The notes beneath the pieces were generated by a model that searched no databases, was not told the origin of the DNA, and saw only the letters and a list, made by a program, of their open reading frames with translations. A stretch of DNA of 64,000 nucleotides from NCBI GenBank assembly GCA_965213925.1, contig OZ243927.1:768001-832000 (forward strand), given 5' to 3'. The translations under genes were made by a program, and so were the position numbers. The stretch is from Trueperaceae bacterium. GTDB lineage: Bacteria > Deinococcota > Deinococci > Deinococcales > Trueperaceae. Of the stretch, positions 1 to 64,000 are shown in pieces; positions within the stretch are counted from its first letter, which is position 1, and each line of letters begins with the position of its first letter.

Positions 1-1174
1 TGTCGGTCTTGGCGCTGTCATCCAGGAGGAGCGCGTCACACTCGACGTTGGAGCGTGCGTTTCTCGCGCCTTCATGGATGTCCACCAGACCGCGGTACGA
101 GGAGCGCCCGCCGTCTTTCGAGATGGACTTCGACACCACCGAGGAAGAGGTATGCGGCGCAGCGTGGACCATCTTCGCGCCTGCGTCCTGATGCTGCCCT
201 TCGCCCGCAAAGGCGATGGACAAGACTTCGCCCCGTGCGCCCTCGTCTAAGAGGTAGCAAGACGGGTACTTCATCGTGACTTTCGAGCCTAAGTTGCCGT
301 CCAACCAGCCCATCGAAGCGTCCTTGTAAACTAGGGCACGCTGCGTGACGAGGTTGTAGACGTTGTGTGACCAGTTCTGAATCGTCGAGTAGCGCACGTC
401 CGAGTTGTCGTTACAGATGATCTCGATGACGCCGCTGTGGAACGAGTCCGAGTTATAGGTCGGCGCGGTGCAGCCCTCGATGTAGTGAAACTTCGAGCCC
501 TCTTCGCCGATGATGAGCGTCCGCTCGAACTGCCCCATGCTCTGCGCGTTGATAAGGAAGTAGGCTTGCAGCGGTACTTCGATTTCGACGCCAGCCGGCA
601 CGTAGACGAACGAGCCACCCGACCACGCCGCCGAGTTCACCGCCGCGAAGTAGTTGTCCTCGGGTGGTACGACGGTCGCGAAGTACTCGCGGAACAGCTC
701 GGGGTGCTCTTGGAGACCCGTATCGGTATCCATGAAGATGACGCCCTGCTTCTCCCACTCCTCTTTGAGCGAGTGGTAGACCATCTCCGACTCGTACTGC
801 GCGCCGACGCCCGCCAAGGCCTTCTGCTCCGCCTCGGGGATTCCCAAACGGCGGTAGGTCTCGCGGACCTCTTCGGGCACGTCGTCCCAGGAGTTGGTGC
901 CCTTCTTGTCCTGCGGGCGGATGTAGAAGTAGATGTCGTCGAAGTTGAGGCTGTTAAGGTCCGGTCCCCACTTGGGGCGACCTTTCTTCTCGGCGATCTC
1001 GAGCGCCTTGAGGCGAAACGCGAGCATCCACTCCGGCTCGTTTTTGTGATACGAAATCTGCTCGATGACGCGGCGCGTCAAGCCCTTTTCCGAGCGGAAG
1101 AAGTACTCTTCGGGTAGGCTGAACTGGTACTGCTTTTCGTGCTGCATCCCTTGCAGGTTGGTTGCGTCAGACAT
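1..1174 (-). CDS. sufB: Fe-S cluster assembly protein SufB (runs off the left edge)
   Basis: ATG at 1174 with AGGAAAGG RBS; open frame to the window edge ([18 protein letters not shown]...[12 protein letters not shown]); directly downstream of sufC. Confidence 0.95.
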
Positions 1175-1232
1175 GAAGTGTTCCTTTCCTAGTCTGGATA
1201 AGCATGATAGTTGATTGAATCTAAGGACTGAG

Positions 1233-1282
1233 CAGTCAGTAGACAGAATTCAGCATTACTACTGACTACTGAATTTTGTCTA
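1233..1282. repeat. Heptamer-based intergenic hairpin
   Basis: TAGACAGAATTCAGCA (1240) pairs with TACTGAATTTTGTCTA (1267); tandem ACTACTG units. Confidence 0.6.
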
Positions 1283-1288
1283 TTGAAC

Positions 1289-2050
1289 CTACACCGCCAC
1301 CTCTTCGCGCAACCAGTCATAGCCCTTCTGGTCAAGCTCCATCGCCAACTCCTTCGGACCCTCTTTGATGACTTTGCCCTTATACATCACGTGGACTTTG
1401 TCCGGGATGATGTAGTTGAGCAGGCGCTGATAGTGCGTGATGACGAGCGCCCCGAAATTCTCACCTCTCGCGGCGTTCACGCCCTGCGAGACGGTTTTAA
1501 GCGCGTCCACATCCAGACCCGAATCGGTCTCGTCGAGGATGGCGTACTTGGGCTCTAAAACTAAAAGCTGCAAGACCTCACTGCGCTTCTTCTCGCCGCC
1601 CGAGAAGCCCTCGTGCAAATTGCGCTCGATGATGGAGTCGTCCCAGTTAAGCGCTTTAACCGCACTCTGGAGCTTGTTGTAGAACTCCATCACGCCGATT
1701 TCGTCGTCGTCCTCGCGGCGGGCGTTCACGGCTAAGCGCAAGAAGTTGGCGATCGAGACGCCAGGGACTTCGACGGGATACTGAAACGCCAAGTAGAGAC
1801 CGGCGCGCGCCCTTTCGTCGGGCTCCATCTCCATGACGTTTTCGCCGTCTACTAAGATTTCACCTTCCGTGACTTCGTAGGCGGGGTCACCTGCGATGAC
1901 CTTGGCGAGCGTGGATTTGCCTGAGCCGTTGGGGCCCATCAGCGCGTGGACTTCACCCGTTGGTACGACTAAATCTATACCGCGTAAAATAGGCTCGCCG
2001 TTGATTTCGGCGTGCAGGTTGCGGATTTCTAGCTGATTACTCATGGACAC
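1289..2050 (-). CDS. sufC: Fe-S cluster assembly ATPase SufC
   Basis: GPNGSGKST Walker A, FSGGEKKR signature, [11 protein letters not shown]alker B. Confidence 0.97.
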
Positions 2051-2149
2051 CTCTTACTTGTGAATGGCTTGTAAAGAGAGAAAATGGGGCTCCCCTAGCC
2101 TCAACCGAGTGAGGCGAGGGTGAGCTTTTTAGGACTCATTCCGAGTTTT

Positions 2150-2195
2150 AGTATACACGCCTAGAGGGGTAAAGTCGAGTATTCCACTCAGCATT
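2150..2195 (-). promoter_or_regulatory. suf promoter with overlapping Rrf2/IscR-type palindrome
   Basis: Minus strand TCGACT-17 nt-TATACT; imperfect palindrome AAAGTCGAGTATTCCACTCAGCATT (2171-2195) covers the -35. Confidence 0.55.
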
Positions 2196-2364
2196 TCAGA
2201 GCGTCGGATAGGGTCTCATACGGATTCCGCTTCATTCTCTATCACTGAGAGAAGCTTCGGGGAAACGTCTATACGTTCTATCCGTCTCTTCTTTTCTATT
2301 CACGCGGTTCCCGGGTAATTCTCGTAGGAATTACTTCGAGATGGTCTAAATAGGACGTGGCGGG

Positions 2365-3309
2365 CTACTTCTTGCGCTTAAACCAGCCAAACAGCCCCGA
2401 CTTCTCATCGGCTATATCTTTGGGGGCTGCGGGCGCGGCGTCGCTCTGTGTCTGTTTCACGCGGCTCGCCCGCCCGATTTGCGGCGGCATCTGCACCGTC
2501 TCGGCGCTGAGCCCGGCCGCTCGACTAAACACACTGATAAAGTCGCGCACGGTCTTAAAGCGCTTCGCCTGGTCGCGCGACATCGCCGTTTTAACGACGC
2601 TGTTGACCGTGGCGCTCAGCTCGGGTCGGTGGTGGCGCAAATTTTTGGGTAGCCCTGAGAGGTGCGCCATCATCAAATCTTGCTGCGTGCTGCCCGTGAA
2701 AGGACGCTCGCCCGCGAGGACTTCATAGGCGAGAATACCCAGACTGTACACGTCACTTTGAACCGTGGCGTTATGACCTTGGAAAATTTCGGGAGCCATA
2801 TAAAAGGCGGTGCCGACGCGCTCGTTGGACTTTTCGGTGAGGTAGAGCCCCGTGCCGAAGTCGCCCAGTTTCGCCTTGTCCTCGCGGATCAAAAAGACGT
2901 TGGCGGGTTTCACGTCGCGGTGGAGGATTTGGCGGGTGTGGGCGTGTTCTAACCCCCGCGCCACATCTAAAATGAGCTTGTAAGCGAGGTCCAAAGGAAG
3001 CTGCCCGCGCTCTAAGAGCCGCTGGTCTAAGGTTCCGCCGGGGCACAGCTCGAGCGCCAAAAATGCGTGAGCGCCCGTGGGGTGCCCGTCCAACGCCCTT
3101 ACGATGCTCGAGTGTTTAAGCTTCAAGGTGAACTGCACCTCGTTCTCGAACATGCGCCGCAAGACGGGTTGCTTGTGCAACTCCGGTCTCGGCAGCTTGA
3201 GCGCCACCTCCCCCAAATCCTCGTGCTCGGCCCTATAGACGTGAGAAGTCTGCCCGGAGCCTAAGAGCCGAGATACTTGGTAATCGGGGGGAGTGTAAGT
3301 GGGTTCCAT
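2365..3309 (-). CDS. Hanks-type Ser/Thr protein kinase
   Basis: LGSG, VALK, HRDVKPAN, DFG, YMAPE, DVYSLG motifs. Confidence 0.93.
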   Translation of the reverse strand: MEPTYTPPDYQVSRLLGSGQTSHVYRAEHEDLGEVALKLPRPELHKQPVLRRMFENEVQFTLKLKHSSIVRALDGHPTGAHAFLALELCPGGTLDQRLLERGQLPLDLAYKLILDVARGLEHAHTRQILHRDVKPANVFLIREDKAKLGDFGTGLYLTEKSNERVGTAFYMAPEIFQGHNATVQSDVYSLGILAYEVLAGERPFTGSTQQDLMMAHLSGLPKNLRHHRPELSATVNSVVKTAMSRDQAKRFKTVRDFISVFSRAAGLSAETVQMPPQIGRASRVKQTQSDAAPAAPKDIADEKSGLFGWFKRKK

Positions 3310-3321
3310 AAAAAGGGGTCC

Positions 3322-3996
3322 TTAAAGCTCGGTGCTCTCTCCAGGGGATAAAACGGTGCACCTGCTGTTCGTCTGGCTCTCGACAGATGACTTGAACGCT
3401 CCCGCGTCTTGCTGGATGACCTCGAAGGTGTTGTAGTGAACGGGGATGACCTCTTTGGGCTGAGTCATCTTAACCGCTTCTAGCGCGTCGTCCGGTCCCA
3501 TCGTGAAGTTGTCGCCAATCGGCAAGATGGCGAGGTCGATGCCGCCTCTGGTGATGAGCTTCATGTCGCTAAAGAGCGCCGTGTCGCCCGCGTGATAGAT
3601 GCGCTTGCCTTCGATCTCCAAGATGATGCCCATCGGCATTCCCCCGTAGGTGCCGTCAGGAAAGGAACTCGAGTGCCACGCCGGGGTGAAGGTCACCTTG
3701 CCGAAGTCGAAGGTGCGGCTGCCGCCGGGGTTCATCGGGTGCGCCTGAATGTCCTTTTCACCCACGTAGTTAGCGATCTCGAAGCTCGAGACGACCGTCG
3801 CCCCGCTCCTTTTGGCGATGTCTTCGGTGTCGCCGTAGTGATCGCCGTGCGCGTGGGTCAGCAGGATGTGCGAGGGCGAAAACTCGTCCGGGCTATTTAC
3901 TGCAAGCTCGTTGCCCGACATGAAGGGGTCGATCAAGATGCTGTGACCGTTTATCTCGATGTGAAAGCCGGACTGTCCTAAAAAAGTAATCTTCAT
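3322..3996 (-). CDS. Metallo-beta-lactamase-fold hydrolase (UPF0173-like)
   Basis: THAHGDH, HSS, YHAGDT, PVHYNTF motifs. Confidence 0.9.
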   Translation of the reverse strand: MKITFLGQSGFHIEINGHSILIDPFMSGNELAVNSPDEFSPSHILLTHAHGDHYGDTEDIAKRSGATVVSSFEIANYVGEKDIQAHPMNPGGSRTFDFGKVTFTPAWHSSSFPDGTYGGMPMGIILEIEGKRIYHAGDTALFSDMKLITRGGIDLAILPIGDNFTMGPDDALEAVKMTQPKEVIPVHYNTFEVIQQDAGAFKSSVESQTNSRCTVLSPGESTEL

Positions 3997-4131
3997 AGCG
4001 CCTCCTACAGCTTACCGTACGCGAATCCCTTAGGGTTGTGAAAGTATTCTAACATTCACGCGAAAAGGTTTTTTTCCGTTTTTGCTTCGCAAGTTGTGTG
4101 GGTGGCTGTCTATCCGATCCCGACAAGACAT

Positions 4132-5322
4132 CTAGCTCACCTCTTGCTCCGGCGGCTGCGGCTCGGCTCGCGCGGCTACTTGCGGATAGGTGACGCGCCC
4201 GGTGATCAGCAGGTCCCGCTCGATGAAGTCCGTCGCGAGGTCGCTCAGCTCGATCGCTTCGTCCATCTCGGTCACGCCGAGTCCGCTCAGGGGACTCGCG
4301 CCGCCTCCACCTAGAAGCTTAGGACCGATGAAGGTGGCGATCTTGTCGACAGCGCGCTTTTCGAAAAAGGACCAGGCGAGGGTGCCGCCGCCCTCGAGCA
4401 GCAAACTCGTGACTTCTAGCTCGTAGAGTTTCTCCAGAGCGGCGCGGAGGTCGGCGCGCCCGCGCGTCTCGGGAAGGCTGAAAACCTGTGCGCCCTTCTC
4501 CTCCAAAGCTGCGACCCTCGCCTCCGGCGCTTTCTCCGTCACGAAGAGGATGACTTTCGCGTCTTGCCCTTGCGGGTCTCGGCCAAAAAGCTTGGCGTCC
4601 ACGGGCGTACGCGCGACCGAATCGAAGACCACTTTAATAGGGGTTTGCCCGCGCTCGAGGCGCGAGGTTAGGAGCGGATCGTCGAGCAAGACGGTGTTGA
4701 TGCCGACCGCCACCGCGTCTAGCTCATTGCGCCACACCTGCACCAAGTCCCGCGCCGCTTTGCCCGTAATCCAGCGCGACTGTCCGGTGCGTGTAGCGAT
4801 CTTCCCGTCCAGCGTCATCGCGGTTTTGTAGAGCACGAAAGGGCGCTGGTGACGCTGCACCGTAAGGAAAACCTCGTTTTGCCGTTCAGCCTGATCCTGA
4901 AGCACGCCGGTGACGACCTCGATACCCGCGTTTTGTAGCGCTTCGACGCCGTTCACTTTCGGATTGGGGTCCTCCGCACCGATGACGACGCGGCGCACGC
5001 CCGCGCGGATGAGCGCGTCGGTGCAAGGCGGGGTGCGTCCGTGATGGCTACAGGGCTCGAGCGTCACGTAAACTGTCGCCCCTTCCACGCTCTCCTGCGC
5101 ATTTTCGGCGTCCCTAAGCGCGTTCACCTCAGCGTGAGGCTCGCCCGCGCGTTCGTGCCACCCCCTGCCGATGACCTCACCGTCTTTGACGATGACACAG
5201 CCGACGAGCGGGTTGGGCGAGGTGCGCCCGCGCCCCTTTTCGGCGAGTTCTAAGGCCTGCGCCATAAAGCGCTCGTGTTCGGCGAGCGGCTCGCTGCTGC
5301 CTGCGCTCACCGCTCCCTCCAC
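4132..5322 (-). CDS. ribD: Bifunctional riboflavin deaminase/reductase RibD
   Basis: PNPLVG, HAE, TLEPCSHHGRTPPC, TLDGKIA, LLEGG motifs. Confidence 0.96.
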   Translation of the reverse strand: MEGAVSAGSSEPLAEHERFMAQALELAEKGRGRTSPNPLVGCVIVKDGEVIGRGWHERAGEPHAEVNALRDAENAQESVEGATVYVTLEPCSHHGRTPPCTDALIRAGVRRVVIGAEDPNPKVNGVEALQNAGIEVVTGVLQDQAERQNEVFLTVQRHQRPFVLYKTAMTLDGKIATRTGQSRWITGKAARDLVQVWRNELDAVAVGINTVLLDDPLLTSRLERGQTPIKVVFDSVARTPVDAKLFGRDPQGQDAKVILFVTEKAPEARVAALEEKGAQVFSLPETRGRADLRAALEKLYELEVTSLLLEGGGTLAWSFFEKRAVDKIATFIGPKLLGGGGASPLSGLGVTEMDEAIELSDLATDFIERDLLITGRVTYPQVAARAEPQPPEQEVS

Positions 5323-5655
5323 GTAAGTACTACGTTCGACTTCATAATGTTGAGGCTAGATGCCCGTGCGCCTAGCCGTACCTCCCCGCTTAGTATACGG
5401 CTCGAGCGACCGGCGCAAATTGCGTCGCACCTCTATTCGGCATTTCCGCTCGTCACTACCGCACCACGAGTAGCGAAGGACCTAAGTGAAAGGCTTCGCT
5501 GCAGTTCTATAGACCTTGTTGCTACGCTCACGTATGGCGTTTCGGAGTCGGCTAAACCTGTACTACACGGGCGTTAGCTTTTGAAGTTTGGGTTAGTCGT
5601 TACTCCTACGAGAGCGCTTAATGACCAGAAAATACTCTCTATACAGGAGGATTAA

Positions 5656-6153
5656 ATGTTCAGATCGTTTTTAGCCCTAATTTTGCTCTTTGCTCTAGCC
5701 GCGTGTACGCCGGGGACGAAAGGGAGCAGCGCCTCGAGCGCATTCGATGTAAGAGAAGGACCCATCATGATTTCCGACGCGGGCGGCTACTACGCTTCTT
5801 ACCAGGTCGTGCCGCAAGCGTTCGGACTTGACCCCGACGACTTCGCCACAGCGGTTGTGAAAAATCCTAGAAAGGGTAAAAAAACCTCGGCGAATATCAC
5901 CAACCGCTTCAGCGTTGCAAATACCTCCATGCCAGAAGACTGGGAGGTTATGCTCAGCTCGGCCAAACTCATTAAAGAGGTTGCGGAGGTGGGTAGCCGT
6001 TCGGTGAGCTACTACTACTGGCTCGACCTCACGTTCAAAATCGACGTACCAGAGGGTGCGGAGCCCGGTGTCTATGGCGAGAGTGTGCGCGTCAAGGCGA
6101 GAAGCGGAGTAGAGCAAGCGGTTCCGATAAACTTCATTCTAGCGTCGAGCTAG
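5656..6153 (+). CDS. Hypothetical lipoprotein
   Basis: AGGAGG RBS; hydrophobic leader ending in LAAC lipobox. Confidence 0.75.
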   Translation: MFRSFLALILLFALAACTPGTKGSSASSAFDVREGPIMISDAGGYYASYQVVPQAFGLDPDDFATAVVKNPRKGKKTSANITNRFSVANTSMPEDWEVMLSSAKLIKEVAEVGSRSVSYYYWLDLTFKIDVPEGAEPGVYGESVRVKARSGVEQAVPINFILASS

Positions 6154-6194
6154 AGGGTTTTGCCGCGTGAAGTGCCACGCGCAGACAATGTCTT

Positions 6195-6232
6195 GCAGGA
6201 AGAGGAGGGTTTCGCCCTCCTCTTCCTTCTGT
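6195..6232. terminator. Hairpin between convergent genes (probable terminator)
   Basis: GCAGGAAGGAGGAGGG-TTTCG-CCCTCCTCTTCCTTCTGT imperfect stem-loop. Confidence 0.6.
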
Positions 6233-6236
6233 AACG

Positions 6237-7607
6237 TCAGCTCGAGAGTTCCGCCTCTTTCGCCCTACGCTGCGCCATGTGCGTATCTGAGACGAGCTTC
6301 TCGGTGCGGTCGGCAATTTCGGCGGGGGAGGGCTGCATGTCGGTGATGAGCCGCGCGTGGCGGTCGAAGGTGAGGTAGCCGTACGCCCAGTTCATAAAGG
6401 CGTTGACGCGGTTTTGATAGCCGGGCAAGTAGACGAGGTGCAAGAGTAGCCAGGAGAGCCAGCCCATGAAACCCCGGAAGTTGAAGCCGCCGAACTCCTC
6501 GGAAAGCTCGGCGATGCCCGCGTTGCGTCCGATAATCGCCATGATGCCTTTGTCAAAGTAGTTGAACGCTTCGGTCTCTCGCGCTTCGAGGTGCCGCTGA
6601 ACCTGCTTCGCGGCGTGCTTACCGCCCTGAATCGCGACCTGCGCGACCTGCGGGTGCATGTTTCCCTCTTCGTCTTTGCTGCCGGCGGAGTCGCCGACAA
6701 CAAAAGCGTAAGAATGACCCGGGACGCTCAAGTCTTTCTCGACCTTGACGCGGTAGCCGCGCTCGAGTTCTACGTCCATCGCTTCGACCACCGGGCTCGC
6801 GCGGATGCCCGCCGCCCACAGAAGCGTCTGCGTCGGGATGACCTCGCCGCTGTCGAGTTCGACCTCGTCTTCGCGCACTTCGGAGACAGCAGTCCCCAAA
6901 CGAATATCCACACCGCGCCGCCGCAGCACACGCTCCGTATATTTCTGCGATTCCTCTTCGAAGGGCGCGAGTAAATTGTCCAACATCTCGACCAGGACGA
7001 TGCGGGCTCTTGTCGTATCGAGGTCAGGAAAATCCTTGGGCAACACGCGGTCGAACAGCTCCGAGAGAGCGCCCGCCATCTCCACGCCGGTCGGACCGCC
7101 GCCGACCAGCACGAAGTTAAGAATGCCCTCGTCGATCAGGCTCGGGTCCGCGTTGGCGCGCTCGAACTGGCGCAGCACGTGTGAGCGGATGTTGACCGCC
7201 TCGGTCAAGCTCTTGAGCATAAAGCCGTGCTTTTTCACGCCGGGGATGCCGAAGTCGTTGTAAACCGCGCCCGTCGCCACGATGAGGTAATCGAAGGCTA
7301 TGTTCTCATCGTCGGCTAGGCTGACCTCTTTCTTGTCCCAGTCCACGCCGTCGACTGTGCCTTGGCGAAAGCGGAAGTTCTTTTGGTGGCGGAAGATGGC
7401 GCGCACCGTATGCGCGACCTCGTCGGGCTCTAAGCCTGCAGTGGCGACCTGATAGATGAGCGGTTGAAAGGTGTGGTAATTGTTCTGGTCGATCATCAAA
7501 ACTTCGACGGGCGCTCTCTTGAGCGCTTTGGCGGCGTAGAGCCCGCCGAACCCTGCGCCAACGACGACCACGCGCGGCTGCCGACCTGTTGTAAATTCGT
7601 GGGTCAC
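6237..7607 (-). CDS. ndh: Type II NADH dehydrogenase family FAD oxidoreductase
   Basis: GAGFGG, FQPLIYQVAT, GGGPTGVEMAG, AQVAIQGG; GTG at 7607 follows AGGAGG. Confidence 0.9.
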   Translation of the reverse strand: MTHEFTTGRQPRVVVVGAGFGGLYAAKALKRAPVEVLMIDQNNYHTFQPLIYQVATAGLEPDEVAHTVRAIFRHQKNFRFRQGTVDGVDWDKKEVSLADDENIAFDYLIVATGAVYNDFGIPGVKKHGFMLKSLTEAVNIRSHVLRQFERANADPSLIDEGILNFVLVGGGPTGVEMAGALSELFDRVLPKDFPDLDTTRARIVLVEMLDNLLAPFEEESQKYTERVLRRRGVDIRLGTAVSEVREDEVELDSGEVIPTQTLLWAAGIRASPVVEAMDVELERGYRVKVEKDLSVPGHSYAFVVGDSAGSKDEEGNMHPQVAQVAIQGGKHAAKQVQRHLEARETEAFNYFDKGIMAIIGRNAGIAELSEEFGGFNFRGFMGWLSWLLLHLVYLPGYQNRVNAFMNWAYGYLTFDRHARLITDMQPSPAEIADRTEKLVSDTHMAQRRAKEAELSS

Positions 7608-7868
7608 GCTTGAACCTCCTCTGGTGATGTTGCGCAGCGACGCCGCCTTGTGCAACGTCTAAGGGTGAATCTAAATACAAGTATAACGCGCAACCCGTCA
7701 TGGTTGTTCATAAAGGAGTTATCGCTGGATAGTGAAGAGGCCCGAGCTTGACCCGCAAAGCTATCAAATAGCTATTGAACAGTTACCCCGCAACTACCCT
7801 ACATCTACCCTTACACCACCATAGCGTTAAAGCAGGTGCAAATTTGTATTCAGTTGCGCCAAGGCGGT

Positions 7869-8714
7869 TTACCCTTGCGACATTTTAAGCGCGATGGTGC
7901 GACCTGTCGGCGTGTCCGCAACGCCGCCTTCGCCCGTCTCGCGCAGTTCCGGCGGCAAGCTGCGCCCGACAGACGCCATCGCTGAGACGACCTCGTCGGG
8001 CGGGATGAAAGACTCCAAACCTGCCAGCGCGAGCTGCGCCGACGAGACCGCGTGAACGCTGAAGAAGGCGTTGCGGCTCACACAAGGCACCTCAACGTAG
8101 CCGCCCACCGGGTCACAGACTAAACCAATCGTGTTCATCAACGCCATCGTAGCCGCGTGGACGCTTCTACGCGCGTTGCCGCCCAAAAGCTCACAGACCG
8201 CCGCCGCCGCCATCGCTGCTGAGGAGCCTATCTCCGCCTGACAACCGCCCGTCGAACCGGCGATGAACATCTGTTGCGAGATGATCTCGCCGACGCCCGC
8301 CGCGAGCGCGACGGGGCGCACGAGCCTTTCGTCCTCTAAGCCCAGATGGTCCGCCACGCCTAAGAGCGCGCCGGGCAAGGTGCCCGCGCTGCCCGCTGTG
8401 GGCGCAGCGACGATGCGTCCCATGCGGGCGTTTTCTTCGTTCACCGCCATCGCGTAGGCTTGTACGCGCTTCAAGAGCGGTGCATTAAGCTTATCGTCCT
8501 CTTCAAAGAGCGTCTTCGCGTTCCAGCCGACCATCCCGGTGCGGCTCTTCTTGTCTGAAGCCAGACCTCTTCGCACTGAGTCGCGCATCTCTTTAACTCG
8601 AGACCGTAACGCCCCTAAAAATTCCTCCTTAGCTGCGTCGTCATTCTCAAACGAGTCCGCGAGAACCGCGTCAGAGGCTAGACCCTCAACTTCGGAAAGT
8701 TCGGTTAAGTTCAC
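7869..8714 (-). CDS. sdaAA: L-serine ammonia-lyase, Fe-S dependent, alpha subunit
   Basis: [42 protein letters not shown]. Confidence 0.93.
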
Positions 8715-9382
8715 GCTTGACCTCGCATCACTTCGGGCAAAAAGCGCAGCCAGTGGATATAGGGCACGTGCGTCAGGTAGTCCAGCACGTATTGAGAGAG
8801 CTGCCGGTCCACCTCAACGGACATCATGGCGAAGCCGCCGCGCTTGCGCCGCGCGCAGTGCAGCGTAGCGATGTTGACCTCGTCGTCGGCGATAACCCGC
8901 GCCACGCGCGCGATCACGCCCGGTTTGTCCTCGTGCTCTAAGAGGAGGGTGTGATGTGCGCCCGAAACGTTGACGCCGAAGCCGTTGACCTTAAAAACGC
9001 GTACCAGACCGCCGCCCAAGCTCGAGCCCACCACCTCGACCTCTTCGCTAGAATTTGAAAGTCGAATGCCGACGGTGTTCGGATGGACGTCGCCTAAGTC
9101 TTTAGTCGCGAAGGTAATCTCTAAGCCCTGCGCCTGGGCAAGTTCTAAAGCGTTTTGAATGCGCGCGTCATCAGGATAGCAGCCCATCAGCCCCGCCGCT
9201 AGCGCGAGGTCTGTGCCGTGTCCCTTGGCGGTTTTCGCAAACGAGCCGTGTAGCGTGAGCGTCGCCTCCTCGGGTTCGCGGATGAGCGTGTGCCGCGCGA
9301 GTAAGGCGAGGCGGCACGCACCAGCGGTGTGGCTACTCGAGGGACCCACCATCACCGGACCAATGACATCTAAGAGGCTCAT
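8711..9382 (-). CDS. sdaAB: L-serine ammonia-lyase, beta subunit (ACT domain)
   Basis: [22 protein letters not shown]-terminal ACT (DKPGVIA). Confidence 0.93.
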
Positions 9383-9394
9383 GCTGCTATCAGT

Positions 9395-9664
9395 TTAGCG
9401 AGCGTGACCCCCCTCGTTTCGCCCCGGTTTCATCACGAAGTACAAAATGATGGCGATAAGCGGGAAGACGACCGCGCCTAGTCCCCACATAATTTTCTGC
9501 GGACGAGTCAGCGCGTCGCGCTTCGAGGTCTGGTTGGCAACGAAGATAACGATCGCTGCCCACACTGCAATCGCGACGAGCAAAAGAAACACTTCGGTGC
9601 TCGTCGCCGGAAAACTGAGCCCGACGGTGCCTAAAACGGTTGTGTGGCTGATAGTGTAAGACAT
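9395..9664 (-). CDS. Small membrane protein (PLDc N-terminal-like)
   Basis: Two hydrophobic segments with K..W....FPLI..ILYF pattern; start uncertain. Confidence 0.6.
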   Translation of the reverse strand: MSYTISHTTVLGTVGLSFPATSTEVFLLLVAIAVWAAIVIFVANQTSKRDALTRPQKIMWGLGAVVFPLIAIILYFVMKPGRNEGGHAR

Positions 9665-9743
9665 AAGTATCCCCCAATAAGCTCGAGGATACAAAGAAGA
9701 ATCAAGTTTTTCTGCCGTCAGCGTTGCAGTTATAGAAGCTAGA

Positions 9744-9818
9744 AGCAATGAGCAATGAGCCTAAAGCAATGAGCCTAAAGGGTTTCACTCATTGCTCGTT
9801 GCTCTTGACTCATTACTC
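9744..9818. repeat. Inverted tandem heptamer repeat
   Basis: AGCAATG/AGCCTAA x5 followed by CTCATTG-like x4. Confidence 0.75.
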
Positions 9819-9819
9819 C

Positions 9820-10110
9820 CTACTTAACAGACTCCTTGAGCGATTTGCCGGGCTTAAACGCCGGATATTTGCTCGCCGGGATGTCAATTTTGTCGGTCGT
9901 ACCGGGTTTGACGCCCGTGCGGGCGCGGCGCTCGCGCACCTCGAAGGTGCCAAAACCTGTGAGTTGCACCTTGTACTCTTGGTCTAAGTGGTTGCCGATC
10001 TGCTCGATCATGGCGTCCATGACGGACTTGACATCTTTTTTCTTCATGCCTGTCTCGTCCGAGACTTTGTCCACGAGGTCAGCCTTAGACACGGTTTTCG
10101 CCTTCGCCAT
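9820..10110 (-). CDS. hup: HU family DNA-binding protein
   Basis: KADLV, GFGTFEVRERRAR, PAFKPGKSLK. Confidence 0.95.
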   Translation of the reverse strand: MAKAKTVSKADLVDKVSDETGMKKKDVKSVMDAMIEQIGNHLDQEYKVQLTGFGTFEVRERRARTGVKPGTTDKIDIPASKYPAFKPGKSLKESVK

Positions 10111-10440
10111 TGTTCATGCCTCCTTTGAATTGTAACTTGGGGCGTACTTTAGCACGAGAAATCGTAAGAAAGCAAGTCCCTCACGGGACACACGAGTTTG
10201 GCGCGTCAGGGACGAGCTTTTCGACGCCTCTTCGCCCGAGCGCATCCAAGTAAATACGATAAACGTTGTCCTGGACGCAACTTTAGAGCAAGGTCAGGAA
10301 AATGTCAAGAGGTATTAGTTGCACCGGCTCGAGTGATGCAACTGTACGGTTCTGTATTGAGTGGATGCGTCAACGTAGTTTAAACCGATAAGTTGAGGCG
10401 TTTGAGGCTACTCGAGCTATAGTCCTTACCTACAATTCAA

Positions 10441-10558
10441 GGTAGTGGCTCCCTCTGGAATGCTCATGGAGTATGAAAACAAGGGGTTGCAACCCCTTGT
10501 TTTCTAGCGGGAATTGGACCCACTCACGAGGCGCGTCATTCGATCTTGACCCACTACC
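10441..10558. mobile_element. MITE-like element with IS1-type ends
   Basis: Terminal IR GGTAGTGG...CCACTACC; internal perfect 30-bp palindrome GAAAACAAGGGGTTGCAACCCCTTGTTTTC. Confidence 0.5.
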
Positions 10559-10573
10559 CGATGCGATTGCACG

Positions 10574-11227
10574 TCAGCCCGATTCCTCCGCGTTCTCAGG
10601 CAAAAGCGCTTCGATACGCGCCATGAGTTCTTGGGTCAGGGCGCTCATCTCTTCTCTCGAGCGTCCTTGAGGTGCAATCGGCTCACCGAAGGAGACACGA
10701 AAGTTATGCCCTTCGCGCCATATGGCAGCGGGTAGGAGCGGCACGCCTGCGCGTTGCGCTAAAAACGCCGCGCCGCCGTGCGCGTCCTTATTCGCGGCTT
10801 TGCGTGTCCCCTGCGGGAAAATGCCCACTGCCAGACCCTCTTTAAGATAGCGCAGCGCCTCTTTGATCGCCCGCATGTCGCTCTTACTCCGGTCCACCGG
10901 AAAGGCCATGAGGTGCTCGGCGAGCCAGCGCATCGGCTGCGACTCGAACAGCTCTTTTTTCGCCATGAAGTGAACCTCGCGCGGTATGAGCGAGCCGATA
11001 ACGGGCGGGTCGAAGTGCGAGAAGTGGTTGCTCGCGACGACCAGACCGGGCGTTTTCGGAATGTTCTCAGCGCCGTAGACCCTGAGCCCTAAAAAGAGCC
11101 GCGCGTAGTTGCGCACGGTAAAGGCGGCGAGGTAGTAAAACCAGTGCGTGCGCAGGCGCTCAGGTGAGGTGAGGACGTTGGCTTTTCCTGCTTCTGTTTG
11201 TGTTTTCATCCGCGTTTGCGTGCTCAT
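10574..11227 (-). CDS. plsC: 1-acyl-sn-glycerol-3-phosphate acyltransferase
   Basis: NHFSHFD, FMAKKELF, FPVDR, IFPQGTR. Confidence 0.9.
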   Translation of the reverse strand: MSTQTRMKTQTEAGKANVLTSPERLRTHWFYYLAAFTVRNYARLFLGLRVYGAENIPKTPGLVVASNHFSHFDPPVIGSLIPREVHFMAKKELFESQPMRWLAEHLMAFPVDRSKSDMRAIKEALRYLKEGLAVGIFPQGTRKAANKDAHGGAAFLAQRAGVPLLPAAIWREGHNFRVSFGEPIAPQGRSREEMSALTQELMARIEALLPENAEESG

Positions 11228-11703
11228 CGTTTCTGCCTATCCAAATAAAGTGCGCCTAAAACACCGACTAGGGCAGTGAGCCCGTGGACGCTAAGCCAAA
11301 CTGCAGGCGTGGGGTCCCAGGGGAGGTCAACCGAGAAGAGCCGCCGCTGCGAGAGTTGCCATACGATCACCTGCGGAGTGACATAAAGCGCCGGGGAGAC
11401 GACCACGGCGGCGTAGCGCCAGGAGAATTCCAAACCTAACATGGCGAGGAGGCTCGAGCTTAGAACGACGGGTAACATCACCAACCACGCCGTCGTGCCG
11501 CTGATGAGCCCGATCGCGGGCGTGAGCAGCGCGGTGGCGTAGGCGAAGGGCATCCCGGCAAACGCGAACGCGGCGTACGAAGAAAGCAGAATGCCCAAGC
11601 TCCGGTAGAGAATCGGAATGGGCGCAACCGCGCAGACTGCTGCCAAAAGAAACAGAAAGACGCCGACGAAAAAGGTGCGGGCGGGCGGTGCGTTGCGCGT
11701 CAT
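11224..11703 (-). CDS. Hypothetical membrane protein
   Basis: Multiple hydrophobic segments; overlaps plsC start by 4 nt. Confidence 0.75.
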   Translation of the reverse strand: MTRNAPPARTFFVGVFLFLLAAVCAVAPIPILYRSLGILLSSYAAFAFAGMPFAYATALLTPAIGLISGTTAWLVMLPVVLSSSLLAMLGLEFSWRYAAVVVSPALYVTPQVIVWQLSQRRLFSVDLPWDPTPAVWLSVHGLTALVGVLGALYLDRQKR

Positions 11704-11739
11704 AAGGTGAATATAACAGGGCGGCTCATGGAGGGTGAG

Positions 11740-14601
11740 TTATGCAAGGGCGACCTCGAGCCTGTTCGCGATCGCCGGAATGCCGCGCAGATACGAGCCC
11801 GTCGAAGAGGTCTCGTGCGCCGCTACCGTCTCCGGCGTCCCTGCTGCAACCACCATGCCGCCGCGCACGCCGCCATCTGGTCCTAGATCCACAATCCAGT
11901 CCGACGTCTTGATCACGTCCATATTGTGCTCGATCACCACGAGCGTGTTGCCGCCGTCTACGAGGCGGTGCAAAACACCCAAGAGCTTCGACACGTCCTC
12001 GAAGTGCAAACCTGTGGTGGGTTCGTCCAAAATGTAGAGCGTCTTACCTGTCGAACGCTTGCCGAGTTCCGAGGCGAGCTTCACGCGCTGCGCTTCGCCG
12101 CCGGAGAGGGTCGGGGAGGGTTGCCCGATCTTGATATAGCCAAGCCCGACATCCTGCATGAGCTGGAGCTTGCGGGCGATGTTCGGGATGTTTTCGAAGA
12201 ACTCCGCGCCCTCGTCTACCGTCATCGCGAGTACGTCCGAGATGGACTTGCCGCGAATTTTAACCTCCAAGGTCTCACGGTTGTAGCGCGCGCCCTTACA
12301 GACCTCGCAGGGCACGTAGATATCAGGCAAGAAGTACATCTCGACCTTGACTGTGCCGTCGCCTTTACACGCTTCACAGCGCCCGCCCTTCACGTTGAAG
12401 GAGAAGCGCCCCGGCTTGTAGCCGCGCTTGCGCGCTTCGGGCGCGCGGGTGTAGAGGTCGCGGATGTCCGTGAAGATGCCCGTATAGGTCGCGGGGTTGC
12501 TACGCGGCGTGCGCCCGATGGGGCTCTGGTCGATTTCGATGACCTTATCCACGTGCTCGGTGCCCTGGATGCTCCTATGTGCGCCCGGTATCTCTTTGGC
12601 GCGGTAGAGCTGTTTAGCGAGCGAAGCGTGCAAGATGCGGTGCACGAGCGTGGACTTGCCCGAGCCGGATGCGCCCGTGATGCAAGTGAGCGTGCCTAAA
12701 GGAATCTCTACGTCCACATTCTGCAAGTTGTGCTCGGTCGCGCCGACGATTTTAAGCGTTTTGCCGTTGCCGTTTCTGCGCGACTCCGGCACGTCTATTT
12801 TACGCTCGCCGCGCAAGTACGCCGCCGTCAGCGAGGATTTGTCCTTCATGAGCTTGTTAGGCGTGTCCGACGCGACGACGTGACCGCCGTGGACGCCCGC
12901 ACCCGGTCCCAAGTCCACGATGTAGTCCGAGGCGCGCATCGTCTCCTCGTCGTGCTCGACGACGATAAGCGTGTTGCCTAAGTCGCGCAGCGAGAGGAGC
13001 GTTTTGAGGAGCCTCGAGTTATCCCGAGGGTGCAGCCCAATCGAAGGCTCGTCCAGCACGTAGAGTACGCCCGTTAAACCGCTGCCGACTTGTGTTGCCA
13101 GACGAATCCGCTGCGCCTCACCGCCTGAAAGCGTATTCGCGCTCCGGTCTAACGTGAGGTAGTCCAGCCCGACGTTCTCCAAAAAGCCTAAACGAGAGCC
13201 CACCTCACGCATGATGGGCGCGGCAATCGCGCCGCCTGGTCCCTCTAAGTCCAACGTCCTAAAGAAGTCCCCAGCCTCCAGTACCGTCATCCCTGACAAG
13301 TCCGCGACGTTTTTGCCCGCCACCGTCACCGCTAAGACTTCCGGCTTGTAGCGCGTGCCGCCGCACTTGGGACAAGGAACTAGAGACATAAACGCTTCGA
13401 TCTTTTCCCGCGCGTAGTCCGAGGTGGACTCTTTGTAGCGACGCTCGAGGTTCGGAATGACTCCCTCGAACTCCGCGTTGAAGCGCATCGTCTCTTTGCC
13501 GCCGCGCTTGTAGACGACCTCGATGGCGTCATCGGAGCCGTTCAGGACCGTTTTCTGCGCCTTTTTGGGCAGGTCTTCCCAAGGCGTCGTGAGGTCGAAG
13601 TCCATATGTTCCGAGAGCGCCTTGAGGCGGTCCCAGTAGAAGACCTTGGAACCATCGTTTTTGCCCTGGCTCCAGGCGGCGATGGCACCTTTGCCGATCG
13701 AGAGCGTTTCGTCCGGCACGATAAGTTTAGGGTCGAACTCCTGCTTGAAGCCTAAGCCCGTGCAGTGTCCGCACGCTCCGTAGGGGCTGTTGAAGGAGAA
13801 GGCGCGGGGCTCGAGTTCTTCTAACGCCGTGCCGTGCTCCGGGCAAGCGAAGCGCTCGCTGAAGAGTTCGTCGTTATTCTTGTCGGGTAAAAAGACGCGC
13901 ATCAACCCTTCGCCCTTTTGCAGCGCCAACTCGACGGACTCCGCCATCCTCGAGCGGTCCTCAGAGCTTACCTTGATGCGGTCCACCACCACGTCGATGT
14001 CGTGCTTCTCGTACTTCTCCAAGCTGAGCTTGAGCGCCTCATCCAGCGTCTGCACGTCGTCGTCCACACGAACCCGCGCGAAGCCCTCCTTTTTAAGTCC
14101 TTCGAAGAGCTTTTTGTATTCACCCTTACGTCCGCGCACAAGAGGCGCAAGGATGAGCGCCCGCTCGCCCTCAAAACGCTCTAAAAGTCTGTCCACAATC
14201 TCTGTGGCGGATTGCTTCTCGATGGGACGTCCGCAGACCGGGCAGTGGGGTTTGCCCGCCCTCGCGAACAAAAGGCGCAAGTAGTCGTGAATCTCCGTGA
14301 CCGTACCGACCGTCGAGCGCGGGTTGTGACTCGTCGTCTTCTGGTCGATGCTGATCGCGGGCGACAAGCCCTCGATGGAGTCCACGTCGGGCTTGTCCAT
14401 CAGTCCTAAGAACTGCCGCGCATACGCCGATAAGCTCTCGACGTAGCGCCGCTGCCCTTCGGCGTAGATGGTGTCAAACGCTAAGGTGGACTTACCCGAG
14501 CCCGACACGCCCGTAAAGACGATAAAGGCGTTGCGGGGGAGTTCGATGTGGACATCTTTGAGGTTGTGCTCTCTTGCGCCGCGAACGATGAGGTTTTGCA
14601 A
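11740..14601 (-). CDS. uvrA: Excinuclease ABC subunit A
   Basis: [19 protein letters not shown], two LSGGEAQR signatures, zinc fingers. Confidence 0.99.
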
Positions 14602-15254
14602 GGTTTCTCCCTAGGTGGTTATGTTAGCGTGTCTTTCTATCTTGCTCGAAGTAATTGCTTGAACGAGGCGTCTTTTGAACATAGAGCTGCTAGAGGCTGC
14701 GCCAAAACGCGCCCTGAGTGAATAGCGTAGCGAAGGTCAGTCTGGATCATAGCTGTCTGAGTCGTAACGTGGGCTGGGCACGTGGGCTCTAACAAATATA
14801 GAAGTATACCAGAGCGCGGCGGGGTAGGGGTAGTCTGCCTAGCGCAAAGGCGCTGAGTTCGCTATGAAAAACTCAACATGAAATAGCAGGTTACTTCGTA
14901 AGCTTCGCGCAATCAAAGTCTGTCTCGCAAAGCTCGGTTCACGAAGTTTCTGCGTAGCAGCGGTGGTCAGAGTGTACGAAGTCCTTCCCGGTTACACCGT
15001 TTTCGCGAATGCGAAAGGAAAACTTCGTTTGCGTAGCCCTTACTTCGTAACACTGCGCACACCTTCGGGAGAAGCGAAGCAACGCTCTTACTGTAGAAAA
15101 CACAGTTCAGCACGAACGTTCAGGGATGAAGTTCCGTTACAGCAAAGTTGTGAAATCTGCGCTCATCTATCTCAGTATATCTTGGAGGCGCTAAAAAACC
15201 GACATTCGCTCTATAGAATGTCAGTTGGGGCTCGAGCCCGACTCGGTTATGTTC

Positions 15255-15530
15255 TTAGTGTGGCTTCGGCGAGTCTTCCTTCGCAATCACGAACTCGTAT
15301 TTGAGCAAAAGTGCGCCGATGAACGCGATGATGACAAGCGGCGCTGCTACCATGACGAGAACGAGAACAACGAGCCCGGCGAGCAGCAGCGGCGTGCTGA
15401 GGCGCGTTTCGCCCTCTTTGTCCTTGACGATAAAAAGCCTGCGCTCCGTGCCCAGGCGCGCGTAGATTTGCTTCTCAGCGTCCCTGGCTAAAACGCTCGT
15501 ACGCTCCCATATCCTTTTGACTTCGTCCAT
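15255..15530 (-). CDS. Small hypothetical membrane protein (DUF4342-related)
   Basis: RRLFIVKDKEGET plus hydrophobic segment, resembling the neighbouring gene. Confidence 0.65.
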   Translation of the reverse strand: MDEVKRIWERTSVLARDAEKQIYARLGTERRLFIVKDKEGETRLSTPLLLAGLVVLVLVMVAAPLVIIAFIGALLLKYEFVIAKEDSPKPH

Positions 15531-15546
15531 AAAGACAATCTACTCG

Positions 15547-15927
15547 CTAAACGGCTGTCGGGCTGTCGTGTGAAGAGTTAGAGGGCGCTTTGTCCAAAAG
15601 CTTATCGGACGCCGAGGAGGTCTCCGCCATCTTGAAGTCCTCTATGCGCCGCTCTACAGACAGCGTCAAGTTCGCCGCGAGCGCCGCAATCGCGCCGACG
15701 CCCGCCCATACGGGTAGAAGCAGCGTACCGACGACGCCCGCCGTCAGCGGAATCTCGATGAGCGTTTTGCCCTCGTCGTTCTTGAGGATGATGCGGCGCA
15801 CGTTGCCCTCGCGCAAAAGTTCGCGGATTTTTACCGTGAGCGTCTCACCACTCATGTGAAACTCTTCGGTGACGGTTTTTCTATCCTCATTTTGACCTGC
15901 CTCGTGATAGTTGCTGTTCTCGTCCAT
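15547..15927 (-). CDS. DUF4342 domain protein
   Basis: ELLREGNVRRIILK...LIEIPLTAG motif; AAGGAGG RBS. Confidence 0.85.
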   Translation of the reverse strand: MDENSNYHEAGQNEDRKTVTEEFHMSGETLTVKIRELLREGNVRRIILKNDEGKTLIEIPLTAGVVGTLLLPVWAGVGAIAALAANLTLSVERRIEDFKMAETSSASDKLLDKAPSNSSHDSPTAV

Positions 15928-16020
15928 TTTATCCTCCTTTATTTCCCGGAGTATAGACCTGGAGTAGAGGGGGTGTCATCACACTAAAGGTGGAGGATAG
16001 AAGGAGGAGAAAAGTTGAAA

Positions 16021-16062
16021 AGGACTGAGTACTGAGTTCTCTACACTCAGTCCCTCGGTCCT
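16021..16062. repeat. Heptamer-based hairpin
   Basis: GGACTGA GTACTGA G...CTCAGTCC CTCGGTCCT. Confidence 0.55.
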
Positions 16063-16083
16063 GCGGAAAACGTAACGGTCCTA

Positions 16084-17107
16084 TTAAGCATTTTGAAGCT
16101 GCTCGGCGACCGCGTCCCTTACCGCTTCATAGAGGTGCGCCCGGTCCTTTCGCCGGGGCGCGCGCCGCCACCACGTTATCGTCGCCGAAGCGTTGCAGGG
16201 CGAGCACGCTCGTTTCCGAGGCGATAAGGAGTTCTTGTAACTTGCCGCCTGCAGGCTCGCTGTAGCCTGAGAAGAGCGCCTTAACTTCTCTGAAAAGCGT
16301 GTCCGAGTCGCCATAGCCTTGGCTGGGGCTGCCGCCCATCAAGTAGCCTGTCGTTACGGCGCTCACGCTCGGGCAGGCGTCGCGCACCGCGTCTATGAGG
16401 TCCTGATAGCGCCGCTGCTCGTCGGCTAAGCGGGCGGCTTCGGTCATCGCGGTGGTGACGGGCAGGTTAATGGTCGGGCGTGAGGGCGACGTGAAGGGCT
16501 GCACCTGAAACTCGGTGTTTTCCAAGATGAGGACGAGCGCGAGCGCGGGCAGTCCGCTCAGCGCGTTCTGTCCCTGTTTCGCTTCGGCGTGCGCCAGGAT
16601 GCCGTTATTGACGTAAACCCGCGCGGTATCGTCGCCGAAAGAGAGGAGGGCGCTCTGTTTGGCGATGCCCATCATCTCCAGAATGTCGGCAATCGCTACA
16701 AGCGAGGTGTTGCCCGAGAGCATGGAGGTGGTGAAGCGCTTATCGGGTTGCGCCGCGTCAGGCGCGCTCAGCACGTCTTGACCGGGTTTGGGAAGCTGGT
16801 CAAGCTTGAGGGGATAGTCCAGTACTGCGCTGGGCTGCTCGCCGCGCAACGTGCCGTCGCTGCCGGGCGCACGGACGAGGTAGAAGGGCACGCCTTCGGC
16901 TAAGCGCTTCGTCCAGGCTAAGAAGCCCGACGCGCTCGCGCCGCGCAGGTCCTCGTCGCAGAAGACGGCGTCGTAGAGCTTGGTGCGCAGGTTCTCCACG
17001 GCGGCCTTGGGGTCTTGTGCAACGTCGAGGTGCCAGTCAACGGTCTCGAGCGCCTTCTGAATATGAGTAAGACGACTGTACGTCGTCGCGATAACAAGTG
17101 CCTGCAC
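16084..17107 (-). CDS. Receiver-like + DUF4388 (PATAN-like) protein, apparent frameshift near 16150
   Basis: N-terminal receiver-like fold (YDAVFCDEDL), LSGN..LVAIADILEM DUF4388-like region; likely C-terminal helix continues in another frame; GTG at 17107 after GGAGG. Confidence 0.7.
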
Positions 17108-17627
17108 GAGAAATTCCTCCGAAGATATTACGTAAAGATACGCGAAGATACGCAAAAATCTTTTCCATTGTAGAGGAGAGGCGCAGACGACGACGTGGGA
17201 TTCTAGGCTTTATGGCAGGTGTCACATTCCACCCTGGTTTCTGCCGTCCAGACGTCGTTTTGAGGCACGTCGACTCGAGTATTGAGCTGCAAGAGAAGTG
17301 CCGCCAAGTTTACCCTTCTTCGCCCCACCGAGAAAGTCATAGACTGTGCTCGCGAGCTGCCCTTAGGGACGAGCACTTTGGCAGGGATAAATGTGCAAGA
17401 TTCGAAGGAGTTCACAAGAATTCCGATTGATTTGCTGTCATTCGCACTTGCGAAACGAATAGAGCGTCTAGAATATCATCGAGAAAAACGTTCGATGATA
17501 TGGAGTTAAGCGGAATTCGTGCGAGTGGTTTTGTCAAAGCTCCGGGTCGCGCGGCTTTTACTGCCATGTACGCTTCCACTAACTGAAGTGGCGCGACTGC
17601 CACGTAGCTGCGGCTTGTAGTGCTAGC

Positions 17628-18404
17628 TCAAGCCGCGACTAGCAAAACCTGACTCAGCGCGTCTAGCATCTCTTCTGCGCAGCTATAGCGTTCGCAGGGA
17701 CCGTGCGAAAGCGCTTTTTTGATAAGAGGTTCTAAGGGTGCAGCTTCGCTAGGCAGGGGTTCCAGTTCGACCGACGGGTCGTTCATAAGAAAACGAAAGA
17801 CGTTCTTGCCGTAGGGGGGACCGCCCGTTACCATGTGATAGAGCACCGCGCCCACGGCGTAGAGGTCGCTTCTGGGGTCGTGCCGCTCGCCGGCGAACTG
17901 CTCGGGCGGCATGTAGTTCGGCGTACCTAGAGACACACCCTGCTGCGTGATCGCCGCGAGCGCCAAATCTTTGGCGAAGCCAAAGTCGGTTAGGAGCGCC
18001 TTCTCGCCGTTGATGAGGATATTGGAGGGCTTGACGTCGCAGTGGATGACGTCGTTTTTGTGGGCGTAGGCGAGAGCGTGAAGCACGTCGGTGGCGATTT
18101 TGATACTGCGCTCTAAGCTGAGCGTGCCCTTATCTAGCGCTCCCTCTAACGTAATGCCGGGGCAGTACGAAAAGATGAGGCTCATATCCTGCACAGCTAA
18201 AAGAGGTACGATATTATCATGTTCCAAAAAGGTGACGACGGCAGCTTCGCGTCCTAGACGGTTGGCGAGCGAAGGCGAGCCGCCTTTAAGTTCCTTGACG
18301 ACCACGAGCTTATCTTGCCAGCGGGCCAACTCGACCCTCATCGGTCCGTTGTCAGATAGTACGCGGATGGGTGTAAACATTGCCATAAGATTATCATGTT
18401 TCAC
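17628..18404 (-). CDS. Ser/Thr kinase-domain protein (non-RD, no Gly loop)
   Basis: VVVK, HCDVKPSN, DFG, GTPNYMPPE, DLYAVG. Confidence 0.88.
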   Translation of the reverse strand: MKHDNLMAMFTPIRVLSDNGPMRVELARWQDKLVVVKELKGGSPSLANRLGREAAVVTFLEHDNIVPLLAVQDMSLIFSYCPGITLEGALDKGTLSLERSIKIATDVLHALAYAHKNDVIHCDVKPSNILINGEKALLTDFGFAKDLALAAITQQGVSLGTPNYMPPEQFAGERHDPRSDLYAVGAVLYHMVTGGPPYGKNVFRFLMNDPSVELEPLPSEAAPLEPLIKKALSHGPCERYSCAEEMLDALSQVLLVAA

Positions 18405-18443
18405 ATCTTAATAATCTTCATAGACGACGTAAAATTTCTTACT

Positions 18444-20666
18444 TTAAGGCGTGAGGCGCAAGCGTATTGCCCCTTCGTGGTGCGTTTGCGAGACGCTAGT
18501 ACCGTGAGCGTGAAGTTTCTCTAAAACACCTGTGTGCGGATGCCCGTAGCCGTTTCGTCCGTAGGAAAGAACCGCCCGCTCGGGTCGCGCTGCGTGAAGT
18601 AGCGCTTCGGAAGTCGAGTGCTTCGAGCCGTGGTGCGCCACCATTAAGATATCGACGTCGGGGACAAATAGCTCTTTTTCGACTCCGCTCGAGAGGTCGC
18701 CCAGGAAGAGCGCTTTCGTCCCCCGAACGTTCAGCACGAAGGCGACCGAGTTGTCGTTGTCTTTCTCGTAGGGTATGGGGGGCGGGTTGAGTATCTCGAG
18801 CTTCGCCTCACCTACGCTCAGCCTCTCGCCTCGCGTCACCTGCATCACTTGAGTCCCTTGGCGCGCCGCCGCCGCCATGAGCGCATCGAAAACAGGCTTT
18901 CCCGGCGTCGGCACGCCGATGAGGAGCGTCTGCACAGGCACCGCCTCCAACACGCTGACGAGCCCTTCGATGTGGTCCGTGTCGGGGTGCGAGGCGACGA
19001 CGAGTTCTAGCTCGTCCACCCCTTGCGCTCTGAGCGCGGGGAGTACCGTCCTTGCGCCCACGTCGAAGTCGCTGAAAGGCGTCCCGCCCCCGTCCACCAA
19101 AATCTCTACGCGCCCCGGCAACCGCACGAGCACGCTGTCGCCTTGTCCCACGTCGAGGAAAACTAACTCTGGCACCTCACCATCAGCGGTCACGGCTGAG
19201 CTGAGTACCACTACCGTGACGACGAGCAGCCCGCGCCAGGGGCGCAGGTATCCCCTTACGGCGAGCACAAAGGCGAACGCGCCGACCGCGTAGAAGGCGT
19301 AGCCGAGCGGCGCGATTTCGCCCCAGATGAGCACGGGAAGCCCCGCCGCTGCGTCCGCCAAGCGCAGGAGGGCGCTGGCCAAAAAACCCGTGATGAGGTT
19401 GAGCGCGCCTGCGAGCGAGAGGGAGACCAGACCGAGCAGACCCGCCAAGAACCCGAGCGGCACGAGCAGCGTGGCTAGGGGAATCGCGACGACGTTGACG
19501 AGCGGGCTGAAGAGCGGCACGACGCCGAAGGTGCTCGCCACTAGCGGCAGGCTCAGCGCTTGCGCGGCGACGCTGACGATGACGCTACCCAGCAGGAGGA
19601 CCCTAGGACGCCACCACTCGAGCCCCTCCCCCAGCAAACGCTTCGTCAAGGGTTCGGTGAGCAGCAAGATACCGGTGACCGCCAGATAGGAGAGCTGAAA
19701 CGAGAGGTCGAAGAGCCAAGCGGGATGCCATAAAAGCGTGATGAGCGCCGCCAACGAGAGCGAAGACCAGGGCTCGATGCGCCCGCTCCCTAGCCAGAGC
19801 GACGCGAGCACCGCCCCGACCATCAAGCTCGCCCGCAGCACGCTCGGGCTCGAGCCGACGAGCAGCACGAACCCGACGAGCATCACCATCATGACCGGAT
19901 AGCGCCGCTGCCCCAGCGGACGGAGCGACCAGCCGACCGCGCCGACCAAGATGCCCACGTGCAATCCCGAAAGCGCCAGGATATGCGCCAGACCGCTTCG
20001 CGCGAAGACCTCTCGCAGCTCGCCTAGCCCGTCACGGATGCCCAGCGTCATCGCTTGCATGAGGGCGGCGGGGCGTTCGTCCAAACCTGCGATGACGCCG
20101 CGCTGCAGTCTCCCTTTCAGCGTTCGGGTCGGCGCGGCGTCCACGACCTCTTCGATATAGAGCTGCCCTTTAATATTGCGCCTCGTCAGATAGGCGCGGT
20201 AGTCGAAGCCGCCGGGATTGCGCTTGCCCGCCGCCTCTTGCAAGGTGCCCTGTACCGTCACGCGGCCCGCCGAGACGGTGCCGGAAGGGGACAGGGCGAC
20301 CCTCACGCCCCTGACGCTTGCGGGTTGCTCGAGCCGCAAGTACCGCCCGTCGCTCACCCCCGAAAAGGTCATCTCCTCGCCCAGCAAGGGCGTAAGTGGG
20401 TTGGGCTGCGCCTCCCACGCGCTGTAACGGACGCCGCCGAGCGGCGCGAGAAACACGAGGACCACAAGAAGCACCTGACCTCTTGTGTATGCGAATGCCG
20501 CCAAGAGGCTCGAGCCGACGAGCGTCAACCAAAGAGGGACATTCAAGCCCGCCAACACGACGCCTACAGCGAGGCAGAGCGCCGCCGGAACCGACCAGGG
20601 CGCGAAAGCTCCAACCTCTGCCGATTCCTCTAGCTGCCCGTCTAACGTTGCTGGCGCGGTGCTCAT
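18444..20666 (-). CDS. comEC: DNA internalization competence protein ComEC/Rec2
   Basis: NPGGFDY, GLAHILALSGLH, SFQLSY, DVGQGD, SHPDTDH, HHGS. Confidence 0.96.
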   Translation of the reverse strand: MSTAPATLDGQLEESAEVGAFAPWSVPAALCLAVGVVLAGLNVPLWLTLVGSSLLAAFAYTRGQVLLVVLVFLAPLGGVRYSAWEAQPNPLTPLLGEEMTFSGVSDGRYLRLEQPASVRGVRVALSPSGTVSAGRVTVQGTLQEAAGKRNPGGFDYRAYLTRRNIKGQLYIEEVVDAAPTRTLKGRLQRGVIAGLDERPAALMQAMTLGIRDGLGELREVFARSGLAHILALSGLHVGILVGAVGWSLRPLGQRRYPVMMVMLVGFVLLVGSSPSVLRASLMVGAVLASLWLGSGRIEPWSSLSLAALITLLWHPAWLFDLSFQLSYLAVTGILLLTEPLTKRLLGEGLEWWRPRVLLLGSVIVSVAAQALSLPLVASTFGVVPLFSPLVNVVAIPLATLLVPLGFLAGLLGLVSLSLAGALNLITGFLASALLRLADAAAGLPVLIWGEIAPLGYAFYAVGAFAFVLAVRGYLRPWRGLLVVTVVVLSSAVTADGEVPELVFLDVGQGDSVLVRLPGRVEILVDGGGTPFSDFDVGARTVLPALRAQGVDELELVVASHPDTDHIEGLVSVLEAVPVQTLLIGVPTPGKPVFDALMAAAARQGTQVMQVTRGERLSVGEAKLEILNPPPIPYEKDNDNSVAFVLNVRGTKALFLGDLSSGVEKELFVPDVDILMVAHHGSKHSTSEALLHAARPERAVLSYGRNGYGHPHTGVLEKLHAHGTSVSQTHHEGAIRLRLTP

Positions 20667-21163
20667 AACTTGACGAGTGGACGCAGCTTCTCCAACGTCA
20701 CCGCGCCGATGCCCGGAACGTTCAAGAGGTCTTCGACGCTCGAGAAAGGCCGCCTCGCCACGATGCGCTCCGCCAGCGCCGGACCGATGCCGGGCAGGCG
20801 GTCTAAGTCTCCTTCACTCGCCGAGTTGAGGCTGATACGCGCTTCGCCCGCCGCCGTTTGCTGGCTCGGGACGAAGACCGCGCCTCCCGCTGTAAGGGGC
20901 GCGGCGGGGTTGATGAGGGTCGTTTCTGCCTCCGACGAGAGCCCGCCCGCTGCTGCGATGAGGTCTTGCAGCCTCGAGCCCCAGGCGAGTGTGTAGACCC
21001 CCGGCGAACGCACCGCACCTGAAATCGACACCGTAATGTCGGGCTGCACCCGCTCAATCTCGACGCGCTGAACGGTGAGCCGAGGGGCTAAGTTGAGACC
21101 GACGAGCAAGGCGCAAACCGCCACGAGGCTCCAGGTGATGAGGTTTTCTCGGCGCGACGTCAC
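20663..21163 (-). CDS. comEA: Competence DNA receptor ComEA
   Basis: SLBB (ISGAVRSPGVY) plus HhH (LPGIGPALAERI, VPGIG). Confidence 0.93.
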   Translation of the reverse strand: MTSRRENLITWSLVAVCALLVGLNLAPRLTVQRVEIERVQPDITVSISGAVRSPGVYTLAWGSRLQDLIAAAGGLSSEAETTLINPAAPLTAGGAVFVPSQQTAAGEARISLNSASEGDLDRLPGIGPALAERIVARRPFSSVEDLLNVPGIGAVTLEKLRPLVKL

Positions 21164-21338
21164 CTGAGAAGTTTACGGCGCTAGAACACGCCGAGCCGCG
21201 AAAAATTTGGGTTAAGACTCCGTGAGGTGCTCGAGTGAAGTTGCCGACACTTAGAGGTGGGAGGCTCGAGCACCGAATTTAGGATTTGATATGGCGATAA
21301 CTGAGTACACCGTAAACTAAGTATTGATACTTTTTACC

Positions 21339-21470
21339 GATGTCACCCTGTTCACGAAGTCGGGCGTAAGCCTTGCGAATGCGTAAGGGTCTCGTCTCTC
21401 AATCTCGGCTAGACAAGAAAGCGAATTCAGAGATTCTTACGCTCCACTGCGTTTCGCTCAGAATGACATC
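21339..21470. repeat. REP/MITE-like palindromic element
   Basis: GATGTCACCCTG...GAGATTCTT...CGCTCAGAATGACATC ends; related half copy TGTCACCCTGAGC near 22455. Confidence 0.55.
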
Positions 21471-21530
21471 ACTCATTCTTTAGTTGACAGTACAGTGTAG
21501 TTGTATCCGGTCATCTCTATAAATAACAAA

Positions 21531-21559
21531 GAAGGCTCAAGTAACTGTCTCGAGCCTTC
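21531..21559 (-). terminator. sodA terminator
   Basis: GAAGGCTC...GAGCCTTC stem followed by TTTGTTATTT on the minus strand. Confidence 0.65.
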
Positions 21560-21577
21560 AGTGCGAGTATTTAGGGC

Positions 21578-22174
21578 TTACTTAGCCGCTTCGTAGTACT
21601 CCGCAACTTTATCCCAATTCACTACGTTCCAGAAATTACTGACGTACTCCGGGCGCTTATTCTGGTACTTGAGGTAGTAGGCGTGCTCCCACACGTCGAG
21701 ACCTAGAATCGGGGTTTTGCCGTCCATGAGAGGGCTGTCCTGGTTGGGGGTGCTCATGACCTCTAACTTGCCCGCGTTCACAACGAGCCACGCCCAGCCT
21801 GAGCCGAAGCGACCCGTCGCAGCGCTTTCGAACTGCTCTTTGAACGAATCGAACGAGCTGAAGTCGCGTTCGATGGCTTCGCTCAAGTCACCACTGGGGC
21901 TGCCGCCGCCGTTCGGTCCCATGACCTCCCAAAAGAGGTTGTGGTTCGCGTAGCCGCCGCCGTTGTTGCGCACCGCCGTAGAGAGTTTATCCACGCCCTG
22001 CGCCAAAATCTCCTCGATGCTCATGTTTTCCATCTCGGTGCCTTCGACGGCGTTATTGAGCTTGGTCGTGTAGCCCTGATGGTGCTTGTCGTGGTGAATT
22101 TCCATCGTGGTGGCGTCGATGGTGGGCTCTAAGGCGTCTTTATCATAGGGTAAGTCGGGTAGGGTAAAAGCCAT
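21578..22174 (-). CDS. sodA: Fe/Mn superoxide dismutase
   Basis: [31 protein letters not shown]. Confidence 0.96.
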
Positions 22175-22633
22175 TAGGTAACTCCTCTCGAGAGTAAAGA
22201 ACTTCACTTCGTGTACACCCAGAGTGTAGCAAAGGTGTTGGATGTAACCTTTTCTGAGCTTACACTTAGGGACTGTACCTGATATTAAACGCGGCTTAGC
22301 GCTTAATCAAACAGCAGGATAGCCCTTCCTCGAGCCTCCAACCTCAGCCCCTCGCCCTACCTCATTCTAAGCCCAAAGTCCTACGAACATCAGCGGATTG
22401 CCAAGCGAGACCTTATCGTCCTAAGCACGTCACGGAGTAAGTTTTACGGCACTGTTGTCACCCTGAGCCCGCCGAAGGGTTTCGTTCCTCAGCGTCAGGG
22501 CGATACAGAAAAGCGCCAGCAGCCTATCTAAGTGGCTGTGTGAAAATAACCTAAACTGAGAAGATTGATAAAGTATGTCCTACGGGGGAAAACCTCTTCA
22601 GAATAGTTGAGGTTATTTAGACTGGAGTACTTA

Positions 22634-24043
22634 TCAACTTTTAGGAGGCGACGCGAAGCGCGTTCGCGCGTACATCATCAGCTCCTGCGGTAACTTAGGC
22701 AGCGTCTCAAAGGTAAAGGCGTCCGCCGCTTTTTTTATCCCTTCGGAGAGCGTTGGGTACGGGAAGACGACCCCGCCTAGCTTGTAGAGCGAAATCCCCT
22801 GAACCATCGCCAGCGTCAGCATGGAGATCATCTCGGAGGCTTTAGGCGCGACGATAGTGGCGCTCAGGATGCGCCCGGTTAAGCGAACGGCGTGGATGCG
22901 GACGAAACCGTCCTCCAATCCCTGCGTGTACCCCTTATCCGTCTCTTTAAGCTCCACGTGCAGCGTCTTGATGAGGTCGGGGTGGTACTTCTTGTGAAGG
23001 TCTTCCAAGCTAGGACCGACCATCGCAATCTCGGGGTCGCTAAAGGTCGCGCTTGGGTAGGCGGGCTCTTTGCCGAAGGTCGGCAGCCAGGGCAGCACGA
23101 GCCGCCGCACCACGCGCCGCCCCTGGGCGTTGGCGGAGTGCGTGAAGTTCGAGGCGGGGTTCACGTCGCCGATGGCGAAGAGGCTTTCGACGTTAGTCGC
23201 GCCGAAGGGTCCGGTGGGGACGCCCTTCTTCTCGTCGTAGTGGAGCCCTGTGTGCTCTAAGCCCAACCCCGCCACGTTCGGCGTGCGCCCCGCCGCCATC
23301 AGCACGCGGTCTACGCCGTCTAACGCGACCTCTTGACCGTTTTGGTTCACAAAGAGTGTCTTCTCATTTTCGTCGTAACGCGAGGCTTGCGCGTTCAAGT
23401 AAACCTCGACGCACGTCTCTTTGAGGCTCTTCTCGATGACTTCGGAGACCTCTGGGTCGCCCACCGAATAGACCCGCCCGCCCCGGTTGATGAGGCTTAC
23501 GCGGCTGCCGAGCTTGCGGAAAGCGAACGCCATCTCCAAGCCGATGGGTCCTGCGCCAATTACCGCGAGATGCTCGGGTTTATGCGGCTGCTCGAAGAGG
23601 GTCTCGTTGGTGAGGGTGCGCTCGCCCGGGAGCCCGTCAACCTCTAAGTGGCGCGGTTTGCCGCCCGTCGCCAGGACGATATTTTTGGTGTCGAGGGTTT
23701 GGGTATCGCCGTTACCCAAGCTCACCTTGACTTGCATTTCTCCTGTTAGCTTCGCAGTGCCGTGAAAAACTGAGACGTTCTCAACGGTGTGAATCCAATC
23801 GGTCTCCTCGTCGCGGAGGTGGTTGCGCTTGTCGCGCACGTGCTGTAAGACTGCGTCCGCGTCGTCAAAAGGATGCTCCACCGAATGAATGAGCGTCTTC
23901 GACGGCACGCAGCCGACGTTCGTGCAGTCGCCGCCGATGGGTCCGCGCTCAACGAGCGCGACCTGTTTGCCGAACTTCGCTAACCCTACCGCCACCGTGA
24001 GCCCGCCCGCGCCCGCGCCGATGACAACCGTGTGATACGCCAT
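22634..24043 (-). CDS. Pyridine nucleotide-disulfide oxidoreductase (dihydrolipoyl dehydrogenase/MerA-like)
   Basis: GAGAGG, GGDCTNVGCVPSK redox disulfide, GAGPIGLE, PYPTLSE. Confidence 0.88.
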   Translation of the reverse strand: MAYHTVVIGAGAGGLTVAVGLAKFGKQVALVERGPIGGDCTNVGCVPSKTLIHSVEHPFDDADAVLQHVRDKRNHLRDEETDWIHTVENVSVFHGTAKLTGEMQVKVSLGNGDTQTLDTKNIVLATGGKPRHLEVDGLPGERTLTNETLFEQPHKPEHLAVIGAGPIGLEMAFAFRKLGSRVSLINRGGRVYSVGDPEVSEVIEKSLKETCVEVYLNAQASRYDENEKTLFVNQNGQEVALDGVDRVLMAAGRTPNVAGLGLEHTGLHYDEKKGVPTGPFGATNVESLFAIGDVNPASNFTHSANAQGRRVVRRLVLPWLPTFGKEPAYPSATFSDPEIAMVGPSLEDLHKKYHPDLIKTLHVELKETDKGYTQGLEDGFVRIHAVRLTGRILSATIVAPKASEMISMLTLAMVQGISLYKLGGVVFPYPTLSEGIKKAADAFTFETLPKLPQELMMYARTRFASPPKS

Positions 24044-24766
24044 TTAAGCCTCCACCCCTTTGCGGCGCTTGAGCAGCCTAGAAAGCCCCAAACTCGCCAC
24101 GAAAATAACGACGGACGCGACCAACACCCAAGGGTTGAAGCCTCCCCCTTCGGCGTTCAAACCCGTTGACGCGCCCAGCAGCACGAACGAGAGCGTGCCG
24201 GGTAGCGAGCCGAGAATCGTCGCCAAGATAAACGCCCAGTAGTTGATGCGCAAAAAGCCTGCCAGGTAGTTGACCAAGTCGTAGGGCAAGAAGATAAAGC
24301 GCATCGTCAGAACGGTTTCGAACGAATTGCTGCGCATCTTGCCTATCCAGCGCTGCAACCTGCCGGTGTCCTCATCCTCCGCCTCGAGCGCGTTCTGCCC
24401 GAAGAAGTACCCGATAAAGTACGCGAGCGTCGCGCCCAAGTTCGCGCCGATAACCGTGTAGACGACGCCCCAAACCGCGCCGAAGAGCGCCCCACCCGCG
24501 AGCGTCAACAGCACCGCCGAAAAGAGCACGATAGGGCGCAGCGTGTAGAGCCCGATAAAGATAAGGGGCGCTAAGGGGTTGTCACGTATGAAGTTGACGA
24601 GTTGCCGAACCGTCTGCTGAAGCGCCTCATCTAAAGGTAAGCCGAGGCTGAAAATATAAACTGCAAACGCGCTGAGCAAGGCGAGCCAGAACCCACCCGC
24701 TACGAGTTTCTGCCAGTGCTTCGCGAAAAACGAGGGTTGTTGCCTAGGGGTCGATACTTGAGCCAT
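24044..24766 (-). CDS. TVP38/TMEM64 (DedA superfamily) membrane protein
   Basis: GGALFG, GANLGA, R...LPYDLVNY, GSLPG. Confidence 0.9.
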   Translation of the reverse strand: MAQVSTPRQQPSFFAKHWQKLVAGGFWLALLSAFAVYIFSLGLPLDEALQQTVRQLVNFIRDNPLAPLIFIGLYTLRPIVLFSAVLLTLAGGALFGAVWGVVYTVIGANLGATLAYFIGYFFGQNALEAEDEDTGRLQRWIGKMRSNSFETVLTMRFIFLPYDLVNYLAGFLRINYWAFILATILGSLPGTLSFVLLGASTGLNAEGGGFNPWVLVASVVIFVASLGLSRLLKRRKGVEA

Positions 24767-24768
24767 CC

Positions 24769-25371
24769 TTAAAGCCTCCTTAACGCGAAGCGGACGCGCT
24801 GACCCACCGAAAAGAGAACGAGCAGCGCCATAAGAGAGAAGAGAAAGGTGAGCGCACCGGGAAAAATTAGGAACAAGCAGTAGAAGAGAATCGTCTCGCC
24901 CCCTTCAATCAAACCACTCGGCATGGTCACGCTCGTCTGCTCACCCTGACTCGACGCCCCTTGCTTGCGCTTCTCTAAAATAGCTGAGAGATAGAGCCAC
25001 GAGACGGCGTTGAGGTAGAAGCTCGAGAGTAGAAACGCCAAACTCAACCAGACCGCAGGGGAGGCTTGCGCCCAGGCTAGCGCAACGGGCAAGAGGGCGT
25101 AGATCGCGGTGTCTAAGAGCATGTCCAGATAGCCACCCAGGTCACTCTGCTTGGCGCTACTTCTGGCGATGCTACCGTCTAATCCGTCCAGCACGCGTCC
25201 CGCGAGCCACAGCGCCAACGCCCAGCCGTAGAGTTCAAACGCCGCCGCGCCCACCGCCAGCAGCCCGACGCCAAACGCCGTCAAGGTCACGGCGAGCGGG
25301 GGGATATCCAAACGTTTGGCGACGGGCTCTAAAAGTCGCTCTTTTGGAAGCCTCAAGTATCTGTCTATCAT
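24769..25371 (-). CDS. CDP-alcohol phosphatidyltransferase family protein (YnjF-like)
   Basis: DGLDGSIAR...GGYLD..LD; GLIEGGETI. Confidence 0.88.
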   Translation of the reverse strand: MIDRYLRLPKERLLEPVAKRLDIPPLAVTLTAFGVGLLAVGAAAFELYGWALALWLAGRVLDGLDGSIARSSAKQSDLGGYLDMLLDTAIYALLPVALAWAQASPAVWLSLAFLLSSFYLNAVSWLYLSAILEKRKQGASSQGEQTSVTMPSGLIEGGETILFYCLFLIFPGALTFLFSLMALLVLFSVGQRVRFALRRL

Positions 25372-25692
25372 CGTTGGAGAGCGCCACTACCTTTCTAACT
25401 CGCAGGTCTATCTCGAGAGGCGAAGCTGTTACAACTATAAAACGCTCGACTGTTCTTTATTGCAGCCAAGTGAACATCTTCACCATAACGAATGAACGCC
25501 GTCCCGTTCGTCAAACACTGTACGGAGACCGCGCCACATTTCGCCCAAGCTGACGGAGGAGCTGCACCCGACACTCCAACGCGAAGCGATTTGATGTAGG
25601 CTAAAAGAGATGTCCAAATCTGGGGCGACGGTTCCGAGCAGGCGCGCGGCGAGCGGGCACGTAGCGACAAGCCTGCGCGCAAGGAGGTTCTC

Positions 25693-26388
25693 TTGACGCT
25701 ACCCCGAAACGCATCTCCGAAACCTTATGTTATTAAAAACACCGGCTTTGCTCAGCGGCTCAGCGAGCGCGACATGGCGGTTTTTCGGCGCGTCTGTCCC
25801 GACAAGATGTACCGCAAAGGCGAGACGATTTTCTACGCGGGCGACCCCGCCACGGATTTGCACGTCATCGCCAAAGGGCAAGTCAAGCTCGTCACGCAGG
25901 ACGCGAGCGGCAGCGAGCGTATTTTGGTCGTGTGCGGCGTGAACGACTTTATCGGCGAGGCGTTCCTGACTGAAACCTCGAGCTATTACGTGGACGCCGT
26001 CGCCCTGACCGACGTCGTAACGTGCCCGGTGAGCCGCCCACAGTTTTTACAGATGGCGCTGCACGCTCCGCACTTCACGCTGACTTTTACAGAAATTTTG
26101 GCGAGCCACCTCTTTCACTGCCGCGAGCAACTTGGTCATTCGTATGCGCCCGTCAAAACGCGCCTCATCAAGACCTTTTTGGAGCAAGCGGAGCGCTTCG
26201 GTGAGCCGGAGCAAAGTGGCTGGGTCAAGCTCGAGACCGAACTCAAACACGAAGAACTCGCCTCGATGATTTCCGCCACGCGGGTGAGCGTCTCGATGGC
26301 GATTGCGGAGCTGCGTGAGGCGCAACTGCTCGAGGGGACGAGAGGCAACTACCGGATCGACGTGGAGGCGCTGAGTAGTTATCTCTGA
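25693..26388 (+). CDS. Crp/Fnr family transcriptional regulator
   Basis: cNMP fold (GETIF..GD, G.VKL, FIGE) plus C-terminal HTH (HEELASMISATRVSVS); AAGGAGG RBS. Confidence 0.92.
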   Translation: MTLPRNASPKPYVIKNTGFAQRLSERDMAVFRRVCPDKMYRKGETIFYAGDPATDLHVIAKGQVKLVTQDASGSERILVVCGVNDFIGEAFLTETSSYYVDAVALTDVVTCPVSRPQFLQMALHAPHFTLTFTEILASHLFHCREQLGHSYAPVKTRLIKTFLEQAERFGEPEQSGWVKLETELKHEELASMISATRVSVSMAIAELREAQLLEGTRGNYRIDVEALSSYL

Positions 26389-26435
26389 GTTTTTCGCGCT
26401 TGTCTCCGAGCAACGCCGCGCCGTAGACTGCCCAG

Positions 26436-26939
26436 GTGCCTCTATCGTTCAAAACTGGCGAAGGGCGCTTTACCTACCGCGTCGCGGGCATCGCGCTCCG
26501 GGATGACTACGTCCTACTCGGTACAGAGGCGCACATCGACTTCTGGTATCTGCCGGGAGGACGCCCCGAGTTCGGTGAAACGCTTCAAGGTGCGCTCGAG
26601 AGGGAGATGTATGAGGAACTCGGCGCAGAGGTCGAGGTCAGGCGACTGGCGCTGGTGATCGAGAACTTCTTCAACCACGCTTCTGAAAAACATCACGGTA
26701 TCGGGCTTTACTTCTTGATGACGTTACCAGAAGTTCTGACGAATAGGGAAGAGGTTTATAAGGGGCTCGAGCATGACGCGGACGCAATTAGAGATTCGGG
26801 TGAAGAGGGAGCGCTCGAGCTGTCCTTCCGCTGGTTTCACCTGAGTCAAATAGAAACGCTCGACGTGCGCCCTAAGTGCTTGCAGAAAGCGCTCGTCAAC
26901 CTCTCCGAAGAGGTGCAGCACCTCATTAACGTCGGTTAG
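26436..26939 (+). CDS. NUDIX hydrolase
   Basis: LPGGRPEFGETLQGALEREMYEELG Nudix box. Confidence 0.92.
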   Translation: MPLSFKTGEGRFTYRVAGIALRDDYVLLGTEAHIDFWYLPGGRPEFGETLQGALEREMYEELGAEVEVRRLALVIENFFNHASEKHHGIGLYFLMTLPEVLTNREEVYKGLEHDADAIRDSGEEGALELSFRWFHLSQIETLDVRPKCLQKALVNLSEEVQHLINVG

Positions 26940-27010
26940 TCTTAACTTAAGGCGGAGACGCACCTATTGACAGAAACAATTTTTAGTGAGAATAATTTCT
27001 ACGATTAGCC

Positions 27011-28716
27011 TCAAAATTGTACTACCTCAGTCATCAATCGCTCGTAATCGTCCCTCAGCCACAGGAAAGAGAAATTGCGTTGATTGTCGTACCGACTGAC
27101 GTATGTCTCGCCTTCATACATTTCGTCAATATACTCGAGAACAAAGTCGGGATCAACGTCGAGTATCTGCGAAAACACCACGCTCTTGTAATCGTCATGT
27201 TGCCTTGCCTTGCAAACCGAGAGATAAGCCCTTTTCAGTATCTCGATATCGTCCTCGAACATAGATAAGAGGCTTTCGTCTGTTCCCAAGTGATCATTGA
27301 CGACCTGCATCAAAGCAGAAGCAGGAGCATAGCCTAGCTCGATTTTCGCAGAAATGATTTCAACAACTTTAGGGATGACCCGCTTGTCAACCTCTCGGTA
27401 TTTCAGCAGGTAGTCAAGGCGGTCAAACATATCTTGCGCTTCGGCTTCGCGGTATAGGGCGTACAACTCCTCTAAGCGCCGCTCATTGATCTGCTCAGGC
27501 GTCAAACCCATGTAGAAGCTAAACAGCCATCTCCGCTTCGTCGAATAATCGAATTTTTTTAGCAGAGCTAGAGCGTCTTCGGCACCGAGGGCTTGAATAA
27601 GATGCCAAACGACTTTCGGAATCCAATTCAGCCTCAAAGGGTCGCCGAGTTGCAGGTAATGACCTAAGACAGCCGCGAAAAGTTCCGAGTCGCGCTTCGC
27701 CAAATCTTCGAAAACGTTCTCGACCCCGGTCATCAACTGGTGGGGGTTGATGCCCGCCAGATTACCTTGCATTTCAAGCGCTTGCTCAAAGAACCGTCTG
27801 AAATCATCGAGATTGAACGGTTCGAAATGCGCTCTTATGCGCTCTTGTTTATAAGCTTCGAACTCGTGAAAGTCCAGCTCGAGTTCCTTCCTGCTAAACG
27901 TGTCGTGTAAGAAGAGTCTGGATAGCTTATAGATTTCACTCGAGAAGTGTTCTCGCAAATCGGGGTCAAACGAAATCTGATGCCTCTCGAGGAGGTCTAA
28001 GAACTTACAGGCAATGATGCAATGACTGTAGCGCTCAGGCTCGAGGTTCTCGGAGAGGAAAGGTAGCACCGATGCCGCGTCAACCTCGATGATCTCTTTC
28101 GTATTGATTCGTTACCCTTCATTGCTGTAGGCGTAGATAGCACTGAGAATGCCGTCTTGGAATCTCGGGTTGTCGTAAAGTTGAAAAACCTGCTCCCAAA
28201 GCTGCCGTCTCAGCTCAAACAGCTTGGGAGTAGCGGGAAGCTCAAAGCGGATTACGTTTAAGATATCCCCTTTGAATTTTGTCGTCTCAAAAGAGATGTG
28301 CAGATACTTCTCAGCTAAAGCGATGAATAGCCTCGGGAAGAGTTCGTCATCGTCTCCTACCCGCCGCCGCAATTCATCGACGACGACGCTTTGCATCAAG
28401 GACCCGCTGCTGAAAGAGGTAGGCTTAAACCCGAAGTCCTTAACGAGAATGTGGAGCACTTTAGGTAGATTTTCGGGCTGCTTCTCCAGATAATCAAAGA
28501 GAAGATTGAGCGCTATGCGGAAGTTGTCCGGGCTCGAGTACACAAACGCACTTAGTATGCTTAAAATTGATGGTCTGGGGATGCTCGAGTCGGGCTTAAA
28601 CTCTAAATTCGAGAGGTCTACATCTTCTGTTTCTAAGCCCTCAATATAGGCTTGAGCAAAAAGCAATGTCTCAGTTTTCTTCACGAACCAGAAGGTGTTC
28701 ATGAGGTAAAATAAAC
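27011..28716 (-). pseudogene. Central/C-terminal fragment of a large STAND-like NTPase (helical repeat region)
   Basis: ORFs 28112-28702 and 27011-28069 share a frame, separated by one TAA; overlaps the 54241-55957 fragment in sequence; lower GC. Confidence 0.8.
28230..28716 (+). repeat. Direct repeat copy A (362 bp identical plus diverged flank)
   Basis: 28230-28591 matches 54248-54609 (offset 26018). Confidence 0.92.
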
Positions 28717-28829
28717 CGTTTCTGAGAGAGGCAAAAAAGGCGGGCCACGATATCTCGCGGAGCTTTCACCTGACTCATCGGGCGACTCTACCTCTCATTC
28801 ATCTCCCGACCCCCCTCATAGATGAACGC

Positions 28830-29798
28830 TCACTCCTCACGCTTAAAGCGCAGCGACGCGCTGAAATCGCTGGTGCCGAAGAACCACTCCCTCCAGCTCA
28901 GCCTCGAGCCCATCTCACGAAAGGGCGACTCGCCGACCTGCGCGTAGTTAAGAACTGCGACGAAGAAAACGCCGCCTAGTATGTTGCCGAGGAGCACCGG
29001 CAGTGTGAAGGTCCATAGGAAAGACAGCTCGGCGTGGGCGGTGAACGCCAGGTAGAAGACCTCGACCGAACTCGTGATGATGTGGTAGAAGTGGGCCGCG
29101 CCAATGAAGTACATCAGGATCCAAATAATGAAGATACGCGAGATGGTGTCTCTAGAACCGTGAATGAGCCAGACCATGCTGGCGACCAGCCAGCCGGCGA
29201 TAACCGACTTCCAGAACGCCTCGCCCCAGCTCGCCTTGAGGGTCTCTTCGCCCATCTTGAAGGCGACACTACTGGTCTCCTCATCAAAAACACTGGTGGT
29301 CGCTAGGAGCAGCGAGATAGCGACCGCGCCCAGCATGTTGGCGAAAAAGACGATTCCCCAGAGCCGCATAAGCTCGCGCAGGCTCGCCAATCGCGTGAGC
29401 ACCAACGCCATTGGCGTCAGCGTGTTCTCGGTGAAGAGCTGGTAGCGCCCTAACACGATCAGCACGAAGCCGACGGGGTAGAAGATGTTACCTAGCAGCC
29501 CGGCAGACTCGCCCGGCGTCTGCTCGGTGAAAATGACGCGCGCGATGAAGGTGAGTCCCAAGGCTAGCCCCGCCGCCAAGCCGCTCCAGAAGAGGAGCGA
29601 GGGCGCTTTGGAGAGTTCGTCGTCGGCAGTAGCTAGGACGCGCTCGAAGATTTCGTGGGTCGAGAAGAAGTCGCGGATAATGTTGCCGTCTGAGGGCGCG
29701 GTGGTGGCACGGTCGCGCTCGGCGGCGGTCTCTGGCGACATGCCGTCTTGCTGGTAGTTATCTCGCTTATGCTTGTGCTGATCCTCGTCTTCGCTCAT
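28830..29798 (-). CDS. Formate/nitrite transporter family protein
   Basis: YPVGFVLIVLGRYQLFTENT, SVIAGWLVA, GNILGG. Confidence 0.88.
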   Translation of the reverse strand: MSEDEDQHKHKRDNYQQDGMSPETAAERDRATTAPSDGNIIRDFFSTHEIFERVLATADDELSKAPSLLFWSGLAAGLALGLTFIARVIFTEQTPGESAGLLGNIFYPVGFVLIVLGRYQLFTENTLTPMALVLTRLASLRELMRLWGIVFFANMLGAVAISLLLATTSVFDEETSSVAFKMGEETLKASWGEAFWKSVIAGWLVASMVWLIHGSRDTISRIFIIWILMYFIGAAHFYHIITSSVEVFYLAFTAHAELSFLWTFTLPVLLGNILGGVFFVAVLNYAQVGESPFREMGSRLSWREWFFGTSDFSASLRFKREE

Positions 29799-29963
29799 GG
29801 TCCCTCCGGAGAATGTTGGTCGTCTGGCAATTATCCTTTGTCCTGCGCTATACAAAGGGAAGACGGCTCACAAAGCGCCTCCGGGTGCTGCTTAGGCGTA
29901 GCGCGTGTCGATCAGCATGGAGGCGTTGATAAGAGGCGTTGATAAGTCGTAAACCAGCTCAAG

Positions 29964-30003
29964 GGGAAAGCCGTCCGATCAATTCAGGTCTGACGGCTTT
30001 CCC
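29964..30003. terminator. GC-rich hairpin
   Basis: GGGAAAGCCGTC...GACGGCTTTCCC perfect 12-bp stem. Confidence 0.5.
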
Positions 30004-30072
30004 AAAATTCCCCTGGCGGAGAGCTTTAGTTATAAAGGTCATCAGATCAGCTCGCGCCGGACAGATGCGTTT

Positions 30073-30700
30073 GGGTGCGTCCAAGAAATAGGGGCGAGCC
30101 GAAGAATGGGCTAAGATAGGGGATGAACCAAAGAAAAGCTAACCTGAAAGCGGAATTGCTCGCTATAGCGTAGCTTTAGATATCCTTCTCGAAGAGAGCG
30201 AAAAGCTAGAGGATTTTGCTGAGTTAGAAGAGGCAGTAAGTCAGCTTGCGGAGCGAACCTTGCCGCAGACACTGAGCGCCTTGCAAGCGAGTAAGGCTTT
30301 TTCCCCCTGGTGTCCAGACTGCCAGCAAAGCCCGCGAAGTAAAGGCTACACTCAGCGCACGGTTGTAACGCGTTGGGGTAAAGCTGCGGTGCGGGTGCTG
30401 GTAAGCCGTGTCAACGCCACGGACATAGCAGTTCACTAGGGCTGGACGGCAGCGGCTTGAGTCCTGGGGTGCTTGCGAGCGTGGTGTACTTGGGCACGCA
30501 TTTAAGCTACCGAGAAACGCAAGCGGCGTTAGCCTTGCAGCGCATTACATTGAGCTTAGGTCAGTGCGAGCAGAAGCATCAGGCTTACGCAAGCAGCTAC
30601 GAAACGAAGTGTAAAGACCACCTGCGCACCCAGGCAGAGCAAGCACTAGGCTCAGGCGAGACTCAGAGCTGGGTTACCGAAGCGGACGGCATGTTCGTTA
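30073..30700 (+). mobile_element. Truncated, frameshifted ISKra4/UPF0236-like transposase remnant
   Basis: GGGTGCGTCCAAG end; FSPWCPDCQ zinc knuckle; LSPG...LSYRE; EADGMFV; then breaks off. Confidence 0.6.
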
Positions 30701-30709
30701 TAGAACACC

Positions 30710-31286
30710 TTGTCCAGGACAGTGTGAAGGGCGCGAAGTTAAACAGGCTGTCTTGTTTCCTCTCCACCCCGCTGCTGAGCTACCTCGTGCTGCGCTGGGG
30801 ACACGCGCTCGTATGGGTCCTGTTGGCGCTCTCGTTCCTGCTTCGTGGCACAAGGTGGGGTGGAACGGGCGTGGCCGACATTGTGGCGGGGCTAGCGTTG
30901 GGGGTTTAGCCAAGAAAAGTTTACAAGGCGCTGCGGCGCAACTGGCGGCTTCACATGAGGTGACGGTTGAGGGCGTGGCGGCAGCGGCGCACCTGTCACG
31001 CCGTCAGCTCGAGCGCCGCTTCGCCGCCGAGGCCGGCACGTCACCCAAGGCGCTGGCGGTAAGAGCGCGTTTTGAACATGTAAAGGACGCGCTCGCTTAC
31101 CCGGTAAAGCCCAACTTGGCTGACCTGGCGTTGGAGTTTGGCTTTAGCGACCAGGCGCACCTGACCCGCGACTTTAGGCGTTTCAGTGGCAGAACCCCCC
31201 AAAGATTTGCCGCCGAGATGCAGGCCACCCGCGAGCTGTTGGCGGGCTACCATGACGCATTTTTACAAGACGCGGAGTCCTCCTAG
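30710..31286 (+). pseudogene. AraC family regulator, 5' truncated
   Basis: LSRRQLERRF and LALEFGFSDQAHLTRDFRRFSG double HTH; N-terminus lost at the IS junction. Confidence 0.75.
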
Positions 31287-31344
31287 GACCTAAGCTAAAC
31301 AGCGTCGGGCAAGGTCCCGGTAGCCACTTGTAAGGGAGCAAAAC

Positions 31345-31716
31345 ATGAACCACCCCAGCCTGGGCAACATCAACTTGTTCGTGCGCGACGTAGCCGCAGC
31401 GAAACGGTTTTATAAAGATGTCATGAGTCTGCTCGAGGACGAGGCGCGCTCGCAACCGCCCTCGTTCGCACTTTTCAAGGCGGGCGGCTGCAGCCTGACA
31501 CTGCAAGACGGTACGGTCCAGGGTGCCGCCTTGGGTGAAGCGGCGAGCGTGGAACTCGGCTTTGTCACCGACGATGTCGACGCGGTGCGGCAGCGGCTGT
31601 TAGCGGCGGGCGCGGAGGTCGGTGAGGTGCAGCAGATGGGCTGGGGCGGCGGTTTTGACGCCAGAGACCTCAACGGTCATAGACTTACGGTTTATAAGAC
31701 GCGAGAGGACGGCTAA
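31345..31716 (+). CDS. VOC (glyoxalase) family protein
   Basis: INLFVRDVAAAKRFY, ELGFVTDDVD, MGWG, RDLNGH. Confidence 0.88.
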   Translation: MNHPSLGNINLFVRDVAAAKRFYKDVMSLLEDEARSQPPSFALFKAGGCSLTLQDGTVQGAALGEAASVELGFVTDDVDAVRQRLLAAGAEVGEVQQMGWGGGFDARDLNGHRLTVYKTREDG

Positions 31717-31841
31717 CGCGTTCGTGCGCGTGTTGTCCTAAGCCCACACTTTGTCCTACAGGGGCGCGGGAGACGTTAGCCAAGCCTTGGGCGCGTAGCT
31801 GTGGCCGAACATCGGGGCTCCTCGAGCCTCACCCGACGCCT

Positions 31842-32105
31842 CTACTCCAGACGTCGGCTCAAATCTTTCAGGATCAAGCTGGCAAAGTCGCGCGCGGTAG
31901 AGATGCGCTTCATGTTGCTTTTGCTACTCGACTTGGGGTCGTAAAGGTCCTTAACCTGTTGCACGATGCAGATGGCGAGCGCCTCGTGAACGTTGACCGC
32001 CTCGTCATCCTCACCCGCCAGACGCTCGAACTGCTTGAGGATATGACCGTCGGGAAATGCGGTATTCACTTCCTCGATAATGTCGCGCAGACTCCAGGTC
32101 ACCAC
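31842..32105 (-). CDS. Small hypothetical protein
   Basis: 87-aa ORF with GGAGA RBS-like sequence; no recognisable motif. Confidence 0.45.
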   Translation of the reverse strand: MVTWSLRDIIEEVNTAFPDGHILKQFERLAGEDDEAVNVHEALAICIVQQVKDLYDPKSSSKSNMKRISTARDFASLILKDLSRRLE

Positions 32106-32334
32106 ACTCTTCTCTCCAGCTCCATCATGAAAGATAGAGCCTGGGAATGAAGGTAAGATTCGTCACAAACATGCCGAGGCTCGAGCCCTGCTGCTTGGAC
32201 GCTGCTCGATCGGGCGTCAGGTGACTGCGCACCGCCCAAGCCAGCCTGCTCGAGCGTTGACGCTGTTTTTAAGACTTTTATCCACCTTGAGGAAATAAAG
32301 GATGACGAGCCATCAGGTCTATACTTGCGTCAAT

Positions 32335-32712
32335 ATGGCTCATTCGATTGCCGCAGTCATAGTCCACACAGCCGACGTCGAGCGTGGGCTCACCTGGTAC
32401 CAGCAGGCATTCCCCACGGCCGGGCGGGTGCTCGCGCCCGGCACGGACTTCGAGTGCCTGCACCTTGGCGAGCTGCAGCTCGAGCTGGTGTTAGCGGACG
32501 ACAAGGTGGCTTCGGGGCCGGCGGGCGCGGTCGTCTACTGGCGCGTCGCTGACCTCGACGAAACGTTGACCCACTTAACCTCGCTGGGGGCGACGTTGTA
32601 CCGGGGTCCCCTACGGCTGCCAGGCGGGTTGGGCATGTGCCAGGTCAGAGGGGGCAACCTTCTCGGTTTGCGGGGGGTGTACACCGGGGCTGAGGCTCGG
32701 GAAACCGCATGA
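32335..32712 (+). CDS. VOC (glyoxalase) family protein, possibly decayed
   Basis: WYQQAFP, GAVVYWRVADLD, GATLYRGPL; usual DPFG of the last strand missing. Confidence 0.7.
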   Translation: MAHSIAAVIVHTADVERGLTWYQQAFPTAGRVLAPGTDFECLHLGELQLELVLADDKVASGPAGAVVYWRVADLDETLTHLTSLGATLYRGPLRLPGGLGMCQVRGGNLLGLRGVYTGAEARETA

Positions 32713-32887
32713 CCCCTTTGCTATGCTCAGACGGGCTCGGGTGAAGTGTTTCTTGCGGATGGCGGCTGCTAAGCGACGCTAAAGAAAGGCTCGTGGTGAG
32801 GAGCATCTCGAGCGACAGGCTCTGCACAATGTTCAGTTAGCCAAAAGGCTTCTCTCAAATGGCCGAGCCAATTCTTAGGAGGAAATC

Positions 32888-33409
32888 ATGCTGGACGCCA
32901 GAGGACAACTAACCCCTAACGCTTTAGAAGGCTACGCGCGGTCCACCGGGTACGCCTTGGCTTGCCTCGAAAAAGAACGCGAGCGCACTCATGAAACCGT
33001 CGCCGACCTGTCTACCGAAGATTTGGACGCTCACGCAGAAGGCTTCCCGAACAGCATCGGCAGCTTGCTCTACCACATCGTCCTTATCGAGCTCGACTGG
33101 CTCTACTGCGAAATTTTGGAGCGAGATATTCCTGAAGACTACCGGTCTCTTTTCCCCGTCGACGCGAGAGACGAAAACGGTAACTTAGCGGTCATGACGG
33201 GCGTCGGGCCCTCCGAACACCTGCACAAGCTGGCTTCGGTCCGAAACGACGTACTCGAGAAGCTCAAAGGAATGAACGAGGACGAGTTTTACCGGCTGAG
33301 GCGTTTGGAGAGCTACGACGTGAACCCCGCTCGGGTTTTGTATCACTTGCTCGAGCACGAAGCCAAGCATGGTGAGCAGATGGCGCACATACGCCGCATC
33401 ATCAAATAG
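32888..33409 (+). CDS. DinB family protein
   Basis: NSIGSLLYHIV..E..W, YHLLEHEAKHGEQ; AGGAGG RBS. Confidence 0.88.
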   Translation: MLDARGQLTPNALEGYARSTGYALACLEKERERTHETVADLSTEDLDAHAEGFPNSIGSLLYHIVLIELDWLYCEILERDIPEDYRSLFPVDARDENGNLAVMTGVGPSEHLHKLASVRNDVLEKLKGMNEDEFYRLRRLESYDVNPARVLYHLLEHEAKHGEQMAHIRRIIK

Positions 33410-33672
33410 GGTTGTGACTTGAGGCGCTTCGGTTTCTAAGTGCTCGCACAAATTTAAGTTAAACCAAAAGAGCATCGTTAAAGCTGCGTAATACCGTACA
33501 GCATTTCCACACTTCGCTGCACCAACTGATTGCGTCTGTTTCTTCTCGCATCCGCTCGCACGTTTCTTTGCTACAGCAAAGAAACGTGGAAATGCTAGTA
33601 GAATCAGCAGTTCGAACGCTCTAGGATAGTTAAAACTAATTAGGTACGGGTACTTATGACGCTGGTTTTTAT

Positions 33673-33774
33673 CGGTTCGTCCGGTTAACCTCTCATCACT
33701 CTCGCAGTTGTTTAATCTCGCCAGTAGCGCAAAAAACGTAAAAGATGATCTGCAACAGATTAGCGGATGAACCA
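33673..33774 (+). repeat. 103-bp-family inverted-repeat unit (102 bp)
   Basis: TTAT|CGGTTCGTCCGG...GCGGATGAACCA|TTAT; interior similar to 39297-39399. Confidence 0.8.
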
Positions 33775-34000
33775 TTATGCAACAGACGCGCGCGTCCGTC
33801 GCACAGCGGCTCCCATACCCCTCAGTACGAGTAAGCACTCTTCATCTTACTTAGCTCAACTATCTTGAAAGTGTGTCTTCCAATTCCACAGTTTTACAAG
33901 ACCCTCTCATCTTTAGGTTGCAGTTCACACCTTCTTATCAACCTCACCACGTGATAGATCGCACAGCCTGTAGGATTACTTACTCCTTAAGATAGGTAGC

Positions 34001-34876
34001 GTGACATTTACTACTCCTACTCACTCCTTCGCTGTCGCCTCTAGCGTTTCTCTCCCAAATTTGTTGAGTCGCATCTGCGTCCGCCCTCCTTACTTCGCGC
34101 TAAGCGACTTTAGACTCGAGGGGCGCTACTTGCGCGCGTCAGCCATTGCGGAAGCACCTCCTTTTTTGGAGCGAGCCCCGATGACATCCGCCGAGCTAGG
34201 CCGCCACGCCGCTATCGCCGGTTCGTGCCACGCCGCCCTCTCCCAAACAGACGACAAGCGGCGTTTTTACCTCGCCAATCATGCGACCTGCCACTACACT
34301 GCGAATAGCGTTCCTTACGGTACACCTGTGGAGTTCACCACCGAGGTCTCGTCGTTGACGCGCCGGGCGCTGCAGGTACGGGCTTGGGCGCTGGCTGCCG
34401 GGCGTCCTCTCGCGGAGTTCACCCTTTCTTACACCGTTCTAACAGAGCCTACCTTTTACCGACTCTTCCAGCAGCATCACCTACCGACTCACGAACAGAC
34501 CAACCCATACCGGAATCTTCTACAAACCTCCTATAAGCGTGGACCTGGCTGGGCCGAGCAGGAGATACCGAGCCTCCCCACTGAGGCGTGCGCGGGTCAC
34601 TTTGAGTCGTATCCGGCTTTACCCGTGGCGGTGCTGATGGGGCAACTTTCATACCTTGCTGGACAGGTCGTAGCGGACGAGCCGACACCCTTTCGAGTGG
34701 TTAAAGGGATAGTGGAAGCTGATACCCTTTTGTGGGCGCGAGAGCCTATCCGCTTCCGAGCCGATCGCGTCGAAGTAAACGGCGCGTTGCAGCATTACCG
34801 GTGCGCGGCATTCTCCCGCGACAAGCAGGTGGCTGGGATGGACCTATGGCTCGAGCTAGTTGACGAGCGCGTGTAG
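34001..34876 (+). CDS. Putative double-hotdog-fold enzyme (FabZ/AfsA-like)
   Basis: SAELGRHAAIAG helix in the N-half; AGHFESYPALPVAVL resembles FabZ GHFP..P.(M)PG in the C-half. Confidence 0.55.
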   Translation: MTFTTPTHSFAVASSVSLPNLLSRICVRPPYFALSDFRLEGRYLRASAIAEAPPFLERAPMTSAELGRHAAIAGSCHAALSQTDDKRRFYLANHATCHYTANSVPYGTPVEFTTEVSSLTRRALQVRAWALAAGRPLAEFTLSYTVLTEPTFYRLFQQHHLPTHEQTNPYRNLLQTSYKRGPGWAEQEIPSLPTEACAGHFESYPALPVAVLMGQLSYLAGQVVADEPTPFRVVKGIVEADTLLWAREPIRFRADRVEVNGALQHYRCAAFSRDKQVAGMDLWLELVDERV

Positions 34877-36817
34877 CAGTTTAACGGGCTCGGCTTGGGG
34901 TCGAAAAAGGTGTGCGAGCGCCTCGGCAGGGAGCGGCTTAGCGAAGAAGTACCCCTGACCTACATGGCAGCCGAGGTGTCGGAGGAGGTCGCGCTGCTCT
35001 TCGGTCTCAATACCCTCGGCAACGACCTGCAGGTCGAGGTGAACCGCGAGGCTCATGATGGCTTCGATAAGAGCCAGCGCGAACTGCGGGCCGACACGCG
35101 CTGCGCAGAGGTCTTTAACGAATGAGCGGTCGATCTTCACCGTATCGATGGGAAGGTCTTTGAGGTAGGCTAACGATGAATAGCCGGTGCCGAAGTCGTC
35201 GATCGCTAGGCTGACGCCCAGACGTTGGAGCTTGTCGAGTGTTGTAGCCACGCACCGTACACCTTGCATAACCGCGCTCTCGGTCAGCTCCAGCTCGAGA
35301 AAACCGGCCGGGAGCTGGTGCCGCTCCAGCGCCTCCACCACAGTAGTGTAGAAGTCAGGCTGAGCGAACTGAAGCGGTGACACGTTGACACTAACTCTAA
35401 AGTCAGCGAAGCCCTGCTGCGACCACACCTTAGCCTGGTGACACGCCTCGTCGAGTACCCAGCTGCCTATCTCGATGATAGCGCCGCTGCGCTCAGCACT
35501 AGGGATGAAGTCGGCTGGGGACACCCGCCCGAGTTGAGGGTGGTGCCAGCGGAGAAGGGCTTCGAGTTTGATTAGCCGACCGGAGGTCAGGTCATAGAGA
35601 GGCTGGTACTCTAAGTGAAGCTGGCGTTTCTGCACTGCCGACCGAAGATATCGCTCGATCTCACGCTGCTTCTCGAACTGCCCGTCTAAGTCGCCGAAGA
35701 ACTGGGCGACCCCGGCCTTGCCTAAGCGCTTCACCCGGTACATCGCACTGTCAGCATGTCGCAGCAGGGTAGCGCCATCTTGTCCGTGATCGGGAAATAA
35801 GCTCACGCCGATGCTGGCGGTGACATTCAGGTGCTGCCCACCGCAGTAGAATGGCTCGGCTAGCGTGCCTAGAAGTTTATGGGCGATTTGCTCAGCATGT
35901 TGGCGCTCACCGCTATATTCGACGATGCAGACGAACTCATCGCCGCTGATCCGAACGAGCAGGTCGCCGCGTCTCACTTCTCCTCGGAGCCTCTCGGCAA
36001 CTTGCTTGAGCAACTCATCTCCGGCTTCGTGACCTAACGTATCGTTGATGAGTTTGAATCCGTCGAGGTCGATGAAGAGCACAGCGGCTCTCATGCTATC
36101 GCGGCGCACACAAATGTCCTCGAGCCGTTCTTGTAACGTTTGCCTGTTGGGTAGTCCGGTCAGCGCATCCGTTCGCGCGAGCAGCTCAGCTGCCTCTACC
36201 CGAGTGTAGGCGCGGGTATAGTCCTCTTTGAAGTTGATGAAAGCTATGGTGAGCGCCAGCAACACAGAGTTCGCCAGGTTCATCTGCATGAGTGCGTAGA
36301 GGATACCCCACCAAGCCGTAGTCACGTATGCGCCGCTGAGCAGATGTGCCCCAGTATAGGCAGTGCACAGTGCAAGTACGGAAGTGGTAAAGATGACGGC
36401 TACCCGCCGCCCCAACTGCTGTCCGGGTAAGATAAATGAAAGCAGGTAAACGACGGGTACCCAATAAAACGTCTCGGTGAGCTGAGCTTGGAGATCGACA
36501 GACCCATTGAGAAAAAAAAGAAGCGCGGCAAGTTTCACGAGAAAGAAAAGGCTTGCGCCCGAGATAATACTGAGCACCACAAAGTGTAGAGAACGTTTGA
36601 GAAAAGCCAATACCCCTTCCAGCACGATTAGGACTCCCGCCATGAGAGCGTACCCCACGATATCGAGAGCCGTCGCCTGGTTGCTCGGATGCTCTAACAC
36701 CAAGCCGATGAGGAAAGCCGCCGCTCCGAACGGGATGGCAATGAGAAGCGCTTTGCGCCACCTCTGTTGGTACAGTCTGTCGCCTGGCGTGTAATCGTGC
36801 AGTGCCTGAAACATCAC
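34856..36817 (-). CDS. Membrane-bound diguanylate cyclase/phosphodiesterase (GGDEF-EAL)
   Basis: About 6 N-terminal TM segments; DALTGLPNR, SGDEF, EALLRW, IDDFGTGYSSL, VVAEGIE. Confidence 0.93.
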   Translation of the reverse strand: MMFQALHDYTPGDRLYQQRWRKALLIAIPFGAAAFLIGLVLEHPSNQATALDIVGYALMAGVLIVLEGVLAFLKRSLHFVVLSIISGASLFFLVKLAALLFFLNGSVDLQAQLTETFYWVPVVYLLSFILPGQQLGRRVAVIFTTSVLALCTAYTGAHLLSGAYVTTAWWGILYALMQMNLANSVLLALTIAFINFKEDYTRAYTRVEAAELLARTDALTGLPNRQTLQERLEDICVRRDSMRAAVLFIDLDGFKLINDTLGHEAGDELLKQVAERLRGEVRRGDLLVRISGDEFVCIVEYSGERQHAEQIAHKLLGTLAEPFYCGGQHLNVTASIGVSLFPDHGQDGATLLRHADSAMYRVKRLGKAGVAQFFGDLDGQFEKQREIERYLRSAVQKRQLHLEYQPLYDLTSGRLIKLEALLRWHHPQLGRVSPADFIPSAERSGAIIEIGSWVLDEACHQAKVWSQQGFADFRVSVNVSPLQFAQPDFYTTVVEALERHQLPAGFLELELTESAVMQGVRCVATTLDKLQRLGVSLAIDDFGTGYSSLAYLKDLPIDTVKIDRSFVKDLCAARVGPQFALALIEAIMSLAVHLDLQVVAEGIETEEQRDLLRHLGCHVGQGYFFAKPLPAEALAHLFRPQAEPVKLLHALVN

Positions 36818-37101
36818 AGAGTTACTATAGAGAACCGCTTCTTACAGAAGTCTTACTCGAGCTCTGTGCAATGAGCTGAAGAGAACTTACGCCAAAAGCC
36901 GACGCGCATATGGTTGTTGTTATTTGGTGAATGTTTAGGGGTTGGCAGCAGCCACTTAACAGTACCCATTCGGTGCATAGCCGCCGCAAGCTTTAACGTA
37001 AAAAGCGCTGCCTTATCTCTCCCGATTTTTCAAAACGGCTGCGCGACGAACGCGCGCGTTTCACGCAGAAGCTGTAAGCCGCGCCGTCCCGCGTGAACGC
37101 C

Positions 37102-38259
37102 CTACAAAGGTTCTAAACCCAGCGCCAGGCGTCCGCTCAGGCGCTGCTGCTGCTTCTCGGGCAGCGGGTGGAACTGCGCGCCGTGCACGTCGCGCAAGAG
37201 GCGCTCCAGGCCCAGGTCGCGGTAGTAGCCCCGGCCGCCGACCGCCTCGAGCGCCTTCTCGACTGTAGACACGCAGGCTCTAGCCGCGACCGTCTTGCGG
37301 ACGAGCGCCTTGCTCGCGTTCTCGGTGGTCGGCTCGAAGTCGTAGTCGTTGGTCGTGACGATCATGTCCCCTAGCGCCAGCTGCGCCGTGACGAGGAGGG
37401 TCTCCATCTCGCCGAGGAGGTAGGGGAGGTCGGGATCGCCCTGTCGCTTGCGCGCTTCGCGTTTAGCTATCTCGGCGGCGGCCTCGGCTGTCCCCACATA
37501 GGCCGACATGATGAGCGGCAGCGCGACACTCAGGATCACGTTCCAGACCCTGTGCCATTCCCCTGCGGGGCGCTTAAGCACGATGGCGTCGTCGGGAACG
37601 AAGACATCGTCGAGAATGACCGTATGCGAGCCCGTGCCGCGCATCCCCAGCACGCGCCAGTCTTCGCGGACGGTGACGCCCTCGGCTTTTAGAGAAACCG
37701 GGAAGTGCAGCACGCTGACGCCGTCCTCCGGGTCGTCATGGGGGGCGCTCGTTACCAGCACGTCTCCGGCTTGACAGCCGCTCGCGAACGCTTTGGTTGC
37801 GCTTACGCGGTAGCCCCCTTCGGTCCTCGTCACCTCGCCGTTCGAGGCGAGCCAGTCCCTGGCTCCGGTACTCACGAGCACGAGTTCTTGTTCAGCGACC
37901 CGCCTGAGCGTCCTCTCGCCCGGCTGCCCGCGTCGATACTTCCACACGTTAGCCGCGACCAGATGTTGGTGCATGGACAGCGCGAGCGCGGTCGAGGGGC
38001 AGTAACGCGCGAGGTTGCGCAACGCGGCGCACAGTTCGGCGTGCGACGCGCCGCCGCCCCCGAGTTCTTTGGGAACACCCGCCGAGAAGAATCTGTGCGC
38101 TTTCAGCTCGGCGTAGTTGTCTGCAACGAAGGTGTCGTTCTTGTCGTGGACGTCGGCCCTGGCTGCGAAGGTTGGCCCAAGCTCATGGACGGCGGCGAGC
38201 CAGTCGTATCGAGCTCCGTCGCTCCGGGCTCGTGGGGACTCGGTCACGGATGTATTCAT
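37102..38259 (-). CDS. Acyl-CoA dehydrogenase family flavoprotein
   Basis: GVPKELGGGG, STALALSMH, LGMRGTGS, LERLLRD. Confidence 0.9.
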   Translation of the reverse strand: MNTSVTESPRARSDGARYDWLAAVHELGPTFAARADVHDKNDTFVADNYAELKAHRFFSAGVPKELGGGGASHAELCAALRNLARYCPSTALALSMHQHLVAANVWKYRRGQPGERTLRRVAEQELVLVSTGARDWLASNGEVTRTEGGYRVSATKAFASGCQAGDVLVTSAPHDDPEDGVSVLHFPVSLKAEGVTVREDWRVLGMRGTGSHTVILDDVFVPDDAIVLKRPAGEWHRVWNVILSVALPLIMSAYVGTAEAAAEIAKREARKRQGDPDLPYLLGEMETLLVTAQLALGDMIVTTNDYDFEPTTENASKALVRKTVAARACVSTVEKALEAVGGRGYYRDLGLERLLRDVHGAQFHPLPEKQQQRLSGRLALGLEPL

Positions 38260-38375
38260 GGTGCCTCCTCAGTGGCTAAAGGGTGAGCGGGCGGACGCGC
38301 TCATGGGTCGCGTGTCGCGGTCGCCCTCGTGTCGGGCTGTCACTGAGCACTCTAGCGAAGCTTGACCTGTACGCC

Positions 38376-38394
38376 TAGTTCAGCAATAGAACTG
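38376..38394. promoter_or_regulatory. Probable HxlR-family operator
   Basis: TAGTTC-N7-GAACTG palindrome between the divergent regulator and target. Confidence 0.5.
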
Positions 38395-38441
38395 GTCATT
38401 TGCGAAGCGGAACATTATAGTGCGTAGAAAGAGGTGAAACC

Positions 38442-39146
38442 ATGACCAAATACGGCCAGTTCTGCCCGGTCACACGGGCGCTAGAGCTGCTCGGCGAGCG
38501 CTGGACGCTGCTGATCCTCCGCGATCTCCTACACGACGTGCATCACTTCAACGAGTTGTCGCGGGGGTTACCGCGGCTGTCGCGGGGCCTTTTAGCCAAG
38601 CGGCTGCGTCAGCTGGAGGAGGCGGGGCTGCTCGAACGCGAGGGCGACGGCAACCAGACCGAGTACCACCTGACGGAGGCGGGCGAGGCGACGCGCCCTA
38701 TCGTCCACGCCTTACTGATCTGGGGCGCTGAGCACGCGCTCGAGCAGCCTATGCCCGACGAGCTCGACCCGGTGCTGCTGATGTGGTGGCTGCGGCGGCG
38801 CGTCCGCGCGGAAGCCCTGCCGCCGGAGCGCACCGTGGTACAGTTCGACTTTCGGGGCGACCCGAGGAGCTACTGGCTTATCCTAGATCAACGTGACGTA
38901 TCGGTGTGCTTTGACCCGCCTGACTTCGCGGTAGACGTGTGGGTCGAAGCTGACCTGTCAGCCTTTTACCAGGTGTGGCTCGGGCAGGTTCCGTTTGAAA
39001 TAGCCTCAGAAAAAGGGCTTGTCGAGGTGTGGGCGCTACCCGCTTTGGAGCGCGCGTTCCCCAGTTGGTTCGCCTGGAGCCCGGCAGCAGAGGCGGTGCG
39101 GGCCGTGACGCACGCTGGCTCGTCCTACCCGGCGGGGGTCGGCTAG
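38442..39146 (+). CDS. HxlR family wHTH regulator with SCP2-like C-terminus
   Basis: YGQFCPVTRALELLGERWTLLILRDL, YHLTEAG. Confidence 0.92.
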   Translation: MTKYGQFCPVTRALELLGERWTLLILRDLLHDVHHFNELSRGLPRLSRGLLAKRLRQLEEAGLLEREGDGNQTEYHLTEAGEATRPIVHALLIWGAEHALEQPMPDELDPVLLMWWLRRRVRAEALPPERTVVQFDFRGDPRSYWLILDQRDVSVCFDPPDFAVDVWVEADLSAFYQVWLGQVPFEIASEKGLVEVWALPALERAFPSWFAWSPAAEAVRAVTHAGSSYPAGVG

Positions 39147-39189
39147 GCTACGTAATGGATTGGCGGAGCTGTAACTCTAACCTTGTTAT

Positions 39190-39292
39190 TGGTTCGTCTC
39201 GAAAGTCCGTTGCGAAGTGTGCTCGGTGCTTTTCGCGTTTCTGAAACAATCGAATGGTTATGAAAGTGACGAGAGATTTAGCGGATGAACCA
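39190..39292 (-). repeat. 103-bp inverted-repeat unit (reverse orientation)
   Basis: TTAT|TGGTTCGTCTCG...GCGGATGAACCA|TTAT. Confidence 0.8.
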
Positions 39293-39296
39293 TTAT

Positions 39297-39399
39297 TGGG
39301 TCATCCAGTTAATCCTTCACCACTCTCGCAACTGCTTAATCTCGCTAGCGACGAAAAAAGCGCGTCAGATGATTTGCAACGAACTTGCTGGATGAACCA
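39297..39399 (+). repeat. 103-bp inverted-repeat unit
   Basis: TTAT|TGGGTCATCCAG...CTGGATGAACCA|TCAT. Confidence 0.8.
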
Positions 39400-39586
39400 T
39401 CATGGGAGTTGCGCGCGCGTTTGTTGCAGAAAGCCTCAGATGTCTCCCGCAGCGTGACCGGGGTTGTTCAACGGCTCCCGAGCCAGGGGCGTTGGAAGCC
39501 TCTCGCACTGGGCGCGCAATAATCGTAGAGAGATTAAGATGTCAAAGGAGCACGTCCGTGCTTAGCGGCCCTGAGGAGTTCTGTTG

Positions 39587-40165
39587 ATGCTTAACCCTGA
39601 ACGCAACCCCGTTCCCGCCACCTTGGTGACCCCTGGTTTCCGACTGCACCGTCAGCGACCGGGCGACAACTTGAAAGACTACGGCGCTATCATAGCGTCC
39701 AAGGCGCTGCTACACGTCTGGAGCGACAGCCCCTGGCCTGAGGACGACTTCAGCCTTCAGAACGCTGAGGACCTTGCCGGACATATCGAAGACTTCGAGC
39801 GCGACTTGGCCTACGGCTTCAGCATCTTCACCTTGGGCGAGCGTCAACTGCTCGCGCTCTACTTCGACCCCGTCGCGCCCTTTTTGGACGACTACGCCGT
39901 TGACGAGGCAACAGCCGCCCGACTGTCCCAGTTCGACGTTCGGCTCGAGCACTGGCTCAGGCGCGGTACGAAGCGCGATTTTGAGGAAGATTTTGTGCAG
40001 GAGGTATTGGCTTGGCTAGAGAACGCCTGGTGGTTCCGCCGTCCCGTTTTCGGGTCGCGCCGTGCGATGAGGGCTCGCCGGGCGCTTTATGAAGCGCTAG
40101 GGTTAAGGGAAGTCGCCGTCCTTGACCACAGAGATGAGCCGCGGCGCTTTCACTTCCACGCCTAG
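39587..40165 (+). CDS. GNAT-like (RimJ/RimL-related) protein
   Basis: VPATLVTPGFRL, DYGAI, WPEDDFS...DL..H..DF pattern; GAGGAG RBS. Confidence 0.6.
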   Translation: MLNPERNPVPATLVTPGFRLHRQRPGDNLKDYGAIIASKALLHVWSDSPWPEDDFSLQNAEDLAGHIEDFERDLAYGFSIFTLGERQLLALYFDPVAPFLDDYAVDEATAARLSQFDVRLEHWLRRGTKRDFEEDFVQEVLAWLENAWWFRRPVFGSRRAMRARRALYEALGLREVAVLDHRDEPRRFHFHA

Positions 40166-40353
40166 CCGGGCGCGTCATTCTGTAGGAGGAAAGCCCGAAG
40201 GAGAGCGTCTGCCGGACAGTGCACCACTCGACCCCCCTTATGTAGGCAGCGGTTCTTGGTCTTTTCGCGCTTGACCTTGTTGTGCGACAGATGCGCGCGT
40301 TAGTTACAGTAAACCGGCTTACGCATAAGAATTTTGAATACGTCCCTGTAGCT

Positions 40354-42174
40354 CTATAGAGCCTTCGGCTCATAATCTGGCGACTGATGGCGAAAATACG
40401 TATTGTAAAGCTCTGCGTAGTGGCCGCCTTGCGCCAAAAGCCCCTCGTGCGTTCCCTCTTCGATCACGTCACCCTTTCGCAAGACGAGGATGCGGTCGGC
40501 AGTACGAATCGTCGAGAGGCGATGCGCGATGACGATAGCGGTGCGCTCGCGTAGAACAAGCTCCAACCCCTCTTGAATCTGCGCCTCGGTGAGTGGGTCC
40601 ACGCTGGCAGTGGCCTCGTCTAAGATCAAGATGCGCGGGTCTTGGAGCAGCACTCGCGCCAAGACCACGAGTTGCCTCTGTCCCATCGAAATGCCACGTC
40701 CCCCCTCACCCACGTCGGTGTCCAAGCTTTGCGGCAGTGCCGCCAACCAGTCGCCCCCGCCGATGCGCTCGGCTACCGCGATGACGGCCTCGTCACTCGC
40801 CGAGGGGACACCGTAGCGGATGTTGTCACGCACCGTGCCACCGAACAGAAAGGGTGTTTGCTGAACAATTCCCAAGCAGCGGCGGTAGCTCGGGAGGTCG
40901 AAGCTGCGAATGTCGCGCCCACCGATAAGGAGCTGTCCACCTTGAAACTCATAAAAGCGTGCCACGAGTTTGCCGAGGCTCGACTTACCCGCGCCGGTAT
41001 GACCCACGAGCGCTACCGTTTCGCCCGCCCGAATGGTCATGTCGAAGTTCTGCAACACCTGCTCCTGAACAGTATAGCGAAAGTCCACCCCGCGAAATTC
41101 GATGTGTCCAGCGAGGTTAGTTACTTTGACCGCGCCTGTCTGCTTCACTCTCGGTTCTGCGTCTACCAGGGCAAAAACGCGCTCGCTCGCCGCGAGCCCT
41201 TGCTGGAACTGGCTCCAGAACGAGGCGATGCTCGTTAAAGGAAACCAGAAGAGCGCTACCGCCTCGACGAATAAAAACCACTGACCCGGCGTGACTGCGC
41301 CCGCTAAGACGCTCTGCCCACCGAAGTAGACAATTAGCGCCGTGCCGACCCCAGCAATCGTCCCAAGGATCGGGAAGATAGCGCTGAAGACCAAGCCCTG
41401 CCTCAAGGAGAGCGCGTACGACTGCGCGTTGACGCGGCTGAATTCGTCGTAGATGGTGCGCTCGCGCCGAAACGCCTTCGCCACCGAGATGCCCGTGACC
41501 GACTCCTGCACGTTCGCATTGACCTCCGCAACGACTCGCCGTGCTTGCTGCGTGGTTGAGCGGGCGACGTGGCGAAAGGCGAGCGCCGCCGCGACGATGA
41601 AAGGCGCGATAATGAGCGCGATCAGTGCGAGGCGCACGTTGATGTAAAAGAGGACGCCGACGATGATTACCACTTGCAAAAGTTGACTCATCAGGTTAAG
41701 CGTAAGCGTTACGACCGTAGCGAAGTCCTGGGTGTCCGAGGTGACGCGGCTCACCACGCGCCCGGTGGAGAATTCGTCGTAGAAGGACATGTCGCGCTCT
41801 AAAATGGCGTCGAAGGCATCCTTGCGCAAGTTCAGCACCACATTGCCGACGGCTTTGGCGGTGTACCACTGCCGCAAAAAGTTGAAAGTCCAGGCGAATA
41901 CGCCCGCCAGCAAGACCGCCACGAGCAGCCAGCCCGTCTGCCGCCATAGCCCTGTACCGAGGCTAGTGGGGTCCGTCCCGAGCGCGTCCAGGCTTCTCGC
42001 TAAGAGAACGGGCAACAGTGCGCCCATGAGCGCATCTAAAAAGATCATCGCTGAGACGAAGACCATCAGCCCGGTGTAGGGTCTGAAGTAACGGAGGATG
42101 CGGCGCAGCAGTTGTGCGTCCGAGTACTCGCGGTCGTACGCCTCCGCTGCAACGCCGTCCATCAAAAATCCCAT
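40354..42174 (-). CDS. ABC exporter (TMD+NBD), consensus-site half
   Basis: GHTGAGKS, ISMGQRQ, LILDEATASVD, IAHRLST. Confidence 0.95.
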   Translation of the reverse strand: MGFLMDGVAAEAYDREYSDAQLLRRILRYFRPYTGLMVFVSAMIFLDALMGALLPVLLARSLDALGTDPTSLGTGLWRQTGWLLVAVLLAGVFAWTFNFLRQWYTAKAVGNVVLNLRKDAFDAILERDMSFYDEFSTGRVVSRVTSDTQDFATVVTLTLNLMSQLLQVVIIVGVLFYINVRLALIALIIAPFIVAAALAFRHVARSTTQQARRVVAEVNANVQESVTGISVAKAFRRERTIYDEFSRVNAQSYALSLRQGLVFSAIFPILGTIAGVGTALIVYFGGQSVLAGAVTPGQWFLFVEAVALFWFPLTSIASFWSQFQQGLAASERVFALVDAEPRVKQTGAVKVTNLAGHIEFRGVDFRYTVQEQVLQNFDMTIRAGETVALVGHTGAGKSSLGKLVARFYEFQGGQLLIGGRDIRSFDLPSYRRCLGIVQQTPFLFGGTVRDNIRYGVPSASDEAVIAVAERIGGGDWLAALPQSLDTDVGEGGRGISMGQRQLVVLARVLLQDPRILILDEATASVDPLTEAQIQEGLELVLRERTAIVIAHRLSTIRTADRILVLRKGDVIEEGTHEGLLAQGGHYAELYNTYFRHQSPDYEPKAL

Positions 42175-42214
42175 CAGGTGACCTCCCTAATCATCGTGGT
42201 CCAGCCACCGCGCC

Positions 42215-43987
42215 TCAGTCATAACGCGCAAAAATCCTCCCGTACAGCTCACAGCGTTCTAGCAGCTCACCGTGTGTGCCCTGGTCAATCAGCCGCCCTT
42301 TGTCAAAGACGAGGATGAGGTCGGCGCGGCGAATCTGTGAGAGGCGGTGGGTGATCATCAGCGTGGTGCGCCCCTCCAAGACGCGGTTGATAGCGCGTTG
42401 GATGGCGTCTTCGGTGGCGCTGTCGGTGGCGCTCGTCGAGTCGTCCAGGATGAGGATGCGTGGGTCGGTCAAGAGGGCGCGGGCGATGGCGAGGCGTTGG
42501 CGCTGTCCGCCCGAGAGCGTCACACCGCGCTCGCCGATGACAGTGTCATAACCGTCTGCGAAACCTGTGATGAAATCGTGGGCTTGGGCGGCTTTCGCCG
42601 CTTTGATAATGGCGTCCCTGTCCGCCTTGCCCACGCCGAAGGCGATGTTGTCGGCAACGGACCTCGAGAACAAAAACACGTCCTGCTCGATAACCGAAAT
42701 CTGCTGGCGCAGTCCGCTTAGTTGCCAACCGCGCACGTCCACCCCATCGATGAAGATGTGCCCCGCCGTCACATCATAGGTACGGTTCACGAGCTTGGTG
42801 AGCGTGCTCTTGCCCGAGCCGGTCTGCCCGACGATCGCCACCGTCGTTCCCGGTGGGGCGCGAAACGACACCTCACTGAGCGCCTCTTTGCCGCCCACGC
42901 CCGCGTAGGCAAAGCTCACCTCTTCAAAAACGATGTCGCCGAGGACGTCCGCGTCGTATCCGTCCACGTTTTCATCCAACTCCGTCTCGGCTCGCATCAA
43001 TGCTAGGATGCGCTCCGCCCCAGCAAGTCCAAGCTGTACGAGCGAAAAGGTGAAGACCGAGATGAACGCCGTGAAACGCATCGCGCCGACCAGACCCATG
43101 TAGGCGACCACGTCACCAATGGAGAGTTGACCTCTCGAAAGCAGCCACAGCCCGTGCGCGAACGCCGCGGCGAACGCGACGCCGAAGAGCAAAATAGGCA
43201 GATAGCGCGCCTGCACCTGACCCTGCTTGACGAAGTGGTCGCGGTAGAGGGATGCATCCTGGACGAACTTACGCCGCTCCTGCGCCTCTTGCACGACCGA
43301 CTTGACAACCTCGATGCCTGCGATCGTCTCGTTGAGCCCCGCGTTCATCACCCCATACTGCGCCCGCATTGCGCCTGAAACCGGGTTGAGCTGCCGCATA
43401 TAGCGGCGCAGGGCGAAGACGAACACCACCACGAAGGCGACGGGCGCGGCGAGTAGCCGCAGGTCGATGAAGGCGATGAAGATAAGCGGCACCGCCGTAC
43501 TGATGATTGACTCCGAGATAAGCGCCACGCCGGGGTTCATCATCGGGTTGAGCTGCCGCACGTCGCCTGTAGCCCGCGCCATGATGTCACCGACGCGCTG
43601 CCGGTTGTGAAAGGTCTGGCTCTTACCGAGCAAGCTCACATAGAGTTCGTCCCTCGCGCCCCGCTCCAAGCGCTGTCCGAGCGTCTCGATGGAGAAGCTA
43701 TTGATGAGGTCGAGCACGCCCCGCACGAGCACCGTGCCGAGGATGACGAGCGATAAGGTGAGCAAACGCTGCGCGCTCGGTTCGGGTTGCACCACCTCAT
43801 CGAAGGCGAGCCCGGTCAAGCGCGGCACGGCGGAAAAGAGGACGTTAGTGAGCGTGACCGAGAGAAGAAAACTAGCGAGCAGAAGTTTGTAGCGCGTGAG
43901 GTGTGAGAGTACCCAGCGTACCGGTCCCGCACGGTTGTATGTTGCCGCGCCCGCAATACTGAACTCACTATTGGCCGCTTTTTGCAC
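42215..43987 (-). CDS. ABC exporter (TMD+NBD), degenerate-site half
   Basis: GQTGSGKST, LSGGQRQR, LILDDSTS; heterodimer pattern with the neighbour. Confidence 0.95.
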   Translation of the reverse strand: MQKAANSEFSIAGAATYNRAGPVRWVLSHLTRYKLLLASFLLSVTLTNVLFSAVPRLTGLAFDEVVQPEPSAQRLLTLSLVILGTVLVRGVLDLINSFSIETLGQRLERGARDELYVSLLGKSQTFHNRQRVGDIMARATGDVRQLNPMMNPGVALISESIISTAVPLIFIAFIDLRLLAAPVAFVVVFVFALRRYMRQLNPVSGAMRAQYGVMNAGLNETIAGIEVVKSVVQEAQERRKFVQDASLYRDHFVKQGQVQARYLPILLFGVAFAAAFAHGLWLLSRGQLSIGDVVAYMGLVGAMRFTAFISVFTFSLVQLGLAGAERILALMRAETELDENVDGYDADVLGDIVFEEVSFAYAGVGGKEALSEVSFRAPPGTTVAIVGQTGSGKSTLTKLVNRTYDVTAGHIFIDGVDVRGWQLSGLRQQISVIEQDVFLFSRSVADNIAFGVGKADRDAIIKAAKAAQAHDFITGFADGYDTVIGERGVTLSGGQRQRLAIARALLTDPRILILDDSTSATDSATEDAIQRAINRVLEGRTTLMITHRLSQIRRADLILVFDKGRLIDQGTHGELLERCELYGRIFARYD

Positions 43988-44150
43988 GCGCGCTCCTTCT
44001 GAATTCTCGATTCTGCCTAATCCTCAACCGCATATACCTTAATTATTAAGGTGACTAGCGATACTATAAACTATCTTGTTTCGATTTGCAATGCTCGCTG
44101 CTGAAAAGCGGTTCCACATACCGACAATAGAAGGTGTTGCGCAAACTTCT

Positions 44151-44253
44151 TGGCTCGTTCAGCAAGTTCGCTCTAGATCGCTGATAGGCTAAATCGTGCT
44201 CGCAACACGAAAATTCGCCTTCAAATACTATGCGAGATTTACCGGATGATCCA
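44151..44253 (-). repeat. 103-bp inverted-repeat unit (reverse orientation)
   Basis: TGGCTCGTTCAGCAAGTTCG...GATTTACCGGATGATCCA; flanks lack the 4-nt duplication. Confidence 0.7.
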
Positions 44254-44371
44254 AAAGGTACAGTTGCGCGCGACTGGCGCAGAAGCGCAAGGGCACCCGC
44301 TGACCTCTGTGCTCCGCCGCACGCGCCGCTTGCCGCCCTCGCCTGCCTAGGAAACCGAGGTAATGGCAAAC

Positions 44372-45340
44372 TCAGTGGCTATACAGCTTTGTAGTCGCTT
44401 TAGCCGCCTCCGCGACCCGCTTACGCAGGGCTAGAGGCTCTATCACCTCGACCTCCGGACCGAAGGAGAGTAGGTACTCGCACGCCTCCCACGCCACCTC
44501 GAAGAGGATCTCCAAGGTTAGCCAGCCCCGAGCGTCGAGTGGGTCGCACGGCTCTACGCTCAGCACCCGCGCGTACCTACCCGAGGTGCGCATCCTCTTT
44601 ACGAGCCCAGGCGCGGCACGGACCTTAGCCGGATACCGCGGCAAGGCCGCCTTGAACGCGACCTTCGACGTTTCCCAGTAGCGAACCAGATCGAACCCAT
44701 CCGGACGGCGACAGGGCTCATCCGTGACCTCGGCGCTCTGGACACGTGAGATACGGTAGGTCCGCGCTTCGCCCTCGCTGGCGGCAACAAGGTACCAGGT
44801 ACTGCCACGCGCCACCAGACCTAAGGGGTCCGCTAGCCGCTCGACTATCCTCCCGTCTCCACGCGCGTAGACGAAGCGTAGCTTGCGCTCCTGCCACACG
44901 GCCTCCTGGAGGGTGAGCAGATGAGGGACGGCGTCCCTATGTTCTTGCCAGCCGGTCGTATCGACGTGGAGGCGCTGCCGCGCGTGCCTAGCGTCCGGGC
45001 GTTGCCTCTCGGGGAGGGCAGCGGTCAGCTTGACGAGGGCAGCCTCGGCTGTTCGCGACAGACCGAGATCATGCAGTAGCGCTCGGGGCGTGCCGACGAA
45101 GAGCGCCCTGGCCTCCGCTTCGCTGAGCCCGGTAAGTTGCGTGCGGTAGTCCCCGAGTAGTGCCACACCCCCGCTCGGTCCCGGCGCGCCGTAGACCGGC
45201 ACCCCAGCGGCGGTCAGCGCGTCCAAATCGCGGTAGATAGTGCGCCGAGAGACCTCGAGTCGCCGTGCCAACTCCTCAGCTTTGACCTTCCCTTCGGTCT
45301 GGAGTATCAAGAGCAGGCTCAGCAAGCGGTCGGCGCGCAC
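44372..45340 (-). CDS. YafY-like HTH-WYL transcriptional regulator
   Basis: RADRLLSLL, LARRLEVSRRTIYRDL, PLGLV....WYLVA, YRISRV; AGGAGG RBS before GTG 45340. Confidence 0.93.
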   Translation of the reverse strand: MRADRLLSLLLILQTEGKVKAEELARRLEVSRRTIYRDLDALTAAGVPVYGAPGPSGGVALLGDYRTQLTGLSEAEARALFVGTPRALLHDLGLSRTAEAALVKLTAALPERQRPDARHARQRLHVDTTGWQEHRDAVPHLLTLQEAVWQERKLRFVYARGDGRIVERLADPLGLVARGSTWYLVAASEGEARTYRISRVQSAEVTDEPCRRPDGFDLVRYWETSKVAFKAALPRYPAKVRAAPGLVKRMRTSGRYARVLSVEPCDPLDARGWLTLEILFEVAWEACEYLLSFGPEVEVIEPLALRKRVAEAAKATTKLYSH

Positions 45341-45387
45341 GGTTCTTCCTCCTAAGTTCTTCCTCATCTGACCCTACAGCGAATCCT

Positions 45388-45402
45388 TGACAGGAGGTGT
45401 CA
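45388..45402. promoter_or_regulatory. Probable WYL-regulator operator
   Basis: TGACA-N5-TGTCA palindrome between divergent genes. Confidence 0.55.
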
Positions 45403-45432
45403 TGAACCCCTTTTACACTCGCCTTGGAGGTC

Positions 45433-46329
45433 ATGATGCAGACACTAACAGGCAGAGTGGCGGTGGTCGCGGGAGCGACACGTGGGGCAGGACGGGGCAT
45501 CGCGGTCGAACTCGGGGCGGCAGGTGCAACGGTCTACTGCACAGGGCGCAGCGTCCGCGGGCAGCCCTCCGACCTGGACCGGCCCGAGACGATCGAAGAG
45601 ACCGCCGAGCTGGTGACGGCGGCGGGCGGTCACGGTATCGCGGTGCGCACCGACCATACCAAGGAGGAGGAGGTCAAGCGGCTGTTCGAATATATCAGCG
45701 CGGAGCAGAACGAACGACTTGACATCTTAGTCAACGACGTCTGGGGCGGCGACTCGCTCATCCGCTGGGGGCACCCGTTCTGGGAGCAAGATTCAAACGT
45801 GGTGGCCAAACTCATCGAGCGAGCCGTGTTCAGCCATATCCTCACCAGCCGCTACGGGGTGCCGCTGATGGTGGCCCGGGGGCGCGGGCTGATCGTCGAG
45901 ATCACCGACGGGGACACCCTGAACTACCGCGGCAACTTCCTCTACGACCTCGTCAAAACCTCAGTGATCCGCCTGGCTGTGGGGATGGCAGCTGACCTGA
46001 AGGCGCACGCGGCTAGGCGGAGGTCAGAAATCACCGCGCTGGCGCTAACGCCGGGATTCTTACGCTCTGAAGAGATGTTGGACCACTTCGGCGTCACCGA
46101 GGCTAACTGGCAAGATGGCGCGAAAAAAGACCCGAACTTCATCGCGTCTGAGACGCCGCACTTCATCGGGCGGGCGGTGGCGGCGCTCTCGGCGGACCCC
46201 GGCGTACATGAGAAGGCGGGCAAGGTGTTCTCGAGCTGGGGGCTTTCGGACGAATACGGTTTCACTGACCTGGGCGGGGCGAGGCCGCACTGGGGGCGGC
46301 ACTACAACGAGGCTGGGCTGGGGGAATGA
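45433..46329 (+). CDS. SDR family oxidoreductase
   Basis: AGATRGAGRG, LDILVND, YDLVK. Confidence 0.92.
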   Translation: MMQTLTGRVAVVAGATRGAGRGIAVELGAAGATVYCTGRSVRGQPSDLDRPETIEETAELVTAAGGHGIAVRTDHTKEEEVKRLFEYISAEQNERLDILVNDVWGGDSLIRWGHPFWEQDSNVVAKLIERAVFSHILTSRYGVPLMVARGRGLIVEITDGDTLNYRGNFLYDLVKTSVIRLAVGMAADLKAHAARRRSEITALALTPGFLRSEEMLDHFGVTEANWQDGAKKDPNFIASETPHFIGRAVAALSADPGVHEKAGKVFSSWGLSDEYGFTDLGGARPHWGRHYNEAGLGE

Positions 46330-46649
46330 GGATGCCGGAGGCACTCGCCTTCCCCTTCGTCTACCCGTTTCAAGAGGAGTGGTGCTGCGATGATGACCCG
46401 CTCTTTTGCGTAAGTAGCGCGCAACTCACGCTCTATTTTCGAGATTAGTTATCCCGCTATACCTCGACGGTTTGGAGGTAGATTTCGAAGCCAGGCCTAA
46501 GCAAGCCGTTGATGCGCCGTGTCTGCTTGTATTGGTAGGTTAGGCGACCGGCGGCATTAGCTCCCGCACGCGAGCACTTTCGTGTACGCTTGAGACGCTC
46601 ACTACCGTCTAATCCCTATCAACAGAGGTCCAATCAGCGCGCTTTAGAG

Positions 46650-46990
46650 CACTTCTGACGGGAATGCTCAGTTTCGTCCAGACTACTTCGTGATGACTAC
46701 CATTGAGGTCGTCGAAGCTGAAGATGAGGATGGACCCCGCGTCGGTCACCTCACCGTCACTCGCGCCTTCAGCAACGACGCGGCGGCAGTTCGCGGAGGG
46801 TCGCTGCGCACACGGCGTTAAAGGCGAAGTAATCTAGGCGTCCGCGCTGGAACATCGGCTGAGGATCAGGAGGCTGGACGCCAGGTACTACGAAAGAATG
46901 CAGCAGAGTGCGGGGACCCATCTTGATGAAGGCGTAACGCACACCCTCATCGTTCTGATCGAGCACCAGCTCGGCGTACGCCGAGCAGCC
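46650..46990 (-). pseudogene. Decayed VOC family gene
   Basis: MFQRGRLDYFAF then a frameshift into GASDGEVTDAG...FDDLNG..HEVVW. Confidence 0.55.
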
Positions 46991-47296
46991 AAGGCGCGAC
47001 CACTGCGTGGGGGCAGTCGGTCTCCCAAGTTCCCCCTCCGGCGGGCTCTACGACGCCTCGGGGGGTGACAGTACACGCACCACACGCGTAAGCGCTTCCT
47101 CTATACCCAAGCGGAGCCGCACCCCCTTAGCGTGAATCTTCTCGGTGTAGGTGTGGGTCTCGCGGCGGTGGCGCTGTCGCGGGCGAAACGCCCCTAGAAG
47201 TCGTTATAATTCTCTAGCGCATGAGAAGGTTATCCCGAACCCGGAGCCCATCTTTAGCGCCGCAGCTTCAAGAGACTTTCAGTAAGAGGGGGCGCG

Positions 47297-48271
47297 ATGA
47301 ATAAGACCAAAGCGGCAAAGACATCTATAGACCGGGTGACCGGAGAGAAACGTTCACTCCAGAGGCTTACACAGGACATTACCTACTTGCGTACGCGCAT
47401 CGTCAATCTCTACTTCGTAGGCGAACCCAGAGCTCAGAGCGGCGAATGGGTGCTCGTCGACGCCGGTTTGCCCTGGTCTGCCGGAAGGATAGTAGGGGTG
47501 GCCGAAGAACTCTTTGGGCGCGGCAGCCGACCTGCGGCCATCGTGCTCACCCACGGACACTTCGACCACGTCGGCGCGCTGCCCGAACTCGCCCGGCGGT
47601 GGGAGGTGCCGGTCTGGGTGCACCCCCTCGAGCTCCCCTACCTCACGGGCCGCTCGAGCTACCCGCCCGCTGACCCCGGCGTTGGGGGCGGTTTGATGGC
47701 GCGCCTCGCCCCGCTCTACCCGCGCCACCCTATCGACCTGAGGGGGTATGTGCGATCCCTACCGGCCGACGGGACAGTGCCGCCGCTTCCCGGCTGGCGC
47801 GCCCTTCACACGCCCGGTCACAGCCCCGGTCACATCTCCTTGTTCCGCGAGTCGGACCGGGTGCTCCTTGCCGGTGATGCGTTCACTACCGTTAAGCAGG
47901 AGTCGGCCCTGGCAGTGCTGAGACAGCGCCAACAGGTCCACGGCCCGCCCGCCTACTTCACCATCGACTGGCAGAAGTCTCGGGAGTCGGTGGTACGGCT
48001 CGCCGCGCTAAAGCCGTCGCTGGCGGCGACCGGGCACGGCCTGCCGATGAGCGGCGAGCGGCTGTCGCGTGAACTCGAGGGGCTGGCACAGAAATTCGAC
48101 CGGTCTGCAGTGCCCGCACGTGGACGTTACGTTCGCCGCCCGGTCCTCACAGATGAGCGCGGCGTGGTCGCGGTGCCGCCCCCTAGAGGGACTTCCTACG
48201 TCTCCTTGGGTCTCAAGATGGTGCTCCTCGGGGTTGCGCTCGCCGCCGTACGCAGGCGTGTTCATTTTTGA
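47297..48271 (+). CDS. MBL-fold metallo-hydrolase with C-terminal membrane tail
   Basis: LVDAG, THGHFDH, HTPGHSPGH, LAGDA, TGHG. Confidence 0.92.
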   Translation: MNKTKAAKTSIDRVTGEKRSLQRLTQDITYLRTRIVNLYFVGEPRAQSGEWVLVDAGLPWSAGRIVGVAEELFGRGSRPAAIVLTHGHFDHVGALPELARRWEVPVWVHPLELPYLTGRSSYPPADPGVGGGLMARLAPLYPRHPIDLRGYVRSLPADGTVPPLPGWRALHTPGHSPGHISLFRESDRVLLAGDAFTTVKQESALAVLRQRQQVHGPPAYFTIDWQKSRESVVRLAALKPSLAATGHGLPMSGERLSRELEGLAQKFDRSAVPARGRYVRRPVLTDERGVVAVPPPRGTSYVSLGLKMVLLGVALAAVRRRVHF

Positions 48272-48565
48272 GCCGCGCTGGACGTCCGGGGTTTATGACC
48301 GCCGCAGGTCGTAAATAGAAGCCGGACCTCGCGAGAAGAGGCGGCTGGGAAGCGCGCCGACCAGCCCGTAGCGTGCCGCAGCCCGTGGTTTGTGGGTAAG
48401 GGAGAGGTAGAACGCTCAAAGTAGCGGCGACGGTGAACTCGTCGCCAAAGAGCCAAGGCGAAACCGCTATAACCCCCCCGACTAGGTCAGTCTCAGAGGC
48501 TACTTCGGGACGTCAGGTCCAGAGCCGTCACTTGGGTGTTACCCTTGGTACGAGGGGGAATAAGT

Positions 48566-50350
48566 ATGAACGTTAGAACAGAAACGGTTGCGCTGGGCGT
48601 CGTGCGCGTGCCTATAGTCTTCGTCAACGCTTATCTGATTGATGCGCCGCAAGGGAGTTGGGTCTTGGTCGATACGGGGCTGCCCAACTCGAGCCGCTAC
48701 CTCCGCGAGGCGGCTGAAGAGCGCTACAAAGAGAAGAGACCAGAAGCGATTATCCTCACCCACGGACACTTCGACCACGCGGGCACGGCGCTCGAGTTAG
48801 CCGAAACTTGGAGCGTGCCCATCTACGCGCACCCGCTCGAGCTGCCCTACTTAACGGGCGCATCGGACTACCCGCCACAAGACCCAACCGTAGGCGGTGC
48901 AATCGCGATGATGTCTCGAGCCTTCCCGCACCGCGGCTACGATTTCGGTGCTCGGGTGCAGCCCCTCCCGGCGGACGGCAGCGTGCCGGGGCTACCGGGG
49001 TGGCGCACGCTGCACACGCCGGGTCATACACCCGGTCATGTGTCCTTGTGGCGCGAGTCGGACCGGACCCTCATCGCGGGCGACGCGCTCGCCACGATGG
49101 ACCTAGATTCGTGGACCTCTCAGCTTACACACAGGCGGGAGCTGAGTCGCCCGCCTACGCCCTTTACACCTGACTGGGGCGCGGCGGAGCGTTCGCTTTC
49201 GAGGCTTGCAGAACTCGGACCCCTCGCCCTCGCCGCAGGTCACGGCAGGTCGCTCTCCGGGTCTGACTTGGCGGCTCAGTTGCGACGCTTCACCGACGAC
49301 TTCTCGCCGCCGCAGCGAGGACGTTATGCCCAGAGTCCAGCCCGCACCGATGAACGGGGGGTCGTGGCGCTGCCGCCGCCTGTACACGACCCGCTACCGA
49401 AGCGGATTGCTTGGGGGGCGCTGGCGACCGCATTAGGGGTAGCTGCAGCAGCGGCCATTAGAGCAGCGCGGCGTTCGCCGGATAGTGCACGTTATACCGA
49501 AGGAACCGCCCTCGCCGAACGAACTGCTTTAGTCGGTGATATTAGGATGCGCTGGCTCGAGCACGGGCAGGGTCAGCCGGTGGTGTTCGTGCACGGCATC
49601 CCGACCTCCCCCGAGCTGTGGCGAGAGGTGATGCCGCGCCTCGGTGCCCGCACTTTAGCGTGGGAAATGGTCGGTTACGGAAAATCTATACCCGAGGGGA
49701 GCGGTCGCGACATTTCGGTCGCGAAGCAGGCGGACTACCTCACCGCCTGGCTGGACCACCTCAATATAGAACGCGCTGTACTGGTCGGACACGACTTGGG
49801 CGGGGGTGTAGTCCAAAACCTGGCTGTTCGCCACTCGGAGCGGTGCGTAGGGCTCTTGCTCACCAACGCCATCGGCTACGACTCGTGGCCCATCCCGGAG
49901 GTGGAGGCTATCCGGGCTCTAGGCGGTCTCATTCGCCGTCTACCGAACTCCGTTGTCAAACTGATACACCGACTACTCTTCAGCCTCGGACACGACGAGG
50001 CGACGGAGGCGCGGGAGGCGCTCGCAGTTCACTGGCAGCATTACGTACACCAGGGTGCGGGAGAGGCATTTATACGTCAGGTCCGTTCACTCAACGTACA
50101 GGACACTTTGGACGTGCAAAGCACGCTGCCTCACCTAAATGTACCCGCCAGAATTGTGTGGGGCGCAGCCGACCAGTTCCAGAAGGTCCGCTACGGCGAG
50201 CGGTTCGCGCGCGACCTGGGAACGACCCTCCAGCGCATCGAGGGAGGCAAACACTTTACGCCCGAAGACTATCCCGAGGTGCTCGCTGAGGCGCTGAGCA
50301 GTCTCCTCTTAGAGATTCAGGAAATTTCTACGGCGCGGCGAAGTGAGTAG
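48566..50350 (+). CDS. MBL-fold hydrolase fused to alpha/beta hydrolase
   Basis: THGHFDH/HTPGHTPGH, hydrophobic helix, then VHGIPTS, GHDLGG, HFTPED. Confidence 0.85.
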   Translation: MNVRTETVALGVVRVPIVFVNAYLIDAPQGSWVLVDTGLPNSSRYLREAAEERYKEKRPEAIILTHGHFDHAGTALELAETWSVPIYAHPLELPYLTGASDYPPQDPTVGGAIAMMSRAFPHRGYDFGARVQPLPADGSVPGLPGWRTLHTPGHTPGHVSLWRESDRTLIAGDALATMDLDSWTSQLTHRRELSRPPTPFTPDWGAAERSLSRLAELGPLALAAGHGRSLSGSDLAAQLRRFTDDFSPPQRGRYAQSPARTDERGVVALPPPVHDPLPKRIAWGALATALGVAAAAAIRAARRSPDSARYTEGTALAERTALVGDIRMRWLEHGQGQPVVFVHGIPTSPELWREVMPRLGARTLAWEMVGYGKSIPEGSGRDISVAKQADYLTAWLDHLNIERAVLVGHDLGGGVVQNLAVRHSERCVGLLLTNAIGYDSWPIPEVEAIRALGGLIRRLPNSVVKLIHRLLFSLGHDEATEAREALAVHWQHYVHQGAGEAFIRQVRSLNVQDTLDVQSTLPHLNVPARIVWGAADQFQKVRYGERFARDLGTTLQRIEGGKHFTPEDYPEVLAEALSSLLLEIQEISTARRSE

Positions 50351-50404
50351 CGTTTACGTTTCTAAGGCGGGAGGTAGAGGGTCTAGTCGTGAAAGGGGTA
50401 AGCA

Positions 50405-51421
50405 GTGAGCGTAAAACTAAAGAAGCTAGAAGGTCAAGTAATCGTCATCACGGGCGCGTCCTCGGGCATCGGGCTGGTAACGGCGCGGCTCGCGGCGGGG
50501 CGGGGCGCGCGGCTGGTGCTGGCGGCGCGGAGCGAGGCGGCGCTCCGGCAGCTGACCGAAGAGCTGAACCGAAGCGGCGCTCAAGCCGTCTACGTCGTTT
50601 GTGATGTGAGTAAGCGCGACGACGTGCGCGAAGTCGCGCGGACCGCTCAGGCGACCTTCGGCGGCTTCGACACCTGGGTGAATAACGCGGGCGCGTTCAT
50701 CTTCGGCAAGCTCGAGGAGGTGCCCGTAGAGGACATGCGTAAGCTCTTCGAGACGAACGTCTGGGGACTTGTCTACGGCTCGCTCGAGGCTGTGAAACAC
50801 CTTAAAAGGCGCGACAAAGAATATGGTGGCGCTCTAATCAACATCGGCAGCGTCTTGTCTGAGCGCGCCATCTTGCTGCAGGGCGCTTACAGCGCGTCCA
50901 AGCACGCCGTCAAGGGCTTTACCGACGCGCTGCGCATGGAGCTGGAGAACGAGGGTGCGCCCGTGTCCGTCACGCTGGTCAAGCCGAGCGCCGTCGACAC
51001 GCCCTACCCGCACCACGCGAAGAACTACATGGACGCGGCGGCGGAGGTGCCGCCGCCCGTCTACGCGCCGGAAACCGTCGCCCGCACCATCTTGTATTGC
51101 GCGGAGCACCCGAGGCGTGACGCCTACGTCGGCTCGGGCGGCAAGAACCTGGCCGCGCTCAGCCACTATGCGCCGAGCTTTTTGGACAAGGTGATGGAGA
51201 CGGTGTTTGTGAAGCAGGAGCGCAAAGACCAGCCGCCCCTCCCCCTGGAACAAAACAGCTTGGATAGACCAGCAGGCAAGCTGGAGGAGCGCGGCGGCTA
51301 CGAGGGGTTAGTCATCGGCTCGAGCCCCTACACCGCCGCCTCGCTACGTCCGGGGCTCGCCGGGATTTTGCTCGCCGGTGCGGGGCTCGCTGCCGCGCTA
51401 TGGTACGCGGTGCGGCGGTAA
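50405..51421 (+). CDS. SDR family oxidoreductase with C-terminal membrane tail
   Basis: TGASSGIG, WVNNAG, YSASK. Confidence 0.92.
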   Translation: MSVKLKKLEGQVIVITGASSGIGLVTARLAAGRGARLVLAARSEAALRQLTEELNRSGAQAVYVVCDVSKRDDVREVARTAQATFGGFDTWVNNAGAFIFGKLEEVPVEDMRKLFETNVWGLVYGSLEAVKHLKRRDKEYGGALINIGSVLSERAILLQGAYSASKHAVKGFTDALRMELENEGAPVSVTLVKPSAVDTPYPHHAKNYMDAAAEVPPPVYAPETVARTILYCAEHPRRDAYVGSGGKNLAALSHYAPSFLDKVMETVFVKQERKDQPPLPLEQNSLDRPAGKLEERGGYEGLVIGSSPYTAASLRPGLAGILLAGAGLAAALWYAVRR

Positions 51422-51449
51422 ATGGAGGCTGCTACTAATAGCATTTGCA

Positions 51450-51479
51450 GGGGTCTTTGACAGGTGTGTCAAAGACCCC
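51450..51479. terminator. Hairpin after SDR
   Basis: GGGGTCTTTGACA-GGTG-TGTCAAAGACCCC perfect stem. Confidence 0.65.
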
Positions 51480-51707
51480 CGAGCGGATGCGTTCACGAAG
51501 TCGCCAGTGGGAACGCAGTGACGCGAAGCCTTGTACCAATGAACGCTCTCAGTGTGTCAATAACTGATGCAAATGCTGTCAAGAGGCGAAAGGCAAGGAG
51601 CGCTGCTGAAGCCTGCTGCACCGCGTAACGAAACTGCACAACAAAGAGGCGACTAAACGCTCGCCGCCGCATAAGGACCGCTCGACGCTGTGAATAAAGG
51701 AGACGCG

Positions 51708-52232
51708 ATGAACCCAACGCAACTCAGCCGCGAACTGCGCAACCACAAAACTCCCGACTTGACCCGCCGCCGCTGGATCGTCGGCTTAAACCTCTTGGGT
51801 GTCTCGATGGGCCAGCTCGTCTCGGCCTACCAGACGGGCCTCATCCCCCGCCTGCCCGACCCGCCCGGCAAGCTCGGTGAGGTTTTTAATGCGACCAAGG
51901 TGGACGCTTCGGACTACGCCTACAAGCGCTACCGCAGCCCCGACGGGGTGGCGATGGTGACGACCTACGCCGTCACGACCTGGCTCGCGGGCGCGGGCGG
52001 CGAAGACCGGGCGAACGAGACACCGCTGCTGCCCATCGCGATGGGCGCGAAGCTCCTCTACGACGTAGGCACGACCTTGCAGCTGGCCCGCGAGGAGTGG
52101 GAGGAGAACGGGGCGTTTTGCCAGTACTGCCAGGTGGCGACGCTCGCCTCGGTCGTCTCTGCTGCGCTCGCTGCGCCCGAAGTGTGGCGGGCGGTGAAGG
52201 CGCTGCGTGACAAGTCCGGTCAGTCGTCGTAA
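51708..52232 (+). CDS. Vitamin K epoxide reductase family protein
   Basis: YQTG...LPDPP, VDASDYAY, PDG, FCQYC; AAGGAG RBS. Confidence 0.8.
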   Translation: MNPTQLSRELRNHKTPDLTRRRWIVGLNLLGVSMGQLVSAYQTGLIPRLPDPPGKLGEVFNATKVDASDYAYKRYRSPDGVAMVTTYAVTTWLAGAGGEDRANETPLLPIAMGAKLLYDVGTTLQLAREEWEENGAFCQYCQVATLASVVSAALAAPEVWRAVKALRDKSGQSS

Positions 52233-52244
52233 GCAACCTCGAGT

Positions 52245-53062
52245 TTTAGAGGAGACGTTGGGCTAGGTAGACGAGCGGTTCCGGGTGAACGTGGAGGGCG
52301 TGACGAACCTCTGTAAGCTCTTCTCCTGGCCCGAAGGACTACCGAGCCACTTGCGCCCCTTCACGTCGGGGCAGATTCAAGAAGGGGGCGAACTCGGCTA
52401 CAGCCTCTCGCACGCTTACGGCGCAGCCTTCGACAACTCCGAGCTGATCGTGGCGTGCGTGGTGGGTGACGGCGAGGCGGAGGCGGGGCCCTTGGCGGCC
52501 GCGTGGCACTCGAACAAGTTCCTAAACCCGGCTAGGGACGGCGCGGTTTTGCCCATCCTGCACCTTGACGAGCATAAGATAGGCGGCTTGATCCTCTTCG
52601 GGCGGATGAATCATGGGGAGCTGCAGAACCTCTTCACGGGCTACGGCCACCGCGTGCACTTCGTGGCGGGCGACGAGCCGGAGGCTGTTCACAGGTCGCT
52701 TTGGGGAACGCTGAATCGATGTTATGAAGAGGTCGAAGCGGCGCGAAAGGAAGCTAGGTCCAATCCAGACTCTAAACCCACCTTGCCGCTGATCGTCTTG
52801 CGCACGCCGAAAGGGTGGACCGGTCCTAAGACACTGGCGGGTCAATCCGTCGAAGGGACCTTCCGCTCGCACGGCACGCCGCTGTCTGACCCTAAAGACG
52901 ACGAGGAGTTTGAGACGCTCAAGACGTGGCTCGAGAGCTACGACCCTGCGTCGTTCAACGAGGTGGGAGAGCCAGACGAGGCAGTGCGGTCTCTATTGCC
53001 CGAATCTGACAAGAGGTTAGGCCGCAATCCGCACGCGAACGACGGTGCGCTCCTAGTCCCTC
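52245..53062 (+). pseudogene. xfp: Phosphoketolase internal fragment
   Basis: EGGELGYSLSHAYGAAFDN, GDGEAE, HSNKFLNP, LRTPKGWTGP; both ends missing, 3' end cut by an IS21 remnant. Confidence 0.88.
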
Positions 53063-53863
53063 TGGACCGCGAGCCAGTCTTGGCTGTTCTGGCTGGCGGT
53101 GACTTCGGCGTAGGTGTAGTTGCTTGCGCCTAAAACAGCTACGAAGACTTGTCCCTGTTGCACCTCACCACTTTGAGGATCGGTGATCGGTAACGTGACC
53201 CCGGCGTAGTCAACGAACAGTTTCTCGCCTGCAGTATGGGACTGCCGCATGATGACGCCTTGCTCGCCCAGCTAGACTCTGTAGCAAACGGTGAACGTCG
53301 AATACTCGTACCCCGTAGGATGCTGCACTTTATATTCCTGCCACAAGAGCAGCAGGGTGACCCCTTTGCGCTGCTTTTCCTTATGGACGTATTCCCAATC
53401 GGGTTCAGGACGTGACGCTTCGCCTTTCACGGCAAACAGCCTGGCTTCTAATGCCGCATCATCCCACTCAGCACTGAGTGGCCACGACAGCCCAGCGGCT
53501 TCGGCGCGGCGCAGATAATTGCTGACGCTGCCCTTGCTGAGCGCACAACTCTGAGCAATCTGCCGCTCGCTCAGCTCGCACGCATATCTCAACCTTAGAA
53601 TCTCTCGGACCTTCCTCAAAAGAGTCCTCAACAGCAGGTAGCATCTGGTCATAAACACAGCGGCTCAGTAACGGCATGATACGCCCTGTTGAAGACTCTT
53701 TGACGCTCGCTTTCTCGACATGCTCTATCTTGCCGGGCATGTCTCGGGAGTGTCTCGCGTCGCTACGCTGAGGTGGTCAAGGTTGCTAAAACACTGGTCA
53801 ATTTATGTAAATTGACCGCCCACGTATCGTAAAGTCAATGGTCAAATTGGGCTGAAATACGCA
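53063..53863 (-). mobile_element. IS21-family remnant (left end plus 5' istA, disrupted)
   Basis: End TGCGTATTTCAGCCCAATTTGACCA at 53863; [40 protein letters not shown]. Confidence 0.88.
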
Positions 53864-54240
53864 AACGCTGACAAGTAAAGGAGAGGTCCAGGTACGGGTG
53901 TACAAACGCGCCCTTATTCTGCTGCTAGCAGATGAGGGACTAAAAGACGCTGAGATCACCTCACGAGTAGGCGTGAGCCGAGTAACGGTGAGCCGCATTC
54001 GGCAGCGCTACGAAGTGGAGGGTTTGGGGGCGGTAGCGGAAAGGGCGAGACCGGGGCGTCCGAGTATCTTCAGTGGAGAGACGATCGAAATTGAGTTCTC
54101 CGCCCTCGCTAGGCAATGTCTCAATAGACGTATCCCTTGTCAAAAGCAACTAGGGCGTGAAGTCTTGGCTTGGGTCGACGCTCGTAATGCTGAATGCATC
54201 TCCGTCACCTGGCAGTTCTCTATCCAGAGTGCGCGTGACA
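53864..54240 (+). mobile_element. IS630-family remnant with internal deletion
   Basis: RALILLLADEG...RPGRP HTH joined directly to C-terminal IEIEFSALARQCLNRRI...WQF. Confidence 0.8.
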
Positions 54241-55957
54241 CTTAGGTGTAGCGGGAAGCTCAAAGCGGATTACGTTTAAGATATCCCCTTTGAATTTTGT
54301 CGTCTCAAAAGAGATGTGCAGATACTTCTCAGCTAAAGCGATGAATAGCCTCGGGAAGAGTTCGTCATCGTCTCCTACCCGCCGCCGCAATTCATCGACG
54401 ACGACGCTTTGCATCAAGGACCCGCTGCTGAAAGAGGTAGGCTTAAACCCGAAGTCCTTAACGAGAATGTGGAGCACTTTAGGTAGATTTTCGGGCTGCT
54501 TCTCCAGATAATCAAAGAGAAGATTGAGCGCTATGCGGAAGTTGTCCGGGCTCGAGTACACAAACGCACTTAGTATGCTTAAAATTGATGGTCTGGGGAT
54601 GCTCGAGTCAGGTTTTGTTTTCAAGCTCGAGAGGTCTATGCCTTTCGGTTCCAAGCGGTCGATGTAGGCTTGAGCAAAAAGCAATGTCTCAGTTTTCTTC
54701 ACGAACCAGAAGGTATTTACGAGGTACAGCAAACCTTCCTGATCGTTAGCTTCCTCAAATGCCTTCCACGCCTCATCCACGCATGGACGCATCACCTCCA
54801 CAACAGCTTCGGCATCGAAAGCGTTGAGGATAGGGTTGATCATATCGATCAGCTTGCGCTCCTGCTCGGGGAAAAAGTGAGTCAGAAGCGCCGAGAAGTC
54901 GAGCGTCCGCTCTTTGAAGAAAGCGAGATAGGTGATGTACGTGGCGAGCACCTGGTCTGAGAACCGGAGCACCTCGTTTTCGTACATATCCATCACCTCT
55001 AACTCGTGAAGGCGTTGAGCCGTGCTCCAGAACGCTTCCGGTGTGATGCCGAAGGCTGCGACGATACTATGCATCTGTTCCGCATTTGCCCTGTCAACGT
55101 ATCTGAAGAAACCGACAATGCCAGCGACTCTCAGTAAGTCTCGGTTCCCTAAGCTCTCAAGGTCCTTACGGATGGAGCTGAAATATTCGTCGTAGAGTGC
55201 GGACACGTCGAGGATGCTTTGGAGGGTGTTCTCACGTTTCGCTACTTGCGCCGCCATGACGGCTAGGCGCGGGTTGTCCTGCGCTATGTTGATGATGTGA
55301 TCAAGATATGAAGGGTGAGTAATTTCAAACTCGTCTTCCAGTAGTTGCCTTATCTATGTATCGTCGAAGGGTCCAAGTCCGACCTCCGTCCGCTCACCGT
55401 AAATCTTTACAGCTTCGCGCACTTTCTCTAATGCGTAATCGCGAACAGTGACCACGACCTTGAATTTCTGATCTACCCTTTGAGTATGGAGAAGTTGGAG
55501 CACGTAGTCAAAGCCGCTCACGCGGTTCGCGTCATCGACGAAGATGAGGTACTCCCCCGAGTCGGAGAAATGAACCCGTAAATCTTCGAAAAGGTCCGCC
55601 CCTCGGTTATAAATACAACGCACGTCGTAGCTCGAGTAACTCCCCACAAATTTACGACAAGCTTCCAGAGCAAGGCTTGACTTCCCTATGCCTGCAGAGC
55701 CAGAGATGATAACGATGTCGGTATGCACAAGCGCGTTTAGAACTCGCTGCAACTCCTCGTCCCGGAAGAGAAAATCGGTGTCGAGTGGCGTGGCAAGCGT
55801 ATTTCTATTGTAGGCGCTGACGAACTCATCCGATTCGACAATCTGACCGGTATCGACTTGAACGCCCAAGAAGTCTCTGGCAAGACCGGGGAAGTTCTGG
55901 TAGAGATCAAAAGCGATGCGCTCAAGGTTAAAGAAGTTTACATTGACGCCTTCGTCT
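54241..55957 (-). pseudogene. N-terminal/central fragment of the large STAND-like NTPase
   Basis: Walker A GSAGIGKS, Walker B LIFVDDANR, VVTVRDY, DNPRLA; one in-frame TAG at 55354-55356; 5' cut by an IS, 3' cut by the IS630 remnant. Confidence 0.85.
54248..54734 (+). repeat. Direct repeat copy B
   Basis: Matches 28230-28716. Confidence 0.92.
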
Positions 55958-57186
55958 GGTACTGCTCCAAAAATTTCTTCAAGCGGCTAAGCGAGGGTTT
56001 GCCGCTCCAATAAGTGTAGCCCAGGGGGTGGTGTAGTCCAAAGCTGAATGCCGCCGCTTGCGGTTATACCAGCAGTGAAAGTCAGGTAGAGCCTGTTGAA
56101 CTTCGGCGAGTGATCGCCAGTCATGCCTAAAAGCGAACGAGTATTTGTAGGTGCGGTTGAGCCTTTCAAGGATGCCCATACCGCCTTTTTGGCTGACTTT
56201 GCATCTGACCCACGCACCGTGGCGCAAGCAAGCATTTTGAAACACCTCGCCGGTGAAGTCCGAGCCGTCGTCGCTCTGGACGAGGATAGCGCTGCGGATA
56301 CTCTGCGAGCGCAACACGGCAATGCCTTCGTCGAGGGCTGCTTTGGCTAAGTGCATCGACAGACCCCTAACGGCTTTGCTCGCTAGCACGGTACGCGGTT
56401 GCACGTCCAACACGTGATAGACCCAGCACACCCCATCAGCGAGCGATAAACGGGTAGCGTCAATCTGCACCCGTCTCCCAGCAGGCCACTCGGGAGGCGG
56501 CACGACCTGCGGCGAGGGGTTTCTCGTCTTGCGCGGTTGTGGTGGGTTTAGCTCGAGGTCTCCAAGTAGCTGGCGCACACGGTGCAGACCTATTTGCTCC
56601 CCTTGATCCCGCAACTCCTGATAGAGAAATCTGTAGCCATAAGTCGGGTGTTGCAGCGCTACGTGCTTGACGGCTTCGCGCAATTTGTCCCCTTCTTCTT
56701 CGCGAGCACGCCTTGTAGCACTGCTTTTTTCAAAGTCACGTAGCTGCCGGTATCCCGGCATACTGGGCAAAGCGTCTTAAACTCAGCTCCGGTCGGCTCT
56801 GACGTAGCGCTAACAGCTCAGCCATACTCAGAGCCGCCGCACTTTTCGCGAAATATCTAGCTCCAACTCTTTCTCAGCCAAAATGCGCTTCAAGCGGTCA
56901 TTCTCGCGCTCTAAGGTTACCTGTCCGTTATCCGGCTTGTTCCCAGCGAGCCTGGCACGCCCGCCTTCGAGAAAGTTTGCCTTCCAGGTGTGAATCTGGC
57001 TCTTATTGACCCCATGCTGTCTGGCTGCCTCAGCCACGCTGACCTCGCCTCGCAGCACCGATAACACGGTGGTCTCTTTGACCTCTAGGCTCCAGGACTT
57101 TCGTTGCTTGCCCATCTTCTTCCTCCAAGTTCTTCTACCCTCGCATAATTCGGGTTGAGTTTGGAAGAAATCGCTGGAGCACTACC
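55958..57186 (-). mobile_element. IS element (IS3-like orfA/orfB organisation), orfB frameshifted
   Basis: IRs GGTACTGCTCCAAAAATTTCTTC / GAAGAAATCGCTGGAGCACTACC; orfA 56828-57115 HTH; orfB DDE (QIDAT, QSD, ERLNRT, RRHSAL); no target duplication. Confidence 0.85.
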
Positions 57187-57572
57187 GGTACACCTGTCCT
57201 CGCCACGTCAGCGACGTTCCGGGTGACGAGCGTCAGATTATGCGTGTGTGCTGTTGCTGCTAAGAGGCTGTCTATGACAGGTAAAGGGTCGGGTGCGTTG
57301 AAGCTGCCCCAGGTCTCTGCTACTTCAACCGTGATCAGCAGGATTTGGTCGCGGTAGTCGCGTTTGAGCGTCCCAAGCCACGCATCATAAACAGCAGCCT
57401 GAGCTGGATCGCGCTGCCTGAGTCGCTCGACCCCCTGTCGTATTTCGCCGACGACCAGCACGCTCAAGAAGAGTTCGTCGCTGCGAACGGAGGCAAACCA
57501 GGCCTTCACTCCCTCGTCGCCCCGAGGCTTACGCACTTCGGAGAGGATGTTCGTGTCCAGCAGATAGCTCAA
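57135..57572 (-). CDS. vapC: VapC (PIN) toxin, C-terminus replaced by IS sequence
   Basis: YLLDTNILSE, SVLVVGEI, IDSLLAATA, LVTRN. Confidence 0.9.
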   Translation of the reverse strand: MSYLLDTNILSEVRKPRGDEGVKAWFASVRSDELFLSVLVVGEIRQGVERLRQRDPAQAAVYDAWLGTLKRDYRDQILLITVEVAETWGSFNAPDPLPVIDSLLAATAHTHNLTLVTRNVADVARTGVPVVLQRFLPNSTRIMRG

Positions 57573-57811
57573 AACTCGATCACACGACTGCGCTCGTCGG
57601 AGCGTTCGATTTCTAAGGTACTGAGGTCAGGTCCGCTCGTGAGGAAGCTTTTGAAATCCTCCTTGCTGCCGCTCAGCTTGCGATACGCCTCAGCCGATAC
57701 GACGACGGCGACCTCCTCGCCGTGGCGCGTGGCGACCTGCGGACCCTCGTCCTGGGCCTGTTTGATAAGCTGACTTAATTTCTGTTTCGCCTCTTGCAGT
57801 TGCCACACCAT
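57569..57811 (-). CDS. Phd/YefM family antitoxin
   Basis: WQLQEAKQKLSQLI, GPQVATRHG..VAVVVS; 4-nt overlap with the toxin. Confidence 0.92.
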   Translation of the reverse strand: MVWQLQEAKQKLSQLIKQAQDEGPQVATRHGEEVAVVVSAEAYRKLSGSKEDFKSFLTSGPDLSTLEIERSDERSRVIEF

Positions 57812-57902
57812 ACTGACCTCCTACCTAGTCTGTCTAGATTATAGCAGAAGCATCTGACAATACCTTGGGCTTCTGCAAAAGACGCGCGCGTCTTACGCAT
57901 AA

Positions 57903-58005
57903 TGGTGCATCCGTGAAATTCCGTATAGTTTCCAAAGTCCGTCCTCGGTGTTCCCAGCGCAAATCACTGCGTCGGCGATTTGTAACGAACTTTGTGGACG
58001 AACCA
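57903..58005 (+). repeat. 103-bp inverted-repeat unit
   Basis: ATAA|TGGTGCATCCGTG...GTGGACGAACCA|ATAA. Confidence 0.8.
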
Positions 58006-58197
58006 ATAAGGTTCGTGCCCAATAAGGGCCGATTTTTGCCGAAACGTAAAAGCAAGAGCGGGTTGCGTTAAGTGCCGCGCTGCCCTCTCCGATTGACCTT
58101 TGGAGTACCATAATGGACAGATAGAACATAAGAGGATGACCTAAGGCTAGCTGCTCACCTCTTCCCCTTTAAGGGGGCGCGTCGCCAGGAGTTCTTT

Positions 58198-60906
58198 ATG
58201 TCTCAGCTTCTCAGTCCGCTACCCGCTCAAGGTAGCCTTGTCACGCTAGGCGACCTAACGCTTAAAGGGAGCAGCTTCGACCGAACAAAACCGCTCTTGC
58301 TCCTGTGCTATTTGTGTTTAGAAGGACCCAAGGAACGCCGCCACTTGGCCGAACTTTTCTGGCCGGGGGCTGCAGACCCACTGGCGAGCCTTGCTACTGA
58401 ACTTTCGAGGCTCAAGCGTCACCTCGGTGACGTCGTCGATACCGACGCAAGCCACACTAAAGCGCTCCTGCAAACCGACGTCCAGGTTTTCTTGCGCTCG
58501 CTCGAGCGGCAAGACCTAAGCCAAGCTGCGGCTGTCTACAAAGGTGATTTTCTCAAAGGAGTAGCGTTAAAGAACGTCTCGCAAGAACTCGAGGCGTGGG
58601 TCTACGGCACACGCGAATTCTTGGCGGGGCGAGCCCGCGACGTGTTGCTCGGCTTGGGCGAGGCGGCCGCCCGCCGTGACGACTATACCGAGGCGGCCGG
58701 GCGCGCTCACGAAGCCTACGCACAGGTGCAGACCGCCGCGTTAGAACCCGAGCAGTTGCGGAGGGCGTACACCCTTCTGGTCGCGGACGACCACCCTTGG
58801 GCAGCGACGCTCAGAGAGGAAGCGCGCGACTTGGGAATGTCCCTGGACGTTAGCAAGGTCGAAGCGCGCAAGCGTTTACGCCCGGCGCAGGGTGACGCTC
58901 TCCCGGGCGACGCGACGAGCTTTGTGGGGCGCGGCGCGGAGGTTCGCGACGTGGTGGCCTTGCTGCGGGGCGAGGCCCGGCTCGTCTCGGTCGTCGGGCT
59001 GGCCGGCACGGGCAAGTCCAGGTTAGCCGCCGAGGTGGTGAGGAACCTGCAGGCCGAGGGGGTCTTTCCTGACGGCGTCCATCCTGTGTGGCTCGTCGCC
59101 CTGACTCGTCCCGACGACGTGCCGACGGCCTTTGCAAACGCGCTCGGGCTGGTTGAAGAGAAAGAGGGCCCCCTCGAGGGGGTCGCCCGTCACATAGAGG
59201 ACAGGCGCACCCTCGTCTACTTCGACAACTACGAGCACGTCATCGAGGGTGCATCCTTTCTGTCCGAGCTGCTCACGCGCTGCCCGAAGCTGAAAATTTT
59301 AGTCACCTCGCGCGAACGCCTCAACCTAGAGGAGGAGTGGACCTTTTGGCTCGAGGGCCTGAGCGTTGCGGCGGAGCCGCACCTTCTGTCCGATGCGGCC
59401 GAGCTTTTCATCGCGCGGGCCAAGCGTATGGACGTCACTTTCGCGGTTCCGGAGAACTTAGAGGCCATCGACGACCTTTGCGCCTTGGTCGAAGGCTCAC
59501 CGCTGGCGCTAGAGCTGGCGGCCTCTTGGGTCCGAGTGATGTCCTGCGCCGAGGTAAAGGCGCAATTTGAACAAGACCTCGGCGCGTTGAGCACGCGGCT
59601 TAAGAACACCCCCGAAAGACACAGGAGCTTAGAGGTGGCCTTTGGCTACTCCTGGGACCTTCTCTCCGGCGAGGAGCGGCGGGTGTTGCGCGAGCTGTCG
59701 GTGTTCCGGGGAGGCTTCAGCCTCGAGGGGGCTAGGAGGGTGGCGGGCGCGGGGCTCTCAACCCTGGTATCGCTCACGGACAAGTCGCTTCTCAAACAAG
59801 CGGGGGGGCGCTACGGGCGGCACCCGCTGCTCTACAACTTTACGCAGCACAAGCTTGCCGAGCACCCCGAAGTGGAAGCAGCGGCGCGACATCGACACGC
59901 AGCTTTCTACACCGCCTGGGCTGAGGAAGCCGCTCCGCACCTGTCCGGGGGGGAGCAAGCGACCTGGCTGGAGCGCGTCGCGCGCGACCTTAGCAACGTC
60001 CAAGTCGCGGCGCGCTGGGCCGTGGCGCATGGCGAGGTGGAACTGGGTTTACGTGTCTTAACAGCTTTGGAAACATTCTGGTATGTGCGTGACGTACGCG
60101 CAGGCAAAATCCTCTTAGAAGAGACCTTGGCCTCAGCGGAGCTTGACCCTACCAATGCCTGCCGCGCCGACGCTTCAAGGGTGCTCGGCGTGCTCCGCTG
60201 GCGCGAAAACGACCTCGGTGGCGCAGGGGCGGCTTATGAGGACAGCCTCGCCGCCTACCGCGCCAACGGCGACGAGCAGGGCGTTGCCAAGCTCCTCAAC
60301 AACCTGGGGATTCTTGCCTCGCTCCGCGGCGAGTTCGGCGAGGCGCAGGGGCTCTACGAGGAAAGTCTGACCATCAAGCGCCGCCTGGGTGACAAACGCG
60401 GCGTCGCCGCGTCACTTAACAATTTAGGCATCGCCGCGCGCCACCGCGGCGACAACGTGGCGGCCTACGCGTTCTACCGGGAGAGCTTGGCGCTCGAGCA
60501 AGAGCTGAACAACGCACACGGCTTGATCGCCTCGCTCAACAACTTGGGCAAGGTGTCCCTTACCCTCGGCCGCGAGGGTCAGGCGCACAAACACCTGGCC
60601 GAGGCGCTGCGGTTGGAGCGTGAGCTGAGCGACATGATGTACCTTCTCGACACGCTCAACGTGTTGGCGGCCGTCGAAGCAACAGCCGACCGCTTTGAAC
60701 ACGCCGCCACGCTGCTGAGCGCTGAGAAGGCGCTACGCGGACATTTCGGCGTTGGGTTTCGACCTGAAGAGAGAGCGGAATTCGAAAAAGACGTCAGCTT
60801 GGCGCGCACCAAGCTGAGTGAGGTTGATTTCGGCGCGGGGTGGACGAAAGGGTGTGAGATGGACAAGAACAGTGCCATCGCCTACGCGCTCGAGATTTGT
60901 CGTTGA
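58198..60906 (+). CDS. AfsR/SARP-like regulator: wHTH-BTAD, STAND ATPase, TPR
   Basis: LLLCYL...LAELFWP, FVGR, GLAGTGKS, FDNYEH, VTSRE, GSPLALELAA, repeated LNNLG TPRs. Confidence 0.9.
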   Translation: MSQLLSPLPAQGSLVTLGDLTLKGSSFDRTKPLLLLCYLCLEGPKERRHLAELFWPGAADPLASLATELSRLKRHLGDVVDTDASHTKALLQTDVQVFLRSLERQDLSQAAAVYKGDFLKGVALKNVSQELEAWVYGTREFLAGRARDVLLGLGEAAARRDDYTEAAGRAHEAYAQVQTAALEPEQLRRAYTLLVADDHPWAATLREEARDLGMSLDVSKVEARKRLRPAQGDALPGDATSFVGRGAEVRDVVALLRGEARLVSVVGLAGTGKSRLAAEVVRNLQAEGVFPDGVHPVWLVALTRPDDVPTAFANALGLVEEKEGPLEGVARHIEDRRTLVYFDNYEHVIEGASFLSELLTRCPKLKILVTSRERLNLEEEWTFWLEGLSVAAEPHLLSDAAELFIARAKRMDVTFAVPENLEAIDDLCALVEGSPLALELAASWVRVMSCAEVKAQFEQDLGALSTRLKNTPERHRSLEVAFGYSWDLLSGEERRVLRELSVFRGGFSLEGARRVAGAGLSTLVSLTDKSLLKQAGGRYGRHPLLYNFTQHKLAEHPEVEAAARHRHAAFYTAWAEEAAPHLSGGEQATWLERVARDLSNVQVAARWAVAHGEVELGLRVLTALETFWYVRDVRAGKILLEETLASAELDPTNACRADASRVLGVLRWRENDLGGAGAAYEDSLAAYRANGDEQGVAKLLNNLGILASLRGEFGEAQGLYEESLTIKRRLGDKRGVAASLNNLGIAARHRGDNVAAYAFYRESLALEQELNNAHGLIASLNNLGKVSLTLGREGQAHKHLAEALRLERELSDMMYLLDTLNVLAAVEATADRFEHAATLLSAEKALRGHFGVGFRPEERAEFEKDVSLARTKLSEVDFGAGWTKGCEMDKNSAIAYALEICR

Positions 60907-60927
60907 GTTGCGTGTACCAAACGAGGG

Positions 60928-62601
60928 TCAGGTCAGACGGTGAAGCGTTTCTAATCCCAACGCTACCCGCTGCCCCAAGTTGAACTGAATCACCCGCTGA
61001 CCCACCGCCTCGAGCGCCTCTTTGTCCCCCAACGCCTGCGCCTTTTTGAGCACGTAAAAGGACACAGGAGCGCCCGCCCCGCCAGGAATAAGCGCGTTTC
61101 GCAGCGGCTCGGACACGAGTTGCACGATATGCCCGTTACGTTTGCCCCCCTTTTGCAACTGCCCCGTACTGTGCAAATAGTGCGGCCCAAACGCGCAGGT
61201 GACCGCGCACCCAAAACGCTCGCGCAGGGCCGCGCGAAGCCGGCCCAACTCCGCGCTCACCTCAACAGAGGGGGGCAAGTAGGCTTGCAACGCGATGTAG
61301 TCGCCCGGTTTCACCTTGGCAAGAAACCTTAGCAAAGCCTCGGCAGAGACGGCGGACGCCCCATCCGGCAAGCTATGAACCGCGTCGTAGTGCGCCATAA
61401 ACTCTCTTGTACGGGCATCGGCGGTTGCCACGTCCGGCTGGGCGAAGGGGTTGACGCCGAGGTGATAGGCGGCGACCGCCGCCCCGAACTGCCACACGAA
61501 GAGCTGTTCGGCCACGCTGTAGCCGTCGGGTAGCGCTACGTGCATGACAGGCTGCCCCACGGCCTCCAGCACTGCAAGAGGGGGCTCAAAAGAGGTGTCG
61601 TCGCCAAGCTGTAAGTGAACGAACACGCGGTCGCCGCCGTAAAGCTCGGGCGTGCCCAGCGGCTCCCCCAGCACCGGCACGAGGCCCACGCCCGCCTTGC
61701 CGGTAGCTTCAGCCAAGAGGCGCTCGAGCCACGCGCCCAGCCCCGCGAGCGCGTCGGGCAGCACGAACGTCACCTTGTCGCGCCCCGCTTTCGCCAAGGT
61801 GCCCAGCACGGCCCCGAGCCACACGCCAGCGTTGTTGGGCGTGAGGTCGGCGGCGCAGGCGGCGGCCCCGGCGAGCGCGTAGGTGCGCAGCTTCGGCAAG
61901 TCCACCCCGGCGAGCGCCGCCGGGAGGAGTCCGCAGAGCGACAGCGCCGCGTAGCAGCCGGGGACGTTAGCGTCGTTCAAAAAGGCTGCCCGGAAGCGGT
62001 GCTGCTCAGCGAGCGCCGCCAGCGGGTCGCCGGGGTTGCAAATAGCGACAAAGCGGTTTCCCGCTCCCGTACCCAGCTCGGCCACAACGCGGTTGTAAAA
62101 AAACTTGAAAAGCGCGTGCGTCTCTGTTGCTCCGCCTGACTTGTCTGCAACGATGATGAGTGTGGTCGGGTCGAGGTCACGCGCCCGCGCCATTACCGCG
62201 TCCGCGTCGGTACTCGCCAACGCGTCAAGCTGCAAGTAACCCTCGGCTGAGCCGAAGGTGGTGCTGACGAGCTCGAGCGCCAGGTAGGGCGCGCCCACCC
62301 CAAGGAGCAGCGCGCGCCCAAAGCCGCCTGCGCGCACCTCGTCGGCGAAGGTTGTCAGAGGCGCGGAGGCGGCGTTCATCCCTTCGGGCGCGTCCAGCCA
62401 CCCGAGGTTTGCGGGTTGGGTGACGCCGGGCCACAGCGTCACGTCACGGTCCCAGATACGCCGCGCCACCTCGTCTTTTGCAGCCTTCTCGAGCGCCGCC
62501 GCTACCCGTGGAGCGTAGCGACCGAGCGCAGCGCGGTAGCGCGGTATCTCCTCAGAAGCTTTTTCTCGCTTAAACTCCACCGATGTACCTTTCTTAGCCA
62601 C
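60928..62601 (-). CDS. Glucose-6-phosphate isomerase-like protein (Tal-Pgi PGI-domain type), degenerate active site
   Basis: LGWL, KSGG, GRDKVT, TGK.G.G, NPF.QPDV, FGP.YLHSTGQ..KGG, AQALGD. Confidence 0.8.
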   Translation of the reverse strand: MAKKGTSVEFKREKASEEIPRYRAALGRYAPRVAAALEKAAKDEVARRIWDRDVTLWPGVTQPANLGWLDAPEGMNAASAPLTTFADEVRAGGFGRALLLGVGAPYLALELVSTTFGSAEGYLQLDALASTDADAVMARARDLDPTTLIIVADKSGGATETHALFKFFYNRVVAELGTGAGNRFVAICNPGDPLAALAEQHRFRAAFLNDANVPGCYAALSLCGLLPAALAGVDLPKLRTYALAGAAACAADLTPNNAGVWLGAVLGTLAKAGRDKVTFVLPDALAGLGAWLERLLAEATGKAGVGLVPVLGEPLGTPELYGGDRVFVHLQLGDDTSFEPPLAVLEAVGQPVMHVALPDGYSVAEQLFVWQFGAAVAAYHLGVNPFAQPDVATADARTREFMAHYDAVHSLPDGASAVSAEALLRFLAKVKPGDYIALQAYLPPSVEVSAELGRLRAALRERFGCAVTCAFGPHYLHSTGQLQKGGKRNGHIVQLVSEPLRNALIPGGAGAPVSFYVLKKAQALGDKEALEAVGQRVIQFNLGQRVALGLETLHRLT

Positions 62602-62862
62602 CGCAGTCCTTAGCTACCAAAGCCGCCGCACTGGAAGCGCGTATCCTGCACCTTAGAACGTGTAAAGTGGGGCGTCTTGAATGTTCTTGCGAAGTTACGC
62701 CCGGTAAGTCGGAGGTCTGTGGGCCGTGGTCGGGTCATCGCTGTGTCTGCAGAGCGTCTGCCTCAGCTTGATGCGAACCTTGTGGAAGGTAAAATAAAGC
62801 TATGCAGCCCTCTAAACCTGAAGCAGCGTCGCGGCCCGAACAACTCCTGACGTGGCTAGGAC

Positions 62863-64000
62863 ATGACTAACGACGTCACCGGGGACGTGCGTCTGCGCAC
62901 GCTCGGCGGTCTCGCGCTCGAGGGCTGCGACTTCGGGCGCACTAAGCCGCTCCTTTTGCTCAGCTACTTGTGCCTCGAGGGGAAAAAGAAGCGACGGCAC
63001 CTCTCAGAGCTGTTCTGGCCGAACGCGAAGGACCCTCTGGCGAGCCTCTCGACGGACCTTTCGCGGCTGCGTAAAAGTTGCGCAGAGGTGGTCGGGGCCG
63101 ACGACGCTTACGTTTGGACCACACTAGCAACTGACGCGGGCGCGCTGCTCGCGGCGTCGGAGCGCGGCGACTTTGCGCGGGCAGTCGAAGCTTACGAGGG
63201 ACCGTTCTTAAGTGGTGCTCACCTGAACGATTGGCCCGTGGAGCTAGAAACGTGGCTTTACAACACCCGCGAGTTTTTGGCCGAGCGCGTCTGCGAAGCG
63301 CACGTGCAGCTCGGCGAGGCGGCGACCAAGGCGGGCGACTTTAGGGAGGGCGCGCGGCACGCCGAGCGGGCCTGCACGGTGCCGGGCCTTGGCGGGCTCG
63401 CGCCAGAAATCATGCCGCGCGTCCACGCGCTCCTCGTCGCGGGCAGTCACCCTCACGCCAAAGACTTAAGGCGACTCGCCTTAGACTTCGGCGTCACCTT
63501 GACGCTCGAGCCCGCCGAGGCCAGGAAACGCCTGCGCCCCGCCTCTCGCTTGCTACCCAGCCAAGGCACCTCGTTCGTCGGGCGGGAGGCGGAACTGGAG
63601 AGAATAGAAGAGGTGCTCGGCAGGGGTCGGGAACGCCTGTTGAGCCTTGTCGGGCTGGCCGGGATGGGCAAAACGCGCCTCGCGGTCGAGGCGGCCAACC
63701 GGATGATTGGGCAGGGACTTTTTCGGGACGGCATCCATTGGGTCGCGCTCGAGTCGCTCGCTTCGGCTACGGGGCTTCCTTACCACGTCGCCGACACTGT
63801 CGGTGCCGAACTCAAAGGAAACGCTGCCCCTGCCCAGGTCATCGCCGAAAGAATCGGCGACGGGCGGGTCCTGCTCGTTCTCGACAACTTTGAACACCTC
63901 ATGGACGCGGCCCTACTCTTGCCCGAGCTGCTTGGCCGTTGCCCCAACCTCAAGCTGCTGGTCACCTCGCGGGAGCGCCTAAACCTCGCCGAGGAGTTTG
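62863..64000 (+). CDS. Second AfsR/SARP-like STAND regulator (runs off the right edge)
   Basis: MTNDV...RTKPLLLLSYLCLEG, SFVGRE, GLAGMGKT, LDNFEH, VTSRERL; open to 64000. Confidence 0.88.
   Translation, partial: MTNDVTGDVRLRTLGGLALEGCDFGRTKPLLLLSYLCLEGKKKRRHLSELFWPNAKDPLASLSTDLSRLRKSCAEVVGADDAYVWTTLATDAGALLAASERGDFARAVEAYEGPFLSGAHLNDWPVELETWLYNTREFLAERVCEAHVQLGEAATKAGDFREGARHAERACTVPGLGGLAPEIMPRVHALLVAGSHPHAKDLRRLALDFGVTLTLEPAEARKRLRPASRLLPSQGTSFVGREAELERIEEVLGRGRERLLSLVGLAGMGKTRLAVEAANRMIGQGLFRDGIHWVALESLASATGLPYHVADTVGAELKGNAAPAQVIAERIGDGRVLLVLDNFEHLMDAALLLPELLGRCPNLKLLVTSRERLNLAEEF

Follow-up and report, generated by a model that had tools for sequence, protein, structure and literature searches.

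The window, a 64,000-nucleotide stretch of the genome of a Trueperaceae bacterium, contains the left end of a 96-kb island that holds 24 copies of a short repeated site. Seven 23-mers that an earlier note on this DNA had reported are all present, letter for letter and with their 12-4-7 spacing, and each lies between ORFs with family support, as that note had held. The motif is also in excess: the relaxed pattern GCGCGC-N7-GCA-N-A occurs 9 times in the window, at 7 loci, where 0.72 matches would be expected by chance; none of 100 dinucleotide shuffles reached 9. However, two weaker copies that it listed (-36908 and -39169) have no resemblance to the motif and were missed by a genome-wide profile search at E<=10. 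The sites, the modules between them and the adjoining insertion elements are as follows.

33674..33773, minus strand: miniature element of ~100 bp, bounded by terminal inverted repeats of IS630 type; its end begins exactly 17 nt from the site 1 centre
33775..33806: site 1, centre 33790/33791; both arms good (TTATGC-AACA-GACGCG/CGCGTC-CGTC-GCACAG), matching on both strands
33807..37038: module 1; ORF without Pfam match (34001-34876, plus) and GGDEF-EAL protein (34856-36817, minus)
37039..37070: site 2, centre 37054/37055; right arm good, left arm with inner box intact and outer box weak (4/6)
37071..39399: module 2; acyl-CoA dehydrogenase (37102-38259, minus) and HxlR regulator (38442-39146, plus)
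39298..39398, minus strand: miniature element of ~101 bp, of the same kind, beginning 17 nt from the site 3 centre
39400..39431: site 3, centre 39415/39416; right arm good, left arm degraded
39432..40279: module 3; a single ORF without Pfam match (39584-40165, plus)
40280..40311: site 4, centre 40295/40296; left arm good, right arm with inner box intact and outer box 4/6
40312..44252: module 4; two ABC transporter genes with fused membrane and ATPase domains (40354-42174 and 42215-43987, minus)
44253..44284: site 5, centre 44268/44269; right arm good, left arm with inner box intact and outer box off consensus
44285..46403: module 5; WYL-domain regulator (44372-45367, minus) and SDR (45424-46329, plus)
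46404..46435: site 6, centre 46419/46420; the weakest of the seven (nhmmer E 0.2), left arm good, right outer box 4/6
46436..57870: module 6, 11.4 kb; two metallo-beta-lactamase-fold genes, an SDR, VKOR, a truncated phosphoketolase N-domain, a STAND NTPase fragment, an IS3-type transposase pair (55979-57115) and a Phd/PIN toxin-antitoxin pair (57135-57811)
57871..57902: site 7, centre 57886/57887; both arms good, matching on both strands
57904..57945, plus strand: IS630-type end (GGTGCATCC...), beginning 17 nt from the site 7 centre

Most of the gene labels in the earlier note (GGDEF-EAL, acyl-CoA dehydrogenase, HxlR, the two ABC genes, WYL and SDR) were confirmed by Pfam, whereas those of 34001-34876 ("hotdog") and 39584-40165 ("GNAT") found no Pfam match at E<=0.001. 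Across the genome, modules contain 1-13 called genes in both orientations, many with regulators (gene calls beyond the window were made with a home-made caller). The miniature element at 39298..39398 is 98% identical to positions 2896417-2896521 of the main contig, C1, and the one at 33674..33773 corresponds to the "extension" seen in alignment A1. An IS-type end also begins 16 nt from the site 5 centre, and the IS630-type end beyond site 7 has no inverted partner within 3 kb.

The 23-bp motif is thus genuine, but it represents the right two-thirds of a symmetric 32-bp site rather than the whole unit. The full consensus is TTSTGCG-n-s-ARWY-GCG/CGC-RWYT-s-n-CGCASAA, with a 13-6-13 layout in which two 13-bp arms stand on either side of an invariant, self-complementary GCGCGC. 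The half-site consensus (TTSTGCG-n-s-A-R-W-Y-GCG) was derived from the 148 half-sites of 74 sites (E<=0.01), and its three central bases are conserved in 145-147 of the 148. Both arms share an outer box, TTSTGC(G), and an inner box, A-R-W-Y, and a 12-bp core is the only sequence common to all sites. A 13-6-13 geometry is typical of the core sites of tyrosine recombinases, and for strands to be exchanged between any pair of sites the overlap region must be invariant, while the arms can vary. Because the 6-bp centre is self-complementary, the site does not encode a direction. The strict alternation of orientation described earlier did not hold: two of the seven window sites (33790 and 57886) match on both strands, as do most sites in the genome, and in the other five the outer box is degraded in one arm, so that the apparent strand reports which arm is better preserved. 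Since both arms follow one consensus, there is no pdif-like XerC/XerD alternation and there are no inverted pairs. The pdif-like architecture proposed for this locus is therefore unsupported, and the modules said to be enclosed by inverted copies are plain intervals between consecutive symmetric sites.

A genome-wide profile search found ~90 sites clustered in ~8 islands. On the main contig 84 of 89 sites lie wholly between genes, whereas the coding fraction is 0.815. Outside this genome the sites are rare. No site was present in 36 of 41 relatives' genomes, and the full 32-bp pattern occurs in 7 of 364 genomes of the phylum, all of one family (the backwards control gave 0). The site-bearing genomes span only three genera of that family and thus represent few independent lineages.

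Homology breaks at the sites were seen both within this genome and between species. In duplicated modules of this genome, homology stops at site centres, and the adjoining half-site differs in each of the following three pairs.

896492-897345 = 3462440-3461587: 854 bp, 100% identical, ends at centre -7/+3 and -3/+7
211322-212257 = 2686971-2686036: 936 bp, 100% identical, ends at centre -3 and +18
875011-876785 = 3214494-3216268: both copies end at centre +7

Some homology ends at the outer edge of the site (centre +13 to +18) rather than at its centre. In addition, this genome (G000) was compared with a congener, G002 (244 kb of arrays, 142 alignment ends and 49 modules). The predicted enrichment of breakpoints was evident: 22 of the 142 alignment ends fell within 8 bp of a G002 site centre (~0.6 expected), and 17 of the 142 lay at centres in both genomes, whereas shifting the G002 sites by 200, 500 and 1000 bp left 0, 0 and 0 ends near a centre. 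Homologues of 16 of the 49 G002 modules were found in G000; none of the seven adjacent G002 pairs with homologues is adjacent in G000, and modules that are neighbours in G002 are scattered across different islands of G000. Recurrence of the window's own modules with ends at the motif was borne out in part, by module 3 (39412-40279), which is found in G002 without its neighbours, at 93% identity. There the homology begins on one side exactly at the site 3 centre, but one end of the G002 copy has no site at all. A variant of module 3 with the same end points (39412 and 40279) was found in contigs of run X2. Public assembled contigs also confirmed the window arrangement across sites 37054, 40295 and 44268, and no recombined joint was found in them at any site.

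As the earlier note had stated, no tyrosine or serine recombinase lies within the window. However, the motif-linked recombinase that it suggested looking for is in the same island, 51.8 kb past the window end. It is a 288-aa Xer-like tyrosine recombinase that occurs in two site-bounded modules, each with a toxin-antitoxin operon. The genome has 10 PF00589 matches, and the two best lie inside islands. The island protein scores 134 bits to PF00589 and exceeds the cut-offs of PF13495 and PF02899 (SAM-like N-terminal domain); its R, K, HxxR, H and Y motifs align with those of the solved XerC-like protein 4a8e, which together with XerD (1a0p) and XerA (5hxy) is among the nearest structures. It does not reach the curated NCBIfam cut-offs for XerC (207 vs 335), XerD (200 vs 330) or XerA (197 vs 220). 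Another full-length Xer-like gene of this genome, which is accompanied by a Xer-like fragment, is likewise under these cut-offs (169-180 bits). As the HMM scores of the island protein (200-207) are no less XerC/XerD-like than those of the other gene, the case for a separate role rests on its distribution and position.

Taken together, the duplicates, the comparison with the congener, the scattering of modules and the linked recombinase strongly support the earlier proposal that the sites delimit cargo modules which are independently mobile and are acted on in trans. From these sequence comparisons we infer recombination at the sites themselves, which are probably the core of a dedicated cassette-exchange system served by the 288-aa recombinase.

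It is possible, though unlikely, that the sites are real but that the host Xer protein(s) or another recombinase acts on them, the island gene being cargo or serving its own module. The Acinetobacter dif modules, which are reported to use the host XerC/XerD, provide a precedent, and the other Xer-like gene and fragment offer candidates. Moreover, of the seven multi-site islands in this genome, five encode no recombinase, and no match to the island recombinase at E<=1e-20 was found in G273 (3 full sites) or G274 (1 site), so the co-occurrence of sites and recombinase is imperfect. On the other hand, all four site-rich genomes carry the recombinase, and its orthologues (87-92%) were found among the 41 relatives only in the four genomes with at least 8 strict sites, whereas relatives that have only ordinary Xer-like genes (31-34% identity to the island recombinase) have no sites. 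The single arm consensus also fits one recombinase better than a XerC/XerD heterodimer. In addition, a site centre lies at a fixed ~105 bp upstream of the island gene in all five loci tested with the profile, in 4 genomes, with a second site 1.0-1.9 kb past the gene end at each; by eye, an upstream site was seen at two of three further named loci, a third carries a CCGGGCC-centre variant and one has none. As for another enzyme, a serine recombinase gene lies ~2 kb from the small site cluster at 4.518 Mb, but it has an internal stop, and the genome has only 2 serine recombinase matches. The enzyme is most likely a dedicated Xer-like paralogue rather than the host Xer pair.

A quite improbable alternative is that the sites are REP-like or terminator-like repeats without a dedicated recombinase, spread as small mobile hairpins or carried along with operons, and that the shuffling is a by-product of breakage or of short-homology recombination at palindromes. 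REP sequences and REPINs resemble the sites in being short, GC-rich intergenic palindromes that occur in tens to hundreds of copies. Convergent gaps hold 31 of 73 sites (17% of all gaps are convergent), and gene 3' ends occupy 93 of 146 site flanks. At one end of module 3 a whole site is present in one copy and missing in another, which looks like the gain or loss of an element. As the sites have only the 12-bp core in common, junctions at the centre would be expected from any process of recombination between sites. However, 12 bp is short for homologous recombination, and 11 of the 73 sites lie between divergent genes, with no T run after the sites. Hairpin selection should leave an excess of complementarity between the arms, whereas arm-arm identity over the variable 7 nt averages 3.59 against 3.63 in shuffled pairs (1174 of 2000 shuffles reach the observed value); the arms assort independently, so hairpin pairing is not what holds the site together. 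RAYT (Y1 transposase, PF01797) has 0 matches in the genome, which is 96.9% complete. In contrast to REP sequences, the sites lack hairpin covariation, occur only in islands and not all over the chromosome, coincide with homology breakpoints and are linked to a recombinase in every site-rich genome.

That the modules are non-autonomous transposons with abutting 16-bp terminal inverted repeats, the palindromes being end-to-end junctions made by a transposase, is very improbable: the modules do end in inverted half-site copies whose terminal bases are invariant, as in transposon tips, and IS elements are frequent in the islands, but solo strict half-sites (15) are not in excess over the backwards control (18), the 102 strict half-sites being followed by CGC in 87 cases and by CGC plus RWY in 80, no target duplications or spacers separate the abutting ends, the neighbouring side always retains at least the inner box, and the termini of the island IS630-type elements are unrelated to the half-site.

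If a dedicated recombinase is at work, two subunits would bind each site and exchange strands inside the central 6 bp, and each module would bear one half-site per end. Recombination between flanking sites would excise the module as a circle bearing one complete hybrid site, while a complete site would remain in the chromosome; from there the circle could re-enter at any other site and, as the centre is symmetric, in either orientation. We further infer, as parts of this scheme, which enzyme acts, where it cleaves and that the intermediate is circular. The outcome would be several chromosomal islands made up of modules that are complete in themselves (operons with their own regulators, transporters, detoxification genes and toxin-antitoxin pairs) and that change places within the genome and pass between related species. 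We incline to the broader view that one 288-aa recombinase and a symmetric 32-bp site form a self-contained, direction-free exchange system that builds and reshuffles several islands, together ~320 kb in one genome, and moves operon-sized modules between Trueperaceae species.

The geometry recalls Cre/loxP and Flp/FRT, in which a single recombinase acts on 13-bp inverted arms around a short central region and which, with the present site, share a total length of 32-34 bp; however, loxP and FRT owe their direction to an asymmetric 8-bp spacer, whereas the 6-bp centre here is self-complementary. XerS/difSL, XerH/difH and archaeal XerA/dif likewise pair one Xer protein with a near-palindromic site adjoining its own gene. 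They differ in having one site per chromosome for dimer resolution; here ~90 sites bound variable modules, and the gene is duplicated inside variable arrays, beside toxin-antitoxin genes.

Integrons and CALINs are also chromosomal banks of exchangeable gene units separated by tyrosine-recombinase sites, with toxin-antitoxin cassettes in the arrays and insertion sequences that target the sites. Integrases of the IntI family carry an extra segment specific to them. The island protein is not an IntI, since it scored 112.1 bits to TIGR02249 (cut-off 265), in 2 stretches, and 65 to NF011946 (cut-off 435), whereas it aligns end to end with Xer models. Nor are the sites attC, which form imperfect hairpins of roughly 57-141 nt whose structure, and not their sequence, is conserved; ours are 32 bp, conserved in sequence, and have arms no more complementary than shuffled ones. 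Integron cassettes are mostly promoterless single genes in one orientation behind attI and Pc, whereas the modules here are multi-gene, lie in both orientations with their own regulators and have no attI or common promoter.

The system is most likely closest to, yet distinct from, the dif modules of Acinetobacter. In both, short Xer-type sites with a 6-bp centre delimit modules that comprise one to a few genes. These modules turn up in different surroundings with their ends at the sites, are shuffled among replicons and carry toxin-antitoxin, regulator and resistance-type cargo. Both are also targeted by insertion sequences at a fixed distance: according to one report, the IS1202 family inserts 5 bp from the XerC arm of pdif (PMC10132070), and here IS630-type ends lie 17 nt from the centre. 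However, pdif sites are 28-bp, 11-6-11 and asymmetric, with distinct XerC and XerD arms and alternating orientation, whereas the present sites are 32-bp, 13-6-13 and symmetric. Furthermore, pdif resembles the host dif, is thought to use the host Xer pair and is found mostly on plasmids; the present sites are chromosomal, number ~90 in ~8 islands and are linked to their own recombinase gene. Because the sites mark module swaps and occur mainly with a dedicated recombinase gene, this looks like an undescribed gene-cassette system. If so, it would be a third recombinase-driven gene-cassette platform beside integrons and dif modules, with its own site-targeting insertion sequences and with recombinase modules guarded by toxin-antitoxin pairs.

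All seven copies of the 23-nt motif on which the earlier note was based are present at the positions it gave, with every letter matching. The motif was also well above the shuffled background: a relaxed form (GCGCGC-N7-GCA-N-A) had 9 matches in the window, whereas 0.72 were expected and none of 100 dinucleotide shuffles reached 9. The window is positions 768001-832000 of the main contig, C1. In the whole genome (4.75 Mb, 58% GC, 6 contigs), 132 matches were collected with their flanks. Most loci matched on both strands, 11 bp apart, which shows that the element is symmetric and that the 23-mer covers its right two-thirds. The complete site is 32 bp long; an invariant self-complementary GCG/CGC lies between two 13-bp arms, and each arm has an outer box and an inner box. 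With a profile built from 30 two-sided copies, 91 loci were detected in the genome at E<=0.3, and the stricter threshold E<=0.01 left 74. The 148 half-sites of these 74 best loci gave the consensus T-T-S-T-G-C-G-n-s-A-R-W-Y-G-C-G, read towards the centre, with the final three bases kept in 145-147 of the 148. The seven sites of the window delimit six modules:

Sites and modules in the window (window coordinates; sites given by their centres)
33790, site 1
Module 1, an ORF without known family and a GGDEF-EAL protein
37054, site 2
Module 2, acyl-CoA dehydrogenase and HxlR
39415, site 3
Module 3 (39412-40279), a single ORF without known family
40295, site 4
Module 4, two ABC transporter genes
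44268, site 5
Module 5, WYL and SDR
46419, site 6
Module 6 (11.4 kb), hydrolases, gene fragments, an IS3 copy and a Phd/PIN pair
57886, site 7

Both arms were good in the two outermost sites (33790 and 57886), and the other five had an intact 12-bp core and an outer box degraded in one arm. Thus, the apparent strand of a site is only its better-preserved arm, and the strict alternation of orientation described in the earlier note has no meaning. The weaker copies which it placed at 36908 and 39169 bore no likeness to the motif and were absent from the profile search even at E<=10. Several loci elsewhere on the main contig (C1:2468159, 2712120, 2911259 and 225066) have good half-sites, but the centre next to them lacks 2 bp or has a point change (e.g., GCG/CGT..., GCG/CAC...), and these look like decayed or inactivated sites. 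A variant site at C1:847640-847680, which adjoins an IS end, has CCGGGCC instead of GCGCGC in its centre (TTATGC-AAYG-AAC-CGGGCC-RTT-CG...). No Rfam family reached its gathering score anywhere in the window.

As the earlier note proposed, the copies are intergenic: on C1, 84 of 89 sites were fully intergenic, 4 touched a called ORF and 1 was inside an ORF (coding fraction 0.815, from our own ORF caller). The sites were clustered rather than spread chromosome-wide, forming 10 clusters on C1, seven of them multi-site, and 2 further sites were found on another contig, C6.

Multi-site clusters on C1
211-246 kb, 7 sites
802-897 kb, 24 sites, left end inside the window
2669-2712 kb, 14 sites
2896-2913 kb, 5 sites
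3198-3233 kb, 6 sites
3400-3490 kb, 26 sites
4518-4523 kb, 3 sites

Among the cargo farther along the 802-897 kb island are MarR, ArsR and TetR regulators, an operon of ArsR, low-molecular-weight phosphatase, aquaporin and oxidoreductase, PhoD and metallophosphatases, redox enzymes and several toxin-antitoxin pairs. Two gene fragments in module 6 occupy window positions 52285-53133 and 55354-55869; one, a 282-aa ORF, matches only positions 108-363 of the phosphoketolase N-domain, and the other encodes 171 aa of a STAND NTPase. The IS3 copy of this module (window 55957-57189) is 99.9% identical to C1:2630703-2631935. Two-gene modules coding for an RHH antitoxin-like protein and an HNH endonuclease were found at C1:211324-212239 and C1:2686053-2686968 (100% identical, in two islands) and also at C1:885401-886147; this pair may represent a toxin-antitoxin type that has yet to be characterised and often occurs as cargo. 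Matches of the two congeners (G001 and G002) to the genome under study (G000) had 66-91% identity and were scattered over the congener genomes. These genomes are thus too diverged and rearranged for synteny to set the borders between island and core.

The earlier note also proposed asking whether the same modules recur elsewhere with ends at the motif. Several are indeed duplicated within the genome, with homology that stops at site centres. The two copies of an 854-bp module, at 896.5 kb and 3461.6 kb, have 100% identity, and each of the four ends is 3-7 bp from a centre. A 936-bp module (the RHH and HNH pair) is present in identical form at 211.3 kb and at 2686.0 kb. A segment of 1775 bp occurs at both 875.0 kb and 3214.5 kb, and in both copies its end is 7 bp beyond a centre. 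In all three cases the module-side half-site was common to the copies and the neighbor-side half-site was different in each, which indicates that half-sites travel with modules and that the sites are chimeras.

Between species, we compared 244 kb of G002 arrays (57 sites) with G000, which gave 71 alignments (length >=300 bp, identity >=80%). Enrichment of the motif at synteny breakpoints, which the earlier note proposed to test, was evident: 22 of the 142 alignment ends were no more than 8 bp from a site centre of G002, whereas ~0.6 were expected from site density and none was found when the sites were shifted by 200, 500 or 1000 bp. At 17 of the 142 ends, the end was at a centre in both genomes. 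Homologs in G000 were found for 16 of 49 G002 modules. Seven pairs of neighboring G002 modules both had a homolog, and in none of the seven were these adjacent in G000; they were located in islands megabases apart, in either orientation. Module 3 of the window occurs alone in G002 (93% identity). On one side, the homology begins exactly at the centre and the neighboring half-sites are unrelated; on the other, it reaches only as far as the outer edge of the window site, and G002 lacks a site at this place. Contigs of one sequencing run (X2) contained a variant of module 3 with the identical two end points, but they may come from the same or a similar organism and are therefore not independent. 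Alignments of site-bounded modules with G002 were 86-96% identical and those of the left flank of the window 72-89%; this comparison is small, and hints at recent exchange of the modules.

Apart from the 12-bp core, no sequence is shared by all sites, and any process acting between sites would therefore place its junctions in the core; the argument for site-specific recombination comes from the site geometry, from the invariance of the centre, from the way half-sites occur in pairs and from the linkage to a recombinase gene. It is very probable that the sites are module boundaries at which modules are exchanged. Assembled contigs from X2 and a second run of the same sample (X1) bridge the sites at 37054, 40295 and 44268, with the arrangement found in the window. 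No recombination event was seen in them: of the contig joints listed, none was at a site and all were short-sided, although contigs cannot show rare excised or inverted forms.

A motif-linked tyrosine recombinase, which the earlier note suggested seeking, is encoded in the same island, 51.8 kb past the window. It is one of two island-located paralogs, 80% identical at the DNA level, which were the two best of 10 tyrosine-recombinase matches in the genome:

Island recombinase genes
C1:883816-884682, paralog 1 (288 aa), in the 802-897 kb island
C1:3232339-3233202, paralog 2, inside an island

Both are Xer-like, with PF00589 and a SAM-like N-domain, and scored 200-207 bits with XerC/XerD models and 197 with XerA, all under the curated cut-offs. 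Alignment with a solved XerC-like protein matched the catalytic R, K, HxxR, H and Y motifs. A different toxin-antitoxin pair (VapBC; RES/Xre) comes after each gene, and each gene has sites as its bounds. In all five profile-tested loci (four genomes), a site centre was ~105 bp upstream of the recombinase gene and a second site 1.0-1.9 kb past its end. When the upstream DNA of five named close relatives was inspected by eye, three had the site, one (locus L030) had the CCGGGCC-centre variant ~100-140 bp upstream of the gene in place of the normal site, and one had none. Directly before the recombinase start codon is a hairpin, GACCTCCG-N14-CGGAGG, followed by a T-run (L001:3757-3793, i.e., C1:883757-883793; conserved in loci L029-L033). 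Its 3' arm contains the GGAGG ribosome-binding sequence, its MFE is -23.5 kcal/mol (z -2.8) and its sequence hardly varies; it may act as a terminator that shields the recombinase gene or as a translational control element. A serine recombinase gene broken by a TAG stop (C1:4516002-4516304) was also seen ~2 kb from the 4518-4523 kb cluster.

The occurrence of sites and recombinase was then compared. Among 41 relatives, the strict palindrome was found at 42 loci in G000, 20 and 38 in the two congeners and 8 in one other genus; G017 had a single perfect palindrome, which is chance-like, and the reversed-pattern control gave 0 in all these genomes. Recombinase orthologs (87-92% identity) were present in exactly the four site-rich genomes, and the next matches had 50% (partial) and 31-34% identity. 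Across the phylum, the full 32-bp pattern occurred in 7 of 364 genomes, representing one family and three genera. Of the three genomes added by this search, G275 (1 site) had an 80% ortholog, and G273 (3 sites) and G274 (1 site) had no match, so sites can exist without the gene, at low number. Relatives with at least 80% identity were found in a species-genome search only in records titled Trueperaceae. The next closest were from Alicyclobacillus, Sulfobacillus and Ferroacidibacillus (52-61%), then Bacillus and Paenibacillus (41-49%). A search for palindrome arrays beside these Bacillota relatives (41-61%; L034-L075, up to 12.8 kb each) yielded no recurrent family, only terminator-like hairpins and one locus with an N run. 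The full pattern had 0 matches in a viral contig collection and matched 1 short contig in a metagenome collection. The recombinase is 87-89% identical between two genera (G005, G001 and G002 versus G000), and the shared regional cargo has 66-82% DNA identity; this suggests that the system moved between genera or is under unusually strong constraint.

It is possible that the host Xer proteins act on the sites. However, relatives with only ordinary Xer-like genes have 0 sites, and the symmetric arms fit one protein. The island-borne recombinase is the probable enzyme. A hairpin element, either a terminator or a REP, was rejected: the variable positions of the two arms were no more alike than with random pairing (3.59 vs 3.63; 1174 of 2000 shuffles reached the observed value), no T-run was seen at the sites, no RAYT gene is present in the genome, and 11 sites lie between divergent genes. 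Convergent gaps held 31 sites and tandem gaps another 31. We also rejected the idea that the palindromes are transposon ends, as strict half-sites were followed by the core of the other half in 80-87 of 102 cases and the 15 solo half-sites equal background (18 in the reversed-pattern control). A promoter or operator motif, our first idea from the site flanks, was rejected, and ~90 chromosomal copies make a telomere-resolvase-type palindrome implausible.

The data show that the sites have two arms and are chimeras, that modules carry half-sites with them, and that modules lie in either orientation, in different islands and in different species. Under the site-specific recombination model, the recombinase would bind as a dimer at each site and exchange strands within GCGCGC. 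Two flanking sites would yield a circle with one hybrid site and a resealed chromosomal site, and the circle might re-enter at any site. The symmetric centre would permit both orientations and also inversions. In sites 3-6 of the window, the good arms are on the side of modules 3 and 5 and the degraded arms on the side of modules 2, 4 and 6, a pattern that would be consistent with modules 3 and 5 having entered where sites were weak.

Insertion sequences also occur at the sites. An IS630-type element of 1336 bp (termini GGTTCRTCC...; e.g., C1:3228876-3230211), with at least 4 copies, encodes a helix-turn-helix protein and DDE transposase in two frames. Its ends or ~100-bp miniature derivatives are located in the window at 33674-33773, 39298-39398, 44215-44252 and 57904-57945. 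In ~16 of 182 half-sites, such an end abuts the outer box and begins 17 nt from the centre (16 nt in a single case), which looks like target-specific insertion at the sites. The IS1202 family at pdif and IS1111 at attC are parallel cases. A ~100-bp repeat unrelated to the sites (window 33497-33605), with dozens of copies (72-92%) in two congeners and several in G000, is probably another miniature mobile element.

Among bacterial systems that bank and reshuffle gene units at short recombination sites, to our knowledge only integrons and Acinetobacter dif modules are well described. In the parts available of the literature on Trueperaceae/Deinococcota recombinases, gene cassettes, dif modules and Xer-like cassette arrays, there was no description of the present system, and it looks like an undescribed variant among recombinase-driven gene-cassette platforms. 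It would add a chromosomal cassette system in another phylum, Deinococcota, with a different site architecture and its own recombinase, and would move whole regulated operons (ars-type, phosphatase, transporter, redox, toxin-antitoxin) rather than promoterless single genes. This would be a concrete explanation for the build-up of variable islands in these environmental bacteria, and suggests that ordinary Xer-like cassette platforms are more widespread than integron-centred searches reveal. If active, the small recombinase and its 32-bp symmetric site might serve as a genetic tool.

The system differs from integrons in all three features checked, and the island recombinase scored 112 bits with the integron-integrase model (cut-off 265). 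The closest known system is the Acinetobacter dif modules, which follow the same logic and also have site-targeting insertion sequences. However, the dif-module site is 28 bp, asymmetric and alternating, whereas the site described here is 32 bp and symmetric; dif modules depend on the host XerC/XerD, whereas a recombinase gene of its own is linked to this system; and they are found mostly on plasmids, whereas the present modules occupy chromosomal islands.
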